In this document: piece after piece, positions 1 through 64,000 of the stretch
Numbering within the stretch: position 1 is the first letter of the stretch
How the letters are laid out: every line of letters begins with the position of its first letter
IMG/VR virus record: IMGVR_UViG_3300042889_001272
Location: 171,562-235,561 of that record
DNA: 64,000 nt
Direction: 5' to 3' (one strand)
The notes under the pieces: model-generated
What the model was told of the DNA's origin: nothing
What the model saw: the letters and a program-made list of their open reading frames with translations, nothing else
Databases searched by the model: none
Position numbers and translations under genes: made by a program

Positions 1-432
1 GTTGTCCTCACTGCCAAATTCCAGCATAATATCAGGATTCAAACTTAATGCATATTCAATTAATTGCTTTGCATAATGTAATTGGTTATCTTTAATACGA
101 CTAACATCAATATGTATTAAATCAAATCTAGAGGCAATATCAGCCGATATAGTTTTCATACAACGAATGATTGCATCTTCAATGGACAGTCCTCGATCTA
201 AATCACTGAAGTAAGGCCCGCAATGATCTCTGCACAACAGCAAGTTTGGATTTTTATATTGTTTTACTTGTTCTGCTAATTCAGCAGTAGTACAAACATA
301 TCCTGTAACATAGTCAACTTGATTGCGGCTGGCAATAATCATCAATGGATAATTATTATCTCTTGTATGTTTAGCAAGGATTGATATAATTTCCTTGCTC
401 ATTGGTCCGAAGCCCAATTTAAATTGTTTCAT
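1..432 (-). CDS. GatZ/KbaZ-like (tagatose-6-phosphate epimerase / class II tagatose-bisphosphate aldolase accessory) TIM-barrel protein, 3' end outside window
   Basis: Not in ORF track (runs off edge). Hand translation from ATG at 432: MKQFKLGFGPMSKEII...LMIIASRNQVDYVTGY...LCRDHCGPY...FDLIHIDVS...LEFGSEDN; matches in order the GatZ/KbaZ motifs xSNQVD-GGY, DHxGP, IHxDxS, xGTE. Overlaps stop of upstream AroE-like gene. Confidence 0.6.
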   Translation of the reverse strand, partial: MKQFKLGFGPMSKEIISILAKHTRDNNYPLMIIASRNQVDYVTGYVCTTAELAEQVKQYKNPNLLLCRDHCGPYFSDLDRGLSIEDAIIRCMKTISADIASRFDLIHIDVSRIKDNQLHYAKQLIEYALSLNPDIMLEFGSEDN

Positions 433-1159
433 ATTGTCTGCTTTCAATTTCGTTGTAGAGTTCTTCGCTGGGTTTTATCCCAGTGTAAATCTCAAATTGT
501 TTTAAGAATTGACTGCGATAAAACTCACGCCCAGATACATATTTAATATTATAATTCTGACATTGTTGTTTAAACTCGTTGTTCTTAATGGCCAAGTCGA
601 TTACCAACCTTGTGTCGGGGGGTATTTGTCCCAACATATATGGACTTTCATCAGTGCTTGTTCCCAATGCTGTACAGTTAATTATGATGTTTGCAGTCTT
701 ATACCGTTCATTCCATGTACTTAGATTCCTGGCACAAACATTTAAGTTTCCGTAATGTTCTTCTTCTAGATATTTAACGAACATACTGCCTATGGCTCCT
801 GCACCCAAAATAGTTATTTTATCTGTTTTATTGATATGCTTGCAAACATGTTCAACGCCTGCTAGATCGGCATTGTATCCATGAGTCTGTCCTTTGTTTA
901 TCTTAATAGTATTACAACTATTGTAAAGTTGTACATAGGGATGTTTTTTATTCAAATATGATATAATGGACTGCTTAAAAGGCATACTAACACTGATTCC
1001 AGCGACGTCGTCTTCAATGGCCTGCGTTATTGCTTTTTCAATATCAGTACAGGCCAATGGTTCATATGTTGCATCTATATTATAGTGTTTAAAGAATTCT
1101 GTGTAAAAATATTGCCCAGTCTTTCCTGGAAATTTACTTAGACTTATAAATTTTTTCAT
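419..1159 (-). CDS. Shikimate dehydrogenase-like (AroE family) NAD(P) oxidoreductase
   Basis: Motifs VSMPFK, NSCNT, GYNAD, ILGAGAIG, IINCTALG, VIDL, terminal Q; lacks the N-terminal HSxSP motif. Confidence 0.75.
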   Translation of the reverse strand: MKKFISLSKFPGKTGQYFYTEFFKHYNIDATYEPLACTDIEKAITQAIEDDVAGISVSMPFKQSIISYLNKKHPYVQLYNSCNTIKINKGQTHGYNADLAGVEHVCKHINKTDKITILGAGAIGSMFVKYLEEEHYGNLNVCARNLSTWNERYKTANIIINCTALGTSTDESPYMLGQIPPDTRLVIDLAIKNNEFKQQCQNYNIKYVSGREFYRSQFLKQFEIYTGIKPSEELYNEIESRQYETI

Positions 1160-1494
1160 CGTTTGTACGCTCTTATTTCTCTTATTTTATTATCTTGATC
1201 AAAGTCTATAACATCTATTACTGGAATTGCAACTTTATTATCTAATATAACTTTGATCTCTGCTATAACAGTATTATGGCCCATGGCAATTTTATCAATT
1301 TCTATTCGAATATTCCCCAACTGTGAAAACAATGTTTGATTAAATGCCAATACATTTTCTCTGCCGATCATTTGTCCGTCCCAGTCTGTTAATATTACAT
1401 TTTCAGCAAACATTGTTTCCAAGCTGGTCAAATCCTTTTCACTGAATGCTTTTAAGTAAAGCATGGCAATCTGACTCTGTGTGGCTTTACCCAC
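1156..1494 (-). CDS. SnoaL-like / NTF2-fold protein
   Basis: 112 aa; YLKAFSEKDL..LETMFAENVILTDW..GRENV and VIDVIDFD..KIREIRAY pattern typical of SnoaL_2 proteins. Confidence 0.75.
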   Translation of the reverse strand: MGKATQSQIAMLYLKAFSEKDLTSLETMFAENVILTDWDGQMIGRENVLAFNQTLFSQLGNIRIEIDKIAMGHNTVIAEIKVILDNKVAIPVIDVIDFDQDNKIREIRAYKR

Positions 1495-3019
1495 GATCTA
1501 ACTCCGCAAATAGTTTAATACCCAAGTACCATAGGAATATATCAAATGGAGCAGTGTGCAATGGGCTCATGTTCCAAAAGATTATCGGTATTAATTGTTG
1601 TACTTTATTATAATCTAAATTGTTATCTACGATGTATTTCTTCAACCGCTGTTGATATACGGTGATATGATCGACATTCGGAATACTCAATGTTACACTG
1701 CTGTCTTCGATTTCTATGTTAAAATTATGATTCTTAATGTTGGCATAGTTGATGATCAACCCCCCGGCCATTTTAGCCAAGTCGTAGTATATATCACCGT
1801 ACTCGACTAGGCCTGCGAACTCATGTCGCCAGTCAATGATCTTAAACTCTCCGCTGTCACTGATGACAATGTTATCAAACTGTAAATCACCGTGCAGGAA
1901 TCCCGGGCGGGTAACTTGTGCAAAATATTCCCAGTCTATCTTATTTAAATAATAACTATGGTCTCGGACTTCTATGCCGTCGATGTTGGTCACTGGTTTT
2001 AAACCAGGATACTTTTCTAAAAACTTGTTGATACGTGACAGTGATTTTGTTTTATAGAACTCAATGCTGGCATCATGTATATCAGCATCTATGTCTCGCC
2101 ACACATTTTTTTCCAGCCAATTAAGCAATTCATTGAATGCCACTGGATTGTTGAACTCGTATAATGTCTTGCCTGGAAAGAAATCATAGGCCATATAATT
2201 GCCGCTGTGCGTACAGTTGGCGGGGAAGACATGTGGATTAGCCAATACTTTGTCATACTTCTTTTTGGCAACTGTGTTATCTAGCCACCATTTAACTACA
2301 CGATTGTTACAAATATATGTTACTTCGTCTTTTTTTGTAAAGTCGAATTTTTGGCTTTTACTTAATTCGGTTTGATATATTGTTGGACTGCCAAAGTCTA
2401 ACCATGTATTAAGATTCGCAGTATCACTGCCTAGTTTAATAATACCAATAAACTCATTACTGTGACTTTGTTCCAAGTCTGCAAAAAATGTTGTATAGTC
2501 ATTTATATACATCAGCCCTGTAAATGCCGACCAAGTTGCAGGAGTAGTTTCTTTAAACTTGATCTCTTGTATATGAAAACTATTGTTTTTGTTAAACATT
2601 GTATAAAGATGCGTGTCTTGTTCAGGCACTGACTTAACAAAATAACAATCCTTGTTTCTAACTAAATCTACCACTGTTTGGTCAAAGTAAGTGTCACAGG
2701 GTACATACCAAAAAGGTGCATCTATTACCTCTTTACATTGTAGCAATGTGTATCCGGTTCCTGATTTAGCACTGGTCCAGTCGTTGATGTGTAAAAATTC
2801 TATATTTCTGTCACTATATGCTACATTACAAAAATCTATAATTTGTTCTTTTAGATGTCCAACAGGTATAATAAACTTCGTATCCTTGGGAAAGTTATCT
2901 ATGATATGTCCTAAAACTGGTTTATCTTTGTAAGGCAATAATGCCTTATTAAGATTCTTAGTATAATTGCCCATTCTACTGCCAAGCCCGGCTGTAGGAA
3001 TAACAACAGTATTACTCAT
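1487..3019 (-). CDS. Bifunctional sugar nucleotidyltransferase / APH-choline-kinase-like phosphotransferase
   Basis: N-term VVIPTAGLGSRM..NKALLP (GxGxR NTP-transferase), C-term HGDLQFDNI..IIDWR..YYDLAK kinase motifs. Start placed at 3019 (ATGAGTAA overlap with cupin stop). Confidence 0.8.
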   Translation of the reverse strand: MSNTVVIPTAGLGSRMGNYTKNLNKALLPYKDKPVLGHIIDNFPKDTKFIIPVGHLKEQIIDFCNVAYSDRNIEFLHINDWTSAKSGTGYTLLQCKEVIDAPFWYVPCDTYFDQTVVDLVRNKDCYFVKSVPEQDTHLYTMFNKNNSFHIQEIKFKETTPATWSAFTGLMYINDYTTFFADLEQSHSNEFIGIIKLGSDTANLNTWLDFGSPTIYQTELSKSQKFDFTKKDEVTYICNNRVVKWWLDNTVAKKKYDKVLANPHVFPANCTHSGNYMAYDFFPGKTLYEFNNPVAFNELLNWLEKNVWRDIDADIHDASIEFYKTKSLSRINKFLEKYPGLKPVTNIDGIEVRDHSYYLNKIDWEYFAQVTRPGFLHGDLQFDNIVISDSGEFKIIDWRHEFAGLVEYGDIYYDLAKMAGGLIINYANIKNHNFNIEIEDSSVTLSIPNVDHITVYQQRLKKYIVDNNLDYNKVQQLIPIIFWNMSPLHTAPFDIFLWYLGIKLFAELDRG

Positions 3020-3455
3020 GTTCGTAGCTGATTCTACCATGTGTTCTACCTGCGTCGTCTTGTAATCGAATTACATCATCTAATTCTGTTGTGCTGGTTT
3101 CCATGAATTCTAAATCAGTGTCAGCGATTACTCTGTGTACATAGCCTGGTTGTACATTGAATACAACACCGGCTTTAAGTTCTATACGTTCGAATGTATA
3201 TTCGTAGGCTTCTACTTGCCTAGACGTCATGCCTTGTTCTAAAAACTTGGCAATGTCCAGTGGTTCTCGACTGCGATGTAACATGCCTGTGCCGCTGAGA
3301 ACGTAGTTAGTTTCTATCTTATATTCGTGTACTTGTAAGCTGGTTCTATTGCCCGCTTTGAATAAAATACGTTTACTGGCATACGGAGTTTGGCTTCCAT
3401 CTGCAATCCAAAGCTCGTAGCCCCAGTGTTTAGTTACTTTTTTAATTTTCATCAT
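3012..3455 (-). CDS. Cupin, mannose-6-phosphate-isomerase (ManC C-terminal)-like
   Basis: KHWGYE, TSLQVHEYKIET, PGYVHRV, ETSTTELDDVIRLQDDAGR motifs. Confidence 0.75.
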   Translation of the reverse strand: MMKIKKVTKHWGYELWIADGSQTPYASKRILFKAGNRTSLQVHEYKIETNYVLSGTGMLHRSREPLDIAKFLEQGMTSRQVEAYEYTFERIELKAGVVFNVQPGYVHRVIADTDLEFMETSTTELDDVIRLQDDAGRTHGRISYEHE

Positions 3456-4249
3456 GCCCATCCATTTTCTTTTAACTTTGTTAATACTATGTTATATGCT
3501 TCATTATGCCCGTCGGGTCCAGTATGCCACGTTTTAATTTCATCTGGATATTTGACACTTAATTCTCCCCAGGACAATCTAACTAAATTTTCTTCATCCA
3601 TGTACTTAGCATATTCTTCTGGCTCTTGTGTCAGCATCAAATGTTTAATATTATGTTTCTTTAACAGTTGATGTGCCATGGTCATTACCCCAATACTTTG
3701 TAATCGATTTATCCTAGGGTCGTGTATAGTTGTGGCAAAGTCGTACAGTGTTTTCATTCTTTCTTTTGGTTCATTTTGAAATCTAGCATAATAGCCAGAA
3801 TACTTGTCATCTTTTCTAAATGTTTCCCAAAAGTCAATTACACCCATGTAATTTTCAGTGAACATTCCGCCCTTGTACAAAGGATCATCTTGCATGGGAT
3901 GCTTGTCTAAAACTTGATGATATGTTTCTGCTCTATAAGGAGGATATTGATGATAATTAACATCGACATTTGTTATTTCATGTCCGAATTTGTAGTCCAT
4001 GGGAAACCAATCAACCCTGTCATAACTAGTATGACTCACTAATACAATGTCATCTTCTGATGCAATATTTTTTACTGCATATTCTGCCTGCAAGTAAATG
4101 CTTAGATTCGTACTAGATCCTTTGGCAAGATTAAACAACTCTCTTTCAAGGTTGTTTGCCAATAATACTCCATATGGTTCTGTATGCAAATCTATGCACC
4201 CAATACCAATATTAAAACTATCACCACATATTATTAATTTTTTAGACAT
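3452..4249 (-). CDS. SGNH/GDSL-hydrolase-like protein
   Basis: IICGDSF nucleophile block, NLAKGSSTN block, C-terminal WHTGPDGH (DxxH-like). Confidence 0.6.
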   Translation of the reverse strand: MSKKLIICGDSFNIGIGCIDLHTEPYGVLLANNLERELFNLAKGSSTNLSIYLQAEYAVKNIASEDDIVLVSHTSYDRVDWFPMDYKFGHEITNVDVNYHQYPPYRAETYHQVLDKHPMQDDPLYKGGMFTENYMGVIDFWETFRKDDKYSGYYARFQNEPKERMKTLYDFATTIHDPRINRLQSIGVMTMAHQLLKKHNIKHLMLTQEPEEYAKYMDEENLVRLSWGELSVKYPDEIKTWHTGPDGHNEAYNIVLTKLKENGWA

Positions 4250-5039
4250 CTTTATATTTCTCTTCCCACCATTCATTTTGTTTATTTCTCAAATCCTGAA
4301 AACTATGTTCATGTTTTATCATACCATTTTCAAACATATCATTTATATTATCTCTTAATATCACACAATCCATGTATCTGTGAAGTAAGTTATCTATAGT
4401 CTTGCCGCGCTCTATTAAATATCTTGCAAATAAACTATGAATATCATATTTGTTCGAAATAGTTTCGTTGTAATAGTATACATAATAATCAAAAAACTCA
4501 GACAGTATTTTAAACATTTCCCAATCTACCATTAGACACGTATCATTAGTGGAAAAATAATCGCTGTTTGGATCAGTGCTTAATCCGCCGATGCTGTGCA
4601 TGTGGTCAGGAATAGGTAGCTGATTATTAAAATTTTTAATAGGCTGTAGATAACGAATATATAAATCTGGGCGCCATAATAATATCTTATTGTACTGTCT
4701 TACATGTTGCATTGACAACAAAACTTGATAAGCATATTTCCATTTAAATGCCATGCCGATTGTAGGGTGATATGCAAATTCAGGATTTTGTTTTAATTGT
4801 TGTTCCGTAAACATCATTTTATTATCTACTAATAAGTTTATTGATGAAAAGTTTACACTACTTCTATTAATAGTATTTGCTATAATATCAGTAGTACACT
4901 CTGTATGCATATCAGTTGACTGCGGATTATAAATTTTATTTTCAGTGATTAAATAATAATCAGCATCAATTATCCAACTGCTGGACGCTTCGACTAGATG
5001 TCGCATCACTCCAGAAATTATAATCGCAGTGTTAGACAT
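4242..5039 (-). CDS. Hypothetical protein of the 'AxxISGxxR ... RxD' family (glycosyltransferase-like, unproven)
   Basis: TAIIISGVMRH at N-term, KILLWRPDL; divergent paralogue of 5948-6859 and 6846-7694. Confidence 0.5.
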   Translation of the reverse strand: MSNTAIIISGVMRHLVEASSSWIIDADYYLITENKIYNPQSTDMHTECTTDIIANTINRSSVNFSSINLLVDNKMMFTEQQLKQNPEFAYHPTIGMAFKWKYAYQVLLSMQHVRQYNKILLWRPDLYIRYLQPIKNFNNQLPIPDHMHSIGGLSTDPNSDYFSTNDTCLMVDWEMFKILSEFFDYYVYYYNETISNKYDIHSLFARYLIERGKTIDNLLHRYMDCVILRDNINDMFENGMIKHEHSFQDLRNKQNEWWEEKYKDV

Positions 5040-5943
5040 ATAACTTATGTTGCTTAATATATCTTACTAATTCATTAGCCCATGCTTCATGACCTTCCGG
5101 GCTAGGATGCCAGCCAGTCAAAGGAGGATTGACATTATTAACAGGATCTTCTATGTAACTCTTAAAAGTATTATTGGAGTGATCTTTTTTATAAAATCTA
5201 ACAGGATCTATACTATCCCATAGTGCAGTATAATCATTGACGTGCAGTTCGCGAAGCATTGGATTTTTAGATTGTTGATATTTATGACCACCAATACTGC
5301 CTTTTAACTTTTTAACTTCGTCACTGACTTTTAAATCCTGCCAATCATTAGGATTGGCATTGGGCGTTTGATAGAAAGCATTAAAGCACATCCATTTAAT
5401 ATTATTAACTCTGCAAAAGTTCTGCAACTGCAAAACATTTAATACATATCTAGGAATATATTCTTCGGCATGCCATAGATATGCAACATATAATTCCCAG
5501 AATTTTTCCTGGGCAACTGCATCAAAGTGCGGGACCTGCGGCCACAATCTAAATAGATGCGATAACCCATCGTCTTTATACCAAAAGCTATTGCGTTCAG
5601 GACTTGTCCAGCCAATTATAACAAACAACTTATCAGTTGGAATATTATTTGCTATATATTTTTGAGAAATATAGTTAATAGTTCTACGTAGAATAGTACC
5701 GTTGTCATCGGCTGGCCAACTGAGATTAGTCACTGGAACTTTTAAAAGTTTTGCCAAATGTGTGGGGAAAATTTTAGGCGTTCTATAAGCATCATTTTCT
5801 TCTACAAAATCATAATGCCCCGGGTGTGTATCATCTGGATATCTTTTTGCAATATTAGGATCGACGATTTCACAGCCAAATGTCCAGCTGTCACCGTCAC
5901 ATATAATTTCTGGTTCTATGTTGACATCGATGATGTCAACCAT
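5032..5943 (-). CDS. SGNH/GDSL-hydrolase-like protein
   Basis: IICDGDSWTFG, NLSWPADDN, VIIGWTSPER, GWHPSPEGHEAWA. Confidence 0.6.
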   Translation of the reverse strand: MVDIIDVNIEPEIICDGDSWTFGCEIVDPNIAKRYPDDTHPGHYDFVEENDAYRTPKIFPTHLAKLLKVPVTNLSWPADDNGTILRRTINYISQKYIANNIPTDKLFVIIGWTSPERNSFWYKDDGLSHLFRLWPQVPHFDAVAQEKFWELYVAYLWHAEEYIPRYVLNVLQLQNFCRVNNIKWMCFNAFYQTPNANPNDWQDLKVSDEVKKLKGSIGGHKYQQSKNPMLRELHVNDYTALWDSIDPVRFYKKDHSNNTFKSYIEDPVNNVNPPLTGWHPSPEGHEAWANELVRYIKQHKLYV

Positions 5944-5947
5944 TCGT

Positions 5948-6859
5948 TTAGATGTACCACTCAAACCATTTCCTCCTAATTTCTTCATAGTTATAAATTG
6001 AATTCAATTTTGCTTCCACTGCGGTGCTTCGCATCACTGCATATTCAAATGGATTTACGCAGTTTGGGTGTATGGATAATTCTGTCATGTAATTATATAA
6101 TAAACAACCGGGTCCTAGCCATAATACTTTATCCAAGTTTAAACCACATTGATTCTTAAATTGATATTCCATGGGGCGGGAGATTTTATGAAAAGAATAT
6201 AGATCTCCCATTAAATCCATGGTAGGACTATCACCATAAAATAACACATCATCAAAATTATTAGAATTAAATTCTGAGGCAAATTTGCTTACGGGTGTAG
6301 CTGTATAACAAACGCCTGGCCAAACTCGTTGTAAAGGAAATCGATGACTAGGGTTGTAAATGACATCCAATCTTGCCTTAATAACTAAGTCATATTGAAA
6401 ACTTTGTTTCAATTCATAGTCTCTTTTAAGCATTAAACTTCTTGCAAAGCTATAGAACATTGGATCCCAGGCACGTTTGAATTTTTCTTTATCAAATTCT
6501 TGTTGTATAAAACCCTTTGGCTTATATGTTTCTATAATGGCATCTCGATCATTGTGAATCACATCAGTATAAACAGTGATATCTGTTTTGGGCAAGCGCC
6601 ATGTATTGGTATCCCATGTATGAATAAAGTAATCAGTTTCTACATCCAAGCCATTTTCTGGGTGCGGATATTCGTGTTCAAAGAAACGTTTAATGTTGGC
6701 AACACTTTCCTGCCAATAACGTGCTTGACCACTGAAGCAAACTGCAATTCTAAATTTTCTTTTAGGTTCCGCTGATAGCGGCTCTGGTATTTCAACCTGA
6801 ATAGGCGCACTACGCAAATTGCCAGTAAGTGAGTCTATTTCAACATTAAATAAGCTCAT
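5948..6859 (-). CDS. 'AVCFSGQxR' family protein (glycosyltransferase-like, unproven)
   Basis: IAVCFSGQARYW, DYFIHTWD, MFYS, YDLVIKARLDV, FDDVLFYG. Confidence 0.55.
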   Translation of the reverse strand: MSLFNVEIDSLTGNLRSAPIQVEIPEPLSAEPKRKFRIAVCFSGQARYWQESVANIKRFFEHEYPHPENGLDVETDYFIHTWDTNTWRLPKTDITVYTDVIHNDRDAIIETYKPKGFIQQEFDKEKFKRAWDPMFYSFARSLMLKRDYELKQSFQYDLVIKARLDVIYNPSHRFPLQRVWPGVCYTATPVSKFASEFNSNNFDDVLFYGDSPTMDLMGDLYSFHKISRPMEYQFKNQCGLNLDKVLWLGPGCLLYNYMTELSIHPNCVNPFEYAVMRSTAVEAKLNSIYNYEEIRRKWFEWYI

Positions 6860-7694
6860 GTCCACCTAATTCTCCTTCTAATCCTGATTTTATTTTTCTA
6901 TCTAAGTAGTCCTGACTCCTGAATATTTTAGGATCAACTGACAATGGGGATATTTCTATGTTTAACATCTTTGCATAAAAATACAATGCGTGTTCTGGGC
7001 CCACTAGATTATTACTGTTAAAACTTTTCTTTCCTATAATCGGCAACCATCTATAAAATTCACAGATGCGGTTAAATGTAACAGTGTCAGCAAACCAAAA
7101 TACGTCGCCCAATCTATGAAAAGGAAATTGTTCAGGATCTTTTCTAGTATGACAAGTATAAAAAGTATTAACTTCTGGATACACTAGATCATATCTTACA
7201 AAATGATCAATTTGATAATCATCAAAAAACATGTCGTATCTTATCTTGATGCATAAATCATAATGAAAATCATTTTCGAACTCGTGAATTTTCTTTAAGT
7301 GAGCGGCTCTCATCACGCTATAGAATTGGCCGGCGGCCCAATCTAATTTAGTTTCACCGTGCTCATTGAGATGTACAGCATTTTGTTCGCGCACATCTTT
7401 GATTTTATTTTTGTTAGAAAATTCATCTTCAAATACACACGCTTTGGGTTTTATTATATCTACAAATCTCTTCTTTTCATCATCAGATATTTTGTCTCCG
7501 GGCACGGTATTATAATCCCAGCCTTCGTGCATTAACAAACGATGGGGCGGCGAATTATAATCCCATACATGACAAAATATGTCTATGTCATCGACTTCGT
7601 ATGATTGTTTGATTTTATCAATTAGTTTAAACCACGTATGATAACATTTTTCCCATGTTCGGGGTTGTCCGCTGATACAAATAGCCACTTTCAT
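6846..7694 (-). CDS. 'AICISGQPR' family protein (glycosyltransferase-like, unproven)
   Basis: MKVAICISGQPRTW, DIFCHVWD, QFYS, YDLCIKIRYDM, LGDVFWF; tandem paralogue of the downstream gene. Confidence 0.55.
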   Translation of the reverse strand: MKVAICISGQPRTWEKCYHTWFKLIDKIKQSYEVDDIDIFCHVWDYNSPPHRLLMHEGWDYNTVPGDKISDDEKKRFVDIIKPKACVFEDEFSNKNKIKDVREQNAVHLNEHGETKLDWAAGQFYSVMRAAHLKKIHEFENDFHYDLCIKIRYDMFFDDYQIDHFVRYDLVYPEVNTFYTCHTRKDPEQFPFHRLGDVFWFADTVTFNRICEFYRWLPIIGKKSFNSNNLVGPEHALYFYAKMLNIEISPLSVDPKIFRSQDYLDRKIKSGLEGELGGHELI

Positions 7695-9091
7695 TTAGCA
7701 TTTTTCCATTTAGTATAGTAAGGTTCAAACTCAGGAAATGTAGCCAAAAAGTTTGTTCCTCTGCGTTTGTCGTGCTCATCCACAAACGCAACTAGATCCT
7801 TTTGATATACTGTAACTTCCTCTGGATCTTTTTGATTCATTGTTAATTCATATATACGTTTAAATTTTTCAGCTTCCCATTTGAAAAATCCTTGATTAGC
7901 ACTTCCATACCATTCACCGTTTTCTAAATTACGATACATCATTGTTACTTGATTGAAAATATATTCTTTTGCCCAACTTTCTGGCATAACATGAAAGATG
8001 CTTTGGTGCGCTGGGTGCCTTAGAAACGGTGCATCTAAAATTAACGGAGCATGAACATTGTTCCAGCCACCGAACTCGTTTTTAATATCTAATACATCTT
8101 GTAAGAATAACGAATATGTAGGTACACTAAGAACATTGTAGGTACTCATGATAGTAATAGTACACTCTGGGATTTCTTTTAATACCCTGCGGATGTTACT
8201 TAACCAAAGTTCATAATTCATACCATCACGAATATATTCTGCAGCCTTGCCATGAGCATCACAGCTTGTAAAGATTTTAAACTTTTTAACTTTCTTTTCT
8301 TCGCAGATAATTTTAACTTTTTCAAGGAATCTGTCAAATAACTGTGGTGGCACACACAAATTGCTGTTAATGCTCAGGTGTATATCTGGATTAGGATTTT
8401 CAATGACATAGTCAAGAACTTTAAAAGTATCTTTACTTAGTAAAGGTTCTCCGCCAGTTATCCTAAAGTGCTGAAGTTCTTTATAAACAGTGGGCCACCA
8501 TTTCCAGAATGCTTCCACATAAGGATTGTATTGATTGTGCGGAATAGGCATTTGATCAATTTGTTTAAGGCCAGCAATATCATTGAAACGGCCGTGTGTT
8601 GGATATGGGCCATGTTGTTTAACTTCTTCCATCCACAGACTACTGACCTGTGGACTACAATAGCTACATTTAAAATTACAGACGTTACTGAAACTGACTT
8701 CCAGATAACTAGGAACAACGTCACTGTCCCATGGCAAATTGCGAACTTCGTCAAAGTGAGGCTTTGCCCATACATCATAGCTCTTATAGATTCTATCGCT
8801 GAGTGCATCTGGTGCGCTGTCCTCTACTTTCCAGCAATAGTCACATTCTTTAGGACGGGCACCTTCCAACATTAACTTACGCTGTTCTTTTTTAAACTGT
8901 GTATTATGTAATGCACTGGGATTAGCGGCTAGTTCGTCTAAAGGAATTTTGTGCGTAGTGGGATGGTGACAACTGTGGTTGTGACCTGTTTGCAAATGCA
9001 GAGTTACCTGTTTCCACTTGGCAATACAAAAACTAGGACTAACGTCGTTAATCTTTTTTTGAAATGCAATGATATCTTTATTGTGTTCCAT
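7691..9091 (-). CDS. Radical SAM enzyme with N-terminal twitch/SPASM-like Cys cluster
   Basis: CNFKCSYC (CxxxCxxC), ITGGEPLL, N-terminal CIAKW..SCHH..ECDYCW. Confidence 0.9.
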   Translation of the reverse strand: MEHNKDIIAFQKKINDVSPSFCIAKWKQVTLHLQTGHNHSCHHPTTHKIPLDELAANPSALHNTQFKKEQRKLMLEGARPKECDYCWKVEDSAPDALSDRIYKSYDVWAKPHFDEVRNLPWDSDVVPSYLEVSFSNVCNFKCSYCSPQVSSLWMEEVKQHGPYPTHGRFNDIAGLKQIDQMPIPHNQYNPYVEAFWKWWPTVYKELQHFRITGGEPLLSKDTFKVLDYVIENPNPDIHLSINSNLCVPPQLFDRFLEKVKIICEEKKVKKFKIFTSCDAHGKAAEYIRDGMNYELWLSNIRRVLKEIPECTITIMSTYNVLSVPTYSLFLQDVLDIKNEFGGWNNVHAPLILDAPFLRHPAHQSIFHVMPESWAKEYIFNQVTMMYRNLENGEWYGSANQGFFKWEAEKFKRIYELTMNQKDPEEVTVYQKDLVAFVDEHDKRRGTNFLATFPEFEPYYTKWKNAK

Positions 9092-9092
9092 A

Positions 9093-10064
9093 TTAATTTA
9101 TCGAGTTATCTACTTGATTTTCTTTGACCTGGGCACCAAGTCTGGGTGGATTAATCCAGCTTTCCTTGAACATTTTACTTCCGTTATAGTCAAGTTCTGC
9201 AATCTCTAATCCTAGGTTTGTTCTCAATGATTCTCCTAGTTTGAATATTTCGTCTTGTAGTTTTTTCTTGTCATATGTCCAGCCACTGGCTAAACATTTT
9301 TCAGACTCTCCGGCAAACTGTGGACGGACAGCATTTTTCCAAAAATCATCATGCCATTCAAAATCTCTCACCAATGTGAAATCAAAGCCATCTCTGTCAA
9401 TATTAGACATATAGCAACCTAATCTAGTTCCGTACATGGCCCATAGTCCATTGTATACATCAGCACCTACACTAGCCCATACCAGCAAACGTTTATAATT
9501 TCTATCGTGTACTCGTTGTTTGAGTTGCCTAGGATCCACGGTTACTCCGCCTTCTAATGCTAGTTTAACACCTTCACGGAAGCCTGCGCGATATGCTTGG
9601 TAAGCACTGGCATTATTAAAAACGTCACTGTATATGTTATTCATTTGATGATAGTAAATGTCCCAGCAAAAGTCAACTTGTGCTTTGGGATCTTCTGCGG
9701 CTTCGTGTGTACGCATTTGTTCTACCACATGTTTGGGCCAAAGTTTAATGCCGCCATTGCCATAAACTAAACCGTTGACAACATTCTTGCCTGCCCATGA
9801 TATAACGTCATGTCGACTAATTTTCGACATATCCAATTCAATGCTTAAAAAGTCATCACGTACAATGTTATCTGCATCCACAGTAATAAATCTATCTGTT
9901 TCAGCGGCAGCGGCAGCGGCTTTGTGCGCGGCATCAAATCCTTTTACTCCATGCACACGCTTGGCCCATGGAGCTTTGTTACATAAGTCAGAATAGTTCT
10001 TATCGGCGTTGGGTTCGTCGTAGCTTAAAAATATAATATCAAAACTGGTAATCGGTGCTAGCAT
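9093..10064 (-). CDS. GT-A-fold glycosyltransferase-like protein
   Basis: DIIFLSYDEPNA, RVHGVKG, FITVDADN (DxD), NGLVYGNGGIKLW. Confidence 0.55.
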   Translation of the reverse strand: MLAPITSFDIIFLSYDEPNADKNYSDLCNKAPWAKRVHGVKGFDAAHKAAAAAAETDRFITVDADNIVRDDFLSIELDMSKISRHDVISWAGKNVVNGLVYGNGGIKLWPKHVVEQMRTHEAAEDPKAQVDFCWDIYYHQMNNIYSDVFNNASAYQAYRAGFREGVKLALEGGVTVDPRQLKQRVHDRNYKRLLVWASVGADVYNGLWAMYGTRLGCYMSNIDRDGFDFTLVRDFEWHDDFWKNAVRPQFAGESEKCLASGWTYDKKKLQDEIFKLGESLRTNLGLEIAELDYNGSKMFKESWINPPRLGAQVKENQVDNSIN

Positions 10065-11028
10065 CTTCTTCCTTTGCATGTAAATGAAAATAGTTACATA
10101 CTAATTTAACTTCTTTTTCACTTGTTAATTTTATCTCAAAATTATTATAGTTGTTAAGTTGGTTACTACTTAACTTGATAGAACCCAGCATCATTGTCGG
10201 GTCATGTTTTTCACAAATGTATAATTCTATGTCTTCATTTAATCTAAATGTGTTGATGTCTTGTATTGTACTTTGTAATTTTAACACATTACCCGTCTGT
10301 TTGTAAAGCAAATTTGGAAGATAATCTAAATTATTTTCTGCAACTAAGTTTTCATTTGATCGGTAGTCGTATGATATAATTTGGTTGTCGTTGTAATATA
10401 AAAATCCAATGTTTTTCAATCCCAACACATCGTCTGGCAACCATCTACACTTAAAACTAATATCGTGTTTTTCAAATAATTCTCTAGTAGACACAGTGAA
10501 TTTTCCAAACAGCTTGGATCTTTCATTTTTATCAATACAATATATTTCTATGTAATCGGGCAATTCTTCCAAGTGTTTTTCTGAAGTTTTTTCCAATAAC
10601 ATATTCAATTTAAAAATATTATAGTCAAAAATTAGCTGTATTTTTTTAGTTACTACATCACAGTGTAAGTGTATAAAGGACCGTTCTGAATTTGTGGCGA
10701 AAATAAAGTCAAATTCCCCTTTTCTGCGTTGCTTGTTATGTGTTAATTCAAATTCATTGGTTGTTTGATTTTTTTTAACTATGAGCTTAGACAGTGATAA
10801 TTTGTTTTCGAATAATTTTTTTGTTAATGTAGAAGCAGTTATAACAGCTATCGAATTTCTTTTCTCTGATGGAACAATTTCCATGGGTGATGCAACAACA
10901 GGCAAACCTGTAAGTCTATTATATTCGACATACACTTTTTGTTCGTTATTTGTATTTCTACTTTTAAGAACTCTTTTTTGTATGTCAAATTCTTCGACTT
11001 GATCGTCATCACTTACACAGTTGCTCAT
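10039..11028 (-). CDS. Hypothetical protein
   Basis: 329-aa ORF overlapping both neighbours (ATGA coupling); no recognisable motif. Confidence 0.6.
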   Translation of the reverse strand: MSNCVSDDDQVEEFDIQKRVLKSRNTNNEQKVYVEYNRLTGLPVVASPMEIVPSEKRNSIAVITASTLTKKLFENKLSLSKLIVKKNQTTNEFELTHNKQRRKGEFDFIFATNSERSFIHLHCDVVTKKIQLIFDYNIFKLNMLLEKTSEKHLEELPDYIEIYCIDKNERSKLFGKFTVSTRELFEKHDISFKCRWLPDDVLGLKNIGFLYYNDNQIISYDYRSNENLVAENNLDYLPNLLYKQTGNVLKLQSTIQDINTFRLNEDIELYICEKHDPTMMLGSIKLSSNQLNNYNNFEIKLTSEKEVKLVCNYFHLHAKEEDASTDYQF

Positions 11029-11843
11029 TTATTTTTAAAATTTTCTAATATTTCATCAGTGAGCCATCCCTTGGATTCATATTTAACCAAACCATGTTGT
11101 ACAAAATTTTCAATTTTAAGAGTACCTTTATCATTAACCCAGTAAGTTAAAAATTCACTCCAACGCTTGGTCCAATTGTTATTAATATAATTATTTTCTT
11201 GTTTTGACAGATCTATGCAATGCATAAAATCAAAGGTTGATATCTTCTTTTCAGTTATAGACTGCAATAAGGATAGCACCCAACTGGGCCATATATATTT
11301 GGGAAACGGTGGCATTTCATGTTCTTTGTCTGCAAAGAAATTTATATAATTGTCTTGATCATAACTGGAACATAACACACTGGCCAGTCCTAGAATGTAA
11401 TCACAGCCCTTGTCTTTGTTGAAAAATATTGCATTTGGAATACTGCTGACTCCAAAATTTTTAAATTCGATGCTGGCAGTACTGTACATCACTGGATTTA
11501 CAATTTCATTATTAAACAAATAGCGATGTTTTGGAAGAACAATGGGATCTAAACTTCGCAGATTTTCCCATATTCCTAGATCAAAATAAGTCAACAATTG
11601 ATCGGGCAGTAAGCCAATAGTCTTGGTATACGGACTCATTAACATTGATTTGAAATAGCATAATGTTGGATTCGTTTCATCTAAAAAAATGACATTGTCC
11701 GCTTCTATAAATTTTGCATCCGTACTATTAACAATGACACTGACAGGTCTAATAGAATCTATTTTTTTAATGCTTGTTATTAATAGATTTATTTCTACAG
11801 AGTTTTCATCAGTTCCATTAACTATTAAATAACCTTCACTCAT
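11025..11843 (-). CDS. Hypothetical protein, possibly degenerate GT8-like paralogue of the upstream gene
   Basis: GYLIV start and SPYTKTIGLLPDQ echo the SPYRQTLMIDVDY of 11836-12732 but without DxD. Confidence 0.4.
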   Translation of the reverse strand: MSEGYLIVNGTDENSVEINLLITSIKKIDSIRPVSVIVNSTDAKFIEADNVIFLDETNPTLCYFKSMLMSPYTKTIGLLPDQLLTYFDLGIWENLRSLDPIVLPKHRYLFNNEIVNPVMYSTASIEFKNFGVSSIPNAIFFNKDKGCDYILGLASVLCSSYDQDNYINFFADKEHEMPPFPKYIWPSWVLSLLQSITEKKISTFDFMHCIDLSKQENNYINNNWTKRWSEFLTYWVNDKGTLKIENFVQHGLVKYESKGWLTDEILENFKNK

Positions 11844-12732
11844 AGATTAACTCCTTGAGTTTAGTGTAGTGTCTTAAAATTGCCATTTTATTCATCAAGT
11901 GTATGTTTTCATTTATTATTCTACTGCAAATATTTTTCCATAACTCTTTGGGATCTGGACATAATAACACGTAGTCATTGAGAGATTTAAACTCTACAAT
12001 ATCATCAATTTGCTCACTGAAGCGCATTACTTTTCCTGGCAGTACTGCCACTGTATTTCCCACTGTTTGGCCATTTAGTATATGTGCGGCAATACTGGCA
12101 GCATAGTCTGTTCTGAATAACACTCCGGGAAACTTGTATAACCACTTGTAATAATGATAGTTTTCTTTAACATGTTCCCAAACACCAAAGAACAAACGAG
12201 CAACTTCACTGTCATTTCTCCAATACACAACTGTGCTCCACCACATGTCTATGCCATCTGGATGAAGTTTTTGTTCCCAGATTCTGGGCTTATAATTGCG
12301 AACGCTGACAGCGTCTTTATACATTGCAAGTTCGTAGTCTGTGTCGAACACTGCATCTAAACTATCATTGCCCACAATGTAGTCGACATCTATCATCAAT
12401 GTTTGTCGGTAAGGGCTTTTTTGAAAAATGCTGTGTTTATTTTTATTATTGAACTGTGTGCTGAATTCTGTCCAAGGACTGTCCCTGTGCATTCTTGTAT
12501 TACGTTCGTGCTGAATATCTTCCACAATGATATGATCAAAGGTATAAGATAATTGCTCAGGTGTGAGTTCCGCAGTTAACGCATTAAGAGTGTTTAAATC
12601 TGTGAGCAAAGTGACATGATTGTTTTTCATGTGCAGTTTTACATTTGCTGCCGCTATTATTGCCAATCTTTCATAGGCTATTTTGCCGTTGTTATACGCA
12701 ATCAGCAAAACACCTTTATCAAATTTAGACAT
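11836..12732 (-). CDS. GT8-like (GT-A) glycosyltransferase
   Basis: KGVLLIAYN, FDHII, KHSIFQKSPYRQTLMIDVDY (DxD), WSTVVYW, FRTDYA. Confidence 0.55.
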   Translation of the reverse strand: MSKFDKGVLLIAYNNGKIAYERLAIIAAANVKLHMKNNHVTLLTDLNTLNALTAELTPEQLSYTFDHIIVEDIQHERNTRMHRDSPWTEFSTQFNNKNKHSIFQKSPYRQTLMIDVDYIVGNDSLDAVFDTDYELAMYKDAVSVRNYKPRIWEQKLHPDGIDMWWSTVVYWRNDSEVARLFFGVWEHVKENYHYYKWLYKFPGVLFRTDYAASIAAHILNGQTVGNTVAVLPGKVMRFSEQIDDIVEFKSLNDYVLLCPDPKELWKNICSRIINENIHLMNKMAILRHYTKLKELIYE

Positions 12733-13078
12733 CTAATCCTACCAATCCTTTAGTGTCTCTTTTCTTTTTTAGTTTTTCGTAGTCGTTGTAATATTCGTTC
12801 AGTGCTTCTGTGTATGCACTGAACAATTTTGTATGAAAGTCTTGTAATGCTGTTATTAGTATTGGGTTTTCGTTGTCATCTATAAAAACAAATTGTTCGA
12901 CTTTTTTGTCTAACAAGTGCTGAATAAAATTGATTAGTTCCAGTGTGGCTGTGAACATTGAATTCGAATAGCCAATGGTTAACACGGTATTCATTCGCTG
13001 TTTAAGGTTTAGTTTTTGATTGTTTAAAGTTAAGCGATAGTTACTGAACTCTAACGCTTCTCTGAGTTTGTCATCCAT
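12725..13078 (-). CDS. Hypothetical protein, first gene of the late enzyme operon
   Basis: 117 aa, GGAG RBS, preceded by TATAAATA. Confidence 0.65.
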   Translation of the reverse strand: MDDKLREALEFSNYRLTLNNQKLNLKQRMNTVLTIGYSNSMFTATLELINFIQHLLDKKVEQFVFIDDNENPILITALQDFHTKLFSAYTEALNEYYNDYEKLKKKRDTKGLVGLDV

Positions 13079-13106
13079 TTTGACTCCATTATATACTAGT
13101 ATAATG

Positions 13107-13114
13107 TATTTATA
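13107..13114 (-). promoter_or_regulatory. T4-type late promoter TATAAATA
   Basis: Exact T4 gp55 consensus in a short intergenic gap; gp55 homologue encoded at 40857. Confidence 0.75.
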
Positions 13115-13132
13115 GTAGCAAAATGAAATATT

Positions 13133-14212
13133 TTAAGGAGATGTAGCTATTCCAGAAAAGGCAGGCTGGCCAATTGAAAATGTTGCACTACCGCTGGATT
13201 TTGTAGTAGCTTTATTACTTTCCACATACAAGGTGTGAGTTCCATTTACTTCTGTTGAATCTGCACTATGTAACACAACTCGCAACACTAACTGAACTGG
13301 ACCGGTTGTATAGCTTCCGTTTGTTGCTACAATCGAACCATAAACTCGTATACTTCTTCTACTGCCGCCATATCCGTAGCCATATCCGTAGCCATTGCCG
13401 TAGCCATACCCGCCGCCATTGCCGTAGCCATACCCGCCGCCATTGCCATAGCCATACCCGCCGCCATTGCCATAGCCATATCCATATCCATATCCATATC
13501 CATAGCCATATCCATACCCGTATCCGCCGCCGCCGGCGCTGTTACAAGTTAGTAATAACTGCTCTGTAGAGTTCAAGTCTCTAAAGCCTTTATTTTCGCT
13601 GATAATATTTGCAGTAGTTGAAACTGTATTAGTTAATTTCAAACTTACAACTCCGAATCTAGCATATACTGATTGCCATAACCCAGACGCCCCGGATCCA
13701 GTGCCTGTTAAATTTAAATTAATGCTACTATCACTGTTGAAGAAATATCTAGCTTTATCATAATTTTGAAAATTTAAAGTCACAGTGTATGTTAAGTTAG
13801 AATTCCATGGTGTGTTTCTTGGGATGTTTCCCAAAGTAGCCAATGCTCGTTGTCCAATGGCTGATAAATTATGTCTTGTGTCAACATCAGCTGACACTGT
13901 TTCTATATCATTCCAGATGCTGGCAGTGACTTTTTGTCCGATTATAACACGATCTAGTTCGTAGACACTGCCTGTGTGTTCAGCGCCTAAATTAATACGG
14001 TCGATCATTTCATTGACCAGTGCTGCCGTAATTTTTGTTCCGGTGGTGGCTAAACTAGCGGATGTGTTTCCCCATCCGTAACCCTGTCTAATTTTATCAG
14101 CTAATACTGTTTTAGGTATACTACTGGGATAAATGTCGGCAAAAACTTTGTTGGTATTGTTAACCAACACATTATAGTCACTGGCTGTGATTAATTGCCC
14201 TTTTGATGCCAA
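13133..14212 (-). CDS. Virion structural (tail/baseplate-associated) protein with Gly-Tyr repeat insert
   Basis: N-term GQLITASDYN..GYGWG..GTKITA typical of large-myovirus structural proteins; Ser/Thr-rich beta character; in tail gene cluster. Confidence 0.6.
   Translation of the reverse strand: MASKGQLITASDYNVLVNNTNKVFADIYPSSIPKTVLADKIRQGYGWGNTSASLATTGTKITAALVNEMIDRINLGAEHTGSVYELDRVIIGQKVTASIWNDIETVSADVDTRHNLSAIGQRALATLGNIPRNTPWNSNLTYTVTLNFQNYDKARYFFNSDSSINLNLTGTGSGASGLWQSVYARFGVVSLKLTNTVSTTANIISENKGFRDLNSTEQLLLTCNSAGGGGYGYGYGYGYGYGYGYGYGNGGGYGYGNGGGYGYGNGGGYGYGNGYGYGYGYGGSRRSIRVYGSIVATNGSYTTGPVQLVLRVVLHSADSTEVNGTHTLYVESNKATTKSSGSATFSIGQPAFSGIATSP
13364..13534 (-). repeat. Coding low-complexity repeat: G4-(YG)9-(NGGGYGYG)3-NG(YG)4G
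   Basis: 171 nt / 57 aa; 6-bp units plus three 24-bp units starting 13391, 13415, 13439. Confidence 0.95.
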
Positions 14213-14213
14213 T

Positions 14214-15152
14214 TTATCTCACTCCAACAGCTACTTCTACTGTGCTAATACCATTACTGATTTTATCGTTTAATGCTCTGCCGATAATGTTTATTGGATT
14301 ATATTCATTTGTTGCCATGCCAACGCCTTCGACTTCGCTGGAAACAATGCGCTGACCTTTACGTACTGTGCCTTTTACTAAACAAGGTACACGACCTTTA
14401 AGTGCCACAGGATAAGCATTTTCTTGCATTTTCATTTTGCTGTTTAACAAGAAGCCAGGGGCAGTTGATATAATACCAAATACTTCTTCGTCGTAGGCTT
14501 TAATTGTTTTAGTAATTTCCATTTCGCCGCCAAGACGAACAATGTTACCAGGAACAAGTTCGACATCACTTCTATATATTTCTGCCATGTCGGCAAATTC
14601 TGCTTCCATTGCACGACCGCGTATTTTAAAGTTACCGTATTCAGAACCAGCATCTTGGCCGTCATTCATATTGATGCCGCAGCCAATAGTTGGAAATCTA
14701 TTTTGCAAACCAGTGTCTGCATGTGGAGTATATGTACCAGCATCACTGCTGATAATAGCAACGATTGTGCCGGTTGTTGCATTCAATGAAGCTCCGACTT
14801 GAATTTTAATAGCACGATGAAAAATTCCTGAAATATCTTTAATTAAAGCTGTGCTGAATCCGTCCACCGGACCGCCAATTAAATCAGTGCCGCCAATTGG
14901 ATTCCATTTTACACCGTCATACACGCTGACAACTCGTGAATTACTGTTCCACCAAAATTGACCAGTAATTGGATTTGATGGAGCAACTGGGTTACTGAAG
15001 TGCTCTAGCATCTGAACTAGGTTTTCTGCCATTATTTCGCCGTAAGCGGAATAATTTTTACCCAGCAACTTAATAGGAGTAGTTGTATCTACTGTTCTAT
15101 CTGCAACGATTGTTAGTCGTGTGCCGTCTGTTTTTGTAACATCATATGCCAT
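14214..15152 (-). CDS. Tail spike/fibre protein with C-terminal intramolecular-chaperone (Peptidase_G2-like) domain
   Basis: N-term LLGKNYSAYGEIMAENLVQMLEHF..P..GQFWW; C-term ADMAEIY..GIISTAPGFLLN..VALKGRVPCLVKG..IGRAL..VEVAVG. Confidence 0.65.
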   Translation of the reverse strand: MAYDVTKTDGTRLTIVADRTVDTTTPIKLLGKNYSAYGEIMAENLVQMLEHFSNPVAPSNPITGQFWWNSNSRVVSVYDGVKWNPIGGTDLIGGPVDGFSTALIKDISGIFHRAIKIQVGASLNATTGTIVAIISSDAGTYTPHADTGLQNRFPTIGCGINMNDGQDAGSEYGNFKIRGRAMEAEFADMAEIYRSDVELVPGNIVRLGGEMEITKTIKAYDEEVFGIISTAPGFLLNSKMKMQENAYPVALKGRVPCLVKGTVRKGQRIVSSEVEGVGMATNEYNPINIIGRALNDKISNGISTVEVAVGVR

Positions 15153-15175
15153 TCTTCAAAATTCCTTTATTGTAT

Positions 15176-15183
15176 TATTTATC
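15176..15183 (-). promoter_or_regulatory. Late promoter-like GATAAATA
   Basis: TAAATA core in intergenic gap upstream of AAGGA RBS and ATG 15152. Confidence 0.55.
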
Positions 15184-15187
15184 TATT

Positions 15188-15763
15188 TTAGTTTAGTCTA
15201 ATTCTTAAAGTATAAACAATCTGTATTACTCTGTTTGCAGACTTTTGCACTGGATCGAACACAATATGACTCAACAAATATCCTGTATTTTTGCCGTTGC
15301 TGCCACGGCTTTTTAGACCTAATTCGTTGAAAATATAATCCCCGAGGCCAGCCTCTGGTTGATTTTCTTCTATTGTGCAAGTAACTACCAAATCAGTGTA
15401 GTTTAAACCAGTGATATGATTTACAACTACATTATTATTGATATCATCAAAGTTATTTGCAGTGTCGGCCATGTCAACAACTTTGAAATACGTTGGATTA
15501 TACAGGCCTGCTTGTAAACCTGTGGATAAATTATCAGTGACGTCGTTGTAAGTGATGTTTCCAGTTTCGTCTATGATCAAGCCGCCGTTGCCGAAATGCA
15601 TTTCATATACGTAAGAATTATTGTTTCCTTGTAACATAGTGGCAATAATTAATGTCATTGTTTCAGGATTAATTGCGTTATGCTCACTGACAAAGACTTC
15701 TTGAGTCTTTGGATCCCAAATCTTTACGTGACCATCGATGTTAATATTTGTCGAATCTATCAT
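15188..15763 (-). CDS. Virion structural protein (tail-fibre attachment / baseplate type)
   Basis: GHVKIWD..HNAI..MHFGNGG..IFNELGLKS..LLSHIVFDPVQKSANRVIQIVYTLRI; context. Confidence 0.55.
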   Translation of the reverse strand: MIDSTNINIDGHVKIWDPKTQEVFVSEHNAINPETMTLIIATMLQGNNNSYVYEMHFGNGGLIIDETGNITYNDVTDNLSTGLQAGLYNPTYFKVVDMADTANNFDDINNNVVVNHITGLNYTDLVVTCTIEENQPEAGLGDYIFNELGLKSRGSNGKNTGYLLSHIVFDPVQKSANRVIQIVYTLRIRLN

Positions 15764-15781
15764 TTTATTTCCTGTATACTG

Positions 15782-15789
15782 TATTTAAC
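15782..15789 (-). promoter_or_regulatory. Late promoter-like GTTAAATA
   Basis: TAAATA core upstream of AGGA RBS and ATG 15763. Confidence 0.5.
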
Positions 15790-15804
15790 TGTTTCTTTAA
15801 CTAC

Positions 15805-18800
15805 TTAGTTAAAGACGGTGCCTTCTCCGGCAAGTTCGCCTCCATATCCAATGTTAATTTCAGTGTCTTCTACTGACAATGTTTCGTCCATGGACAAATT
15901 GGTATTTTCTATTAACTGTTTATTAACTGTGGAACTTCGAATTTTATCTCTATAACTTTTTACACTGGTATAAAAGTTTAAAAATACGTCAATGTCATCA
16001 CGACGAAGTGTATTTGTTTTATCCAAGACGTTGTTTATTAAATTAATAGGTTCTATTGTGCTGGACTTTTGTAGCCAATCTACATTAGTTTGTTCGCTTA
16101 ACACATATCTAAACATGGCACACATCATTTTAGAGTAGCTGACTTTGTATGTATCTACAAAAAGATTATTTCGTAGTGCTTCTGTTATTGCATAAAATAT
16201 ATTGCAGAAGTCAAAGTCCCAAGGAATGTTAATTGCGTTCCATTTAGAGCCATCCCATGTGCCTTTAGGATCGAACAATTCATCGCTGAGTTTAATTGCG
16301 CCACGCTGATTTGTTTTATCAGCAGTTCTATAAACTACTTTGAATCCTCCATCTACATCTTTTTCATATATAGATTTATCTTCCAATACTTTGATATATG
16401 AATTTGCTGTTACATAAGATGTATAAATTTCAGCCAATTTAGATACGGTCAAAGTTATTTCTTTTGTGGGATCATAGCCCTCACTTTGATAATCTACCAA
16501 TGTCCAATATTTTGTCAAGTCAATCGTTTCATCAAATAATATATATGCTGTTTGATTTAAAATATCACCCCAATTCGGCAAGGAACTGATATCGACGTTT
16601 AATAATAACTGATTTGTTTTTTTAATAAATGTTCTTCTTGCTTCGTAGATATCTCTGAACCATCCCTGTGCATATGGTCTAATAGAATTTCCTAGTTGTG
16701 AATATCTATGTAATTTTATTACGTCAGGGATGTTTTTAGTAATATTAAACTCAAACGTATTACTATCTATATACTCTGCGCCGGTTATTAAATGCCACTT
16801 TGAGCTGTCAAATGTTCCCGTTGTTTGAGTATGACAAATATAAAAATTAGAATTATATTGCACAATGTCTCTGGGACGATGTGTAGTAGCTGTACTATAA
16901 TCAACATAGTTTGCTGTTGATTTATAGTGTATGCCGCTGGCAATACTGTCTCGAAAACGTGTGTGTATCCACTGAGGTATAGTCTCAGAAGTGTTTTCTT
17001 CAGATACAAATAACCATTGTTGATGTTTTTCTTCGCCTTTTAATTTCTTCTTGATTTGAACTACTGTGCTGGAATTATTTAAAAGATGTTCAACACCTTT
17101 TAGCATGATGCTGTTACTGTTAATAGGTGCATACCATGCCAAGCCGGCTGCACTTGGATTTAATATTATTTTACTCAACTGTTTAGTAGAATAAATTCTC
17201 ACAGCTTTGCTTTCTGGACTGATAGTGTCTTTGTTCTTTACCCAGAAATAAAACACATTGTAAATATTACCGTTGACATAGTCTTGTTCTTCAACCCAGT
17301 GGTAATTATCTTTTCCGGAAGCAGTGTCAACATAAACTTCACCCGAAGCACGTTGACCAAATGCAGAGCCATTGGCTTCTACTAACTTGTTCCATTGCGT
17401 TGGATGTACCGGGCTTTTTGTCCATTCATAGATATCTGGCAGCTTACTGTCAACAGTAGTTCCCCAATACCTTGCTCTTGTCAGTGCGTCGCCACTTTCA
17501 TAGTCACTGAACTGTGTAGTACTAGTATCCCACCAGCGACGTCCTACATATTCTTCATACCATCCAAGACTTGCGTATGCACTCTTAAATTCGTCAGTTG
17601 TGCGAGTATATTTTGCAGGATCCACACGATTTATAACTTCTATGTCGTCTTTGAATACTTTTGGTAGATACATTTTTCTAGGATCGAATAATTCTAACTT
17701 GGCCATGACTTTATTAGAATCATAGTCGTAGATTATCAAATGTTCTATGTCACTGAGGTCTAATGGCAGCGAATCGGTTTTAACAACTGTTTTTCTAATA
17801 GCATCAGTTTGAATTATTTCATAGACTTTATAGTTTCCAAAGTCAAAGCTGACGTTGCCACTGCTATTGCCTATACCATCGTCGACGATTGCAATAGGAA
17901 AAGCGGCATTATATTTGCTGGGAGTAATCGGTAATGTAAAATTAGTAGTACCTATTGCGTTGCTAAAAGGATTATATTTTCTCTTCCACGCATATCCGTA
18001 TGTTCCTGCATTTGCGCCTGTGGCAGCATTTAATTCAGCAAGATTTTTAAATCTAATCGGCTTAAATGCAAATACTTTACCTGTAGTAATAGCTTCTGTG
18101 ACTCTGGTATTAATATAAAATCCAAAATTATCCTCAATTGAATCTACACGCCATATACCATTGACTGTGGCATTTGCAGAGCTTGCGTTAATAATTAATA
18201 CATAATCACCAACTTCTGCTCTATGAGGGAAATTACAAGTAACTCTAGCTTTACTCACATCTGTAGGCCCTGGGCATATTTCTGTTACTGCAATATTTCT
18301 GTCTATCGTTTGTAATACTTGCCAAGTGCCGGGTGTGAACATACTGTTGCCTGTGCCCAGTAAATTGGGGTTGGGTTTATTATAATTTGCAACAAATATG
18401 TTAGGCAAAAATGGTTCGTTTATACGAGTAAATTTATCGCTGTTGTTAGTCCATGTATTTGGACTAACTGTAGTTATCGAATAGTACAAGAATCCGTTGT
18501 ATCGAACCTGTGAATTTTTCTTATAAGATTTATTCGCTGAATATGATTCTATATTATATAGGTCAGAAAAATCACTGTACAATGCAGGCATATCATCTAA
18601 TGTAGCAACACTAAAATTAGTATCTCCCTCGATGACAGGACCGCTGGTTTTTAAATCAGTATATGTTCTATCTAATGGTTTAAATGTTAAATTTTTTCTA
18701 TAAGGTCTATGAACCCATTTCTGTGAGTTATCAGTTATGTAGTGAATATAAGGACTTACTCTATCATCATTGTCGGCTACGAAACTAATAACCTGTGGAT

Positions 18801-21800
18801 TGCGGGCTAAGTCATCGGATGCCAATTCAAATTCATAGAATTCAATATTTTTAGTATTTCCAAACTCACCTATGCGTACCATGTATTCTTCCAAGGGCTT
18901 TGTTGAACTTCCGTCGCTGTGAGTCAGTGGCTCCAGGCCTGCAAATACCTGCTTGGTTCCTTTTGTATAAGTAATCGCATTTTTAAATAATGTTTCTGTT
19001 TCTTCTTGTAAAAACAATTGACGTAATTCTGGATTTCTAGCTAGACCAAATTGAGCTCTACTAGCAGCCAGTATTGTTTTGTCATCGACAACGTTTTCTA
19101 TGTCTAATAAATTTCTTCCAACTTCTGAGAATGTGTCATAGTTAGGAATAATAGAATCATCGCTGACAACATACCCGGGAACAAAATATTTCCCATCCCA
19201 AATTTGGCTCTTTTTGCCGCCTATTACAAAACTACGCTTGGTTGTACACTGATCCGGCAGGAAGTATATGTCATTGAACACGCTGATAGAATCTAAATGT
19301 ACAACCGATTCGTAGGTAGCAAATGTTAATTTAATACCATAAATTGGATTACTAGTATCCTTGGTTTTAACTGTGATATTATCACCGCGCTCAACTAATA
19401 AGTCTTTACTGAACAATGGTTTATTTTTGCGATCCACACATTGTCCAACGTTTTCGTTGGTGCCTTCTAAATTTTCTAATTGTCCCTGTGGTATTGTCAA
19501 TACAATACCAGAAGCCGCTGGATTTAAATCAATGTAATTACCTGGAGCAATAACTTCATTGCTCCAATATATAAATTGACTTGCACTCAACTGCCAATTA
19601 CGTAGATCATATGATTCAACTTCTTCGAATTTAAATCCCTGGCTTTCTAAATATTTTCCATAGCCAACAATAATGTCATATATTTCTTGTCTGCTCGAAA
19701 ATTCTTGTCCGTAGGTCAGTGATGTTAGTTCATTGCTGTACACATTCTTTTCTTTGATTACAATATTGCCTATAGTTTTAGCAGTTAGTGAGCTGTTCGT
19801 TGCTGGAGTAAGATAATTAAAATATCCCTGTTCATTGGCAAATCCATGAATAGAATATGATGTTCCGTTCCAAATTATTCTCATTGCAGAATAGAATATT
19901 TCCCTATCTGAATAATGTTTAATTAATCTAACTGCGTAATTTTCTTCAGGCACAAATAATGTTTTGCGTTGACTTGCAATACTTGTACTTTCGATTCTAA
20001 TATTATTATTATTACTGAATCCGCTTAGTAAGAATTCTTTGTTAACTATTAAATTGTTAAATTTATCTATAACAGTTGATTTAAAATCTCGGTTATTAAG
20101 CGCACAAAATTCTGCATACAAACTTTCTATACCAGCAGTATATGTTATGACTCCGTTGACAACTTTTCTATGATAGTTGTGTTCGATGTCACTTGTCTGC
20201 CAAAATTTACTAGTGGAATCTAATTTAATTCCCCATTTGTTGGTTGTTACTTGTCCGGGTACCCAGTTTGTATTGACATATCTAGCAGGGCTGGCTAAGA
20301 ATTTTAATTTCGCTTCTGCGGCCAGACCTCTTTGAGTATTAAGGAATACAGTTTCGAATGGGCCTTGCTGGCCTACTATCCATCCATTGTCGATCAGTGG
20401 TACTGCATCTAACCACGATAGCTCCGACGGGGCAAGCAAGGAACCATCAAGAGCCACAGGAAAAGCTTCTGGATCATCGACATTGTTCACTCTAGCAAAG
20501 AACGGATTAGTCTTGGGCTGTGCTGGTGTGCCAGTGTTTCCTGTGCGTAATGCCTTTTCTAATGCTGTTCTCTTAACTGTGTCAGTCCAAGAGTAATAAG
20601 TATCCCACCACATTGGTTTTAAGGTATACCCCAGCATTTCCCATGGATGACTATGTGGACGATCTGTGTCGTACAAATACTTATAGACTGCTCTCCATGA
20701 ACCAGTCATTGTAGTAGCATCGTCGCCGCTGCCTAGTTGATAAATGTAAGTAAAAGGATCAGCTTCTTCGTAGGCGTCATTGGACATTGTGAAAATATTA
20801 TTTTCTGCCATCCATGATAAGACTTCGCTGTTAACCACAGTTCTTATTTCTGACCATGTGTATCTGCCTGATCTAAAATAGCCCGGCTGATCTTCCAGCA
20901 AAGAAGCATTGCTGTTATTTTCTATGTCATATGCAATACTTGACCACACAGCTTTTTCATATTCAAATAATAACTGTTCAATGGTGTTGTTTGGATAATT
21001 GTTTTCGTCTACGCCATCTTCTAAATATAAACGTGTGCCGTCGTGTTTGCACAAGAAGTGCTTTGTGCCGTTGTAACTTGTGTCTGTATAAATTTCAGGT
21101 TGATAAACTGGGCTCAATCCAATTTTTGCCAAACTGGCAGGAATCTTAGAATTGAATTCGTCAGTCCATTGTCTAATTGTAACTGGATTATCGGCTGTTC
21201 CTGTTCCTGTTCCTGTTCCTGTTGCAATAAACAATTCTCCGACAGTATTACTTTTTGCACCTATACTGACGAAGTTAGTATTTCCAACTACTTTAATAAT
21301 ATATTGTCTTCCGATTTTAAAATTTCCGGCGACGGTTTCAGGTATAGCTTTTAATTCAATTGCAGTATAATATCCGTCTTCCGACACTAGACGATAATCA
21401 ACATTTCGAGTTAATATTTTGTTATCGGCAACGATGTGTAGTATAGTTTCTTTACCAGCACTATGACTAATAACATTCAAACTCATGCTTAATGGAACAG
21501 TTAAATCGGAGCCAACAGTTTTAACTGTTTCCGTATAATTAATGCTGTTGCCCCAGCCCAGCATGTTACTGTGATACCAAAAGTTCTCATTATTAGTTTG
21601 ATTTAAAAAGATATTACTAACTGCTAAATTTAAAATATCTAAACTAGACATAATAGATGTGTTATTTTTATCAATGACTTGTTGGAGTTCGAATGTTAAC
21701 TTATTTAAAAATGAGTCGTAGTGCTTGCCTTGTTTAATAATGATTTCACTGAAGTCATATGGCAAGTTGGTTGCAACAATTGCCGCTTTTGCCAATGGGC

Positions 21801-24780
21801 TATTATGTTTTAATAATGTGCCACCGCCCATGCCAGAGACAATCAACGAAGGATCAGTTTGCAATGCTTCTTTTGCATTTGAAGCATTCGACTTTAAATT
21901 AATTGTATGTTGATACAATGAATAATAATTAATAACGTCGAGTTTAGCATTCAACGGATTTGTAGTTAAACTCAACGGAGCTGTTTTACTCACTGGATCT
22001 GACAGCACAGTATCCAAACAAATCTTATCTCCGTATTTTGATTTTTGATTTAATATAGGTGTAGAAATTAATTGCTGATAATAACTTAATGAACCATCTT
22101 CTTGAGTTATATCGCTGATAGTATAATCGTAGCTTTCATAAACTGGATTAGTTTTGTCTCGTAGATAAGCAAATTGCAAAAATCTCCATTTATTTACAGG
22201 ACGAATAATCGCGGATTTAGTTATATTGTTAGCAGTCCAGAATAATCTAGTAGTGTCTATGTTTAATATATTATCGATATAATTAGAATCTTCTAAAATG
22301 CTAGGGGACAGATCTAATTCGATGACACCATTGCTTACACTGTTATTAAAACAATATGGTTCTTCTAATAATACGGATCGAGAAATATTATCTATTACTT
22401 CTGTTCGATAAAAAGTTATTGGGTAAGGTAAATCATGACAAACTATTTTAAAATTGCTGCCAGATATCAAAGGCATGACTTGTTCAAGATTGTGAAATCC
22501 TCTTTTACTAGAAAATCTAATTAAACCGTGCCCTTGCACATTAAAATAGAATTTTAACTTTTCTGTTTCATCATAAAATATATGAATAGTATTAAATCCG
22601 TCAGCAGTGGGGATTATCTCTTCGCTCCACTGAGTTTCTGTATTATCATCGTAGAACAAATCCTGTGTTTGTTTTGTGATATCCAAACCTCGTCGAGGCT
22701 GATAAAATGATATTGCATAATAAGAAGATGACAAATATTTGTAGCCAAACGGCCCTTTAATTTGTATTTCTTCCCCTGTAGTTTCTTCATTATAAGAAAA
22801 TGTTTTATCTATGTCAGTTGTAAATTTTATTTGATTGGGACTAATGTTCAGTGAATTATTTTCATTGATTATATCAAAGTCAATGCTACTAACTTGTACG
22901 CTTCTGTCCAAGGTATAATCATAAACCGGACCCGAAGCAAAGTCGAGAATAACCCCGCCTTTATAATCAATTTCATTAAATGTTTCTAAGTGAACGTCAT
23001 TGCTAGTATAAAATTCAAATCTAGGGCATTGATTTTTTGTTGTTTTATTCTGTGCAAACTGCCATCTGTTATTTTTATAAATTAATCTATAGTACTTAAT
23101 ATTAGAATTAGCAACAACTAAAGCACCATCACCTGTTACAGTCGTGGTTGTTTGTACAAAACTTGCATTTGTCCCGGGATTGGAAACTGTATAAATTCCA
23201 TTACTATTTTCAAATACTAGTCTGTCACCGTTGACCAATGTGTAACCATACAAATCTTTGATACCGGCTTTTCCTGTATAATCTGAAACTTCTCCTGTTA
23301 ACATAGTTGCAACTGTAGTCTTAATATTATTAGGCCAGTTATATAATTTTGTATATCTATTAAACGTAATAATAGGACGTTTTGCTTTATTTGCTTCTGT
23401 TACAATGTTACTAACTGACGTATCTAAAAAATCTGCTACAGTTTTAATTAAATTAATATGGTACCAGTGATCGATTACACCCCAATGATTTTCATTAGCG
23501 ATATATTTGTCCATGGTTATATATTCTGGCTCTGAAGTAACAATTTGACTTCCGTCCCATAGTTCGCTGTCCCACTTAATTGCAGGAGCATCTACAAGCG
23601 GAGAATCTTTGTCCCATGGACGCTTTTTAAGATAGCTATTAGGAATTCTCTTATCAATGTTTGTTGTCCTTAAAAGTCCAATATTTTCGCCTACACCTAT
23701 AACAAAATATGTTTTGAGTTCTTCATCTAATGCTTTGCCGGTACCGGTGCCTGGACCCTTTGCAGTAAACGAAGTTCCTGCAGAAGGCTGAGTATATATT
23801 GTAGTCAAGCTAACTGTTTGACTAATGTTAATATTATATCTACCTTTGCCGCCTATAGTTTCTCCTGCTTGAAGAGGTAGTACTTGATCAACAATATGCG
23901 TTCCTGGTGCTATTCCTTGTCCGACAATGAAATTTCCTGACTTTAAAATTTGTTCTCCAATAAAATCGGTGTTGTCTTCTGAGTAATCTGTGAACTCGTT
24001 AAAGAATTTTGTAATAGTTAAAGTAGTCCCTATTATCGAACCAGTAGACTTAGAATTTGGTCGGGCGCCGATTGCTATAAAGTTTGTATTTCCTAATTCA
24101 GAAATTTCATATTGTTTTCCTACAACAAAATTTCCTGCATTAATTTCATTAAAAGTTTTATATGCAGAATCAACAAAGCCAGTGAAGTAAACAACCATGC
24201 CGTTTTGTAATACCAATGATTTACCAGTTCCATCGTCTACTAGAGTTACACTTGGCTTTCCGATAACATCAGTGGCCATGGAAAATTTATTTCCGCCGGC
24301 AATTGCTTCTGCAAAATGCAGTCTTAATGCAGGCAAATCATTGGCAACCCAATAGTATAAGTGATAGTCAGATAGTCTTCTTGAAATGATTGGTAGATCT
24401 ACAATATTGATATCCTTGTCTAATTGAATGCCATCTTTTAGTTCCAAGCCTTTTACTCGGAAATAATTTTCAATGTCCAAGTAACTTGCTTTGCCTAAAT
24501 AAGAATCTTCGCCGTCTCTCATAACAAGCATGTTATTAGCTTGACTTTCTCGACGAATTTCATTGCTTTCTACTTTGAAGAATTCAGTGACACCGTTTGT
24601 AGCAGATCTTAACCCCAGTGTTTCTTTAAAGTTAGATAATTGACCTTTGCTGGTCATTAAATCTAAACTAGAGTCTAACATTTTCTTGTTAGGCTCTGTG
24701 ACAAATACCTGCGGTAAAAGGTTTACATTTTTAACCTTTTTAGCGGCTAGTTCTGCTGGCTTTTTTGTTTGCTTGCTCAT
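15805..24780 (-). CDS. Giant (2991 aa) baseplate/tail structural protein
   Basis: Uninterrupted 9-kb ORF coupled (ATGA) to gp6-like gene; occupies the gp7-like position; repeated W-D-x-x-x-W-D motifs and inserted modules. Confidence 0.7.
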   Translation of the reverse strand: MSKQTKKPAELAAKKVKNVNLLPQVFVTEPNKKMLDSSLDLMTSKGQLSNFKETLGLRSATNGVTEFFKVESNEIRRESQANNMLVMRDGEDSYLGKASYLDIENYFRVKGLELKDGIQLDKDINIVDLPIISRRLSDYHLYYWVANDLPALRLHFAEAIAGGNKFSMATDVIGKPSVTLVDDGTGKSLVLQNGMVVYFTGFVDSAYKTFNEINAGNFVVGKQYEISELGNTNFIAIGARPNSKSTGSIIGTTLTITKFFNEFTDYSEDNTDFIGEQILKSGNFIVGQGIAPGTHIVDQVLPLQAGETIGGKGRYNINISQTVSLTTIYTQPSAGTSFTAKGPGTGTGKALDEELKTYFVIGVGENIGLLRTTNIDKRIPNSYLKKRPWDKDSPLVDAPAIKWDSELWDGSQIVTSEPEYITMDKYIANENHWGVIDHWYHINLIKTVADFLDTSVSNIVTEANKAKRPIITFNRYTKLYNWPNNIKTTVATMLTGEVSDYTGKAGIKDLYGYTLVNGDRLVFENSNGIYTVSNPGTNASFVQTTTTVTGDGALVVANSNIKYYRLIYKNNRWQFAQNKTTKNQCPRFEFYTSNDVHLETFNEIDYKGGVILDFASGPVYDYTLDRSVQVSSIDFDIINENNSLNISPNQIKFTTDIDKTFSYNEETTGEEIQIKGPFGYKYLSSSYYAISFYQPRRGLDITKQTQDLFYDDNTETQWSEEIIPTADGFNTIHIFYDETEKLKFYFNVQGHGLIRFSSKRGFHNLEQVMPLISGSNFKIVCHDLPYPITFYRTEVIDNISRSVLLEEPYCFNNSVSNGVIELDLSPSILEDSNYIDNILNIDTTRLFWTANNITKSAIIRPVNKWRFLQFAYLRDKTNPVYESYDYTISDITQEDGSLSYYQQLISTPILNQKSKYGDKICLDTVLSDPVSKTAPLSLTTNPLNAKLDVINYYSLYQHTINLKSNASNAKEALQTDPSLIVSGMGGGTLLKHNSPLAKAAIVATNLPYDFSEIIIKQGKHYDSFLNKLTFELQQVIDKNNTSIMSSLDILNLAVSNIFLNQTNNENFWYHSNMLGWGNSINYTETVKTVGSDLTVPLSMSLNVISHSAGKETILHIVADNKILTRNVDYRLVSEDGYYTAIELKAIPETVAGNFKIGRQYIIKVVGNTNFVSIGAKSNTVGELFIATGTGTGTGTADNPVTIRQWTDEFNSKIPASLAKIGLSPVYQPEIYTDTSYNGTKHFLCKHDGTRLYLEDGVDENNYPNNTIEQLLFEYEKAVWSSIAYDIENNSNASLLEDQPGYFRSGRYTWSEIRTVVNSEVLSWMAENNIFTMSNDAYEEADPFTYIYQLGSGDDATTMTGSWRAVYKYLYDTDRPHSHPWEMLGYTLKPMWWDTYYSWTDTVKRTALEKALRTGNTGTPAQPKTNPFFARVNNVDDPEAFPVALDGSLLAPSELSWLDAVPLIDNGWIVGQQGPFETVFLNTQRGLAAEAKLKFLASPARYVNTNWVPGQVTTNKWGIKLDSTSKFWQTSDIEHNYHRKVVNGVITYTAGIESLYAEFCALNNRDFKSTVIDKFNNLIVNKEFLLSGFSNNNNIRIESTSIASQRKTLFVPEENYAVRLIKHYSDREIFYSAMRIIWNGTSYSIHGFANEQGYFNYLTPATNSSLTAKTIGNIVIKEKNVYSNELTSLTYGQEFSSRQEIYDIIVGYGKYLESQGFKFEEVESYDLRNWQLSASQFIYWSNEVIAPGNYIDLNPAASGIVLTIPQGQLENLEGTNENVGQCVDRKNKPLFSKDLLVERGDNITVKTKDTSNPIYGIKLTFATYESVVHLDSISVFNDIYFLPDQCTTKRSFVIGGKKSQIWDGKYFVPGYVVSDDSIIPNYDTFSEVGRNLLDIENVVDDKTILAASRAQFGLARNPELRQLFLQEETETLFKNAITYTKGTKQVFAGLEPLTHSDGSSTKPLEEYMVRIGEFGNTKNIEFYEFELASDDLARNPQVISFVADNDDRVSPYIHYITDNSQKWVHRPYRKNLTFKPLDRTYTDLKTSGPVIEGDTNFSVATLDDMPALYSDFSDLYNIESYSANKSYKKNSQVRYNGFLYYSITTVSPNTWTNNSDKFTRINEPFLPNIFVANYNKPNPNLLGTGNSMFTPGTWQVLQTIDRNIAVTEICPGPTDVSKARVTCNFPHRAEVGDYVLIINASSANATVNGIWRVDSIEDNFGFYINTRVTEAITTGKVFAFKPIRFKNLAELNAATGANAGTYGYAWKRKYNPFSNAIGTTNFTLPITPSKYNAAFPIAIVDDGIGNSSGNVSFDFGNYKVYEIIQTDAIRKTVVKTDSLPLDLSDIEHLIIYDYDSNKVMAKLELFDPRKMYLPKVFKDDIEVINRVDPAKYTRTTDEFKSAYASLGWYEEYVGRRWWDTSTTQFSDYESGDALTRARYWGTTVDSKLPDIYEWTKSPVHPTQWNKLVEANGSAFGQRASGEVYVDTASGKDNYHWVEEQDYVNGNIYNVFYFWVKNKDTISPESKAVRIYSTKQLSKIILNPSAAGLAWYAPINSNSIMLKGVEHLLNNSSTVVQIKKKLKGEEKHQQWLFVSEENTSETIPQWIHTRFRDSIASGIHYKSTANYVDYSTATTHRPRDIVQYNSNFYICHTQTTGTFDSSKWHLITGAEYIDSNTFEFNITKNIPDVIKLHRYSQLGNSIRPYAQGWFRDIYEARRTFIKKTNQLLLNVDISSLPNWGDILNQTAYILFDETIDLTKYWTLVDYQSEGYDPTKEITLTVSKLAEIYTSYVTANSYIKVLEDKSIYEKDVDGGFKVVYRTADKTNQRGAIKLSDELFDPKGTWDGSKWNAINIPWDFDFCNIFYAITEALRNNLFVDTYKVSYSKMMCAMFRYVLSEQTNVDWLQKSSTIEPINLINNVLDKTNTLRRDDIDVFLNFYTSVKSYRDKIRSSTVNKQLIENTNLSMDETLSVEDTEINIGYGGELAGEGTVFN

Positions 24781-27700
24781 CGACTGATCCTAATGTTGCT
24801 GTCTGTAATTTCACTAATAACAATAATATCGCTGACTCCTGCGACGCTGGTTACGACTTCGTTGCTGTCTGGTTGTATTTGAAATAACGTACCGAATCTA
24901 CCTTCTGCACTTATTGGAACTATGACAACACTGTTGAGTTCTGTTTTTAATGCAGTGTGTATGTATGCGGCTAATTCTGTGAAGTAAAAGATTTCTCCAA
25001 AGCCAAAGTTTCCTGGAGTAAAGAAAGTATCTATTGCATCAATGACTTTACTTTTAATTTCACTGTCTGTTAGTTTTGTTTTAAGACTCTTGACTACTTT
25101 GAACTGTGCTTGAAATTCTGGATCTGCAAGTGTTCCAAATAAAGGTTTAAACTTAACAGGATGGAATATCACTTCATCTGTGATCATTTTATATTCAACT
25201 AGATTTGCAAAATTGTCTCGTAGTTCTTCAGTGGTAGGAGGTAGTGGTGCAACAGTATTTGCATCATTTTTCTTTTTCCATGATACATAATCATCATTGT
25301 ATGTTTTAGTTAAAACATACGCATCTATAATATTAGTCAAGCTAGGATTCAACGTTTGGTCAATATTAGTATTGTGTTCCCACTTAAAAGCAAGATCCAT
25401 TTTTCCATTAACTGTTTCTAAAATATTTTCGTTGGTAGTCAGTGGCGCTGGAACATTGTAAGAAAAACTTCCTTCTTCGTAGTTGATTAATGCAATTTCG
25501 CTGGCGCCTATGATAGCATTAAAATGGTTTGGATCATCGGGCAAAAAGTCATTGTCTAAATCCAATGGAGTTACTTTGACTTTACTGTTATCAGTGTATC
25601 CATCATCATAGACATAATATCCGCTGATGCGATATTTCTTAAGTACTGATAATTTGGAACTAGAGTCCAATGTAACTAAACTGATGTAATCATTGCTAAC
25701 TGATTTAAAGTTAGGATTAAACGTGGCTGCAAAATTAATGTTGTAAAAACGAATCAATCCTTCACTGCCAAATACATAGTCCAGCTGGCGACTAGTAATA
25801 GTCCAGCCGTTGCTTTCTCTTGTTACATTTAATATCCAGCCTGTGCTGTTGCTGTTTGAATTATAATTGGCAGTTGTATTTACTGGCGTAGTTATTATAG
25901 TCCATTTGGGAGTTAAGTTGTCAAATTTTAATGCAAACGAAACTTTTTCTTCTAATTTTTCAATAATTAATTCTCGTGTAACAGTATCAAATACCCTGGC
26001 AAATGGCGGCAATATTTCAACAAGCCTTTCAGTGTCTGTGACAGATGCGTTAATTTCCACTGGACCATGGCCGTTAGACAATAAACCTGTGTAAACATAG
26101 TCGATGTTTTCTATACCAAGCCCATCGCCTCGAATGTCAGATACAGTAACCCAACGAGTATCACCTACATCATTCTTTAATTTAATTAATGACCCGGGTC
26201 GCATTGCTCGTAGCTCACCACCTGTAGTAAATCCCAGTTTCATAGGAACTTTAGATGCCAATGACTCTGATATAAAGCCGTTACTCGAAGTTAAATCATT
26301 GTAGGAATATCTCCAACGATAGTCGCCGACTTTAAATGCTTGTGATCCACTTGCGTGTGCCGCTTTGCTTGTTCCTTGCTGTGCTCGACGCACTCCTGTG
26401 AATGTATTTCCCAATGCCGATGCAGTGCCAGACCCAGAACCAGCGCCCGTTGCTACGAATGACACTCCTGTCGTATTCGAACTCGCTCCGATTGCAGTAA
26501 AATTAGTGGTACCTATACTTATAATAGTATACGTTTTTCCATTAATGAAACTTCCTGCGTTTACTGTAATAACGGGTATACTAGTATATGTAAACAATTC
26601 ATTATCTATTTGTAACATACCGCCATCGATGTCAAAATTATCAAATGCGTTAAGCGTGTTATAAAGACTTTCTACTGGAATTGTAATTATTGTCGATGTT
26701 GCATCCATAGCATCAACTGTAGTGGCATAATATATTGTTTTTTCTAATTTTACGCTGGGAAAATATTGTGTGCTAGTACTACCAGTGATTCCTGATAGAT
26801 TTAACTTGCCGTAATAAAAGTTTAGTAATCCAATGTCTGTCAACTGTTTTTCAATGTATTCGTCTAATAAATCAACCGAGCGTTGACTTGCATCATCGGC
26901 AATATATGTGTTCTTGGACAGTTCGTCTTTGTACATGTAACCATCGTCGCCGAATTCGATTAATGGACGGCTCTTGCCTGTTGGGTCGCTTAGATCAACG
27001 TAACGACTGTGTCCACTGAATGTTCTATTTTCAGCTTTCATAATCAGCACATCACTGTTTAATGTGGGCAAGAATCCATTATAGTCATCGCCTGTGACCA
27101 TTCTATTTTTACTGTAAAATGCTTCGGGCGCATTGCGTTTGATTTCATCAACGGTTTCACTGGGTAGACCAGTGATCATGTTGTCCTGTAGTTCCAAGGT
27201 TATTGTCAACGTCTGTGCTTGATTATTAGCATTGGCATAACCAATGTTGAAAGTAATATTAGTTACGTCGCCTGCTTTAACTCTTACAAAATCATTTTCG
27301 GCAATTCGATACCAAACTTTTATTTGTCCTGTTGGAACATTAGTAAAAGCGCCATCACCAAATTTAATACTTGTTATATCAGCATCGCTGTAAATTACTT
27401 CATACAAATCTCGTTCGCTGCCGTTGTATTCGTTGAGCACGATATTAGAAAAGTTTAAGTCGCCGACTTTTTTCCATGATTTTAATATTGCACCCGTGTC
27501 GTCGATTGATTGCACATAAAAATCTTCTTCACTGATATTTCCTGTGCTGGGAATATCGATGACTAAATTGGCACTAGGACTATAAATTTGTTCTACAATA
27601 CTAACCAATGTTCCTTGTTTGACTAAACAGAAGAAACCAGTTTTTGTACTGCCCACGCCTTTGCCGTCATTTCTATACATGACACTGAATGCACTGTCTA

Positions 27701-28403
27701 AATTTGGTTCAGACTGAGTTAACATGCCATCCGTGCTGATATCAATGGGTAATATATCAAAGGTTAAATTTAAACCATCTACGTTTCCACCAATAGAGTA
27801 GTTTGTTAATAACTCCGTACCTAAATTATTAAAATTATAAACTTCAAATAAATTCCCTGTGGAAGTATTAGTGCTTCTTTTTGTGGGTGTACCAAACTGA
27901 TTGTTGGAATTAAATGCCGCGTTCATTACTTTAATGAAACGTTCGTATTCTAATTCACTGGGATCTGCTCCCCACATAATTGTCTTATTAGAAAGATTCA
28001 CACCAGTGCTGTCTAATATCGACTCTGACGTGTTGATTGCAACGACTTTCATAAAGCCTTGTGCTGGACGAACACGCTTGGGTTTATATGAAAGCATACG
28101 TGCAATACGCAACACACTTTCACGTTTTTCTGCTGTGTCTAAAATATTTTCTCTGGCATTTAAATCCATGCGGAATGCTAGATTTTGACCTACATAAGCA
28201 ACCAAGTCTACCAATGCAATAAATTCGCTGTTTTGTGTATAATCGTTGAACTCTTCGGGGTAGTTGAATTGCACATAGTTGATCATCGACTGGCGTAGTG
28301 TGTCGAAATCGTAGCTACGGAATTCTGCGTTCTTAAAACTAGAATAGACTACTGTCCAGTCTTCTGCTCCGTATAAGTTTTCTTGTCTAATTGCCTTTGG
28401 CAT
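24777..28403 (-). CDS. gp6: Baseplate wedge protein, T4 gp6-like
   Basis: YDFDTLRQSMINY..FNDY..SEFIALVDLVAY..NLAFRMDLNARENILDTAEKRESVLRIARMLSYKP; IKRNAPEAFYSKNRMVTGDDY. Confidence 0.85.
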   Translation of the reverse strand: MPKAIRQENLYGAEDWTVVYSSFKNAEFRSYDFDTLRQSMINYVQFNYPEEFNDYTQNSEFIALVDLVAYVGQNLAFRMDLNARENILDTAEKRESVLRIARMLSYKPKRVRPAQGFMKVVAINTSESILDSTGVNLSNKTIMWGADPSELEYERFIKVMNAAFNSNNQFGTPTKRSTNTSTGNLFEVYNFNNLGTELLTNYSIGGNVDGLNLTFDILPIDISTDGMLTQSEPNLDSAFSVMYRNDGKGVGSTKTGFFCLVKQGTLVSIVEQIYSPSANLVIDIPSTGNISEEDFYVQSIDDTGAILKSWKKVGDLNFSNIVLNEYNGSERDLYEVIYSDADITSIKFGDGAFTNVPTGQIKVWYRIAENDFVRVKAGDVTNITFNIGYANANNQAQTLTITLELQDNMITGLPSETVDEIKRNAPEAFYSKNRMVTGDDYNGFLPTLNSDVLIMKAENRTFSGHSRYVDLSDPTGKSRPLIEFGDDGYMYKDELSKNTYIADDASQRSVDLLDEYIEKQLTDIGLLNFYYGKLNLSGITGSTSTQYFPSVKLEKTIYYATTVDAMDATSTIITIPVESLYNTLNAFDNFDIDGGMLQIDNELFTYTSIPVITVNAGSFINGKTYTIISIGTTNFTAIGASSNTTGVSFVATGAGSGSGTASALGNTFTGVRRAQQGTSKAAHASGSQAFKVGDYRWRYSYNDLTSSNGFISESLASKVPMKLGFTTGGELRAMRPGSLIKLKNDVGDTRWVTVSDIRGDGLGIENIDYVYTGLLSNGHGPVEINASVTDTERLVEILPPFARVFDTVTRELIIEKLEEKVSFALKFDNLTPKWTIITTPVNTTANYNSNSNSTGWILNVTRESNGWTITSRQLDYVFGSEGLIRFYNINFAATFNPNFKSVSNDYISLVTLDSSSKLSVLKKYRISGYYVYDDGYTDNSKVKVTPLDLDNDFLPDDPNHFNAIIGASEIALINYEEGSFSYNVPAPLTTNENILETVNGKMDLAFKWEHNTNIDQTLNPSLTNIIDAYVLTKTYNDDYVSWKKKNDANTVAPLPPTTEELRDNFANLVEYKMITDEVIFHPVKFKPLFGTLADPEFQAQFKVVKSLKTKLTDSEIKSKVIDAIDTFFTPGNFGFGEIFYFTELAAYIHTALKTELNSVVIVPISAEGRFGTLFQIQPDSNEVVTSVAGVSDIIVISEITDSNIRISR

Positions 28404-28413
28404 AGTTTATCCT

Positions 28414-28794
28414 TTATCCGAGTTCTCGTTCAGCGGTCAAGTTTCTGTTAAACACCGCTACTAATTCTGTTTCTGTGGCAGTTGGAACATATCTTAAAAT
28501 AATAGTTACTATAATTGTATGTTCGTTATCTACTATATCCATGTCCAATAAATCTAGTCTAGGATCTTTTGTTACAATACGCAGACAATCTGCTCTAATA
28601 GTGTCTATAGTTTCGTCAGTTAATGGATCAAACAATAGATCCCAAACAATGCTTCCGAACTCAGGACTCATTACTCGTTCACCTTTACGAGTATAGAACT
28701 CGTTAAGCAAGTCGCGTTTTGCAAGGTTAATATCGTAGAGTTTGAAATTTCCCCACGTTTTATCGACAGTACTGTAACCTTTGAATTTTCTCAT
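28414..28794 (-). CDS. gp25: Baseplate wedge / sheath initiator, T4 gp25-like
   Basis: KRDLLNEFYTRKGERVMSPEFGSIVWDLLFDPL..DPRL. Confidence 0.9.
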   Translation of the reverse strand: MRKFKGYSTVDKTWGNFKLYDINLAKRDLLNEFYTRKGERVMSPEFGSIVWDLLFDPLTDETIDTIRADCLRIVTKDPRLDLLDMDIVDNEHTIIVTIILRYVPTATETELVAVFNRNLTAERELG

Positions 28795-28799
28795 ACATG

Positions 28800-28807
28800 T
28801 ATTTATT
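28800..28807 (-). promoter_or_regulatory. Late promoter-like AATAAATA, 5 nt before ATG
   Basis: TAAATA-CATGT-ATG; no Shine-Dalgarno. Confidence 0.6.
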
Positions 28808-28838
28808 ATAGAATAATGTATGTAGATAACGAGTCAAC

Positions 28839-28866
28839 AAAAAAGGCACATAAAGTGCCTTTTTTT
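28839..28866. terminator. Bidirectional intrinsic terminator
   Basis: A6-GGCAC-ATAAA-GTGCC-T7 at the HNH stop. Confidence 0.8.
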
Positions 28867-29404
28867 ATCCTGTCGCTATAAGTTTATCGTTATAGCCCAG
28901 ATACTCTGCCCACGCAGGATCCCGCATTTGATAAGGGTTATATTGTTTGACAACTTTGACCATTTGCCAGTAGTTTGGCTCTTTAGGCTTAGTCTTTGGC
29001 TCGATGGCTTTAGCACCTTTAAGCCAATTACAAGTACCACAGCAAGTGACTAAGTTACTCCATGAACTATCTCCACCTTTACTTTTTGGCTTGACATGAT
29101 CCAGGGTTAAATCTTTAGCTTGAAACTGATCTCCGCAATACTGACAAGTATAGTTGTCACGCAAATAAACCATTTTTCGATTAAACAATACTTTATGTTT
29201 TGGTCTCACATAACGTCTAGTCATAATGATACTTGGCACAGGAATTGCCAGTTTTTGACTGTGAACTACCCAATCGTCGTACTCTTTGACCACACTAACT
29301 TTGTTTAGAAAAACAAGTTTAATAGCCATAGTCCAATCCACAACGCTGGGAGGTAACATAGATAGCGGAGTGCCGTCGCTGTTTAGTAATAGTGTATCAC
29401 TCAT
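28865..29404 (-). CDS. HNH endonuclease (McrA-like, Zn-finger type)
   Basis: RDNYTCQYCG, LTLDHVKPKSKGG, NLVTCCGTCNWLKG. Confidence 0.9.
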   Translation of the reverse strand: MSDTLLLNSDGTPLSMLPPSVVDWTMAIKLVFLNKVSVVKEYDDWVVHSQKLAIPVPSIIMTRRYVRPKHKVLFNRKMVYLRDNYTCQYCGDQFQAKDLTLDHVKPKSKGGDSSWSNLVTCCGTCNWLKGAKAIEPKTKPKEPNYWQMVKVVKQYNPYQMRDPAWAEYLGYNDKLIATG

Positions 29405-29409
29405 ATTTT

Positions 29410-29417
29410 TATTTAAT
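29410..29417 (-). promoter_or_regulatory. Late promoter-like ATTAAATA, 5 nt before ATG
   Basis: TAAATA-AAAAT-ATG; no Shine-Dalgarno. Confidence 0.55.
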
Positions 29418-29499
29418 CTTATAAATCGGTAAGCCGTAAAAATAATTATACAGCATTAAATATGTATTGTCAACTATGACAGTTTTTAAGGAGATTGAA

Positions 29500-29709
29500 A
29501 TGGACATCGACTCACTGGAACATCACATCAGAACTGTGGACAATCGTCACACCCAAGTAGCAAGACAAATCGAACAAATCACAGCCCAAAAATCTTGGGA
29601 CGAATATCAAGTAGAAACACTTAAAAAAGAAAAACTCAAACTCAAAGACGAGCTAGCCATGTTTTACCGGAGACGGCATGAGCTTATGCAAGAACATCAC
29701 TACGAATAA
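29500..29709 (+). CDS. DUF465/YdcH-like small coiled-coil protein
   Basis: RH..++ ..I .. LKKEKLKLKDEL signature; AAGGAG RBS at 29488. Confidence 0.7.
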   Translation: MDIDSLEHHIRTVDNRHTQVARQIEQITAQKSWDEYQVETLKKEKLKLKDELAMFYRRRHELMQEHHYE

Positions 29710-29738
29710 TTGACACAAATTCGATAATATTGTATAAT
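29710..29738 (+). promoter_or_regulatory. Consensus sigma70 promoter
   Basis: TTGACA-17-TATAAT. Confidence 0.85.
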
Positions 29739-29768
29739 ACTTGCTTGTACCACACAAGCGAGTATTAT

Positions 29769-30059
29769 ATGAATGTAGCAAACTACAAACAAAAATATGC
29801 AAAAACAGGCTCAAGCAAATTAATTTTTCTTAAAAAAGACAAAATTAATAGCACACATAAATGGGTAGAGTATGCTTTGGATATTGTAGATATGTCTTCT
29901 ATGTTAATGCAAACAAATAATTTAAAAGACAAATATGCATTAATGGATGCATTAGATACTGCACAACGTAAAAAAGATTGGCATTATCGCCAGGAAAACT
30001 TTCGTTTGCAAGATGCCATGCGTATTTTTGAAGCCGCTAGAGACGTAGCCAAAAAGTAA
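29769..30059 (+). CDS. Hypothetical early protein
   Basis: 96-aa ORF directly behind sigma70 promoter. Confidence 0.7.
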   Translation: MNVANYKQKYAKTGSSKLIFLKKDKINSTHKWVEYALDIVDMSSMLMQTNNLKDKYALMDALDTAQRKKDWHYRQENFRLQDAMRIFEAARDVAKK

Positions 30060-30088
30060 TTGACACAAATTCACTTTTGTGTTATAAT
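30060..30088 (+). promoter_or_regulatory. Consensus sigma70 promoter with extended -10
   Basis: TTGACA-17-TATAAT preceded by TGT. Confidence 0.85.
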
Positions 30089-30115
30089 ATACACTTGTTC
30101 AACAAAGGAGTTACT

Positions 30116-30382
30116 ATGCCTACTTTAACTAATGCACAAAGCGCACAAATTAATAACACAGAAGTATACACTTTAGATTATGAAGCAGAAGCCCTACAAA
30201 GTTACGATGATACAGGCGATGATCTTATGGACGAGCTCGAAGTACGTGCAACTAATGTTATTTTGGAACAAACAAACTGGGACGCCCGAGAAGATTTGGG
30301 AGGTATCACAGTTTACTTCAAAGATAACACTTTAGTTGCATTCTACGATTACGAGCAGTTTAAAGGTACTGTTTTTAATTAA
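30116..30382 (+). CDS. Hypothetical acidic early protein
   Basis: AAGGAG RBS; 88 aa, very Asp/Glu-rich. Confidence 0.75.
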   Translation: MPTLTNAQSAQINNTEVYTLDYEAEALQSYDDTGDDLMDELEVRATNVILEQTNWDAREDLGGITVYFKDNTLVAFYDYEQFKGTVFN

Positions 30383-30411
30383 TTGACATCTAGTCTCTAT
30401 GCTGTTATAAT
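30383..30411 (+). promoter_or_regulatory. Consensus sigma70 promoter with extended -10
   Basis: TTGACA-17-TATAAT preceded by TGT. Confidence 0.85.
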
Positions 30412-30441
30412 ATAGCATAGAGATTTTTTTTTGGAGACCAA

Positions 30442-31758
30442 ATGTCCGATCCTTGCTATTATGTTATCAGCAGTTTAGAAGATCATAATCTTCGCACTAA
30501 CAAAGAACAAATCATCCTTGCTCAAGCAGAAGCAGGCAACAATGAATTTTTTCATGGCTGTCGTCTTGCACTAGACAGCACAATTACATTTGGCATTAAA
30601 CAAGTTCCAGAACGTAGCGGACCTGACGGTCCTGGTGTTGACTGGGAATCATTTACACTTGTCCTTACAGGATTTGTTAATAGAAGTCTGACAGGTAATC
30701 TTGCTCGTGACACTATTAACCAATTAATGTCTAACTGTACTAATGCACAATGGAACGATTGGTATCGTCGTATCCTTATCAAAGATCTACGCTGTGGTCT
30801 CAGCGAAAAAACAATTAACAAAGTAGTGGAGAAGAAATATGCTGATTATGCTATTCCTGTTTTTGGTTGTCAGCTTGCTCACGATAGTGCTAACCATGAA
30901 AGCAAAGTCACAGGGAAGAGGTTTATCGAAGTTAAACTTGATGGTGTTCGTGTTATCAGTATTATACACCCTGATGGTCGTGTCAATATGTTTAGTCGCA
31001 ATGGTAAAGAGTTTGTTAACTTTCCTCACATAGCAGAACAGTTTGCCGCTATTGCAGATACATTGTTAGAGCCTTGGGTGTTTGATGGCGAGATTATGAG
31101 CAGTAGTTTCCAGGACTTAATGAAACAGGTACATCGTAAAAGTGATGTACAAGCCGAAGATGCCGTGCTACATTTGTTTGATTGTATTCCGTTGGTACAT
31201 TTTGAAAAAGGCACATGGAATGCTACGCAAGAATTCCGCAGTAGTCATTTAACAGAGTTTATGCTTCATCATCAAGATTCATTGCCTAATATGACAATGG
31301 TAGGACAAGAACTTGTAGATTTGGACTCTGAAGCAGGACAACGCAAATACAAAGAGATTAATGCACTGGCCATCGAAGGCGGCTACGAAGGCATTATGAT
31401 CAAGGATCCCAGTGCTCCTTATGAATGCAAGCGCAGTCATGCTTGGTTAAAACTAAAGCCTTTTATTGAAGTAAGTTTGGAGGTACAAGGTGTTGAAGAA
31501 GGTACAGGACGAAATGAAGGACGACTGGGTGCGCTCATATGCAGTGGAGACGACGGAGGCAAGTTTATTCAAGTTAATTGTGGTAGCGGGTTCACTGATA
31601 ATGACCGCATTGACTATTGGACTAATCGTAATACACTTTTTGGAGCAGTGGTTGAAGTAAGAGCAGATGCTGTCACACAGAACCAAGACGGCACATATAG
31701 TCTGCGATTTCCTAGATTTCTACGATTCCGCGGATTTGAAGCAGGAGAAAAACTATGA
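30442..31758 (+). CDS. lig: ATP-dependent DNA ligase
   Basis: EVKLDGVR (KxDG), FDGEIM, LFD, YEGIMIK, KRSHAWLKLKP, SLRFPRF. Confidence 0.95.
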   Translation: MSDPCYYVISSLEDHNLRTNKEQIILAQAEAGNNEFFHGCRLALDSTITFGIKQVPERSGPDGPGVDWESFTLVLTGFVNRSLTGNLARDTINQLMSNCTNAQWNDWYRRILIKDLRCGLSEKTINKVVEKKYADYAIPVFGCQLAHDSANHESKVTGKRFIEVKLDGVRVISIIHPDGRVNMFSRNGKEFVNFPHIAEQFAAIADTLLEPWVFDGEIMSSSFQDLMKQVHRKSDVQAEDAVLHLFDCIPLVHFEKGTWNATQEFRSSHLTEFMLHHQDSLPNMTMVGQELVDLDSEAGQRKYKEINALAIEGGYEGIMIKDPSAPYECKRSHAWLKLKPFIEVSLEVQGVEEGTGRNEGRLGALICSGDDGGKFIQVNCGSGFTDNDRIDYWTNRNTLFGAVVEVRADAVTQNQDGTYSLRFPRFLRFRGFEAGEKL

Positions 31759-31952
31759 ACAAGGGTAAACTTGAAATTGATTTCGAAACCGCAGATCGAA
31801 TTGCAGTAATTGTGCTCAAGGAACAGCGCCAGTACCTCAAGAAAGAACTAAAAGATTTTAAAAAAGGCGAATACTTGCACCCTGAAGATGTTGTGAATAA
31901 TACTCGCGTAGTGCAGGCTTTAGATACTGTAATTAAACATTTTGGTGGCTAA
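31755..31952 (+). CDS. Hypothetical protein
   Basis: ATGA-coupled to ligase, GGAG RBS. Confidence 0.7.
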   Translation: MNKGKLEIDFETADRIAVIVLKEQRQYLKKELKDFKKGEYLHPEDVVNNTRVVQALDTVIKHFGG

Positions 31953-31978
31953 AGTTTTTAACCTGGAGAAAAACTATA

Positions 31979-32230
31979 ATGGGAAATCAAACTGATTACT
32001 TTGAAAAAAATGGATATATGCCAACATGGTACCTCGGAGATCGAGTGTTTGGTTATTGGAATAAAATTCCATTTATTGGAACAGTTGGCAACGACACAGT
32101 AATCAATCACACAGAAGGACCACGTATCAGTGTGCATTTGGATTTACCCATCAAGTTTGACAAACAAATACATCATGTTATAATAGTAAAACACAGGGAT
32201 ATTAAGGCCTTGCGTGAATACACAGATTAA
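31979..32230 (+). CDS. Hypothetical protein (SH3-like beta pattern)
   Basis: GGAG RBS; GDRVFG..PFIGTVG..VHLDLPI. Confidence 0.65.
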   Translation: MGNQTDYFEKNGYMPTWYLGDRVFGYWNKIPFIGTVGNDTVINHTEGPRISVHLDLPIKFDKQIHHVIIVKHRDIKALREYTD

Positions 32231-32250
32231 CGAACTGTATAAGGAAATAT

Positions 32251-32472
32251 ATGTATAAAACAATGTACAAAGAAGTTGAAGTAGATGTTGACTTGTCAGA
32301 CTTTGAAACCGATGATTTAATTGAAGAATTAGAAAGTCGTGGTGCAGGCACCGGTGAGTTTGGTGATGGCAAAGATATCCTAATGGTTATCTATGAAAAG
32401 CGTAGATTGGGTCAAGACTATCAAACAGAACTTGAACAACTGATTTGGTTAGGTCTCGGCAAGTTTGTATGA
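32251..32472 (+). CDS. Hypothetical protein
   Basis: AAGGA RBS; VDLSDFETDDLIEELESRG. Confidence 0.7.
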   Translation: MYKTMYKEVEVDVDLSDFETDDLIEELESRGAGTGEFGDGKDILMVIYEKRRLGQDYQTELEQLIWLGLGKFV

Positions 32473-32771
32473 TAGCTATTACTATAGCTATACAAAATCC
32501 CAGCTTTCGGGATTGGAAGAGTTTTAAGAATATTCGTAATTGGTCCAGTGATACTCCTTTTAAAAATAAGTTCTGGGAGTTCGAGCTAATAAAGAATGAC
32601 TGCATTGTTGAGATTGACTTTACTGTAAAAACTCGATGCGATCATGCTGGCGTCACACTACGTCTGGGATTGTTCGGCTACAGTTTTAATGCAAGTGTGT
32701 ACGATAACAGACACTGGGACTATGAAAAGAACAGATATGTGATTTATGACAATCAAGGAGAGAGATTATGA
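32469..32771 (+). CDS. Hypothetical protein
   Basis: ATGA coupling on both sides. Confidence 0.65.
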   Translation: MIAITIAIQNPSFRDWKSFKNIRNWSSDTPFKNKFWEFELIKNDCIVEIDFTVKTRCDHAGVTLRLGLFGYSFNASVYDNRHWDYEKNRYVIYDNQGERL

Positions 32772-33085
32772 AAAACTGGATACGAACAAAACTACATAAC
32801 TTTATATGGCCAGAGCAAGAAGCATCAAGAGATCCTTATGGCAGCGATATAAAAGTGAATTCTATTAGTAGTGCTAGACATCACGGTCATAGTACATTAA
32901 GCGGTGCAACAGAACCTTTGAGATTTACAATATACAATGCTTCAGGAGGCAAAATTGTCGAAATCAGTCACTACGATCAAAAAACAGATCGGAACAGTAC
33001 GAGCTTACATATTATTAACAATGACGAAGACTTTGGAGAAAGTATTGGAAAGATTGCGTTCATTGAGTTACTTAAAAAAGGATAA
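32768..33085 (+). CDS. Hypothetical protein
   Basis: AAGGAG RBS; 105 aa. Confidence 0.7.
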   Translation: MKNWIRTKLHNFIWPEQEASRDPYGSDIKVNSISSARHHGHSTLSGATEPLRFTIYNASGGKIVEISHYDQKTDRNSTSLHIINNDEDFGESIGKIAFIELLKKG

Positions 33086-33089
33086 GGTC

Positions 33090-33326
33090 ATGCTCACTGA
33101 AAAAGAAATCGGTTCAATACTTGCCGCACAGTTAATGGCTACTATCAGGAACAGAGACCAGTCTTATGTCAGCGGCGTCGGTGCTCAATACTCATATTTA
33201 GAAGCGCCTGGTAAAAAGATTATGGCAGAACTTACAGAAATGATGTTTATCAAAGCAGTAGAATGCGACAAGAAACGTAGACAAGATGATGTTGAGCAAC
33301 TTGTAATGGATAATCTTAAAAAATGA
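33090..33326 (+). CDS. Hypothetical protein
   Basis: Start moved to ATG 33090 (AAGG RBS) to remove overlap. Confidence 0.6.
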   Translation: MLTEKEIGSILAAQLMATIRNRDQSYVSGVGAQYSYLEAPGKKIMAELTEMMFIKAVECDKKRRQDDVEQLVMDNLKK

Positions 33327-33484
33327 AATGTACTACTTGTAGACAAGAGTATTCGATTCTCTGCAATTACAATCAAGGCCGATGTCCTCATCACGAACCT
33401 ATAATTAATCTTCACTCATTAAGATTTTATAACTTTTTTCAAAGTATTAAAAATGTTTACAACAAACTCAAGTCTAAAGTATAA
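33323..33484 (+). CDS. Small Cys/His-rich protein (53 aa)
   Basis: Below ORF-track cutoff; ATGA-coupled; MKCTTCRQEYSILCNYNQGRCPHH... Confidence 0.55.
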   Translation: MKCTTCRQEYSILCNYNQGRCPHHEPIINLHSLRFYNFFQSIKNVYNKLKSKV

Positions 33485-33683
33485 AACTTATAACAGAGAC
33501 GATCCTGGATTTCATTTTAGTCCGGATAATATTATGCTGGTAGCTAGAGCAGGCCTTAAAATTGATACAAATTGTCCTAGAGAATATAAGATGATCATTG
33601 TCGAATGTATCAATAATGGATGGTTGCAGCCTGTGGCTTATCAACCCGTACACGAACACTTTATGGAAGAACTAACAAAATGA
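33453..33683 (+). CDS. Hypothetical protein
   Basis: 76 aa; RAGLKIDTNCPREYKMIIVECINNGWLQPVAY. Confidence 0.6.
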   Translation: MFTTNSSLKYKTYNRDDPGFHFSPDNIMLVARAGLKIDTNCPREYKMIIVECINNGWLQPVAYQPVHEHFMEELTK

Positions 33684-34048
33684 CAAACCCTTTTAAAGAC
33701 CAAGAACGATTTATGCTTGCCTGTGATCAGACAGTAGGCGAGTTTAATCAAAAACAATATAATTTATATCGAGATCTTATTTCCGAAGAATCTACAGAGC
33801 TCAATGCCGCTGTGGTACAAGGTGATAGGGTAGAAGAACTTGATGCTCTTATTGATATTCTAGTTGTTACTATCGGTGCCATTCATAGTTTTGGTGCTGA
33901 TGGTGAAGCGGCATGGAAAGAAGTTATGAAAACAAACTTTGCTAAAATTGATTCAGATTCTGGTAAGGTTCGCAAGCGAGAAGATGGCAAAGTTCTCAAG
34001 CCTGAAGGCTGGACTGCACCAGCATTGGCGCAGTTCTTAAAAAATTAA
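33680..34048 (+). CDS. MazG-like / PRA-PH family nucleotide pyrophosphohydrolase
   Basis: LISEESTEL..VEELDALIDILVVTIG (ExxE..ExxD), TNFAK, REDGKVLKPEGW. Confidence 0.85.
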   Translation: MTNPFKDQERFMLACDQTVGEFNQKQYNLYRDLISEESTELNAAVVQGDRVEELDALIDILVVTIGAIHSFGADGEAAWKEVMKTNFAKIDSDSGKVRKREDGKVLKPEGWTAPALAQFLKN

Positions 34049-36237
34049 TAGGGCCACGGTCCTCGTTGTTTTCTAAGGACTTGTGTTATATCACCCGTTA
34101 AAGCATTTGCTTTAATAACAGAATTAGTCGAAAAACTTAAACCAGGTAAAGCAGTTCCGGTTTGTGCAAGATAGCTACTACCAAGGGCAAATGCCTGCTG
34201 TGGAGTTACTGCATTGCCAGTTTGTTTATTAAGCTGTCCTTTTCGTAGCAACTCAGTGGACTGTGTAAATCCTTGATTGATAACTTGCTCTTCTGAGGCA
34301 ATTCTGCCATAGCTATTATTTGCCATCATTGCAGACTCTTGTATTCTTCTTGGACGATCTCTTTCATCTGCGGCGATAAAGCTGGCAGCTCTATCCCACT
34401 CACCGTTCTTATACATACTAGTTAAATCAATCTTTTCGCCTTTGACATAAGCATAACTAGCATCGCCTGTTTGATTTTGATAACTTACTAAACTGTCAAA
34501 TGCATTTTGTGGAAGTTTACTCACACCTGCGCCTGCTAACATTTTTTTAACGTTTGCTTCATTCTTTGCTAAATCGGTGGCAAATAATTGATTTGCTTTG
34601 TCTGGTGTTACACCTTTAGTAAAAATTTCTGGGTCACTTGATTTTGAAGTCATCGTATCAAGTACTTTAGTACCTTGCTGTTCATTTTGTGCCTTAGCTA
34701 CACTACCGTCTGTTAATACCCCTGACAACGCATTGCGTTCTGCTTCTGCATTTTGTCTGTTCAATCTTGCAGTTTCTGCATCCGTTTGAGTCGAACCTGA
34801 TGCAGGGGTGTCTGCTACTTTACTAGCGAAGCCTGCACTCTGACCTTTACCGTCGTCGTGATTAACCGGAGAATATCCATTGTTTTCTTTTATCTTTGAC
34901 TGTGCTTGATCGCTGGTAGTTACATTATCTACATCAACTTCTACTACTTCAACATTTGCTTTTGCGATAGGCGCACCTTGCTCATTATCTTTTGGTTGGC
35001 GAGGTGTTTGACTCGGCGCAGGATCTTTTTGCATTTGTTGATTTCCAATGCCTACAGGATTTATACTACTGCTATGTCCGAACCAAGGTTCGTGTTCTGG
35101 TACTGTTGAGCATATACTTTCAGTAACCCCTTGATTGACTATCAATGAGTTTAGTACTAAAGGATCAGTTTCACTAGCAGTCGGACCGTTCATGTGTATA
35201 ACACCGGCAGTTTCATAGTGTCCTATCGAACTACTAATGTTACTAGACATCAAACTTGTTATAGTTGTATCCAGTCCTGCTCTTGTTCTTACGTTACCGA
35301 TTGCTTCTCCGTGTATGTCTGCTCCTGCTTTGATATTAACATTCATCCCAGCTTCTATGTTCACATCTTTATCAGCATAAAGATTTAAATTTTCCTGTGT
35401 ATGAATACTAATGTCTTTACTACCATAGACGTGTACTCTGCCGTCGGCACTGAGTTCCATCCAGCTTTCGCCAGCTTTACTGATGATATAAACGTGTCCA
35501 CTGGTATCATCTAATAATAGTTGAGTGCCGCTGGTAGTACGAAGTCTGATCAATTTACTATTACCGTCTTTGTCTCCGTCATCCATGACAAATTGATGTT
35601 GCCCTGGTGTTAATATTCCTAATACCTTGCTCGGTGTTTCTCTAGTCACACTGCTGGTAGTTACTCCTCGAATAGTGTCGCCTTCGAGTCCTTGTTGCTT
35701 GAGAGCATTACTCATTGGTTTGTGCTCTACATATTTTTCTAAATCAGGATCAGAGTCTTTTCTATTCTTTGGAGCAGCTGGTTTATTTTCTCCTGTTAAT
35801 GTATTTTTATAAGGAATTCCAGGAATACTAACTTGTGTGCCTCGTTGAAATAAACAGGCAAACCAAAAACCTTTATCTAACTTTCCGGCTGCAAATCCAA
35901 CTAACACCCTGGCATCTAAATCCGGAGGCACTGCCCAAAAGCCATAGCTTTTAATAGTATCATCGTATTCTTTTACATTAGTACCTTGATCGTAAATGCT
36001 AGTCGATCCGCCGAATGGACTAGCATAGCTCACACCTATCCAACTAGCTTCGACATCAGGATCACCACCGAATTCTTCGATCCATACCTGTAGTCTTCCC
36101 ATGTGTTGCGGATCATCATTTTTCTTAACAACACCGACATATATACCAGGACTACTAGCAACACCTTTATTATTAGTATTGCCAGTATAGTTTTGTGGGA
36201 CTTTTTTCTGTCCGAATGGATTCATTGGACCTGTCAT
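34045..36237 (-). CDS. gp5: Baseplate central spike, T4 gp5-like (OB fold + beta-helix + degenerate GH24 lysozyme-like domain)
   Basis: GIYVGVVKKNDDPQHMGRLQVWI, YGFWAVPPD..RVLVGF, HQFVMDDG, RLRTTSGTQLLLDD; C-term LPQNAFDSLVSY..RRIQE. Confidence 0.75.
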   Translation of the reverse strand: MTGPMNPFGQKKVPQNYTGNTNNKGVASSPGIYVGVVKKNDDPQHMGRLQVWIEEFGGDPDVEASWIGVSYASPFGGSTSIYDQGTNVKEYDDTIKSYGFWAVPPDLDARVLVGFAAGKLDKGFWFACLFQRGTQVSIPGIPYKNTLTGENKPAAPKNRKDSDPDLEKYVEHKPMSNALKQQGLEGDTIRGVTTSSVTRETPSKVLGILTPGQHQFVMDDGDKDGNSKLIRLRTTSGTQLLLDDTSGHVYIISKAGESWMELSADGRVHVYGSKDISIHTQENLNLYADKDVNIEAGMNVNIKAGADIHGEAIGNVRTRAGLDTTITSLMSSNISSSIGHYETAGVIHMNGPTASETDPLVLNSLIVNQGVTESICSTVPEHEPWFGHSSSINPVGIGNQQMQKDPAPSQTPRQPKDNEQGAPIAKANVEVVEVDVDNVTTSDQAQSKIKENNGYSPVNHDDGKGQSAGFASKVADTPASGSTQTDAETARLNRQNAEAERNALSGVLTDGSVAKAQNEQQGTKVLDTMTSKSSDPEIFTKGVTPDKANQLFATDLAKNEANVKKMLAGAGVSKLPQNAFDSLVSYQNQTGDASYAYVKGEKIDLTSMYKNGEWDRAASFIAADERDRPRRIQESAMMANNSYGRIASEEQVINQGFTQSTELLRKGQLNKQTGNAVTPQQAFALGSSYLAQTGTALPGLSFSTNSVIKANALTGDITQVLRKQRGPWPY

Positions 36238-39165
36238 TTAAATTCTTCCTCTTTTTGATTTTTTAGTAATGTAATCACTGGCTGTTCCTTTCCAATCATT
36301 GGGTAACAATAATCTATCCTGACCTTGATTGCCATTTGACGGCACACCTATGCCAAAGTTGTAGTACTCTGTGGTTGCCTTAACACCATCATTGAATGTT
36401 TCGTACTTATTATAAGTTCCAGTTTTGACATCGAATCCTAGACCACTAGGATTATTAACGGCGGCTGGGCCTGGACGCTGAGTATTATTACGTTTCCAAT
36501 CTTCTAATCCTCCGCTGCCACTTTTTTGTAGTGCTTCTGCTGTCAGTGTTTCTGCTGGGTACGGTTTATAATTGGAAATGCCTGCATCAGCATATGCTTC
36601 TGCTGATAACTTATTAGTATATTCAAAGTGAGCTTTAGTTTCTGCGATATACTGCTCTTTTGCCTTTGAGTATGCCATGTCTTTAGTTACTTGTGGCGGC
36701 GTTTCTGTTAAGGATTGTGCATTTACAACCGGGTCATTTACAACTGGGGGTGGATTATTTGCAATTTTTTCTCTATAACGATTTAAAGCAGTTAGTACAG
36801 GCCCAGACGAGTTGTTAGCATCACCGCGAACAACACCAGCGGCTCCCATACCTTCTTTACCGGATAAATTATCTCTGGCAGCATCGCCATTTCGTTCTCG
36901 TTTTGCCTGTTCTCTTAATTCGGCAACTTTGTCTGCTTCCCTTACATCACTGTTTATTGCACTTGTCATAAACTGTTCAAATGTAACTTCACCTACTACT
37001 CCCTTGGGCAGTATATAACTAGGTATAGTAAGATCTTTTCTTGCTTTTAATTTCTGAGTCCACTTACCTTCTTTAAAACTATTTGTCACTGACCAAACTT
37101 GGTAGATTCCAAGAATTTGATCTGTGGTATTAAACAGCATTGTGTCATTGCTGTCCCAGTCTGTCGTAGGAGCTTGACTATTAAAATAAAATAAGTTGGC
37201 ACCTTTATAAAATTGTGCTTGGCCATAGTCGCCCCATGCATTGACCCTTGTTCCCCAGTCTGGATCTAAACTTGGCATTTTGTCTTCGATCAATGTTTTA
37301 ATTTGTTCGTCATTGCTACTGGAAAACTCTATTTTGTCTAACTGGTCTTTACCCACTAACATAGCGTTGGGCATTCCTAACCAATAAGGATCTGCTATTA
37401 TTTCCAACTCCATGTCGATCAAATCTCTCGGCGCTAACAACACAGTAAAGATTTTTTCCATGAGCTTTTCGTTTTCTGCTTTTGCAATATCTATGTCTTC
37501 TCCGATTACATCTGGTTCCATTCTAGGTCTTAGACTAGAATAATTAACAGATAAAATTTCATTGTAAATTTTCTTAAAGTCCACGTCTTCTGCAAACTTT
37601 GGAGCCATTGTTTCTAATAACTCAGTTCTGTTATTAATGGAATTGGTAGGCAGTCCAGCTTTTTCTTTTGCTCTCAACACATTTTCTTTTTCAAGTATGG
37701 CTGCATTGATTGTTTGTATGTATTGTTCTAATGCTGCCTTTCTTGCTTTGTTTGAACCTTTTCTGTTTATTTCAGCAGAAGCTACTATTGCACTTTGTTG
37801 TAGTTCCTTAAGTTCTTTTCTAGCAACACCATTTTTGTCATTTTGAACATAAGGAGTAACATCTTTTCTATAGTTTTGTACATTCATTGCTCCTGGTCCG
37901 GTGGTTCCTCGATCTGTCCATATCACTGGAAAACTAGGCAAACTATAACTTTGATTAAACTGTAGATCTACTTTAATAATATCTGTACTCAAGCCGGTGT
38001 AGTTATGATAATACACTTTTCGCAGTAATCCTTCTTGAATATAATATCTCAGCTTGCTAATAACTTTGTCTTTGCTTGATTGTCTATTCAATAAATCAAG
38101 TTCGTCAGGATACTGATACATGTTTGGTTGATCAGCCAAGAATATTAAAAAGACATGTTTAACTGCGTAACGTCCTCGAATATAGTCAAAGTTTTTATTA
38201 ACAGTATAGGTTTCGATTCTAAAAAATTGATATGGTTTACCCATGTTATCTTCAATGATTTTTTTATTAGCTTCACTGCTGCCGCTGGCGCCCTGCTTTT
38301 GTCCTTCTTTTTTGCCGGGCATTAAATCGGAAACTTCTTTAGTACTCATTAACACTCTATTAATCCAAGAAATAATAGTTGTGCCCGGACGAGCAGTAAT
38401 ATCCCATTTTTGTTTTCCTATTCCAAAGCGAGATAAAAAAGATTCCTTTACTGCCGGATCTGCTTTGCCTTTACTTGTAAACGTAAAATTTTCCACGTCG
38501 GGCTGTACAAGGAAATGGTACTCGTCGTGAAATGGATCTGTTTCGGCAGGGTGTGCTCCGCCACCATTACCTCCGGTGCCTGCTTTTTGTCGTGCTTCAG
38601 CGTATCTGAATTCTTTGTTTTCTAATTCAATGCTAAGTTGTTCGAAGAATTCTTTGACATTCTCTACTTGAATCTTAGTAGTATCTTTAATTGGCTGTAC
38701 CAAATCCGTTTGACTGTGATGATTTGCATGAATGAACTTTAATACATACTCACTGCCTTTTTCACTGACACTGCTTTTAACGTCTGTGCTTATCAACATA
38801 ATAGGCCAAACGTATTTAAAAGGACTGTCTATGCCAGTTTCGCTGATAAAATCTTCAGCAAGTATTTCTATCTCTAACAAGAATCTTGCATCTAAATGAT
38901 TATCACAGCCTACTTCAAAAGCGGCAGCTCTTATATAATCAAAGAATGTAAAACCCATGGGTTCGAAGATTTTTAAATCTCCGTAGCCATTGTATGCTAC
39001 ACTTGTTTGGAAGTTAGGACTTACTAAGTTATCCCAATTAATTTCCCCCATGACAAATCTACCAGTGGCCGCAGTTTCTGAAATAACTACACCTAACCTA
39101 GGATCTAATTTGTTTACGTTTTGTGGATTAACAATGGTTAATCTCGAATAATATGTATGTGCCAT
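36238..39165 (-). CDS. Baseplate hub protein (gp27-like position)
   Basis: 975 aa between M23 gene and gp5; IFEPMGFTFFD, MELEIIADPYWL, GIYQVWSVTNSFKEGKWTQKL as in hub proteins. Confidence 0.5.
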   Translation of the reverse strand: MAHTYYSRLTIVNPQNVNKLDPRLGVVISETAATGRFVMGEINWDNLVSPNFQTSVAYNGYGDLKIFEPMGFTFFDYIRAAAFEVGCDNHLDARFLLEIEILAEDFISETGIDSPFKYVWPIMLISTDVKSSVSEKGSEYVLKFIHANHHSQTDLVQPIKDTTKIQVENVKEFFEQLSIELENKEFRYAEARQKAGTGGNGGGAHPAETDPFHDEYHFLVQPDVENFTFTSKGKADPAVKESFLSRFGIGKQKWDITARPGTTIISWINRVLMSTKEVSDLMPGKKEGQKQGASGSSEANKKIIEDNMGKPYQFFRIETYTVNKNFDYIRGRYAVKHVFLIFLADQPNMYQYPDELDLLNRQSSKDKVISKLRYYIQEGLLRKVYYHNYTGLSTDIIKVDLQFNQSYSLPSFPVIWTDRGTTGPGAMNVQNYRKDVTPYVQNDKNGVARKELKELQQSAIVASAEINRKGSNKARKAALEQYIQTINAAILEKENVLRAKEKAGLPTNSINNRTELLETMAPKFAEDVDFKKIYNEILSVNYSSLRPRMEPDVIGEDIDIAKAENEKLMEKIFTVLLAPRDLIDMELEIIADPYWLGMPNAMLVGKDQLDKIEFSSSNDEQIKTLIEDKMPSLDPDWGTRVNAWGDYGQAQFYKGANLFYFNSQAPTTDWDSNDTMLFNTTDQILGIYQVWSVTNSFKEGKWTQKLKARKDLTIPSYILPKGVVGEVTFEQFMTSAINSDVREADKVAELREQAKRERNGDAARDNLSGKEGMGAAGVVRGDANNSSGPVLTALNRYREKIANNPPPVVNDPVVNAQSLTETPPQVTKDMAYSKAKEQYIAETKAHFEYTNKLSAEAYADAGISNYKPYPAETLTAEALQKSGSGGLEDWKRNNTQRPGPAAVNNPSGLGFDVKTGTYNKYETFNDGVKATTEYYNFGIGVPSNGNQGQDRLLLPNDWKGTASDYITKKSKRGRI

Positions 39166-39788
39166 TACTTGTCGCCTAATTTCAATAAAGGATTTATTAA
39201 TATACCAACATCCGATTTTGTTGGTCGAGGTCTTTTAGTACCACCCGGCCCTGTTTTATTTTTTTCTTGTTCGTTTTTCTTAACGGCATCGTTGATAACC
39301 GAATCATCTGGCGCAGTAGGTTTAGTAGTAGGTTTCCCGGGTCTGTTTTTTTCAACTTTTGCTGTGCTTGTCAATAAATCTCCGGAGCCTTTTTCAAAAG
39401 TAGCAATTCCTGCATCGTTCTTTGGATCAATGGGAACTCCATTTTTTCTAACTTCGTAATGAACGTGTGGTTGTTCATTGGCGCCAGTTGCCCCGCTATA
39501 TCCTATCAATGATCCGGATGGTATTGTTTGACCAACTTTATAGCCTCCGGGATTGTTATCATCTAAGTGTCCGAACACATATTCTTTACTAGGATCATTG
39601 GGGTCTTTTACATATAATGCTTTGCCATATCCCAATTTTCCAGTGTCAATTACCCTAGATACTTTTAAATCTTGATTAGCATATATCGGACTGCCTACTC
39701 CTGCGCGAAGGTCGATACCTTTGTGATCGCCACTGCACGTCGGGCAAGGTGGTTTTCTTTTTCCAAAACCGGATGTAATCACTGCCAT
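39165..39788 (-). CDS. M23 family Zn endopeptidase (peptidoglycan hydrolase)
   Basis: ITSGFGKR, HKGID (HxxxD), GYG, FGHL, GYSGATG, PHVHYEVR (HxH). Confidence 0.9.
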   Translation of the reverse strand: MAVITSGFGKRKPPCPTCSGDHKGIDLRAGVGSPIYANQDLKVSRVIDTGKLGYGKALYVKDPNDPSKEYVFGHLDDNNPGGYKVGQTIPSGSLIGYSGATGANEQPHVHYEVRKNGVPIDPKNDAGIATFEKGSGDLLTSTAKVEKNRPGKPTTKPTAPDDSVINDAVKKNEQEKNKTGPGGTKRPRPTKSDVGILINPLLKLGDK

Positions 39789-40111
39789 TAGTTAACTCCT
39801 GCGAGTTTTTCTAACAATGCCATATCCCTGGGAACTAAAACTGTTAGTCCTGCTGTAAAATCCCATATAGGATCTTTAATCAAATCTGCATTAGCCAACG
39901 CAATCATCCACCAATATCTACTAGACCCGTATTGTTGGTAACTGAATAAATCTATTCTGTTTTCACATTCTGTAGGTACCACTACGTAGTCACCATTAAC
40001 AGTAGACATTACTGGAAGTTTAGCTACATCTAAATAAAAACTTCGATATCGACTGTCACGTAGATAACTTTTTGTATCATACATCGTTCCAGAAAAATTA
40101 TTTACTGCCAT
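39788..40111 (-). CDS. Baseplate wedge LysM-like protein, gp53-like
   Basis: RIDLFSYQQYGSSRYWWMIALAN..DPIWDFTAGLTVLVP. Confidence 0.65.
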   Translation of the reverse strand: MAVNNFSGTMYDTKSYLRDSRYRSFYLDVAKLPVMSTVNGDYVVVPTECENRIDLFSYQQYGSSRYWWMIALANADLIKDPIWDFTAGLTVLVPRDMALLEKLAGVN

Positions 40112-40113
40112 GA

Positions 40114-40776
40114 TTAAATGTATCCTTGACTGTTTAACTTACCAGCGGCAAAATCTTCTAAATTAAAAGTATTAACAGTTTTATATAAATTCTGTTGCAC
40201 TAACAATCCAATGCTTATTGTAAAAAACACAGGGAGATAAATCTCTTTTTGTCGACTAGCAGTAACAACTATTTCCGGAACTTCACCTTCAGGAATGGCA
40301 TTTGTTGGTACATTATTTTTTCTAACAGATTCAATGTCTTTATATATATCACTGCTTGGATCTATTTTGCCTTTAACATAATCTACATCTTCGGGAAATG
40401 TCATATTAAATTTACTGATGACCACAGGGATGTTATCAAATACTTGATTACCATAGGCAAAGAATCGTAGTATTCTCGGAGGTAGGCCGCGCAGTGGATC
40501 GGTTCTGCCATAATTCATTTTTGTATATGTACGCAAGAATCTCAACGCATACACACTTAAATTGAAATGTTCGCTGGTATGGGCACTGAACTTGCAGGTC
40601 ATATTGATACTGGGATTTTCGGTTCTTCCATAACCATATGTTTGATAGTTGGTATGGCTCATAGCATAACTATCATATTTGACTTCTTGCCCGTATTCAA
40701 TCTGAGGTGTATACGGGAAATCCAATTTCTTAAGATTTCCCACAGGGTTTCTTGGTTGTAGATATACTGTACTCAT
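40114..40776 (-). CDS. Tail-tube initiator / baseplate cap-like protein (gp48/gp54 class)
   Basis: FPYTPQI..HTNY..Y...NPSI..CKFSA..PPRILRFFAYG..NIPVVISKFNMTFPEDVDY. Confidence 0.55.
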   Translation of the reverse strand: MSTVYLQPRNPVGNLKKLDFPYTPQIEYGQEVKYDSYAMSHTNYQTYGYGRTENPSINMTCKFSAHTSEHFNLSVYALRFLRTYTKMNYGRTDPLRGLPPRILRFFAYGNQVFDNIPVVISKFNMTFPEDVDYVKGKIDPSSDIYKDIESVRKNNVPTNAIPEGEVPEIVVTASRQKEIYLPVFFTISIGLLVQQNLYKTVNTFNLEDFAAGKLNSQGYI

Positions 40777-40781
40777 ATCAT

Positions 40782-40789
40782 TATTTATA
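40782..40789 (-). promoter_or_regulatory. T4-type late promoter TATAAATA, 5 nt before ATG
   Basis: TATAAATA-ATGAT-ATG; no Shine-Dalgarno. Confidence 0.75.
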
Positions 40790-40820
40790 GTGAAATAATG
40801 TATAGTTTTAATGAAAAGAC

Positions 40821-40850
40821 TTGACAGCAGTAATAAAAATGTGTTATTAT
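40821..40850 (+). promoter_or_regulatory. Sigma70 promoter of gp55, extended -10
   Basis: TTGACA-18-TATTAT with TGT; ATG 6 nt after the -10. Confidence 0.7.
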
Positions 40851-40856
40851 TAGTCT

Positions 40857-41729
40857 ATGGCAACATCACAAGCAAACCCACTAGCAAAACAGTACTTGAC
40901 CAACAAGGAACTACTTAAAGAAATTCATTTAAGTAAAAATCAATATAGCAGTTATTCTAAATCAGAATATTCTGACTACGATTTAATTCTACCCAGCGTA
41001 GATAAGATTAATATCAGAACTATTGCTGATGCTAAACGAACCAAGGCACTACGTCTTAGTCATTTAGCACTGACAGAAGCTCAAACAATTAATTCAAAAG
41101 CTAAACTAGCAGAAGTTGAAATTGACTATAAAAAAGTTCTTAAAACAGATGTCGTGTTTAGAATTATGACACACGATCATATACCTCTTGAACCTGGACG
41201 TAAAAAGACTCCTAAGAATCGAGGCGATCATCACAGCAAATGTAACTTTCCCCCATTCCAGCATTTTAAATTCAGCACAGAAGATGGCGCAGGTAAAGAT
41301 GATTTAATCTGCGTAGGCAAGAGTCACTGGAAAGGTGATATGGACACTGGTGCATTTAATTTAGAAGGCAGTATAACAAAAAAACTAGCCAAGAGTTACA
41401 TGTTACTCTGCGAACGCTACAGTATGCGCTTCAACTGGCGTGGTTATACTTACGTAGACGAAATGCGCTCACAAGCATTGCTACAATTATCACAGATAGG
41501 ACTACAATTCGATGAATCAAAATCGCAGAACCCTTTTGCGTATTATACTGCCGCTATTGACAACAGTTTCACTCGCATCCTTAATATTGAAAAGAAAAAC
41601 CAAATGATTCGAGACGACTTGTTAATTCAAACAGGTAGCAGTCCCAGTTTCACTAGACAATTCGAACATGAAACAATGATGCGTGACGAACGCGAACGTA
41701 TCGCTAATCTTAAAACAGAGGATTTCTAA
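40857..41729 (+). CDS. gp55: Late transcription sigma factor, T4 gp55-like
   Basis: YLTNKELL, LCERYSMRFNWRGYTYVDEMRSQALLQL, FDESKSQNPFAYYT. Confidence 0.9.
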   Translation: MATSQANPLAKQYLTNKELLKEIHLSKNQYSSYSKSEYSDYDLILPSVDKINIRTIADAKRTKALRLSHLALTEAQTINSKAKLAEVEIDYKKVLKTDVVFRIMTHDHIPLEPGRKKTPKNRGDHHSKCNFPPFQHFKFSTEDGAGKDDLICVGKSHWKGDMDTGAFNLEGSITKKLAKSYMLLCERYSMRFNWRGYTYVDEMRSQALLQLSQIGLQFDESKSQNPFAYYTAAIDNSFTRILNIEKKNQMIRDDLLIQTGSSPSFTRQFEHETMMRDERERIANLKTEDF

Positions 41730-42748
41730 TGGCAGATATGTTTAAGAAGGCGGCAGTCTTTACAGACATTCACTTTGGCATGAGACAAAACAGCAAAGCC
41801 CATAACGACGATTGTTTGAGTTTTGTCAAATGGTTCTGTGCCGAAGCAAAAAAGCAGGATTGTGACACGGCAATCTTTATGGGCGACTGGCATCACCATC
41901 GTGCCACAGTCAATGTCAGTACATTGAACTATACTGTCGAAGCCATTGATTATATCAGCAAACACTTTGAGCGTTTCTTTTTTATTGCTGGCAATCACGA
42001 TTTATATTATCGTGAGAAACGTGACTTAACAAGTATTCCATTTATCAAAAATCAAAAAAACGTAGTTTTGGTAAATGACATTTACACAGAAGGAGACGTC
42101 AGTCTTGTTCCGTGGTTAGTTGGCGAAGAATGGACCGGCATGAAGAGATTACAAAGTCGTTATGTATTTGGACATTTCGAACTTCCTAATTTTAAAATGA
42201 ATGCCAATGTTGCAATGCCGGATCACGGTGGATTGAATCGTGGGCATTTCCCTAATCAAGAAAAGGTCTTTTCTGGACACTTCCACATGAGACAGCACAG
42301 TGGCAATGTCAGCTACATCGGCAATGCCTTTCCACACAACTATGCTGATGCCTGGGATGATGACCGGGGTATGATGATTCTCGAGCATGGTGGACAGCCC
42401 AAGTATATTGCTTGGCCAGATGCTCCAAAATTCAAAACTATTGATCTTACAAGATTAATCGATGATCCTACAAAGTACATGGATGCCAATTCATTCCTGC
42501 GTGTTACCTGCGATGCTGACATTAGTTTTGAAGAAGCAAACTTCTTAAAAGAAAGTTGGCAAGAAGAATACAAGCTACGTGAGATTAGTTTGATTCCTGC
42601 AAAACGAGAAGAACATGCACAGGATTGGAGTGGAGACGTACATTTTGAATCCGTGGATCAAATCGTTGTACAACAACTTACAGCCATCGAAAGTGAAGTC
42701 GTAGATCGCCAAACACTGATTGACATCTACAACGGACTTCACGTATAA
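41729..42748 (+). CDS. gp47: Recombination nuclease subunit, T4 gp47 (Mre11/SbcD-like)
   Basis: FTDIHFG, MGDWHH, AGNHD, GHFE, SGHFH metallophosphoesterase motifs. Confidence 0.95.
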   Translation: MADMFKKAAVFTDIHFGMRQNSKAHNDDCLSFVKWFCAEAKKQDCDTAIFMGDWHHHRATVNVSTLNYTVEAIDYISKHFERFFFIAGNHDLYYREKRDLTSIPFIKNQKNVVLVNDIYTEGDVSLVPWLVGEEWTGMKRLQSRYVFGHFELPNFKMNANVAMPDHGGLNRGHFPNQEKVFSGHFHMRQHSGNVSYIGNAFPHNYADAWDDDRGMMILEHGGQPKYIAWPDAPKFKTIDLTRLIDDPTKYMDANSFLRVTCDADISFEEANFLKESWQEEYKLREISLIPAKREEHAQDWSGDVHFESVDQIVVQQLTAIESEVVDRQTLIDIYNGLHV

Positions 42749-42749
42749 T
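42720..42749 (+). promoter_or_regulatory. Sigma70 promoter embedded in 3' end of gp47
   Basis: TTGACA-18-TATAAT, 8 nt before gp46 ATG. Confidence 0.6.
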
Positions 42750-42757
42750 ATACATTC

Positions 42758-44533
42758 ATGATTAAATTAAAATCTCTAACAGTTAAAAACTTTCTCAGCG
42801 TAGGCAATGTAACCCAAGCACTAAAATTTGATCAACACGGTCTCACACTAGTATTGGGTAATAACTTGGACTTGGGTGGTGATGGTAGTCGCAACGGCAC
42901 TGGCAAGACTACTATTGTCAATGCACTGAGCTATGTCTTATACGGCAATGCATTAACTAACATTCGCAAAGATAACTTAATTAATAAAACTAACAGCAAA
43001 AGTATGTTAGTTACCTGCGAGTTTGACTGCGAAGGACATAGTTATCGTATTGAACGTGGACGCAAGCCAAACGTACTTCGTTTCATTGTCGACGACAAAG
43101 AAACCGACAACCTTGAAACAGAAGAACAACAGGGCGAGAACAAAGAAACACAGGCAGACATTGAACGCATACTTGGCATGGGCCATGATATGTTCAAGCA
43201 CATTGTTGCACTCAACACTTACACAGAGCCGTTCCTTAGTTTAAAGACCAATGATCAAAGAGATATCATTGAACAGTTGTTGGGTATTACTCAGCTCAGT
43301 GAAAAAGCAACATTGCTTAAAGATTTAATAAAGAACACTAAAGATGCAGTCAAAGAAGAAGAATATAGAATCAAAGCCATCGGGGACGCTAATACTAAAA
43401 TTAAAACGTCTATCGAAGATTTGGAACGTCGTAGTCGTTTATGGCAGACAAAACAAACGGACGATTTAGAAAAACTTGCTGCCAGTATCAATGAACTAAT
43501 GAACATTGACATTGCCATTGAACTAGAGAATCACAAGGCTCTTGCGTTGTGGCAGGCCAATGAAAAAGAACTTAAACGTCATAATAAAGATTTAGCTACA
43601 CATCAAAGTACTATCAAAATCTTAAAAAGTAATTTATTGAAATTGGAAAGTGCTAAAACTAAAGCCGAAGCACATCAATGCCATGCTTGCGGGCAAGACA
43701 TACATGACACTAAGCAAGAAGAAATGATGACGGAGATAGACGGTGCTGTTAACAATCTTAAAGAAGATTTAGTTGAAGAAGAAACTGCTTTGTCTAAAGT
43801 CACAGAAGATATCGCTAGCCTAGGTAAACTAGGTACAGCACCCGCAGTTCGTTATAGTAATATTGATGATGCTGTTAATCATAAGAGTACATTAGAAACA
43901 GCACAGGATCAATTTGAGCGCAGAGCATTAGATCTTGATCCTTATGTTGAACAAGCAGAGCATTTGAAGACCAGTGCTTTGGAAGAACTTAACTTTGACA
44001 GTATCAACAGACTAACAAAGTTAAATGAACATCAAGAGTTTTTGCTTAAACTGTTGACCAGTAAAGATAGTTTTATTCGTAAGCGTATTATTGAACAGAA
44101 TTTGAGTTACTTGAATCATAGATTAGCACATTATCTTGAAAAGTTAAGTTTACCGCATGAAGTAAAATTCCGCAGTGACTTAGAAGTAGATATTACACAG
44201 CTTGGACAAGAGTTTGACTTTGATAACTTGAGTCGAGGTGAACGTAATAGACTTATTTTAGGCTTGTCGTGGGCATTCCGAGATGTCTACGAAAGTCTAA
44301 ATAGGCCAATCAATTTGTTGTTCATCGACGAAATGATTGACAGTGGTATGGACGCCAATGGTGTTGATAACAGTTTGGGTATTCTTAAAAAGATGGCTAG
44401 AGAAAATCGGAAGAATATCTTCTTGATCAGCCACCGCGATGAACTGGTCGGGCGTGTAAATAACATACTACAAGTAGTAAAAGAGAATGGCTTTACAACA
44501 TTCAATACAGATATAGAAATGGTAGAAGCATAA
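42758..44533 (+). CDS. gp46: Recombination ATPase subunit, T4 gp46 (Rad50/SbcC-like)
   Basis: NGTGKTT Walker A, CHACGQ zinc hook, LSRGE signature, LFIDE Walker B, ISH. Confidence 0.95.
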   Translation: MIKLKSLTVKNFLSVGNVTQALKFDQHGLTLVLGNNLDLGGDGSRNGTGKTTIVNALSYVLYGNALTNIRKDNLINKTNSKSMLVTCEFDCEGHSYRIERGRKPNVLRFIVDDKETDNLETEEQQGENKETQADIERILGMGHDMFKHIVALNTYTEPFLSLKTNDQRDIIEQLLGITQLSEKATLLKDLIKNTKDAVKEEEYRIKAIGDANTKIKTSIEDLERRSRLWQTKQTDDLEKLAASINELMNIDIAIELENHKALALWQANEKELKRHNKDLATHQSTIKILKSNLLKLESAKTKAEAHQCHACGQDIHDTKQEEMMTEIDGAVNNLKEDLVEEETALSKVTEDIASLGKLGTAPAVRYSNIDDAVNHKSTLETAQDQFERRALDLDPYVEQAEHLKTSALEELNFDSINRLTKLNEHQEFLLKLLTSKDSFIRKRIIEQNLSYLNHRLAHYLEKLSLPHEVKFRSDLEVDITQLGQEFDFDNLSRGERNRLILGLSWAFRDVYESLNRPINLLFIDEMIDSGMDANGVDNSLGILKKMARENRKNIFLISHRDELVGRVNNILQVVKENGFTTFNTDIEMVEA

Positions 44534-44763
44534 TGACAATAGAATCAAAAGCACTCGATGCTATTAAAAAAGCCTGCGAAAAAACAGACGACGAAATTAT
44601 TAATGCAACATCGTGGTCTGAATTAAATTTTGATAGCTTACAGACTGTAGAATTAATCATGCAAATGGAAGATCTATTTGATCTTACCATCGAAGACGAA
44701 GATGCAGAAAAATTAAAAAATTACAACGATTTAATAACTTTTATAAAAGGGAAAACAAAATGA
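44533..44763 (+). CDS. acpP: Acyl carrier protein
   Basis: 76 aa acidic; ELNFDSLQTVELIMQMEDLFDLTIEDEDAEKL vs canonical [32 protein letters not shown]. Confidence 0.85.
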   Translation: MTIESKALDAIKKACEKTDDEIINATSWSELNFDSLQTVELIMQMEDLFDLTIEDEDAEKLKNYNDLITFIKGKTK

Positions 44764-44969
44764 CAGAAGAAAACACAACTCCAGTAAATACACAAGAAGA
44801 ACTTGTTAAACAATTCCAATTGTATATTGAAGAGAACGAAAAGTTCACGACTAAGAAAGTTAAAGCAGCCGCTGGCCGTGCTCGAAAGGCATTGCAAGAA
44901 GTTGCCAAACTTGTCAAGCAACGTCGCAAAGAAATCACTGAAGAGAAAGCGGCGTTGTCAGTTAAATAA
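44760..44969 (+). CDS. Histone H1-like (Hc1-family) basic DNA-binding protein
   Basis: KAAAGRARKALQEVAKLVKQRRKEI resembles the KAAGxRARKAxxE+xK core of Hc1-family proteins. Confidence 0.6.
   Translation: MTEENTTPVNTQEELVKQFQLYIEENEKFTTKKVKAAAGRARKALQEVAKLVKQRRKEITEEKAALSVK
44961..44968 (+). promoter_or_regulatory. Late promoter-like GTTAAATA before GIY-YIG gene
   Basis: TAAATA core overlapping the previous stop, 6 nt before ATG 44975; no Shine-Dalgarno. Confidence 0.45.
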
Positions 44970-44974
44970 AACTG

Positions 44975-45403
44975 ATGACATGGCTTTACCAAGGTGATTT
45001 AATAGAAGAACTTCCTGAGGACTGTGTTGGTTTTGTTTATCTCATTACCAACTCAGTCACAGGCCGCAAATACATAGGCAAAAAATTGGCAAAGTTTGCA
45101 AAGACAAGTTACAAAGTTGTCAAGCAAAAAAATGGCATTAAAAAGAAAAAGAAAATTCGTTCAAAAGTCGATTCTGACTGGAGAGATTACTACGGGAGTA
45201 GTGATGAATTATCTAAAGACGTTACCACACTAGGCAAAGAAAATTTCACTCGTGAAGTTTTACACTACTGCACATCCAAGGCTCATACTTCATACTTAGA
45301 AGCAAAAGAACAATTCGATAGAAAAGTTTTAGAAACAACAGATTACTACAATGGCCAAATATCCGTTCGCGTCCACGGATCACATATCATAAACAGAATT
45401 TAA
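44975..45403 (+). CDS. Minimal GIY-YIG nuclease
   Basis: GFVYLITN..RKYIGKK, WRDYYGS, YLEAKEQ, YYN; Lys-rich insert KQKNGIKKKKKIRSK. Confidence 0.85.
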   Translation: MTWLYQGDLIEELPEDCVGFVYLITNSVTGRKYIGKKLAKFAKTSYKVVKQKNGIKKKKKIRSKVDSDWRDYYGSSDELSKDVTTLGKENFTREVLHYCTSKAHTSYLEAKEQFDRKVLETTDYYNGQISVRVHGSHIINRI

Positions 45404-45820
45404 ATCGGCACCGGCCACAAAGACACTACTGATAATGCCCGTACCGGCAAGTTAAACAAGGTACCCAATAACTGGACTCCGTGTCGCAGGGAAGGAACTT
45501 CTGAGCAGTAGCAGAGACATGATTGCCACTATCCTTAACAGGACGCAACACAAGGTATGAAACGTGTTGGCAAATGTATAGTACGACCAAAAAGAGTAGG
45601 CACTGCTGAGTCATTGCAACCTACATGAATTAAGATGTTTATCTATTGGCTACTTAATTCTGCGTTATAAGAAGAGCTACATAAAAAGGTACAGCGTAAC
45701 CGCCTTTACTAGTAATAGTTGTAGTAATAGATTACGATAATGGGCCTCCGACAGGATTTTCCAATTTTTACTTTTCGTCCTTAACAGGGCGAAGTACGAC
45801 TGCAAAACCTTGACAAGTAT
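45404..45820 (+). ncRNA. Candidate structured non-coding RNA of unknown class
   Basis: No credible ORF; many stems found by eye: 45517-45527/45569-45577, 45532-35/45540-43, 45547-51/45564-68, 45596-600/45620-24, 45627-34/45653-60, 45685-89/45703-07, 45708-11/45716-19 (GUAA loop), 45769-81/45786-96 (one G-U). Confidence 0.5.
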
Positions 45821-45871
45821 TATCTAAGAAGAACAATTGATAACAATGAATTATGTTAATAAAAAGAATTC

Positions 45872-45926
45872 TAAGATTTGTGTTTTACTGTAAGTAAAAG
45901 GTAAATCTTGTTGTTCTACGAACAAC
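45872..45926. terminator. Paired AT-rich hairpins between convergent transcription units
   Basis: AAGATTTG..TTTTAC/GTAAAA..TAAATCTT and GTTGTTC-TAC-GAACAAC (45910-45926). Confidence 0.4.
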
Positions 45927-46154
45927 TTAAATCATTTCTTGTGTTAATGTATCTTTTGGTTTAATGCCTCGATCTAGGCTTATCTTATCTTTGAGTATTT
46001 TAAGGAATATCTTCTTCTCTTCAAATGTAATATTCCATAGGTCATTATAACTCTGTCCTGAGTATATAGCCAATGTTGCAATATCTTCTATTATGGCTTT
46101 TGATTCCTTGTCTAAAGAGTTTAAGAACTTTAGAATGTCTGGCCCAGACTTCAA
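45927..46154 (-). CDS. Small hypothetical protein, partner of gp26-like gene
   Basis: 75 aa; helical pattern SYNDLWNITFEEKKIFLKIL reminiscent of tail-chaperone C-terminal segments. Confidence 0.5.
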   Translation of the reverse strand: MKSGPDILKFLNSLDKESKAIIEDIATLAIYSGQSYNDLWNITFEEKKIFLKILKDKISLDRGIKPKDTLTQEMI

Positions 46155-46165
46155 GGATAAAAGCC

Positions 46166-47005
46166 TTATGCGAAAAAAGTCGTTGGATTAAGGTCTAAAC
46201 TAGATTTAAATTCGGTGTTGCAATTTTTACAACTCACACTAAATTCTTTATCCACACCCATTGTACTGGTCATCATTATAGATAATTCAATTTTTGAAAA
46301 ATCATTTTTGCTGAGATCGTTGATCCAGTCTTTGATGTTTGCATTATCAGTTACAGCTACTCCGTCTGGTAATAACACAGTGTCTATACAGCTACTGACA
46401 ATTTCTATGTTTTTTTCAGTTAAAATTTGATAACTTCGTTGCATTAAATTTACTTTAGTTGCTTCGTCTGCATTATTTTGTTCTGCAAGTTGTATATTTC
46501 TAATCTGTTCAAACTGTACCCAATTTAAGTTCAATAAATTTTGCACAGTAACTGGTTTGATAAAAATTTTAATTCCATTATCTAATTCAACAGGCTCTAA
46601 TTTTTCAACAGTTTTTATACTGCTGATAATTTGATTTAAGTTTATACTCACTTCGTTGGCAGTTTCGCAGGCAGTGCATTTACAATTAACATCTAAATTA
46701 TCACCATACGTACAACGCTTGATACCAACTAAAACAGCATCTAAGTCAATGGCCGGCATGGACATGGGATCAGTGATTGAAGGAACACAGCTATTAATCA
46801 TTTGAGTTATTGCGCTGCCGTTTAGTAAAGCATCTGCGTTTTTAAGCATTAGCTCATCTTTGGCGGTCAGTGGATAAATTGGGATCTCACCCATTTCGTT
46901 AAACTCTGTGGGTTTTTCTTTATAAAAGTTTCCTTGGCTGGGCAACTTAATCCATATTCCAGGCTTTCTAAAATATTGTTTTAACGGGTTGACTTGGTTT
47001 TCCAT
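46166..47005 (-). CDS. gp26: Baseplate hub assembly protein, T4 gp26-like
   Basis: NPLKQYFR.P..WIKLPS.G..Y, PLTAKDELML..ADALLNG, IDLDAVLVGIK..TYG, CKCTAC and CKNC Zn pairs. Confidence 0.7.
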   Translation of the reverse strand: MENQVNPLKQYFRKPGIWIKLPSQGNFYKEKPTEFNEMGEIPIYPLTAKDELMLKNADALLNGSAITQMINSCVPSITDPMSMPAIDLDAVLVGIKRCTYGDNLDVNCKCTACETANEVSINLNQIISSIKTVEKLEPVELDNGIKIFIKPVTVQNLLNLNWVQFEQIRNIQLAEQNNADEATKVNLMQRSYQILTEKNIEIVSSCIDTVLLPDGVAVTDNANIKDWINDLSKNDFSKIELSIMMTSTMGVDKEFSVSCKNCNTEFKSSLDLNPTTFFA

Positions 47006-47015
47006 TTTTTCTCCA

Positions 47016-47052
47016 ACTAAATAGTATATAAAGTAATTACTCTTTATTTATA
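47016..47052. promoter_or_regulatory. Overlapping face-to-face late promoters
   Basis: ACTAAATA (+, 47016-23) and TATAAATA (-, 47045-52) in a 57-nt divergent gap. Confidence 0.6.
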
Positions 47053-47062
47053 TACATATTTA

Positions 47063-49300
47063 ATGGCAGATCCAATTAAAGTCTACGGAACAATAAATCA
47101 AGCGACCTCTGGCTTCGAGTTCTCTCTTGACGGCATGGCTAGTTACAGCCAAATGAAGAAGTTGTTGGCAGTAACTGAATCTATGGCTAAAAAAATGGGA
47201 GCAGATGCCACTGGCCCTAGTAAAGAAGAAAAAGAAGAAGTAGATTTACTTAAAGATAAAAACAAACAGACTAAGCAGTCTATTGATCTTGAAGAAGAAC
47301 AACAAAAAAGATCCAATGAACTTGATAAAAAGTTTAGAGATTTAAGCAGGACTTCATCCTTTCTTCAAGGTAATTTAAGTGCCGCTGGCACAGGATACAC
47401 AACAGGTTTAACATTATTAACCACTGGAGTAGGAACATTACTGGGTGCTTTGTCTGGATATGCTGACCAACTGCAACTGGGTTTACAACGAGGTATCAGT
47501 GGCGGAGTAATGGATTTTGCTATTGCTGCCAAAACAGGCGGTGTTAGTCTAGGATCATTTTCCAAAGCATTGGAAGAAAGTGGCGGCGCATTTGCCAGTC
47601 TGGGCGATGGAGCAACCAACGGTGCTAAGAACTTTGGATCATTAATTGGTAGTGTTAGAACAGCTACAGCAAGCGTAGGCAATCTAGGATTAAGCAACGA
47701 TCAATTGGCATTGCTTACAGCACAACAGGTCAAGGTAGCTGTTTCACAGGGTTTTAAAGGCACTGCTGCTCAAAATGTTGTAATTAATAACACTCGTGCA
47801 TTGGCTAAAGAATTAGATATACTGGCAAATCAAACTGGTAAGAGTGTGTTAGAAATGACTCAGGCCGCGGTAAAATTAGCACAAGATCCGTTAGTAAGTA
47901 GCTTTGTTAGAGATATTAAAACGGGCGGAGCAGATGCCGCCAAAGCATTAAATTCATATGCCGCCAACTTTACTGCATTGTTTGGCAAAGAAGGAGATAA
48001 ACTAGCACGTGATACTATTGGTCCTGCACTGTCCGGACTGCCTATGATTATCAATGACACGGGTAAAAACCTAGCATTGGCCAGTCAAAGCACATACAAT
48101 GAAATAGATAGACTAGCCCAAAAAGCTCGCAGTGGCGAAGCAATGACCGATGAAGATAGACAGCGTTTATCCGAAACAATTAAAAAAGAAGTTGCACAGC
48201 GTGGCCAAGAACTTCGATACATGTCTGAACTAGGTGGGCCAATGGGCGAAAGTGCTAAACAGTTTCTGTCATTGGCACAGGAAGTTGAAAACTATAATAG
48301 TGCCGCAGGTGAGCAACGTAGAAAAGAAGACAAAGCCGCACAAGAGTTTAATACGGCAATGAATCAGTTTAAAGCAAATTTACAAGCTCTTGCAATACCA
48401 TTCTTGAATTTAATCAACGGTATTGATTGGACAGTTTTCATTAATACTCTCAGTGCATTTGCTTCAGGGTTAGGTACTGTATTACATTTACTTGATCCAA
48501 TTGGTAAATTTTTAGGTATGGGTCCAGGCGGATTAATAGGTGCAATACTAGGCTTAGTGGCAGTTATAGCTATAGGAAAAACTGGATATGGCTTATTGAA
48601 TAAATCAGTGACATCTATGGCAGCTACTTTTACAGAATCGGCTGCAAAAATTAAATTAGCTGCCGACAGACTTTTAGGCATTGGTGCATCTGGAAAACTA
48701 GGAAAGAAAGCACAGTCTGCTAGCCTAGCTACTGCAATTACATTAGACTCGGTAAGTAGTCCGTCTACAAGCAAAATTGGCAAAGGTATAGCCAAAGCAG
48801 GATTAGCTGGCGGCCTTGGTGGTATGATGGGCGGGGGCCTAGGCCAAATGGGCGGTGAATATGCTACAGAGAAACTGGGTCAAGAAAAAAACTCAGGCGG
48901 CGCAATTGGTGGAACAACAGGTGCATTAGCCGGTGGCATTGCAGGCGCAGCAATCGCCGGAGGATTAACAGTTGGCACAGCTGGGCTTGGCGCATTTGTT
49001 GCACCTGCAATTGTCACAGGCATGTCAGCACTGGGGGGTTTTCTGGGTAATGTTGTCGGTAATACAATAGGAGATTGGATGAGTGATGATTCGTCTAGTC
49101 TAGCAGAAACAGACATGGCAGCAGTTGATCAAAGTAACCAATATCAGCAGGCCAGCTTGAAACAAGGTCAACAATTAAACGCCAAAATTGATGCGCTAAA
49201 TGAAAATATGGGATATGGTAATAGTATAAGTGCCAGGGGTGTAGCAGTTGCAGAAACAGGTAATAGACAATTAGCCAACTTACAATACGGTAATGCTTAA
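47063..49300 (+). CDS. Tape measure protein-like
   Basis: 745 aa, Ala/Gly/Leu-rich helical, hydrophobic Gly-rich C-terminal segments; divergent from gp26 as in T4-like layouts. Confidence 0.7.
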   Translation: MADPIKVYGTINQATSGFEFSLDGMASYSQMKKLLAVTESMAKKMGADATGPSKEEKEEVDLLKDKNKQTKQSIDLEEEQQKRSNELDKKFRDLSRTSSFLQGNLSAAGTGYTTGLTLLTTGVGTLLGALSGYADQLQLGLQRGISGGVMDFAIAAKTGGVSLGSFSKALEESGGAFASLGDGATNGAKNFGSLIGSVRTATASVGNLGLSNDQLALLTAQQVKVAVSQGFKGTAAQNVVINNTRALAKELDILANQTGKSVLEMTQAAVKLAQDPLVSSFVRDIKTGGADAAKALNSYAANFTALFGKEGDKLARDTIGPALSGLPMIINDTGKNLALASQSTYNEIDRLAQKARSGEAMTDEDRQRLSETIKKEVAQRGQELRYMSELGGPMGESAKQFLSLAQEVENYNSAAGEQRRKEDKAAQEFNTAMNQFKANLQALAIPFLNLINGIDWTVFINTLSAFASGLGTVLHLLDPIGKFLGMGPGGLIGAILGLVAVIAIGKTGYGLLNKSVTSMAATFTESAAKIKLAADRLLGIGASGKLGKKAQSASLATAITLDSVSSPSTSKIGKGIAKAGLAGGLGGMMGGGLGQMGGEYATEKLGQEKNSGGAIGGTTGALAGGIAGAAIAGGLTVGTAGLGAFVAPAIVTGMSALGGFLGNVVGNTIGDWMSDDSSSLAETDMAAVDQSNQYQQASLKQGQQLNAKIDALNENMGYGNSISARGVAVAETGNRQLANLQYGNA

Positions 49301-49306
49301 TAAATA
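49299..49306 (+). promoter_or_regulatory. Late promoter-like AATAAATA
   Basis: Upstream of AGGA RBS and portal ATG. Confidence 0.6.
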
Positions 49307-49329
49307 CTACAACAGGATTAATAAACAAT

Positions 49330-51060
49330 ATGTCATGGCGTAAGCATTTTCAGATACCACAAACAGCCAATGAAGTAGCCAAATCAAAAGTAGCTACAGG
49401 TAACCATCACGGCAGTAGTAGTAAGTTCAGCAGTTGGCTAAAAGACGTATACGCAGGAACACCAAACCGTGTTGAGCGTTATATGCAATACGAAGTCATG
49501 GATCAAGACAGCGAAGTCAATGCCGCACTTGATACAGTTGCAGAATTCTGCACACAATTTGACTACGAAAGCAATTTGCCTTTCAGTGTTGAACACTTTA
49601 ATGAACCAACAGAAGCAGAAGTAAATGTATTAACACGTAGTTTACGTCAATGGTGTATGATCAACGACTGGAACAAACGTGTATGGCGTATGATGCGTAG
49701 TACAATTAAGTACGGCGATGGCTTCTTTATTCGTGATCCAGAAACATACGAATTGTTGTATGTAGATGGTGCAGACGTTAGTAAAATTATTATCAATCAA
49801 AGCAAAGGCCGCGAAGTAGAGCAATATATTATTAAGAATATTAGTATTAACATTGCTGACAAAGTAGCAACCAATCCTTTGATTGCGGATCAAAACTATG
49901 GTCCAACACAGTTTAATAAAAGTGCTTTTACACAATTTGCCAGTGCTAACACAGGCAGCAACAGCAATACAAATAATGCAGAAACAGCAGTAGATGCAAG
50001 CCATGTACTGCATCTAAGTCTAAGTGAAGGCATGGACACTAACTATCCATTCGGTACAAGTATATTAGAATCAGTGTATAAAGTATTCCAACAAAAATCA
50101 TTGTTAGAAGACAGTATCATTATCTATCGTGTACAACGTGCTCCAGAACGTAGAGTATTTTACATTGACGTGGGTAACATGCCAGCTAACATGGCTATGA
50201 GCTTTGTTGAGCGTGTTAAAAATGAAATTCACCAACGTCGCATGCCAAGTCGTACAGGCGGCGGCACTAGCATTATGGATGCCAGTTACAATCCATTGAG
50301 TATGTTAGAAGACTACTTCTTTGCACAAACAGCAGAAGGTCGTGGCAGTAAAGTTGAAGTATTACCAGGCGGTGATAACTTGGGTCAAATTGATGACTTG
50401 AAATACTTTACCAACAAGCTAATGCGAGCAATGCGTATTCCCAGCAGTTATATGCCCACAGGACCAGATGATGGCACAGCAACATATAACGATGGCAGGG
50501 TAGGAACCGCGTTCATTCAAGAATATCGCTTTAACAAGTATTGTCAAAGACTACAGAATCTAATAGTAAATCCTTTAGATAAAGAATTTAAAATGTTCTT
50601 AAAACACAAAGGCATTGAATTAGATTCTAGTACATTTAAATTAAGTTTCTTGCCACCACAGAGCTTCAGTGAATATCGTGAAATCGAAGTTAACAATGCC
50701 AGAGCCGCAGTATTCGGACAGCTTGCAGAAGTACAATACATTAGCAGACGTTTTGCATTAAAGAAATATCTAGGATTGACTGACGAAGAGATTGTAGAAA
50801 ACGAAGCAAAATGGCTAGAAGAAAATCCAGAAGCCGGAGAAGGATTAACACCTCCGGGTAACGCGGCTATGGCCGCAGGCGACTTAACTGGACTAGGAGT
50901 AACTCGTCCAACTGAAGATGATTTTGGACAAATAGATCAATTAGGACAACAAGACCAGGCTGAGCCAGGAGCAGAAGCCGCAGGTCAAGTCAGTCCCTTA
51001 GGCGGAGCACCGGCCCCAACACCAGGTGGAGCACCTCCAGCACCAGGAGCAACTCGATGA
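49330..51060 (+). CDS. gp20: Portal protein, T4 gp20-like
   Basis: EDSIIIYRVQRAPERRVFYIDVGNMP, EDYFF, GRGSKVEVLPGG, DDLKYFTNKL. Confidence 0.95.
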   Translation: MSWRKHFQIPQTANEVAKSKVATGNHHGSSSKFSSWLKDVYAGTPNRVERYMQYEVMDQDSEVNAALDTVAEFCTQFDYESNLPFSVEHFNEPTEAEVNVLTRSLRQWCMINDWNKRVWRMMRSTIKYGDGFFIRDPETYELLYVDGADVSKIIINQSKGREVEQYIIKNISINIADKVATNPLIADQNYGPTQFNKSAFTQFASANTGSNSNTNNAETAVDASHVLHLSLSEGMDTNYPFGTSILESVYKVFQQKSLLEDSIIIYRVQRAPERRVFYIDVGNMPANMAMSFVERVKNEIHQRRMPSRTGGGTSIMDASYNPLSMLEDYFFAQTAEGRGSKVEVLPGGDNLGQIDDLKYFTNKLMRAMRIPSSYMPTGPDDGTATYNDGRVGTAFIQEYRFNKYCQRLQNLIVNPLDKEFKMFLKHKGIELDSSTFKLSFLPPQSFSEYREIEVNNARAAVFGQLAEVQYISRRFALKKYLGLTDEEIVENEAKWLEENPEAGEGLTPPGNAAMAAGDLTGLGVTRPTEDDFGQIDQLGQQDQAEPGAEAAGQVSPLGGAPAPTPGGAPPAPGATR

Positions 51061-51269
51061 AATTATTTGAAGTAAAACACGAAGATGGTATTGTTGATCC
51101 ATCTAAAAACGAACTCGAAACTAGTAAAAAAACAGATACTAGACGTCCTAGACTAACACTAGAACACTTGGGAAAACTACGAAAAATGCGTGAAATTCGT
51201 AAACTTGAAATGGAATCCAGAAAGGATCTTTTTAAGAAGATTTACGCAAGACCTCCAGCAATGGAATAA
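51057..51269 (+). CDS. Small basic hypothetical protein (head module)
   Basis: ATGA-coupled to portal; RRPRLTLEHLGKLRKMRE. Confidence 0.7.
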   Translation: MKLFEVKHEDGIVDPSKNELETSKKTDTRRPRLTLEHLGKLRKMREIRKLEMESRKDLFKKIYARPPAME

Positions 51270-51347
51270 ATTTACTATACTTACTCTGTGTTTCTTTTAG
51301 AAAACTGGGTTTTTAACTCTATTTTAGCACTATTCTTGTAATCTTTC

Positions 51348-51355
51348 TGTAAATA
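51348..51355 (+). promoter_or_regulatory. Late promoter-like TGTAAATA
   Basis: Upstream of AAGGAG RBS of the core-protein gene. Confidence 0.5.
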
Positions 51356-51394
51356 TAATACAGACGAATTACTTTGGCCAAAAGGAGAAACACA

Positions 51395-52207
51395 ATGTCT
51401 AAACATACGTTAGAGCAAGTATTAGAAGCCCTTATCAACAAGGAAGATGACCGTGCAAGCGATTTGCTACATCAGTTCTTTGTTCAAAAAGGAAAGTCAA
51501 TTTATGAAGAACTAAGTTCTTTTGACGAACAACTAGAAGAAGATGAAGAAGCGGATCTCGAAGAAGGTATTGGCGGTTCACCTGCTAGTGACTTCGAAGA
51601 AGAAATCATTGCCGATGAATCTGATCTAGAAGATGAAAAATTATTCAGTGAAGCAGACGAAGAAGGCGAAGATCCTATGTCTGCTGAAGAGCCAACAGAG
51701 CCAGAAGCAACTGCTGACTTAGCAATGGGTGGCGACATGCCAGCTGAAGAGCCAGCAGCCGAAGGCGAATTGCTACAAAAAGCAGATGACGCTATCGACG
51801 AATTAAAAGCAATCTTTGCTGAAATTATGGGCGCACAAGGTGGTGACATGCCAGCTGATGAGCCTGTAATGGGTGATGATATGCCTGCTGAAGATCCAAC
51901 AAAAGAAAGCTTCCGTGCTTTCGGTGAAGCTGTTGCAATGAAAGCTGTTCCGGCACCAACACATGGTGACAACGGTGCAAACACACGTAGTCCAGTAAGT
52001 TCTGGTAGTAAGATCAGTGCTAACGGCGCAAGCGCAGTTAAAGTTAACAGTGGTAACACTGCCGGCGGTAAAGCTGATTCTGCTAAAGAAGACGACGCTG
52101 GTAATGTAAACAAAGTTGGTAATGCTAAGGCTCCTGCACTTAAAGGTGTAGCTGTTCCTAAAACTACTGATAGCGCAGCCAACAAAACTAGTCCTGTAGC
52201 GAAGTAA
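51395..52207 (+). CDS. Acidic prohead core protein
   Basis: Very Glu/Asp-rich, between portal and protease; AAGGAG RBS. Confidence 0.65.
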   Translation: MSKHTLEQVLEALINKEDDRASDLLHQFFVQKGKSIYEELSSFDEQLEEDEEADLEEGIGGSPASDFEEEIIADESDLEDEKLFSEADEEGEDPMSAEEPTEPEATADLAMGGDMPAEEPAAEGELLQKADDAIDELKAIFAEIMGAQGGDMPADEPVMGDDMPAEDPTKESFRAFGEAVAMKAVPAPTHGDNGANTRSPVSSGSKISANGASAVKVNSGNTAGGKADSAKEDDAGNVNKVGNAKAPALKGVAVPKTTDSAANKTSPVAK

Positions 52208-52211
52208 TAAG

Positions 52212-52844
52212 ATGGCCTTACCATTAGTAGAAGCTCTTACATTCGACCAAGCTGGTATCCGCACTCAAATTGTGGAAAACCAAACTGGCGGCAAAGACCT
52301 CTACATGGAAGGCATATTCATTCAAGGCGGTGTTAAAAATCAAAACCAAAGAGTTTACCCCGTGAATGAGATCGCTAGAGCATGTAGTAACATTGCTGAA
52401 AAAATTAAATCTGGTTATAGTGTGTTAGGCGAAGCCGATCACCCAGATGACCTGCAAGTTAACTTAGACCGTGTATCACACATGATTACAAACATGTACA
52501 TGACTGAAAACAACGGTATAGGTAAGCTAAAAATTCTACCAACCCCAATGGGTAACATTGTAAAGACTCTTTTAGAGAGCGGTGTTAAACTTGGCGTGAG
52601 TAGCAGAGGATCAGGTAACGTCAACGAATCTGGTGGCGTTACTGATTTCGAAATTGTCACGGTAGACATCGTGGCACAACCTAGTGCTCCGGCAGCATAT
52701 CCCAAAGCAATCTATGAACGTGTAATGCACGATCGTAGACGCCACGCCTTATTAGACGTTGCAAGCGCAGTAAGACATGATCCAAAAGCACAGAGATACC
52801 TCCAGGAAGAGGTTCTTAGGTTCATCACCAACTTGAACAAGTAA
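52212..52844 (+). CDS. gp21: Prohead protease, T4 gp21-like
   Basis: EGIFIQG..NQNQRVYP, GEADHP, GVSSRGSG, DIVAQPSAP. Confidence 0.95.
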   Translation: MALPLVEALTFDQAGIRTQIVENQTGGKDLYMEGIFIQGGVKNQNQRVYPVNEIARACSNIAEKIKSGYSVLGEADHPDDLQVNLDRVSHMITNMYMTENNGIGKLKILPTPMGNIVKTLLESGVKLGVSSRGSGNVNESGGVTDFEIVTVDIVAQPSAPAAYPKAIYERVMHDRRRHALLDVASAVRHDPKAQRYLQEEVLRFITNLNK

Positions 52845-52854
52845 GGGGAATAAG

Positions 52855-53961
52855 ATGAGCACATTAAAAGAACTATTCGGCGCTGAGGTTTTATCTGAGG
52901 AAGTAACAAGCCAATTACAAGAAGCTTGGGACTCTAAAGTTAAGCAACTACATGAAGAAGTGGAATCAAATCTACGTGAAGAATTTAGTCAGAGATACGA
53001 ATCTGACAAAGGTCTAATCGTTGAAGCCGCTGACAAAATGATTACAGAAGCAATTCGCAGAGAAATCGCCGAATTTGCCACTGATAAGCGTGAAGTTGTT
53101 GAAGCAAAAGTTGCATATAAAAAACAAATTCGTGAACATGCTCAAATGTTAAACAAGTTTGTTATGGAACAGATGGCTAAAGAGATCAAAGAACTCAGAG
53201 AAGATCGTAACACACAAAAAGTAAACTTCGGGAAACTAGAAGAATTTGCTTTACGTAAGTTAAGTTCAGAGCTAAAAGAACTAAAAGAAGATGAAGACAA
53301 ACTAGTACAAGCTAGAGTCCACTTAGTAACAGAAGGTAAAAAAGTTATCGCTGAAGCTAAAGCTAAATTCATCAAAGAAGCAGCTACAAGAGCTGAGAAA
53401 TTACTAACTGAAAGCCTGCGTAGCGAGATTACTCAATTACGTGAAGACATTCAAATTAGTCGTGAAAACACTTTCGGTCGTAAGATCATGGAAGCGTTTG
53501 CAGGTGAGTTCATGGCCAGTGGCTTTGCCGATGGCACGCAGGTTAAGAAGTTAGGCGATCAAATCGCTACTTTGACTGCACGTTTAGATGAAACAGCTAA
53601 AACTGTTACAGCTAAGGACACTGAATTAGCTAACGCACAAAAGAAAATTCGCATTGCAGAAGACGCGGTAAAACGCCAATCTATTATGCAAGAATTGGTA
53701 GCACCACTTGGTAAAGAAAAACGTGGCATTATGGAAGATTTGCTAAAAACAACATCTACAGAATCTTTACGTGAGTCATATAACAAGTATCTACCAGCCG
53801 TTCTTAACGAAACAGCTTCTGCTACAAAAGCAAAAACTGTAATTAGTGAGAGCGCCACATCGCAGACGACTGTGATGACTGGCAACAAAACTTCTAGTGA
53901 AGGATCTGCAGGCGCAGATATTATATCACTACGTAAGCTCGCCGGAATTGGAAAAATTTAA
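52855..53961 (+). CDS. gp22: Prohead scaffold protein, T4 gp22-like
   Basis: Long charged coiled coil between protease and capsid genes. Confidence 0.85.
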   Translation: MSTLKELFGAEVLSEEVTSQLQEAWDSKVKQLHEEVESNLREEFSQRYESDKGLIVEAADKMITEAIRREIAEFATDKREVVEAKVAYKKQIREHAQMLNKFVMEQMAKEIKELREDRNTQKVNFGKLEEFALRKLSSELKELKEDEDKLVQARVHLVTEGKKVIAEAKAKFIKEAATRAEKLLTESLRSEITQLREDIQISRENTFGRKIMEAFAGEFMASGFADGTQVKKLGDQIATLTARLDETAKTVTAKDTELANAQKKIRIAEDAVKRQSIMQELVAPLGKEKRGIMEDLLKTTSTESLRESYNKYLPAVLNETASATKAKTVISESATSQTTVMTGNKTSSEGSAGADIISLRKLAGIGKI

Positions 53962-53971
53962 GGAGACTATC

Positions 53972-55138
53972 ATGTCTGAAAAACTTTTCGAAGCCCAGAA
54001 CTGGACTGCAACAAAAGACGTTCTACTAGAAGGCTTAAATGGCAATAAAAAAGCCGTTATGGAAACTGTGTTAGAAAACACAAAGAAAAATATCATGGAA
54101 TCTGCTAGCGCAGGTGCCACACAAGCTGGTAACGTAGCCGTGTTAAACAAGGTAATTTTGCCTGTTATCCGTCGTGTTATGCCAACAGTTATCGCTAACG
54201 AAATCGTTGGTGTTCAGCCAATGACTGGCCCAGTTGGTCAAATCCACACATTGCGTGTACGTTATGCTCAAACAGCTAATGGCGCAACTGCTGGTTCTGA
54301 AGCACTAAGCCCGTTTGATATTGCTACAGCATACTCTGGTGCTAGCAATGGTAAAGGTGAATCTACAAGTACTTTAGAAGGTACACCAGGTAACAAGTTA
54401 AGCATTCAAGTATTGAAGCAAACTGTTGAAGCTAAAACACGTAAGATGTCCGCTCGTTGGACATTCGAAGCCGCGCAAGATGCACAAGCAATGCACGGTT
54501 TGGATGTTGAAGCAGAGATCATGGCTGCTTTGGCACAAGAAATCACTGCTGAAATTGACCAAGAATTGTTAGCAAGTCTAGCAACATTGGCTGGCGCGGC
54601 TACACACACGTTCGATCAGGGTTCTGGTTCATTCACAGGTACTGCAACTTACGTTGGTGACCAACACGCTGTTTTGGCTATCCAAATCAACGACGTTGCT
54701 AACCGTATTGCTCAACGCACACGTCGTGGTGCTGGTAACTTCGTAGTTGTTAGCCCAACAGCTTTAACAATTCTACAAAGTGCTACTACTAGTGCATTTG
54801 CTCGTACAACTGAAGGTACTTTTGAAGCTCCAACAAATACAAAGTTTGCTGGTACATTGAACAGTTCTGTTAAAGTTTATGTAAACAGCTATGCGGCAGC
54901 TAACGCTCCGATCCTAGTTGGTTACAAAGGCCCTAACGAAATGGACGCGGCTGCATTCTATTGCCCATACATTCCGTTGATGAGTTCTGGTGTTGTTCTT
55001 GACCCAGCAACAATGGAACCAGTAGTTTCTTTCATGACACGTTATGGTTATGTAGAATTAACAAACACAGCATCATCTCTTGGTAATGCTGCCGACTACT
55101 TAGGTAAAATTGACATCGGCACAGTTAAATACATGTAA
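53972..55138 (+). CDS. gp23: Major capsid protein, T4 gp23-like
   Basis: IVGVQPMTGPVG, VEAKTRKM, EITAEIDQE, FYCPYIPL, FMTRYG; AGGAG RBS at 53961. Confidence 0.97.
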   Translation: MSEKLFEAQNWTATKDVLLEGLNGNKKAVMETVLENTKKNIMESASAGATQAGNVAVLNKVILPVIRRVMPTVIANEIVGVQPMTGPVGQIHTLRVRYAQTANGATAGSEALSPFDIATAYSGASNGKGESTSTLEGTPGNKLSIQVLKQTVEAKTRKMSARWTFEAAQDAQAMHGLDVEAEIMAALAQEITAEIDQELLASLATLAGAATHTFDQGSGSFTGTATYVGDQHAVLAIQINDVANRIAQRTRRGAGNFVVVSPTALTILQSATTSAFARTTEGTFEAPTNTKFAGTLNSSVKVYVNSYAAANAPILVGYKGPNEMDAAAFYCPYIPLMSSGVVLDPATMEPVVSFMTRYGYVELTNTASSLGNAADYLGKIDIGTVKYM

Positions 55139-55163
55139 TCCGTTACATAGTATTTTTACTATT

Positions 55164-55190
55164 AAAAAGGACTCTTCGGAGTCCTTTTTT
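55164..55190 (+). terminator. Intrinsic terminator with cUUCGg loop
   Basis: AAAAAGGACTC-TTCG-GAGTCCTTTTTT. Confidence 0.9.
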
Positions 55191-55203
55191 AATGTGTGAT
55201 TAA

Positions 55204-55211
55204 AATAAATA
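55204..55211 (+). promoter_or_regulatory. Late promoter-like AATAAATA, 5 nt before ATG
   Basis: TAAATA-CTATT-ATG; no Shine-Dalgarno. Confidence 0.6.
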
Positions 55212-55216
55212 CTATT

Positions 55217-55450
55217 ATGCTAAAAACAGTAAGTGAAGAAGTTAAATTGTTTCGATTAGATATTTGTAAGAGTTGTGACAATTTCAACAAAACAATTAAG
55301 ATTTGCAAACACTGCGGATGTTATATGCCAGCTAAATCAATGTTTGCGTCTGCTAACTGTCCTGAAGATAAATGGACAACCAGTCGGCCCAGTGAAAATC
55401 TAATAAATAAGATAGAAGAAATGATTCTCGAAAGCTGGAATAAACAATGA
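55217..55450 (+). CDS. Small Cys-rich metal-binding protein
   Basis: RLDICKSC..CKHCGCYMPAK..CPEDKW. Confidence 0.75.
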   Translation: MLKTVSEEVKLFRLDICKSCDNFNKTIKICKHCGCYMPAKSMFASANCPEDKWTTSRPSENLINKIEEMILESWNKQ

Positions 55451-55845
55451 CCGACATATACACAAAATTGCATGGTACAACCACTGATAGATTTAAAATA
55501 GGCTTAAAGAACCAACGTGTAACTTTGTCCGGAGTCACAAGTAATACAGCAACCGCAGAATTATTAGACAGGGATAGTTTAAAATACACAGTTGAATCCA
55601 CAGTATTTTTTACAGCTTATATTATAGGACAAGGCGTAAACGTAGCCGCTTATGAAATAAAAGGTTGTTATCTTCAAGGTACAGCAACTATATCGGGCTA
55701 TGTTACAAATACATATGTAGACACAGCAGATTTTATAGAACCAACAATAAATTTCAACTCATTGGGTGAAATGACAGTAACCTGTACCGGTGCAGACACT
55801 GATAATATTAACTGGACAGCAGTTATTGATTTTGTTTCAATATAA
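55447..55845 (+). CDS. Hypothetical virion protein
   Basis: ATGA-coupled; Thr-rich all-beta character. Confidence 0.6.
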   Translation: MTDIYTKLHGTTTDRFKIGLKNQRVTLSGVTSNTATAELLDRDSLKYTVESTVFFTAYIIGQGVNVAAYEIKGCYLQGTATISGYVTNTYVDTADFIEPTINFNSLGEMTVTCTGADTDNINWTAVIDFVSI

Positions 55846-55854
55846 GAGAGTAAC

Positions 55855-56988
55855 ATGGCAATTAAAATAAATCACTCAAAAGAAACATTTACACCTGAAA
55901 GTGGTGTACTAGCAATTGATAGTACAGGAGCGATAAAAATACCAGTGGGTTCATCTATCAATCGTCCAACAATTGGCGTACAAGGATATGTCAGATTTGC
56001 AGAAACTGAACCAGAGTATCATGACGGCACAGAATGGAAATCTTTTGCCAGTACAAATTATGTACAATCTCAACTTAATCTCAGTGGACAAACAGTGGCA
56101 CAAGCAATCGCTAACTTGTCATTGGATAGTTTAACTGACGTTACAGTAAGTTTTCCATCAGAAGGTCAAGTATTAGCATATGATGCAATGCTGGGCCAGT
56201 TTAGAAGTCAAAACAATGTATTAACACCTATAACAAGAACATTTACTGCTGATGGCGCCACACTGGAATTTGATATTATTAATTCGGTTAGTTCAGTTAA
56301 CAATTTAGTTGTAACAGTCAACGGTGTAACGCAGGAACCTTTTTACAGCTATACTATTATCAATGGTAATATTGTTGCCTTTGATGAAGCTCCTGAAGAC
56401 GGTGATAGAATACAAGTAAGAATATTAAGAAGTAATACGACAACTGATAGACCGCGTCCGAAGATTCTTGATGTCATTTATGGCACTCTTAGCAACTATC
56501 ACGTAATTACACTAGTTGCCACAGATATCACGTACGGCACTGGTGTTAGAATTGGAGAAGTACCAGTGACAAGAATTGACTATATCAGTCAAAATACCAT
56601 TCAACTCATGGTTGAAAACTCGATTTCGATAAATACATTACAGGGCAAGGACCTTACGCTAGTTGATACTAGTGGAAATGAATTCAGATTTCCTAATCTA
56701 ATTAACTACGGTACTAATGTACCATATTGGACAAATTCCAATTCCTACATAGGAACTTTCTCAGGCGGTAATGCCATTAACTACACATTGGGTGTAAGCA
56801 ATGCTACAAATGTAACATTGACCGCTGCAAATGCCAGCGAACAATCCTTACCATGGCTCATGGTAACTGGAACAAATCTAACAGGTACTGCTCCTAATAA
56901 CAGTAGTCCCAGCAGATATGAAATCACAGTAACGGCTAGCAACGGAAGCGTTAATATAACGAAAAACTTTTGGTTGCTGGTAATTTAA
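55855..56988 (+). CDS. Multi-domain virion fibre/decoration protein
   Basis: GAIKIPVGSSINRP..GYVRF; LDSLTDV..GQVLAYD; FTADG..VTVNGVTQEP..FDEAP module; Ig-like C-terminus. Confidence 0.65.
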   Translation: MAIKINHSKETFTPESGVLAIDSTGAIKIPVGSSINRPTIGVQGYVRFAETEPEYHDGTEWKSFASTNYVQSQLNLSGQTVAQAIANLSLDSLTDVTVSFPSEGQVLAYDAMLGQFRSQNNVLTPITRTFTADGATLEFDIINSVSSVNNLVVTVNGVTQEPFYSYTIINGNIVAFDEAPEDGDRIQVRILRSNTTTDRPRPKILDVIYGTLSNYHVITLVATDITYGTGVRIGEVPVTRIDYISQNTIQLMVENSISINTLQGKDLTLVDTSGNEFRFPNLINYGTNVPYWTNSNSYIGTFSGGNAINYTLGVSNATNVTLTAANASEQSLPWLMVTGTNLTGTAPNNSSPSRYEITVTASNGSVNITKNFWLLVI

Positions 56989-57069
56989 AATTTATTCTCA
57001 AGTTGGCGGCATACCAAACTTAAAAATGCTAATAAAGTTTCGATAGAAACTGGTATAGAGGATAATATC

Positions 57070-57291
57070 ATGCCGATGATTAAAATAAGATCAAGTTCTA
57101 TTATTGGAAGTGTGGACCTCGAAGGAGTTCCAACTGCGCCAACTGCACCGGCTGATACACAAGATTCACAGATCGCATCAACTCAATTCGTTGAGCAAGC
57201 TATCAGTGAATTAGTTGATTCAGCACCCTCGATATTAAACACATTAGCTGAATTGGCAGCGTCGATGAGTAACGACAGTAAACAAACTTAA
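57070..57291 (+). CDS. Truncated paralogue of the N-terminus of the downstream fibre gene (mini-protein or remnant)
   Basis: MPMIKIRSSSIIGSVDLEGVPTAPTA..QIASTQFV..LNTLAELAA aligns without gaps to residues 1-70 of 57335-61663; own GAGG RBS. Confidence 0.7.
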   Translation: MPMIKIRSSSIIGSVDLEGVPTAPTAPADTQDSQIASTQFVEQAISELVDSAPSILNTLAELAASMSNDSKQT

Positions 57292-57334
57292 AAATAAGTT
57301 TCAATAGAAACTTAATAAAAAAGGAATTAATAAT

Positions 57335-60300
57335 ATGCCTATTATTAAAGCAAGGTCGAGCAGTATTATAAGCTCGGTCGACTTACGTGGTCAACCAACA
57401 GCCGCTACAGCCGCTGCCGGTACAAGTACTACACAAATTGCGTCTACCGGTTTCGTTCGTCAAGCCGTAGCAGACTTAATCGCTTCAGCACCAAACGTAC
57501 TAGATACATTAAATGAACTAGCTGCCGCACTTGGTAATGATGCAAATTTTTCAACAACAATTACAACTGCATTAGCAGGTAAAGTTGCATTAGCTGGCAG
57601 CACAATGACAGGTCTATTGACATTGTCAGGTGCTCCACAAGATGACTTACATGCCGCTACTAAATTGTATGTAGATCAAGCTATCAATTCTCAAATGATT
57701 TATAGCACAGACGACGTTGATGAAGGTACAACAAACGTGTACTTCACAGAAGAACGTGCTCGTGCTTCTGTTTCATTGACAAGTGATAACCCTACAGTTA
57801 TTACTTATAATCAAGCAACTGGTGCATTCACTTATGTACACCCAAACAGTGACGGTATCTTGGAAGGTACAACTAACAAGTATTACACAACAGTACGTGT
57901 ACGTAATGACATTGGTTTGACCAGCGACGACAACCAAATTTTAAGCTATGGTTCAAGTACAGGTACATTTACTTTTACAACACCTGATACTGATAAAATC
58001 GTTGAAGGTGCAATTAACCAATATTTCACTACAGTTCGTGCTCGTAATAGCATCAGCAACGGTGCTAACATCGACTATGATGCAGCCACTGGTATTATTA
58101 GTACACAGGCCGCTGTTTGGAGTGTTAACACACAAACTGGTGATGTCGTATTAGATACAGACAACGTTGATGAAGGTGCAACAAACTTGTACTTCAGTAA
58201 TGTTCGTGCAGCCGGAGCAATCACGTTAACAACCAACGATTCCAGCATCTTGTCATATGCAAGTGGTGCGTTTACATTTGCCAAACCTGACACTGATAAA
58301 GTTGCTGAAGGTGCAACTAATCAATACTTTACAACACTTCGTGCTCGTGAAAGCATTTCTGCAACTGGATGGAATATTTTAAGTTATAATGACCAGACTG
58401 GTGTTATAAACATTACTGCTCCGACTACAACTAATGTCACAGAAGGCGACAACTTATACTTCACAGATCTTCGTGCTCGTAACGCAGTTAGTGCAACTAA
58501 AGTAAGTGGTGATGGTGCATTCAGCTACGACAGCGCAACTGGTGTATTCAGCTATACTGGTCCAGATGATGCTGACTATCGTCAAGCAGTTAGTGCCAAC
58601 GCCGCCAGCGGTGATGGTGATCTGCAATATAGTAGTTCGACAGGTGTGTTTACATATGACGGTCCGACAAACTCTGACTATCGTGGTGCAGTAAGTGCAG
58701 TTCGTGCCAGCGGTGATGGTAACCTTGCTTATGACAGCGCAACTGGTGTATTCACATATACAGGCCCAAGTGACAGCGAAGTTCGCGCTCACTTCATGGC
58801 TTACAACAATGGTGGATATGGTAGCATAGGCTATGACTCTGCAACTGGTATCATTTCATATAATGGAGTTACTTCTGCAAATATTCGTGGTGAAATCACT
58901 GCAACAACAAGCGGCTCCGGCCACGGTGGTCTAACATATGACAGCGCAACTGGCGTAGTTACATACGCTAAAGTAACAAGTGCAAACGTTCGTGGCGAAG
59001 TAAGTGCTTTTACAGCTAGCGGTATTGAATATACAACTGCTACTGGTACATTCAGCTTAAATCAAATTCCTAATACAAGTTTGACAAACAGCGATGTAAC
59101 AATCAACGGTTATGCTATTGCTTTAGGTACTAGCAAAACATTGAACGCTGATGATATTGCTGAAGCAGTTGGTGGTACTAACAAGTATTTCACAGAAGCA
59201 CGTTTCGATACATCTTTGGCTGGTAAAACAACTGATGATGTTGCTGAAGGTGACAACCTATATTACACACAAGGTCGTTTTGACACAGCATTTGCTGCCA
59301 AGTCAACAACTGACTTAGCCGAAGGTACAAACGAGTACTTTACAACAACTCGCGCTCGTAACAGCGTAAGTGGCGGTACAGGTGTAACATACACTGCTGG
59401 TACAGGTGTTATTGAAATTGGTCAGCCAGTTGCTACAACTGACAACGTTACTTTCGGTGACGTAACAGTTAGTGGTGACTTAACAGTTAATGGTACAATG
59501 ACTGCTGTAAATTCTACAACAGTTACTATTGCTGATAAGAACTTGACATTGGCAAGCGGTTCTGCAAATGCTGCTGAAGCCAACGGCGCTGGTATTACCA
59601 TTGAAGGTCCTACAGTTCCTGCAACATTCATATACACAAGTGCAGATGACAGCTGGAACGTAAACAAAAATGTTAACGTGACAAGCGTAGTTGTTAGTTC
59701 AACTGTTACAGCCACACAAGGCTTTATTGGTGATTTGACCGGTGATGTAACCGGCGACGTTGATGCAGCCAATGTTAGTGTAAGTTCATTAACTAATGGT
59801 CGTGTAGTGCTTGCTGGTGTTGCCGGAGACTTAGTTGATGACGATGCATTGACATTCAATTCAACTACTAATATTTTATCAGCAGTAGGCGTACAAGCGC
59901 AAACAGTTGGTGTAAGTACTATCACATCTGGTAGCATTGTATTTGCAGACGGTTCTTCTGGCGAATTGATTGGAAATGCAAACTTATCGTTCAACAAAAC
60001 TTCTGGACAATTGAATGCAACAACATTTGCAGGTAACTTACAAGGTGACGTAACTGGTAACGTAACTGGTAACGTACTAGGTAATGTAACAGGTACAGTT
60101 AGCGATATCAGCAACCATACAACTGACACATTGACAGAAGGTGTAACAAACTTATACGCTACTGCTACTCGTGTACGTCAAGCATTAAGTGGTGGCAACA
60201 GTGGCACTGGTTATGGTAGCCTAAGCTACAACAGCACAACTGGCGCATTCACATTTGCTAAAGTAACATCTGCAGACGTTCGTGGCGAAGTAAGTGCAGT

Positions 60301-61663
60301 TAAAGACAGCGGCGATGGTAACTTCAGTTACGACAGCACAACTGGTGCATTTACATACACTGGTCCAACTGACGCTGATTACCGCGATGCAGTTAGTGCA
60401 AATAAAGTAAGCGGCGACGGTAACTTCAGCTATGACAGTGCAACTGGCGTGTTCAGTTATACTGGTCCTAGTCCTACAGATGCTCGCGCTCACTTCAGTG
60501 CAGTTGATGCTGGTGGTGATGGTAGTTTCGGCTACGATCAAGCTACAGGCGTATTCACATACACTGGTCCAAGTGCTGCCGAAGTTCGTGCTCACATCAA
60601 TGCAGTAACAGCAGAAGGTGCTACATATGATAGTGCAACTGGTGCTATTGGTTTAGCTAACGTTCCAAACGCAAGTTTGGCAAACAGCAGTATCACAATC
60701 AACGGTGCTACTATTGCCTTGGGCGGTAGTGATACATTAGATAGTGATGACATCGGCGAAGGTGCTGTAAACCAGTACTTCTTAAACAGCCGTGCTCGTA
60801 ATGCTATTAGTTTGACAACTGGTGACAGTAGTGTATTAGCCTACGATCAAGCTACAGGTGTATTCACATTCAGCTTGACTGGTATTAACAGTGATGAAGT
60901 TCAAGAAGGCAGTGTAAACTTATATTTTACAACACTTCGTGCCCGTAATAGTATCAGCAACGGTAGTAATATCAATTATGATCCAGCAACTGGTGTTGTC
61001 AGTACATTGGCAGCAGTTCATAGTGTTAACGCACAAACCGGTGTTGTTGTATTAGATACAGATAACATTGATGAAGGTGCAACAAACTTGTACTTCAGTA
61101 ATGTTCGTGCAGCCGGCGCAATTACTTTGGTAACTGATGACGCCGACATCTTGAGCTATGCTACAGGTACAGGTACATTTACTTTTGTAACACCTGACAC
61201 TGATTCTATTGACGAAGGTGCAGTAAATCAGTACTACACAGTTGAACGTGGCGAAGCAGTAATTGCGGCTGCTAGCGTATTTGACTTAGCCGACGTTGCC
61301 AGTGATGGCGTAGTAAATGACGGTTATTCTTTGGTTTGGAACTCTGCATTGCAGACTTTCATTGCACAGAACATTGCAGTTACAGTAAACACACTAAACT
61401 TCACTGGTGATGGTACGACAACAAGTTTCAATACTGAACTTGAAATCAACACTATCAATGACGTTCAAGTGTATATCAACGGTTTGGTACAAGCACCAAC
61501 ATACTCTTTCACAATTAACACAGTTAATGATGAAACAAGTATCGTGTTTGATGCCGCTCCGGAAGCTGACGATTACATCATGGTTCGCGCAACACCAACT
61601 GCACAGTTAAGTGCTGGTGGTATTTTGAACGAAAACAGTACAATCGACGGTGGTACATATTAA
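57335..61663 (+). CDS. Long repeat-rich tail fibre protein
   Basis: 1442 aa; about 14 TDxxxEGxxNxY(F/Y)TxxR repeats and about 10 GDGxFxYDSATGVFxYTGP-type repeats. Confidence 0.8.
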   Translation: MPIIKARSSSIISSVDLRGQPTAATAAAGTSTTQIASTGFVRQAVADLIASAPNVLDTLNELAAALGNDANFSTTITTALAGKVALAGSTMTGLLTLSGAPQDDLHAATKLYVDQAINSQMIYSTDDVDEGTTNVYFTEERARASVSLTSDNPTVITYNQATGAFTYVHPNSDGILEGTTNKYYTTVRVRNDIGLTSDDNQILSYGSSTGTFTFTTPDTDKIVEGAINQYFTTVRARNSISNGANIDYDAATGIISTQAAVWSVNTQTGDVVLDTDNVDEGATNLYFSNVRAAGAITLTTNDSSILSYASGAFTFAKPDTDKVAEGATNQYFTTLRARESISATGWNILSYNDQTGVINITAPTTTNVTEGDNLYFTDLRARNAVSATKVSGDGAFSYDSATGVFSYTGPDDADYRQAVSANAASGDGDLQYSSSTGVFTYDGPTNSDYRGAVSAVRASGDGNLAYDSATGVFTYTGPSDSEVRAHFMAYNNGGYGSIGYDSATGIISYNGVTSANIRGEITATTSGSGHGGLTYDSATGVVTYAKVTSANVRGEVSAFTASGIEYTTATGTFSLNQIPNTSLTNSDVTINGYAIALGTSKTLNADDIAEAVGGTNKYFTEARFDTSLAGKTTDDVAEGDNLYYTQGRFDTAFAAKSTTDLAEGTNEYFTTTRARNSVSGGTGVTYTAGTGVIEIGQPVATTDNVTFGDVTVSGDLTVNGTMTAVNSTTVTIADKNLTLASGSANAAEANGAGITIEGPTVPATFIYTSADDSWNVNKNVNVTSVVVSSTVTATQGFIGDLTGDVTGDVDAANVSVSSLTNGRVVLAGVAGDLVDDDALTFNSTTNILSAVGVQAQTVGVSTITSGSIVFADGSSGELIGNANLSFNKTSGQLNATTFAGNLQGDVTGNVTGNVLGNVTGTVSDISNHTTDTLTEGVTNLYATATRVRQALSGGNSGTGYGSLSYNSTTGAFTFAKVTSADVRGEVSAVKDSGDGNFSYDSTTGAFTYTGPTDADYRDAVSANKVSGDGNFSYDSATGVFSYTGPSPTDARAHFSAVDAGGDGSFGYDQATGVFTYTGPSAAEVRAHINAVTAEGATYDSATGAIGLANVPNASLANSSITINGATIALGGSDTLDSDDIGEGAVNQYFLNSRARNAISLTTGDSSVLAYDQATGVFTFSLTGINSDEVQEGSVNLYFTTLRARNSISNGSNINYDPATGVVSTLAAVHSVNAQTGVVVLDTDNIDEGATNLYFSNVRAAGAITLVTDDADILSYATGTGTFTFVTPDTDSIDEGAVNQYYTVERGEAVIAAASVFDLADVASDGVVNDGYSLVWNSALQTFIAQNIAVTVNTLNFTGDGTTTSFNTELEINTINDVQVYINGLVQAPTYSFTINTVNDETSIVFDAAPEADDYIMVRATPTAQLSAGGILNENSTIDGGTY

Positions 61664-61687
61664 TATCTAACGGTATTAGTAAACTAG

Positions 61688-61713
61688 GAAAAGGTGCTTT
61701 CGGGCACCTTTTC
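61688..61713 (+). terminator. Intrinsic terminator with UUCG loop
   Basis: GAAAAGGTGCT-TTCG-GGCACCTTTTC. Confidence 0.85.
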
Positions 61714-61728
61714 TCTTTTGTAAATCTA

Positions 61729-61736
61729 CATAAATA
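61729..61736 (+). promoter_or_regulatory. Late promoter-like CATAAATA
   Basis: Just after terminator, upstream of AGGA RBS. Confidence 0.5.
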
Positions 61737-61776
61737 AACTATAAAATATCGTTTTACAACGACAGGAATATTCTCA

Positions 61777-62277
61777 ATGCCAATTTTTCGAGGTAAACAA
61801 TTCGTCAGCGCAGAATCCGATTATAAGGACAGCGCAAGGGTTGTTCAACGAACAAATATTAATCTCAACACTTTAATTTATACCATTGATAATGTCAATC
61901 TGGCGCATAAAAATAGAGTGTTATTGGTGGGTCAGACTACTGCTAGTCAAAACGGAATTTATATGTGGAATTCATTGTCTTCTAAATTAGTAAGATCCGA
62001 TGATGCCGACAGTAACAATGAAGTTTCAGCAGGACTTAAAGTCTATGTTGAAGAAGGCGATGTAAACGCCAAAACAACTTGGGTATTGATTACTCCTGGT
62101 ATAATTACTTTGGGTACCACTGCACTTACATTTGTTAGAGAAAATAGACTAGGGGCTTTAGAAACAGCAGGAACTTATGGTTCTGGATCAAAAAGTGTGG
62201 TTTTAACCATAGACGAATACGGAATGATAACTCAAGTCACTGAAGTTGACATCAATTTGGATGCCGGCGAATATTAA
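61777..62277 (+). CDS. Fibre-associated structural protein
   Basis: IDNVNL..NRVLLVGQTTASQNGIY..RSDDAD..VYVEEG module common in phage fibre proteins. Confidence 0.7.
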   Translation: MPIFRGKQFVSAESDYKDSARVVQRTNINLNTLIYTIDNVNLAHKNRVLLVGQTTASQNGIYMWNSLSSKLVRSDDADSNNEVSAGLKVYVEEGDVNAKTTWVLITPGIITLGTTALTFVRENRLGALETAGTYGSGSKSVVLTIDEYGMITQVTEVDINLDAGEY

Positions 62278-62322
62278 ATCTGCGCTATTTATAACATAAT
62301 TCAAAGTAATACTCAAGTTTTA

Positions 62323-62330
62323 GATAAATA
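62323..62330 (+). promoter_or_regulatory. Late promoter-like GATAAATA
   Basis: Intergenic, upstream of AAGGGAG RBS. Confidence 0.55.
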
Positions 62331-62384
62331 ATCTAGAACGGTAAGATCGAATATTTTATCGTCCCTTAAGGGAGTATATACTCA

Positions 62385-64000
62385 ATGGCAAATCAAATTA
62401 TTTTAAAGCGTAGTTCTACGCCGGGCAAAGTTCCAACGACAGCCCAGCTAGCACTAGGTGAAATCGGCATTAACACATATGACGGTTTAATTTATATCAA
62501 AAAAAATGACGGCTCTGACAGCGTTGTTCAAATCGGCGGTGTTACAAGCGTTAACACTAAAACAGGCGCCGCAGTTTTAAGCACTACAGATATTGCAGAA
62601 GGAACTGCACAATATTTTACAAATGCTCGCGCACGTGGTGCAATCAGTGCAGGAACTGGTATTTCTTATAGCAGTAGCACAGGTGCAATCAGCACAGCAC
62701 AAAACTTATCTACAGCAGGCACTCCTGAATTTGCAGGTATGACATTAACTGCTGGCATTTCTAGTATTGCTGGTAGTATTGTTCCAAGTGCAGACGTTAC
62801 ATATGACTTGGGTAGTCCAAGCAAGCAGTGGAAAGATATCTACGTTGGTCCAGGTTCTTTGTATGTTAACGGACAAAAAGTTCTTCAAGACGATTCAGGT
62901 ACAATTACATTCTCAGCTGACCTAGACGAAAACATTCGTATCAAGACTCTTGGTACAGGTATCTTACAGTTGGGTTCTAGTACATCTACTATCCAAGTTG
63001 ACAGCACATTGCAAATTTCTGCTGGTAAGAACATCACTGACAGCGCAGGTATCAAGGTTAACTTTGGTGACACTATTGAAATGAACGGTAACAAAGTTAT
63101 CGGTCTTGGTGCTCCAAGTAGTGCTAATGATGCAGCCACAAAGACTTATGTTGACACAGCTATTGGTAACATCAGCACAAGTACTCTTACTCAAGGTAAC
63201 AGTAATATTGCAGTAGTTGACAGTGGTACTGGCACAGTTACAGTTACAGTTGACGGTACAACTGCATTGACAGTTGATGCAACTGGTGTTGTAGTTGCTG
63301 GTAACTTCACAGTTAGCGGCACAACAACAAGTGTTAACTCAAACACAATTAACTTGGCCGACAACATCATTACTTTAAACAGTGATGCCACTGGCGCACC
63401 AACACAAAATGCTGGACTTGAAGTTGAACGTGGTGATGATGCTAATACACAAGTTCGTTGGAACGAAGGCACTGACAAGTGGACATTCACTAACGATGGC
63501 GCTGTTTACTACCCAATAGCAGTTAGCACAACAGACTTGGCTGAAGGTACAAATCAATACTTTACAGATGCTCGCGCACGTAGTGCATTAAGCATTACAA
63601 ATAGCACTGGTATCAGCTACAACAGTGGAACTGGTGTATTTGCTTTAGGTTCTATTCCAAATACTTCTTTATCAAACAACAGCATCACTATCAACGGCAC
63701 AAGCGTGGCATTAGGTGGTACACGTACTTTGGACACCGATGCAGTCAGCGAAGGCGTTACAAACAAGTATTTCAGCAACACATTGGCACGTGGTGCAATA
63801 AGTGGCAGCACTGGTATTAGTTATAACAGTTCAACTGGTGCAATTAGTTCTACTATCACTCAGTACACAGATGCATTGGCACGTGGTGCAATAAGTGGCA
63901 GCACTGGTATTAGTTATAACAGTTCAACTGGTGCAATTAGTTCTACTATCACTCAGTACACAGATGCATTGGCACGTGGTGCAATAAGTGGCAGCACTGG
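62385..64000 (+). CDS. Tail fibre protein with Mtd-N-like N-terminus, 3' end outside window
   Basis: Not in ORF track (runs off edge). MANQIILKRSSTPGKVPTTAQLALGEIGINTYDGLIYIKK..., then TDxxEGxxxYFTxxRARGAIS repeats. Confidence 0.8.
   Translation, partial: MANQIILKRSSTPGKVPTTAQLALGEIGINTYDGLIYIKKNDGSDSVVQIGGVTSVNTKTGAAVLSTTDIAEGTAQYFTNARARGAISAGTGISYSSSTGAISTAQNLSTAGTPEFAGMTLTAGISSIAGSIVPSADVTYDLGSPSKQWKDIYVGPGSLYVNGQKVLQDDSGTITFSADLDENIRIKTLGTGILQLGSSTSTIQVDSTLQISAGKNITDSAGIKVNFGDTIEMNGNKVIGLGAPSSANDAATKTYVDTAIGNISTSTLTQGNSNIAVVDSGTGTVTVTVDGTTALTVDATGVVVAGNFTVSGTTTSVNSNTINLADNIITLNSDATGAPTQNAGLEVERGDDANTQVRWNEGTDKWTFTNDGAVYYPIAVSTTDLAEGTNQYFTDARARSALSITNSTGISYNSGTGVFALGSIPNTSLSNNSITINGTSVALGGTRTLDTDAVSEGVTNKYFSNTLARGAISGSTGISYNSSTGAISSTITQYTDALARGAISGSTGISYNSSTGAISSTITQYTDALARGAISGST
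63781..64000 (+). repeat. Perfect 93-bp coding tandem repeat (31 aa)
   Basis: Units start 63781, 63874, 63967, nucleotide-identical, encode LARGAISGSTGISYNSSTGAISSTITQYTDA; continues off window. Confidence 0.95.

What the first reader, a model, noticed from the sequence alone, without database searches (positions are those of the whole stretch)
1..13114. 13-kb late operon of 16 coupled genes that looks like a complete phage glycan synthesis and decoration pathway
Seen: all genes from 13078 to beyond the left edge are on one strand, joined by overlaps or gaps of at most 4 nt, start behind a perfect TATAAATA and directly follow tail/baseplate genes. Content: 2-3 GT-A-like transferases, a radical SAM, three SGQxR paralogues, two SGNH-like proteins and five sugar-precursor enzymes. 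Established: T4-type late promoters drive virion morphogenesis genes; GT + SGNH + NDP-sugar enzymes is the make-up of bacterial capsule/O-antigen loci. Inference: late timing argues against DNA hypermodification (needed during replication) and for building a glycan on the virion (fibres or capsid) or on the infected cell surface. Virion glycosylation is established for giant eukaryotic viruses and some mycobacteriophages, much less for T4-like myoviruses.
Basis: partly seen in the sequence, partly recalled or inferred. Interest (0 to 1): 0.7.

Follow-up and report, generated by a model that had tools for sequence, protein, structure and literature searches.

The report
Phage glycan factory rich in radical-SAM enzymes
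The flagged 13 kb is the first third of a 40-kb, 42-gene block in an uncultured lake-water T4-like jumbo phage that looks built to make a heavily tailored, strain-variable sugar chain with about nine glycosyltransferases and thirteen radical-SAM enzymes. It sits right after the tail-fibre genes, and what the sugar chain is attached to is still unknown.

Summary
There are 16 same-strand, overlapping genes behind a perfect TATAAATA (window 13107-13114), directly after tail-fibre and baseplate genes. It is only the head of the unit: the block runs 27 kb past the left window edge, giving 42 genes over about 39.8 kb.

Predicted structures confirm GT-A folds for g05 and for the 'SGQxR' paralogues. 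With profile links, the block holds about 9 GT-A-like transferases, 4 SGNH-like proteins, a carbamoyltransferase, a sugar-activation branch, and 13 radical-SAM proteins. Eight of those carry 9 N-terminal-twitch domains (NCBIfam NF033640). None of the 42 proteins has a membrane helix.

About 80 related viral contigs and one isolate (Ralstonia phage RsoM2USA) keep the order fibre genes, g01, g02, g05, radical SAM. Downstream cassettes vary, even between strains about 94% identical in DNA. Bdellovibrionota chromosomes hold the same families inside GT2-rich glycan clusters.

The late promoter is credible in this phage: it has a gp55 homologue, and the motif is enriched between genes. Many relatives instead place a consensus sigma-70 promoter there, so the timing argument is weak.

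Best reading is a soluble glycan-building and tailoring module, most likely decorating virion (fibre) proteins. Host-envelope remodelling and a free metabolite are not excluded. I class it as a new variant of a known kind.

The parts
13107..13114 (-). TATAAATA, a T4-type late-promoter-like element 28 nt upstream of the g01 ATG. A GGAG ribosome-binding site lies between them.
   Evidence: Sequence. It is the only minus-strand TATAAATA between genome 120 and 190 kb. The motif class is enriched in intergenic DNA. The genome encodes a gp55 homologue.
12725..13078 (-). g01, 117 aa, no known family. It is the conserved first gene of the module and the predicted small partner subunit of g02.
   Evidence: Conserved in about 80 viral loci and in RsoM2USA ORF354. 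Complex prediction with g02 gave ipSAE 0.76 against a best control of 0.00.
11836..12732 (-). g02, 298 aa, a GT8-like GT-A candidate with a conserved DxD motif (D115, D117).
   Evidence: No Pfam hit. Protein-atlas feature neighbours include Mannosyl_trans3 and Glyco_transf_8 clusters at 0.95-0.96. DxD is conserved in 40 homologues. Homologue in RsoM2USA ORF353.
11025..11843 (-). g03, 272 aa, a divergent paralogue of g02 (N-terminal about 160 aa). Fast evolving.
   Evidence: hhalign g02 vs g03 gives probability 97.4%. Identity drops to 41-50% where g05 stays at 73-80%.
10039..11028 (-). g04, 329 aa, unknown. It is the fastest-evolving core gene.
   Evidence: No family hit at E<0.01; only a weak Ig_2 hit at E 0.065. 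It is 29-39% identical in loci where g05 is 73-80% identical.
9093..10079 (-). g05, 328 aa. It has a GT-A (GT2-like) N-terminal domain with an invariant D68-x-D70, plus a helical C-terminal domain. Paralogues g18, g19 and g20 lie left of the window.
   Evidence: AF2 model pLDDT 86. Foldseek matches TarS, TarP, hyaluronan synthase, PBCV-1 A64R and SunS. AFDB matches GT2-like clusters. VIA Z is 9-10.7 to GT-A enzymes, but about 9 to IspD and MobA as well. Alignment.
7691..9091 (-). g06, 466 aa, a radical SAM enzyme with an N-terminal twitch domain (NF033640). It is the first of 9 such domains in the block.
   Evidence: NCBIfam score 337.8 bits against a cut-off of 170. CxxxCxxC at residue 138. 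40% identical to RsoM2USA ORF349.
6846..7694 (-). g07, 282 aa, 'SGQxR' family. GT-A fold transferase, WavE / TOD1-MUCI70-like.
   Evidence: AF2 model pLDDT 92. Foldseek matches B3GalT5, BoGT6a, GTA/GTB and glycogenin. AFDB matches WavE, glycosyltransferase and capsular polysaccharide protein clusters with TM by query 0.45-0.65.
5948..6865 (-). g08, 305 aa, SGQxR paralogue of g07 (GT-A).
   Evidence: BLASTP E 2e-12. hhalign probability 100%.
5032..5988 (-). g09, 318 aa, SGNH-like (DUF6071), with a GDS block near the N terminus.
   Evidence: Pfam DUF6071 E 2.4e-13. Motif visible in the sequence. hhalign links to g11 (87%) and g27 (91%).
4242..5039 (-). g10, 265 aa, third SGQxR-family GT-A. It is present or absent between near-identical strains.
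   Evidence: hhalign to g08 93.6%. Precisely missing in L006, which is about 94% identical in DNA.
3452..4276 (-). g11, 274 aa, SGNH-like (GDS block, C-terminal D-G-H).
   Evidence: Motifs in the sequence. hhalign to g09 87%. No Pfam hit.
3012..3461 (-). g12, 149 aa, cupin.
   Evidence: Pfam Cupin_2 and MannoseP_isomer, both below cut-off. PHROG 7851 E 7e-15.
1487..3040 (-). g13, 517 aa, a fusion of a nucleotidyltransferase (UGPase/LicC-like) and an APH/choline-kinase-like kinase. It reads as an activation module: X to X-phosphate to NDP-X.
   Evidence: Pfam NTP_transf_3 and APH. NCBIfam AglF, GlmU and HddC-type hits. PDB sequence hits to UGPase and LicC.
1156..1494 (-). g14, 112 aa, SnoaL-like (NTF2 fold) protein.
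   Evidence: Pfam SnoaL_2 E 3.6e-13.
419..1159 (-). g15, 246 aa, an AroE-family (shikimate dehydrogenase-like, SdhL-type) NAD(P) oxidoreductase.
   Evidence: Pfam Shikimate_dh_N. Best PDB sequence match is HI0607 SdhL, E 1.8e-19. The family also contains 5-ketofructose reductase.
1..447 (-). g16, N-terminal 149 aa of a 360-aa class II ketose-bisphosphate aldolase / GatZ-like protein. The gene runs over the window edge.
   Evidence: Pfam GatZ_KbaZ-like. 1253 environmental homologues carry PF08013.
13133..14212 (-). u1 (context): 359-aa fibre-region protein directly upstream. It carries a long (GY)n/(GGGY)n tract and is a candidate acceptor (speculative).
   Evidence: Sequence. The tract is conserved but length-variable in closer relatives. 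Conserved synteny u3-u2-u1-g01.
14214..15152 (-). u2 (context): 312-aa tail-fibre-like protein.
   Evidence: PHROG tail-fibre and virion structural protein hits. The N terminus matches RsoM2USA ORF355, the gene just before its g01 homologue.
40857..41729 (+). gp55-like late sigma factor (context). It makes the TATAAATA reading plausible.
   Evidence: phrog_12791 E 6.7e-73 and phrog_234 E 6e-23.

Best explanation
Window 1-13114 is the promoter-proximal third of one 42-gene, roughly 39.8-kb transcription unit (genome 184639 down to 144871) of a T4-like jumbo phage from lake water.

I read the unit as a cytoplasmic, membrane-independent factory that builds and tailors an oligosaccharide on a soluble acceptor.

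Shown:
- About nine GT-A-fold transferases in three families: g02/g03 (GT8-like), g05/g18/g19/g20 (GT2-like) and g07/g08/g10 (WavE-like).
- Four SGNH-like proteins and one carbamoyltransferase.
- 13 radical-SAM proteins, 8 of which carry 9 N-terminal-twitch domains.
- No membrane protein among the 42.
- A late-type promoter.
- A fixed position right after the fibre genes, with a conserved core (g01, g02, g05, N-twitch radical SAM, g18, g21) and strain-variable cassettes.

Inferred:
- g16, g15, g14, g12 and g13 make and nucleotide-activate an unusual sugar or sugar-like unit.
- The GT-A enzymes add sugars stepwise, with g01 acting as a small subunit of g02.
- The radical-SAM enzymes tailor sugars or the acceptor by hydrogen-atom abstraction (oxidation, epimerisation or deoxygenation, in the manner of BtrN).
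- The SGNH-like proteins and the carbamoyltransferase add or remove O-acyl and O-carbamoyl groups.

The acceptor is most likely a virion protein of the adjacent fibre module, giving each strain its own glycan coat.

My odds: about 0.8 that this is a glycan-building module, and about 0.45 that the acceptor is a virion protein. The confidence figure given for this explanation refers to the combined statement.
For: Extent and coupling of the unit.

Folds and families:
- g05 GT-A fold.
- g07 GT-A fold.
- g02 feature neighbours GT8 and Mannosyl_trans3, with conserved DxD.
- Paralogy links among the GT-A-like and SGNH-like proteins.
- Carbamoyltransferase E 2.6e-53.
- g13 hits to sugar-1-phosphate nucleotidyltransferase families.
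- NF033640 scores of 248-416 bits against a cut-off of 170, for 9 domains.
- Intact CxxxCxxC in all 14 radical-SAM cores, and no hydrophobic 19-mer above 1.46 in any of the 42 proteins.

Functional links:
- g01-g02 complex ipSAE 0.76 against a best control of 0.00. That mark was reached by 51 of 78 solved complexes and 2 of 108 mismatched pairs. The runs agree on at least 96% of contacts, and partner pLDDT is 84.
- A natural fusion of a g18-like GT with an N-twitch radical SAM (P0201), and fusions of g36-like with two N-twitch domains.

Conservation:
- Synteny with fibre genes in about 80 viral loci and in RsoM2USA.
- Of 42 distinct architectures, 33 place an N-twitch radical SAM directly after g05, and loci hold 0-7 copies.
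- Gene-level gain and loss between strains 84-94% identical in DNA.
- A relative's cassette carries RmlC.
- Bacterial homologues sit next to a GT4 in Cribrihabitans, and inside GT2-rich clusters in Bdellovibrionota together with g21-, g22-, g30-, g41- and g06-like genes and a PMT_2.

Promoter class.

DNA chemistry: no ThyA-type hydroxymethylase, and ThyX is present.
Against: - No acceptor has been identified, and no expression, glycan or virion data exist for this phage.
- g02, g03, g04, g21, g26 and g36 have no family assignment. The GT-A fold is shared with nucleotidyltransferases: IspD and MobA score Z about 9 against g05.
- No characterised member of NF033640 was found, so the chemistry of 9 domains is a guess.
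- In many relatives the operon has a consensus sigma-70 (early-type) promoter. That fits poorly with a purely morphogenetic role.
- Soluble GT-A enzymes of the GT8, GT2 and WavE kinds normally act on lipid-linked LPS or polysaccharide intermediates at the inner membrane. Absence of membrane proteins therefore does not exclude a host-envelope target.
- The SnoaL-like, AroE-like, nitroreductase, 2OG-oxygenase-like and SPASM-type genes would also suit a secondary-metabolite or peptide-modifying cluster.
- The contig is only about 66% complete.
Confidence: 0.5

Rival explanations
1. Host-envelope remodelling. The soluble transferases act at the cytoplasmic face on the host's own lipid-linked LPS-core, O-unit or capsule intermediates, which the host then exports. 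This changes the cell surface, either to exclude superinfecting phages or to stop progeny sticking to debris. It is the reading given in the literature to GT-rich clusters of T4-like jumbo cyanophages.
For: - Iyer et al. 2021 (PMC7824862, section 3.4.10) and the S-SCSM2R paper (PMC12801897) interpret polymorphic GT clusters this way.
- g07's structural neighbours include WavE (LPS core) and capsular polysaccharide proteins.
- GT8 and GT2 are typical LPS and O-antigen families (established knowledge).
- Many relatives drive the operon from a consensus sigma-70, early-type promoter.
- The cultured relative RsoM2USA has a 270-min latent period, long enough for surface turnover (abstract).
- The Bdellovibrionota homologous cluster includes a membrane PMT_2.
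Against: - In this phage the only promoter is of the late type.
- No membrane, export or lipid-carrier enzyme is present among the 42 proteins.
- The position is strictly conserved at the end of the fibre module across very divergent phages.
- The host is unknown, so compatibility with its pathways cannot be judged.
Confidence: 0.2
2. A free secondary metabolite, or a glycosylated and radical-SAM-modified peptide or protein product that is not part of the virion. The block would be a phage-borne biosynthetic gene cluster for an oligosaccharide- or aminoglycoside-like compound or a glyco-RiPP, released at lysis or acting inside the cell.
For: - The enzyme mix is typical of natural-product clusters: SnoaL-like, AroE-like, aldolase-like, carbamoyltransferase, nitroreductase, Asp/Asn-hydroxylase-like, and many radical-SAM enzymes including SPASM-type ones. 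The nearest named families of the latter are peptide or cofactor maturases, though far below their cut-offs.
- g05's structural neighbours include the peptide S-glycosyltransferases SunS and ThuS.
- Iyer et al. propose a secondary metabolite for a cyanophage cluster with carbamoyltransferases, 2OG oxygenases and cupins.
Against: - No precursor-peptide-like small ORF was found. The five ORFs under 120 aa are g01 (a g02 partner), a SnoaL-like protein, two split-off domains and a DUF7009-like protein.
- No transporter or self-resistance gene is present.
- The minimal version in RsoM2USA is just GT-A-like genes plus one radical SAM and small unknowns.
- Fixed linkage to fibre genes and O-antigen-like gene-level polymorphism fit a surface structure better.
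Confidence: 0.15
3. DNA hypermodification. The transferases and radical-SAM enzymes decorate phage DNA bases with sugars or other groups to evade restriction.
For: - Phage DNA glycosylation is well established (T4 glucosyl-hmC; own knowledge).
- Early-type promoters in relatives would suit it.
- Radical-SAM enzymes take part in some base-modification pathways (own knowledge).
- The S-SCSM2R authors raise this possibility for their GTs.
Against: - No ThyA-family hydroxymethylase was found in 235 kb, and a ThyX (ordinary dTMP synthesis) is present.
- Nine or more transferases plus O-acyl and carbamoyl tailoring far exceed any known DNA modification.
- The promoter here is of the late type.
- The block is linked to fibre genes.
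- Caveat: the contig is only about 66% complete.
Confidence: 0.05

Closest known systems
'LPS / capsular-polysaccharide modification' gene clusters of T4-like jumbo cyanophages (P-SSM2 15-gene cluster, S-SCSM1, S-SCSM2R with 13 GTs)
   Same: Both occur in T4-like large myoviruses. Both have many paralogous glycosyltransferases plus sugar-nucleotide enzymes, cupins and carbamoyltransferases. Both are polymorphic between related phages, and neither has an experimentally known function (PMC7824862; PMC12801897).
   Different: - No NAD-dependent epimerase/dehydratase or PfkB kinase, which are the mainstay there.
- The GTs here belong to families without Pfam models.
- 13 radical-SAM proteins, of which 9 domains are N-twitch type.
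- 42 genes in a single co-oriented block, fixed directly after the fibre genes.
- A conserved g01-g02-g05 core.
Virion glycosylation in mycobacteriophages (Freeman et al. 2023, Cell Host Microbe; PMC10527164, cited through)
   Same: Phage-encoded glycosyltransferases placed beside structural genes, with the glycan ending on capsid or tail proteins. This is the mechanism I favour here.
   Different: That system uses one to a few GTs and host sugar nucleotides, occurs in siphoviruses of Actinobacteria, and has been shown by mass spectrometry. Here there are about 9 GT-A-like proteins, 13 radical-SAM proteins and tailoring enzymes, and nothing has been shown experimentally.
Glycan machinery of giant eukaryotic viruses (PBCV-1 A64R; Mimivirus R699 and fibril glycans)
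   Same: Virus-encoded, host-independent, cytoplasmic multi-enzyme glycan synthesis for virion proteins. A64R and R699 are among g05's structural neighbours.
   Different: Different virus realm and different hosts. Radical-SAM enzymes are not part of those pathways as far as I know (own knowledge).
Twitch/SPASM radical-SAM enzymes acting on carbohydrates or peptides (BtrN, anSME, sactisynthases)
   Same: A CxxxCxxC radical-SAM core plus an auxiliary Cys-rich Fe-S domain.
   Different: Here the twitch domain is N-terminal (NF033640). No characterised member was found in the searchable literature. The domains occur as up to nine paralogous copies beside GT-A genes.
T4-like environmental viral genome with 12 radical-SAM genes plus an A-type Fe-S carrier (Nishimura et al. 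2017, PMC5332604)
   Same: The same striking load of radical-SAM genes, together with ATC genes, in an aquatic T4-like phage. This genome has 17 PF04055 hits and two ATC genes.
   Different: That paper only counted them as Fe-S-related metabolism. It did not describe an operon, a link to glycosyltransferases, or a link to fibre genes.

Membership tests
GT-A fold glycosyltransferase (g05 and paralogues g18-g20) | Nucleotide-diphospho-sugar transferase (Rossmann-like alpha/beta/alpha) fold | tested here: met
   AF2 model pLDDT 86. Foldseek and VIA give Z 9-10.7 to B4GALNT1, SpsA, TarP, SunS, A64R and R699 over residues about 7-156. AFDB matches GT2-like clusters.
GT-A fold glycosyltransferase (g05 and paralogues g18-g20) | DxD metal/nucleotide-sugar binding motif | tested here: met
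   D68 and D70 are invariant in 17 sequences, including the three paralogues.
GT-A fold glycosyltransferase (g05 and paralogues g18-g20) | Glycosyl transfer rather than nucleotidyl transfer | not testable with these tools
   IspD and MobA nucleotidyltransferases of the same superfold also score Z about 9. An enzyme assay is needed.
GT-A fold glycosyltransferase (SGQxR family g07, g08, g10) | GT-A fold | tested here: met
   AF2 model pLDDT 92. PDB matches B3GalT5, BoGT6a, GTA/GTB and glycogenin. AFDB matches WavE, TOD1-MUCI70 and glycosyltransferase clusters with TM by query 0.45-0.65.
GT-A fold glycosyltransferase (SGQxR family g07, g08, g10) | Canonical DxD | tested here: inconclusive
   R152, D154 and D197 are invariant and D146 nearly so, but there is no clear DxD. 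Some GT-A enzymes, such as BoGT6a, are metal-independent.
CAZy GT8 (g02, g03) | Match to the Glyco_transf_8 profile | tested here: not met
   No Pfam hit at E<0.01. The only support is language-model feature similarity of 0.95-0.96 to GT8 and Mannosyl_trans3 clusters and a conserved DxD. I treat them as 'GT8-like', not as members.
SGNH hydrolase/acyltransferase (g09, g11, g27, g28) | Block I GDS(L) Ser and block V Asp/His | tested here: inconclusive
   GDS is present in g09 and g11. The C-terminal motif is E/D-G-H rather than DxxH. g09 matches DUF6071. The others are linked only by hhalign at 87-98%. No fold was predicted.
NCBIfam NF033640 (N-terminal twitch radical SAM) | Score above the curated cut-off (170 bits) over the full model | tested here: met
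   Nine domains score 248-416 bits, in g06, g29, g30, g31, g32 (two domains), g35, g38 and g39.
NCBIfam NF033640 (N-terminal twitch radical SAM) | CxxxCxxC SAM cluster plus N-terminal Cys ligands | tested here: met
   CxxxCxxC is present in every copy. C22, C41, C83 and C86 are invariant in the paralogue alignment.
T4-type late transcription unit | TATAAATA at about -10 and a gp55-type sigma factor in the genome | tested here: met
   Motif at window 13107-13114. gp55 homologue with E 6.7e-73. 36 of 60 ATAAATA copies are intergenic, many just ahead of structural genes.
T4-type late transcription unit | Transcribed late in infection | not testable with these tools
   Only metatranscriptome contigs of related strains were found, with no time axis. 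Relatives carry sigma-70-type promoters at the same position.
Bacterial O-antigen / capsule locus (Wzx/Wzy- or ABC-dependent) | Initiating polyprenyl-phosphate transferase, flippase/polymerase or ABC transporter (membrane proteins) | tested here: not met
   No such Pfam family is present. No hydrophobic segment with Kyte-Doolittle (19-residue) score of 1.6 or more occurs in any of the 42 proteins.
RiPP biosynthetic cluster | Precursor peptide gene plus a cognate maturase | tested here: inconclusive
   No precursor-like ORF was seen. The SPASM-type radical-SAM proteins g22 and g24/g25 score far below every maturase cut-off.
Phage DNA hypermodification system | Pyrimidine hydroxymethylase (ThyA family) supplying the modifiable base | tested here: not met
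   No PF00303 match in 235 kb. ThyX is present. The contig is about 66% complete, so absence is not proven.

The most novel reading that the evidence does not exclude
Aquatic T4-like jumbo phages carry a previously undescribed enzyme logic, shared with Bdellovibrionota. GT-A transferases are paired, and occasionally fused, with N-terminal-twitch radical-SAM enzymes that perform radical tailoring of a protein-linked glycan. The phages would use this system, in up to 42-gene versions, to clothe their tail fibres in a strain-specific glycan coat. That coat would evolve by cassette exchange in the way an O-antigen does, and could influence adsorption, stability or recognition.
Probability: 0.25. 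Interest if true: 0.85.

Novelty: new variant of a known kind. Interest (0 to 1): 0.7.

Why it matters
If the reading is right, a sixth of this 235.6-kb contig is spent on making one elaborate glycan. That is far beyond any documented phage glycosylation system, and it uses a radical-SAM family (NF033640) with no known chemistry.

The core genes are abundant and unannotated:
- At least 8,000 g05-like proteins turned up, with no Pfam domain or informative name among the 120 best listed.
- About 1,250 clusters at 50% identity match the N-twitch radical SAM at E of 1e-30 or better.
- Only one of 50,697 deposited phage genomes carries them.

Three consequences would follow. A large block of viral 'dark matter' would become interpretable. 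New carbohydrate radical chemistry would become testable. And the open question of what the big GT clusters of T4-like aquatic phages are for would get a tractable handle, because Ralstonia phage RsoM2USA carries an 8-gene minimal version.

Tried and rejected
- Megablast of the operon and of the neighbouring 17 kb against GenBank phages found nothing.
- Single-sequence and profile searches of g02, g05, g07 and g16 against PDB sequences found nothing usable.
- Pfam at E up to 5 for g01, g03, g04, g21, g26-g28, g36, g42 and u1 gave only noise-level hits.
- PHROGs gave no function for most genes.
I re-ran it without them.
- The radical-SAM paralogue alignment was too divergent for a genome scan, and relatives cannot be drawn for a virus record.
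- A single-protein scan of bacterial genomes with g05 found nothing. The alignment-based scan then worked.
- tblastn of g29 against plasmids found nothing.
- Cluster look-ups of ten N-twitch representatives returned only unnamed metagenomic proteins.
- Metatranscriptome contigs cover parts of the operon at 90-99% identity, but give no timing and may include DNA carry-over. I do not use them as evidence of expression.
- Literature searches for jumbo phage + radical SAM + glycosyltransferase, and for the N-twitch family, found no functional study.
- I considered and dropped the idea that the block was recently acquired. Its GC content (0.31-0.40) is close to that of the rest of the window (0.33-0.43).
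- I considered g01 as a fibre chaperone. The supported g01-g02 interface makes a transferase subunit more likely.
- The idea that the (GY)n tract of u1 is the acceptor or a radical-SAM cross-link substrate is kept only as speculation, because the tract is missing in more distant relatives that keep the module.

Full report
**What is there**

The window is the right-hand end (genome 171562-235561) of a 235,561-bp IMG/VR viral contig. The DNA is held by lake-water metagenome runs, and CheckV rates the contig about 66% complete.

Neighbours overlap by 4-41 nt or lie 1 nt apart. A perfect TATAAATA sits at window 13107-13114, 28 nt before the ATG of the first gene (13078), with a GGAG in between.

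Upstream on the same strand lie:
- a 359-aa protein (u1);
- a tail-fibre-like protein (u2) and a 191-aa protein (u3);
- a 2991-aa virion structural protein;
- gp6-like and gp25-like baseplate wedge proteins.

The phage also encodes gp55-like late sigma, gp20 portal, gp23 capsid and gp46/47 homologues. Its baseplate protein is closest to jumbo myoviruses such as Atu_ph07 and PA5oct.

**The unit is three times longer than reported**

Laying out the whole contig shows the co-oriented, overlapping gene chain continuing past the left window edge to genome position 144871. That makes 42 genes (g01-g42) over 39.8 kb, about 17% of the contig.

Only three gaps exceed 4 nt:
- 24 nt between g17 and g18;
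- 16 nt between g23 and g24, containing an AATAAATA;
- 222 nt between g40 and g41.

The block ends convergently against a ThyX gene.

The part outside the window encodes:
- a carbamoyltransferase (E 2.6e-53);
- three paralogues of g05;
- a nitroreductase-family protein;
- an Asp/Asn-beta-hydroxylase-family protein;
- twelve more radical-SAM proteins.

In total, 13 proteins carry 14 intact CxxxCxxC cores. Nine domains in eight proteins (g06, g29, g30, g31, g32 with two, g35, g38, g39) belong to NCBIfam NF033640, the N-terminal-twitch radical SAM family. They score 248-416 bits against a cut-off of 170.

**What the window genes are**

Most have no Pfam or PHROG assignment, so I tested folds.

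*g05.* Modelled with 16 homologues, it gave pLDDT 86.
- Its first 150 or so residues superpose on GT-A glycosyltransferases, with VIA Z 9-10.7 to B4GALNT1, SpsA, TarP, SunS/ThuS, STIV A197 and Mimivirus R699.
- Foldseek adds TarS, hyaluronan synthase and PBCV-1 A64R, and AFDB returns GT2-like clusters.
- D68-x-D70 is invariant.
- Caveat: nucleotidyltransferases of the same superfold (IspD, MobA) reach Z about 9.

- It matches GT-A enzymes in the PDB: B3GalT5, BoGT6a, GTA/GTB and glycogenin.
- In AFDB it matches clusters named WavE, TOD1/MUCI70-like glycosyltransferase and capsular polysaccharide protein, with TM by query 0.45-0.65.
- The three SGQxR proteins are therefore further transferases.

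*Other links.*
- g02 has a conserved DxD and language-model neighbours in GT8 and Mannosyl_trans3 clusters.
- g03 is its divergent paralogue (hhalign 97%).
- g09 and g11 carry GDS blocks. g09 matches DUF6071.
- g27 and g28 link to g09 by hhalign (91-98%).

*Tally for the whole block:* about 9 GT-A-like and 4 SGNH-like proteins.

*The 'precursor' genes.* These are a cupin (g12), a UGPase/LicC-like nucleotidyltransferase fused to an APH-type kinase (g13), a SnoaL-like protein (g14), an AroE/SdhL-like oxidoreductase (g15) and a class II ketose-bisphosphate-aldolase/GatZ-like protein (g16). Only g13 points specifically at sugar activation. The proposed route is inference: aldol condensation, reduction, isomerisation, phosphorylation, then nucleotidylation.

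**No membrane step**

None of the 42 proteins has a hydrophobic 19-residue segment above 1.46 on the Kyte-Doolittle scale. No initiating transferase, flippase, polymerase or transporter family is present. This is therefore not a capsule or O-antigen locus in make-up. Whatever is built is built on something available in the cytoplasm.

**Links between the parts**

- A complex prediction for g02 with the small first gene g01 passed the tool's test. ipSAE was 0.76 against a best control of 0.00. That mark was reached by 51 of 78 solved complexes and 2 of 108 mismatched pairs. The three runs share at least 96% of contacts, and partner pLDDT is 84. The model supports binding but does not show it. 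I read g01 as a subunit of the g02 transferase.
- Among 150 representatives of the N-twitch family, one protein (P0201) fuses a g18-like GT-A domain to an N-twitch radical SAM. A marine cluster (P0217, P0326) fuses a g36-like domain to two N-twitch domains.
- A 688-aa viral cluster carrying Asp_Arg_Hydrox ranks among g36's feature neighbours at 0.84, which is a lead only.

**Comparative picture**

*g05 and the N-twitch family in databases.*
- g05 has at least 8,000 homologues in metagenomes. The 120 best listed carry no Pfam domain and no informative name.
- The N-twitch query g29 finds 1,257 clusters (at 50% identity) at E of 1e-30 or better.
- Among 50,697 deposited phage genomes, only Ralstonia phage RsoM2USA has g05 and g06 homologues.
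- RsoM2USA carries an 8-gene run, ORFs 354-347. Six of them match g01, g02, g05, g06, g18 and g21. ORFs 352 and 351 have no tblastn match.
- The run directly follows ORF355, which is u2-like. ORF361, which is u4-like and was identified in virions by mass spectrometry, lies a few genes further upstream.

*Gene order in related viral contigs.* Eighty IMG/VR contigs show the same order: u3-u2-u1, g01, g02, (g03, g04), g05, then variable content.
- Among 42 distinct architectures with at least 5 kb downstream, the gene after g05 is an N-twitch radical SAM in 33.
- 38 of the 42 have at least one N-twitch copy, and counts range from 0 to 7.
- The window's g07-g17 segment is a cassette found only in closer relatives. 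L025 goes from g05 almost straight to g18-g22.
- g03 and g04 diverge much faster than g01, g02 and g05.

*Variation between close strains.*
- One strain at about 94% DNA identity lacks g10 exactly.
- Two others, at 84-92% identity, carry an extra insert of about 850 nt between g13 and g14.
- Another relative's cassette includes an RmlC-type dTDP-sugar epimerase and a DUF6071.

A fixed core with exchangeable cassettes is the pattern seen in surface-glycan loci.

**Bacterial relatives**

An alignment-based scan of 185,579 species genomes found g05-family genes (35-44% identity) in two kinds of bacteria.

- *Cultured Rhodobacterales* (Roseibium, Sulfitobacter, Ruegeria, Tateyamaria, Cribrihabitans). 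In Cribrihabitans marinus the gene sits in a three-gene unit with a GT4.
- *Bdellovibrionota.* In a 2.9-Mb Bacteriovoracaceae chromosome it lies among several Pfam GT2 genes, a PMT_2 and a radical SAM, next to cbb3 oxidase genes. In a Halobacteriovoraceae contig the GT2-rich cluster also contains g21-, g22-, g30-, g41- and g06-like genes, at up to 60% identity to the phage proteins.

Co-location with canonical glycosyltransferases in cells is the strongest independent support that the phage families, including the radical-SAM ones, work on glycans.

**Timing**

*In this genome it holds up.*
- TATAAATA is not over-represented in total: 19 copies against roughly 23 per strand expected from composition (my arithmetic).
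- Its placement is non-random. 14 of 19 copies, and 36 of 60 ATAAATA, are intergenic in a genome that is 6.3% non-coding. Many sit just ahead of structural genes.
- A second class, perfect TTGACA-N17-TATAAT, marks 31 intergenic sites in regions of small genes. None falls in the operon, and none is seen in the gap before g01.

*In relatives it does not generalise.*
- Of 49 non-redundant upstream regions of g01 in relatives, 11 have TATAAATA and 21 have ATAAATA.
- Many others have a near-perfect sigma-70 promoter at that spot.
- In L062, L070 and L053 the tail genes keep ATAAATA while the operon gets TTGACA-17-TATAAT.

The module is thus a self-contained unit whose promoter class switches between relatives. 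The inference 'late, therefore virion and not DNA' is weak as a general argument.

**DNA modification**

This looks unlikely on other grounds. No ThyA-family hydroxymethylase occurs in 235 kb and a ThyX is present. The enzyme set also far exceeds any known base decoration. The incomplete contig forbids certainty.

**Interpretation**

I commit to a soluble glycan-building and tailoring module, with odds of about 0.8. The adjacent virion (fibre-region) proteins are the most likely acceptor, with odds of about 0.45.

Reasons for favouring a virion acceptor:
- The linkage to the fibre module is invariant over deep divergence.
- The promoter here is of the late type.
- No membrane or export genes are present.
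- Virus-encoded virion glycosylation has precedents: mycobacteriophages (Freeman et al. 2023, cited) and giant viruses, whose GTs are among g05's structural neighbours.

Rivals, detailed in their own sections:
- *Host LPS or capsule remodelling at the cytoplasmic face.* This is the published reading of GT clusters in T4-like cyanophages (PMC7824862; PMC12801897). It is favoured by the early-type promoters in relatives and by the usual substrates of GT8, GT2 and WavE-like enzymes.
- *A free secondary metabolite or glyco-peptide.*
- *DNA hypermodification.*

The chemistry of the N-twitch radical-SAM enzymes is unknown. I found no characterised member.

**Novelty**

Large polymorphic GT clusters in T4-like aquatic phages are known but unexplained. 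A T4-like environmental genome with 12 radical-SAM genes and an Fe-S carrier has also been noted in passing (PMC5332604).

As far as the searchable literature shows, the following are new:
- the 42-gene single unit;
- the conserved g01-g02-g05 / N-twitch radical SAM core, fixed behind the fibre genes;
- the recognition that three unannotated families are GT-A transferases;
- the GT / radical-SAM pairing shared with Bdellovibrionota;
- the promoter-class switching between relatives.

I class it as a new variant of a known kind, of high interest because an isolate (RsoM2USA) makes it testable.

Noticed in passing
window 13133-14212 (-), u1: The protein just upstream of the operon carries a 50-60-residue Gly-Tyr tract (GGGGYGYGYGYGYGYGYGYGNGGGYGYG...). 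Closer relatives keep a (GY)n or (GGY)n tract of differing length and period. More distant ones lack it. Its function is unknown. It could be a flexible or adhesive linker, or a modification substrate.
   Followed up: partly
genome-wide; e.g. window 28800 (before the gp25-like gene) and window 40782: About 16 of 36 intergenic NATAAATA sites lie 4-8 nt, mostly exactly 5 nt, before the ATG. With T4 promoter geometry (start six nt after the motif; own knowledge) these late mRNAs would begin at the start codon, making them leaderless. The operon's own promoter has a 28-nt spacer with a GGAG.
   Followed up: partly
window 29445-30411 (genome 201006-201972) and genome 134.6-141.7 kb: Clusters of perfect TTGACA-N17-TATAAT promoters occur in front of small genes. 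Genome-wide, 31 of 66 sites matching at least 11 of 12 positions are intergenic. This looks like the early promoter class of the phage.
   Followed up: partly
L053, L062, L070, L037 and other related loci, about 60 nt upstream of their g01 homologues: The promoter class in front of the same operon switches between relatives: TATAAATA in close ones, consensus sigma-70 in many others, and both in L037. Their neighbouring tail genes keep ATAAATA.
   Followed up: yes
genome 154554-157106 (g32); 163281-164235 (g24, g25); 153525-154561 (g33, g34); left of the window: g32 is a tandem fusion of two N-twitch radical-SAM units. g24+g25 and g33+g34 look like split versions of the single-chain paralogues g22 and g40/g41.
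   Followed up: partly
genome 41176-41478 and 66872-67165; radical-SAM genes also at about 1.5, 22.4, 24.6 and 143.3 kb: The phage encodes two A-type Fe-S carrier proteins. It has 17 Pfam Radical_SAM matches in 235 kb, several of them outside the operon. This is the same combination Nishimura et al. 2017 remarked on in a marine T4-like genome.
   Followed up: partly
L128/L155, L154, L130, L111 (Bdellovibrionota); L152 (Cribrihabitans marinus): Predatory-bacterium chromosomes hold GT2-rich clusters with g05-, g21-, g22-, g30-, g41- and g06-like genes at up to 60% identity to the phage proteins. Roseobacter-group isolates hold a lone g05 homologue next to a GT4, flanked by caspase-like Peptidase_C14 proteins.
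   Followed up: partly
window 28865-29404 (-): An HNH endonuclease gene sits between the gp25-like baseplate gene and the early-promoter region.
   Followed up: no
genome 146589-146810 (between g40 and g41): This is the only long gap in the block (222 nt). It is closed in the g41 frame but open in another frame with an internal ATG. It may hold a small gene, a frameshifted start of g41, or a decayed gene.
   Followed up: no
window 4240-5038 vs L006; window 1493-1497 vs L035 and L009: There are gene-level polymorphisms between close strains. g10 is cleanly absent in one strain, with 17 nt in its place. An insert of about 850 nt lies between g13 and g14 in two others. g09, g11 and g14 drop to 54-79% protein identity where neighbours are 94-99%.
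   Followed up: yes
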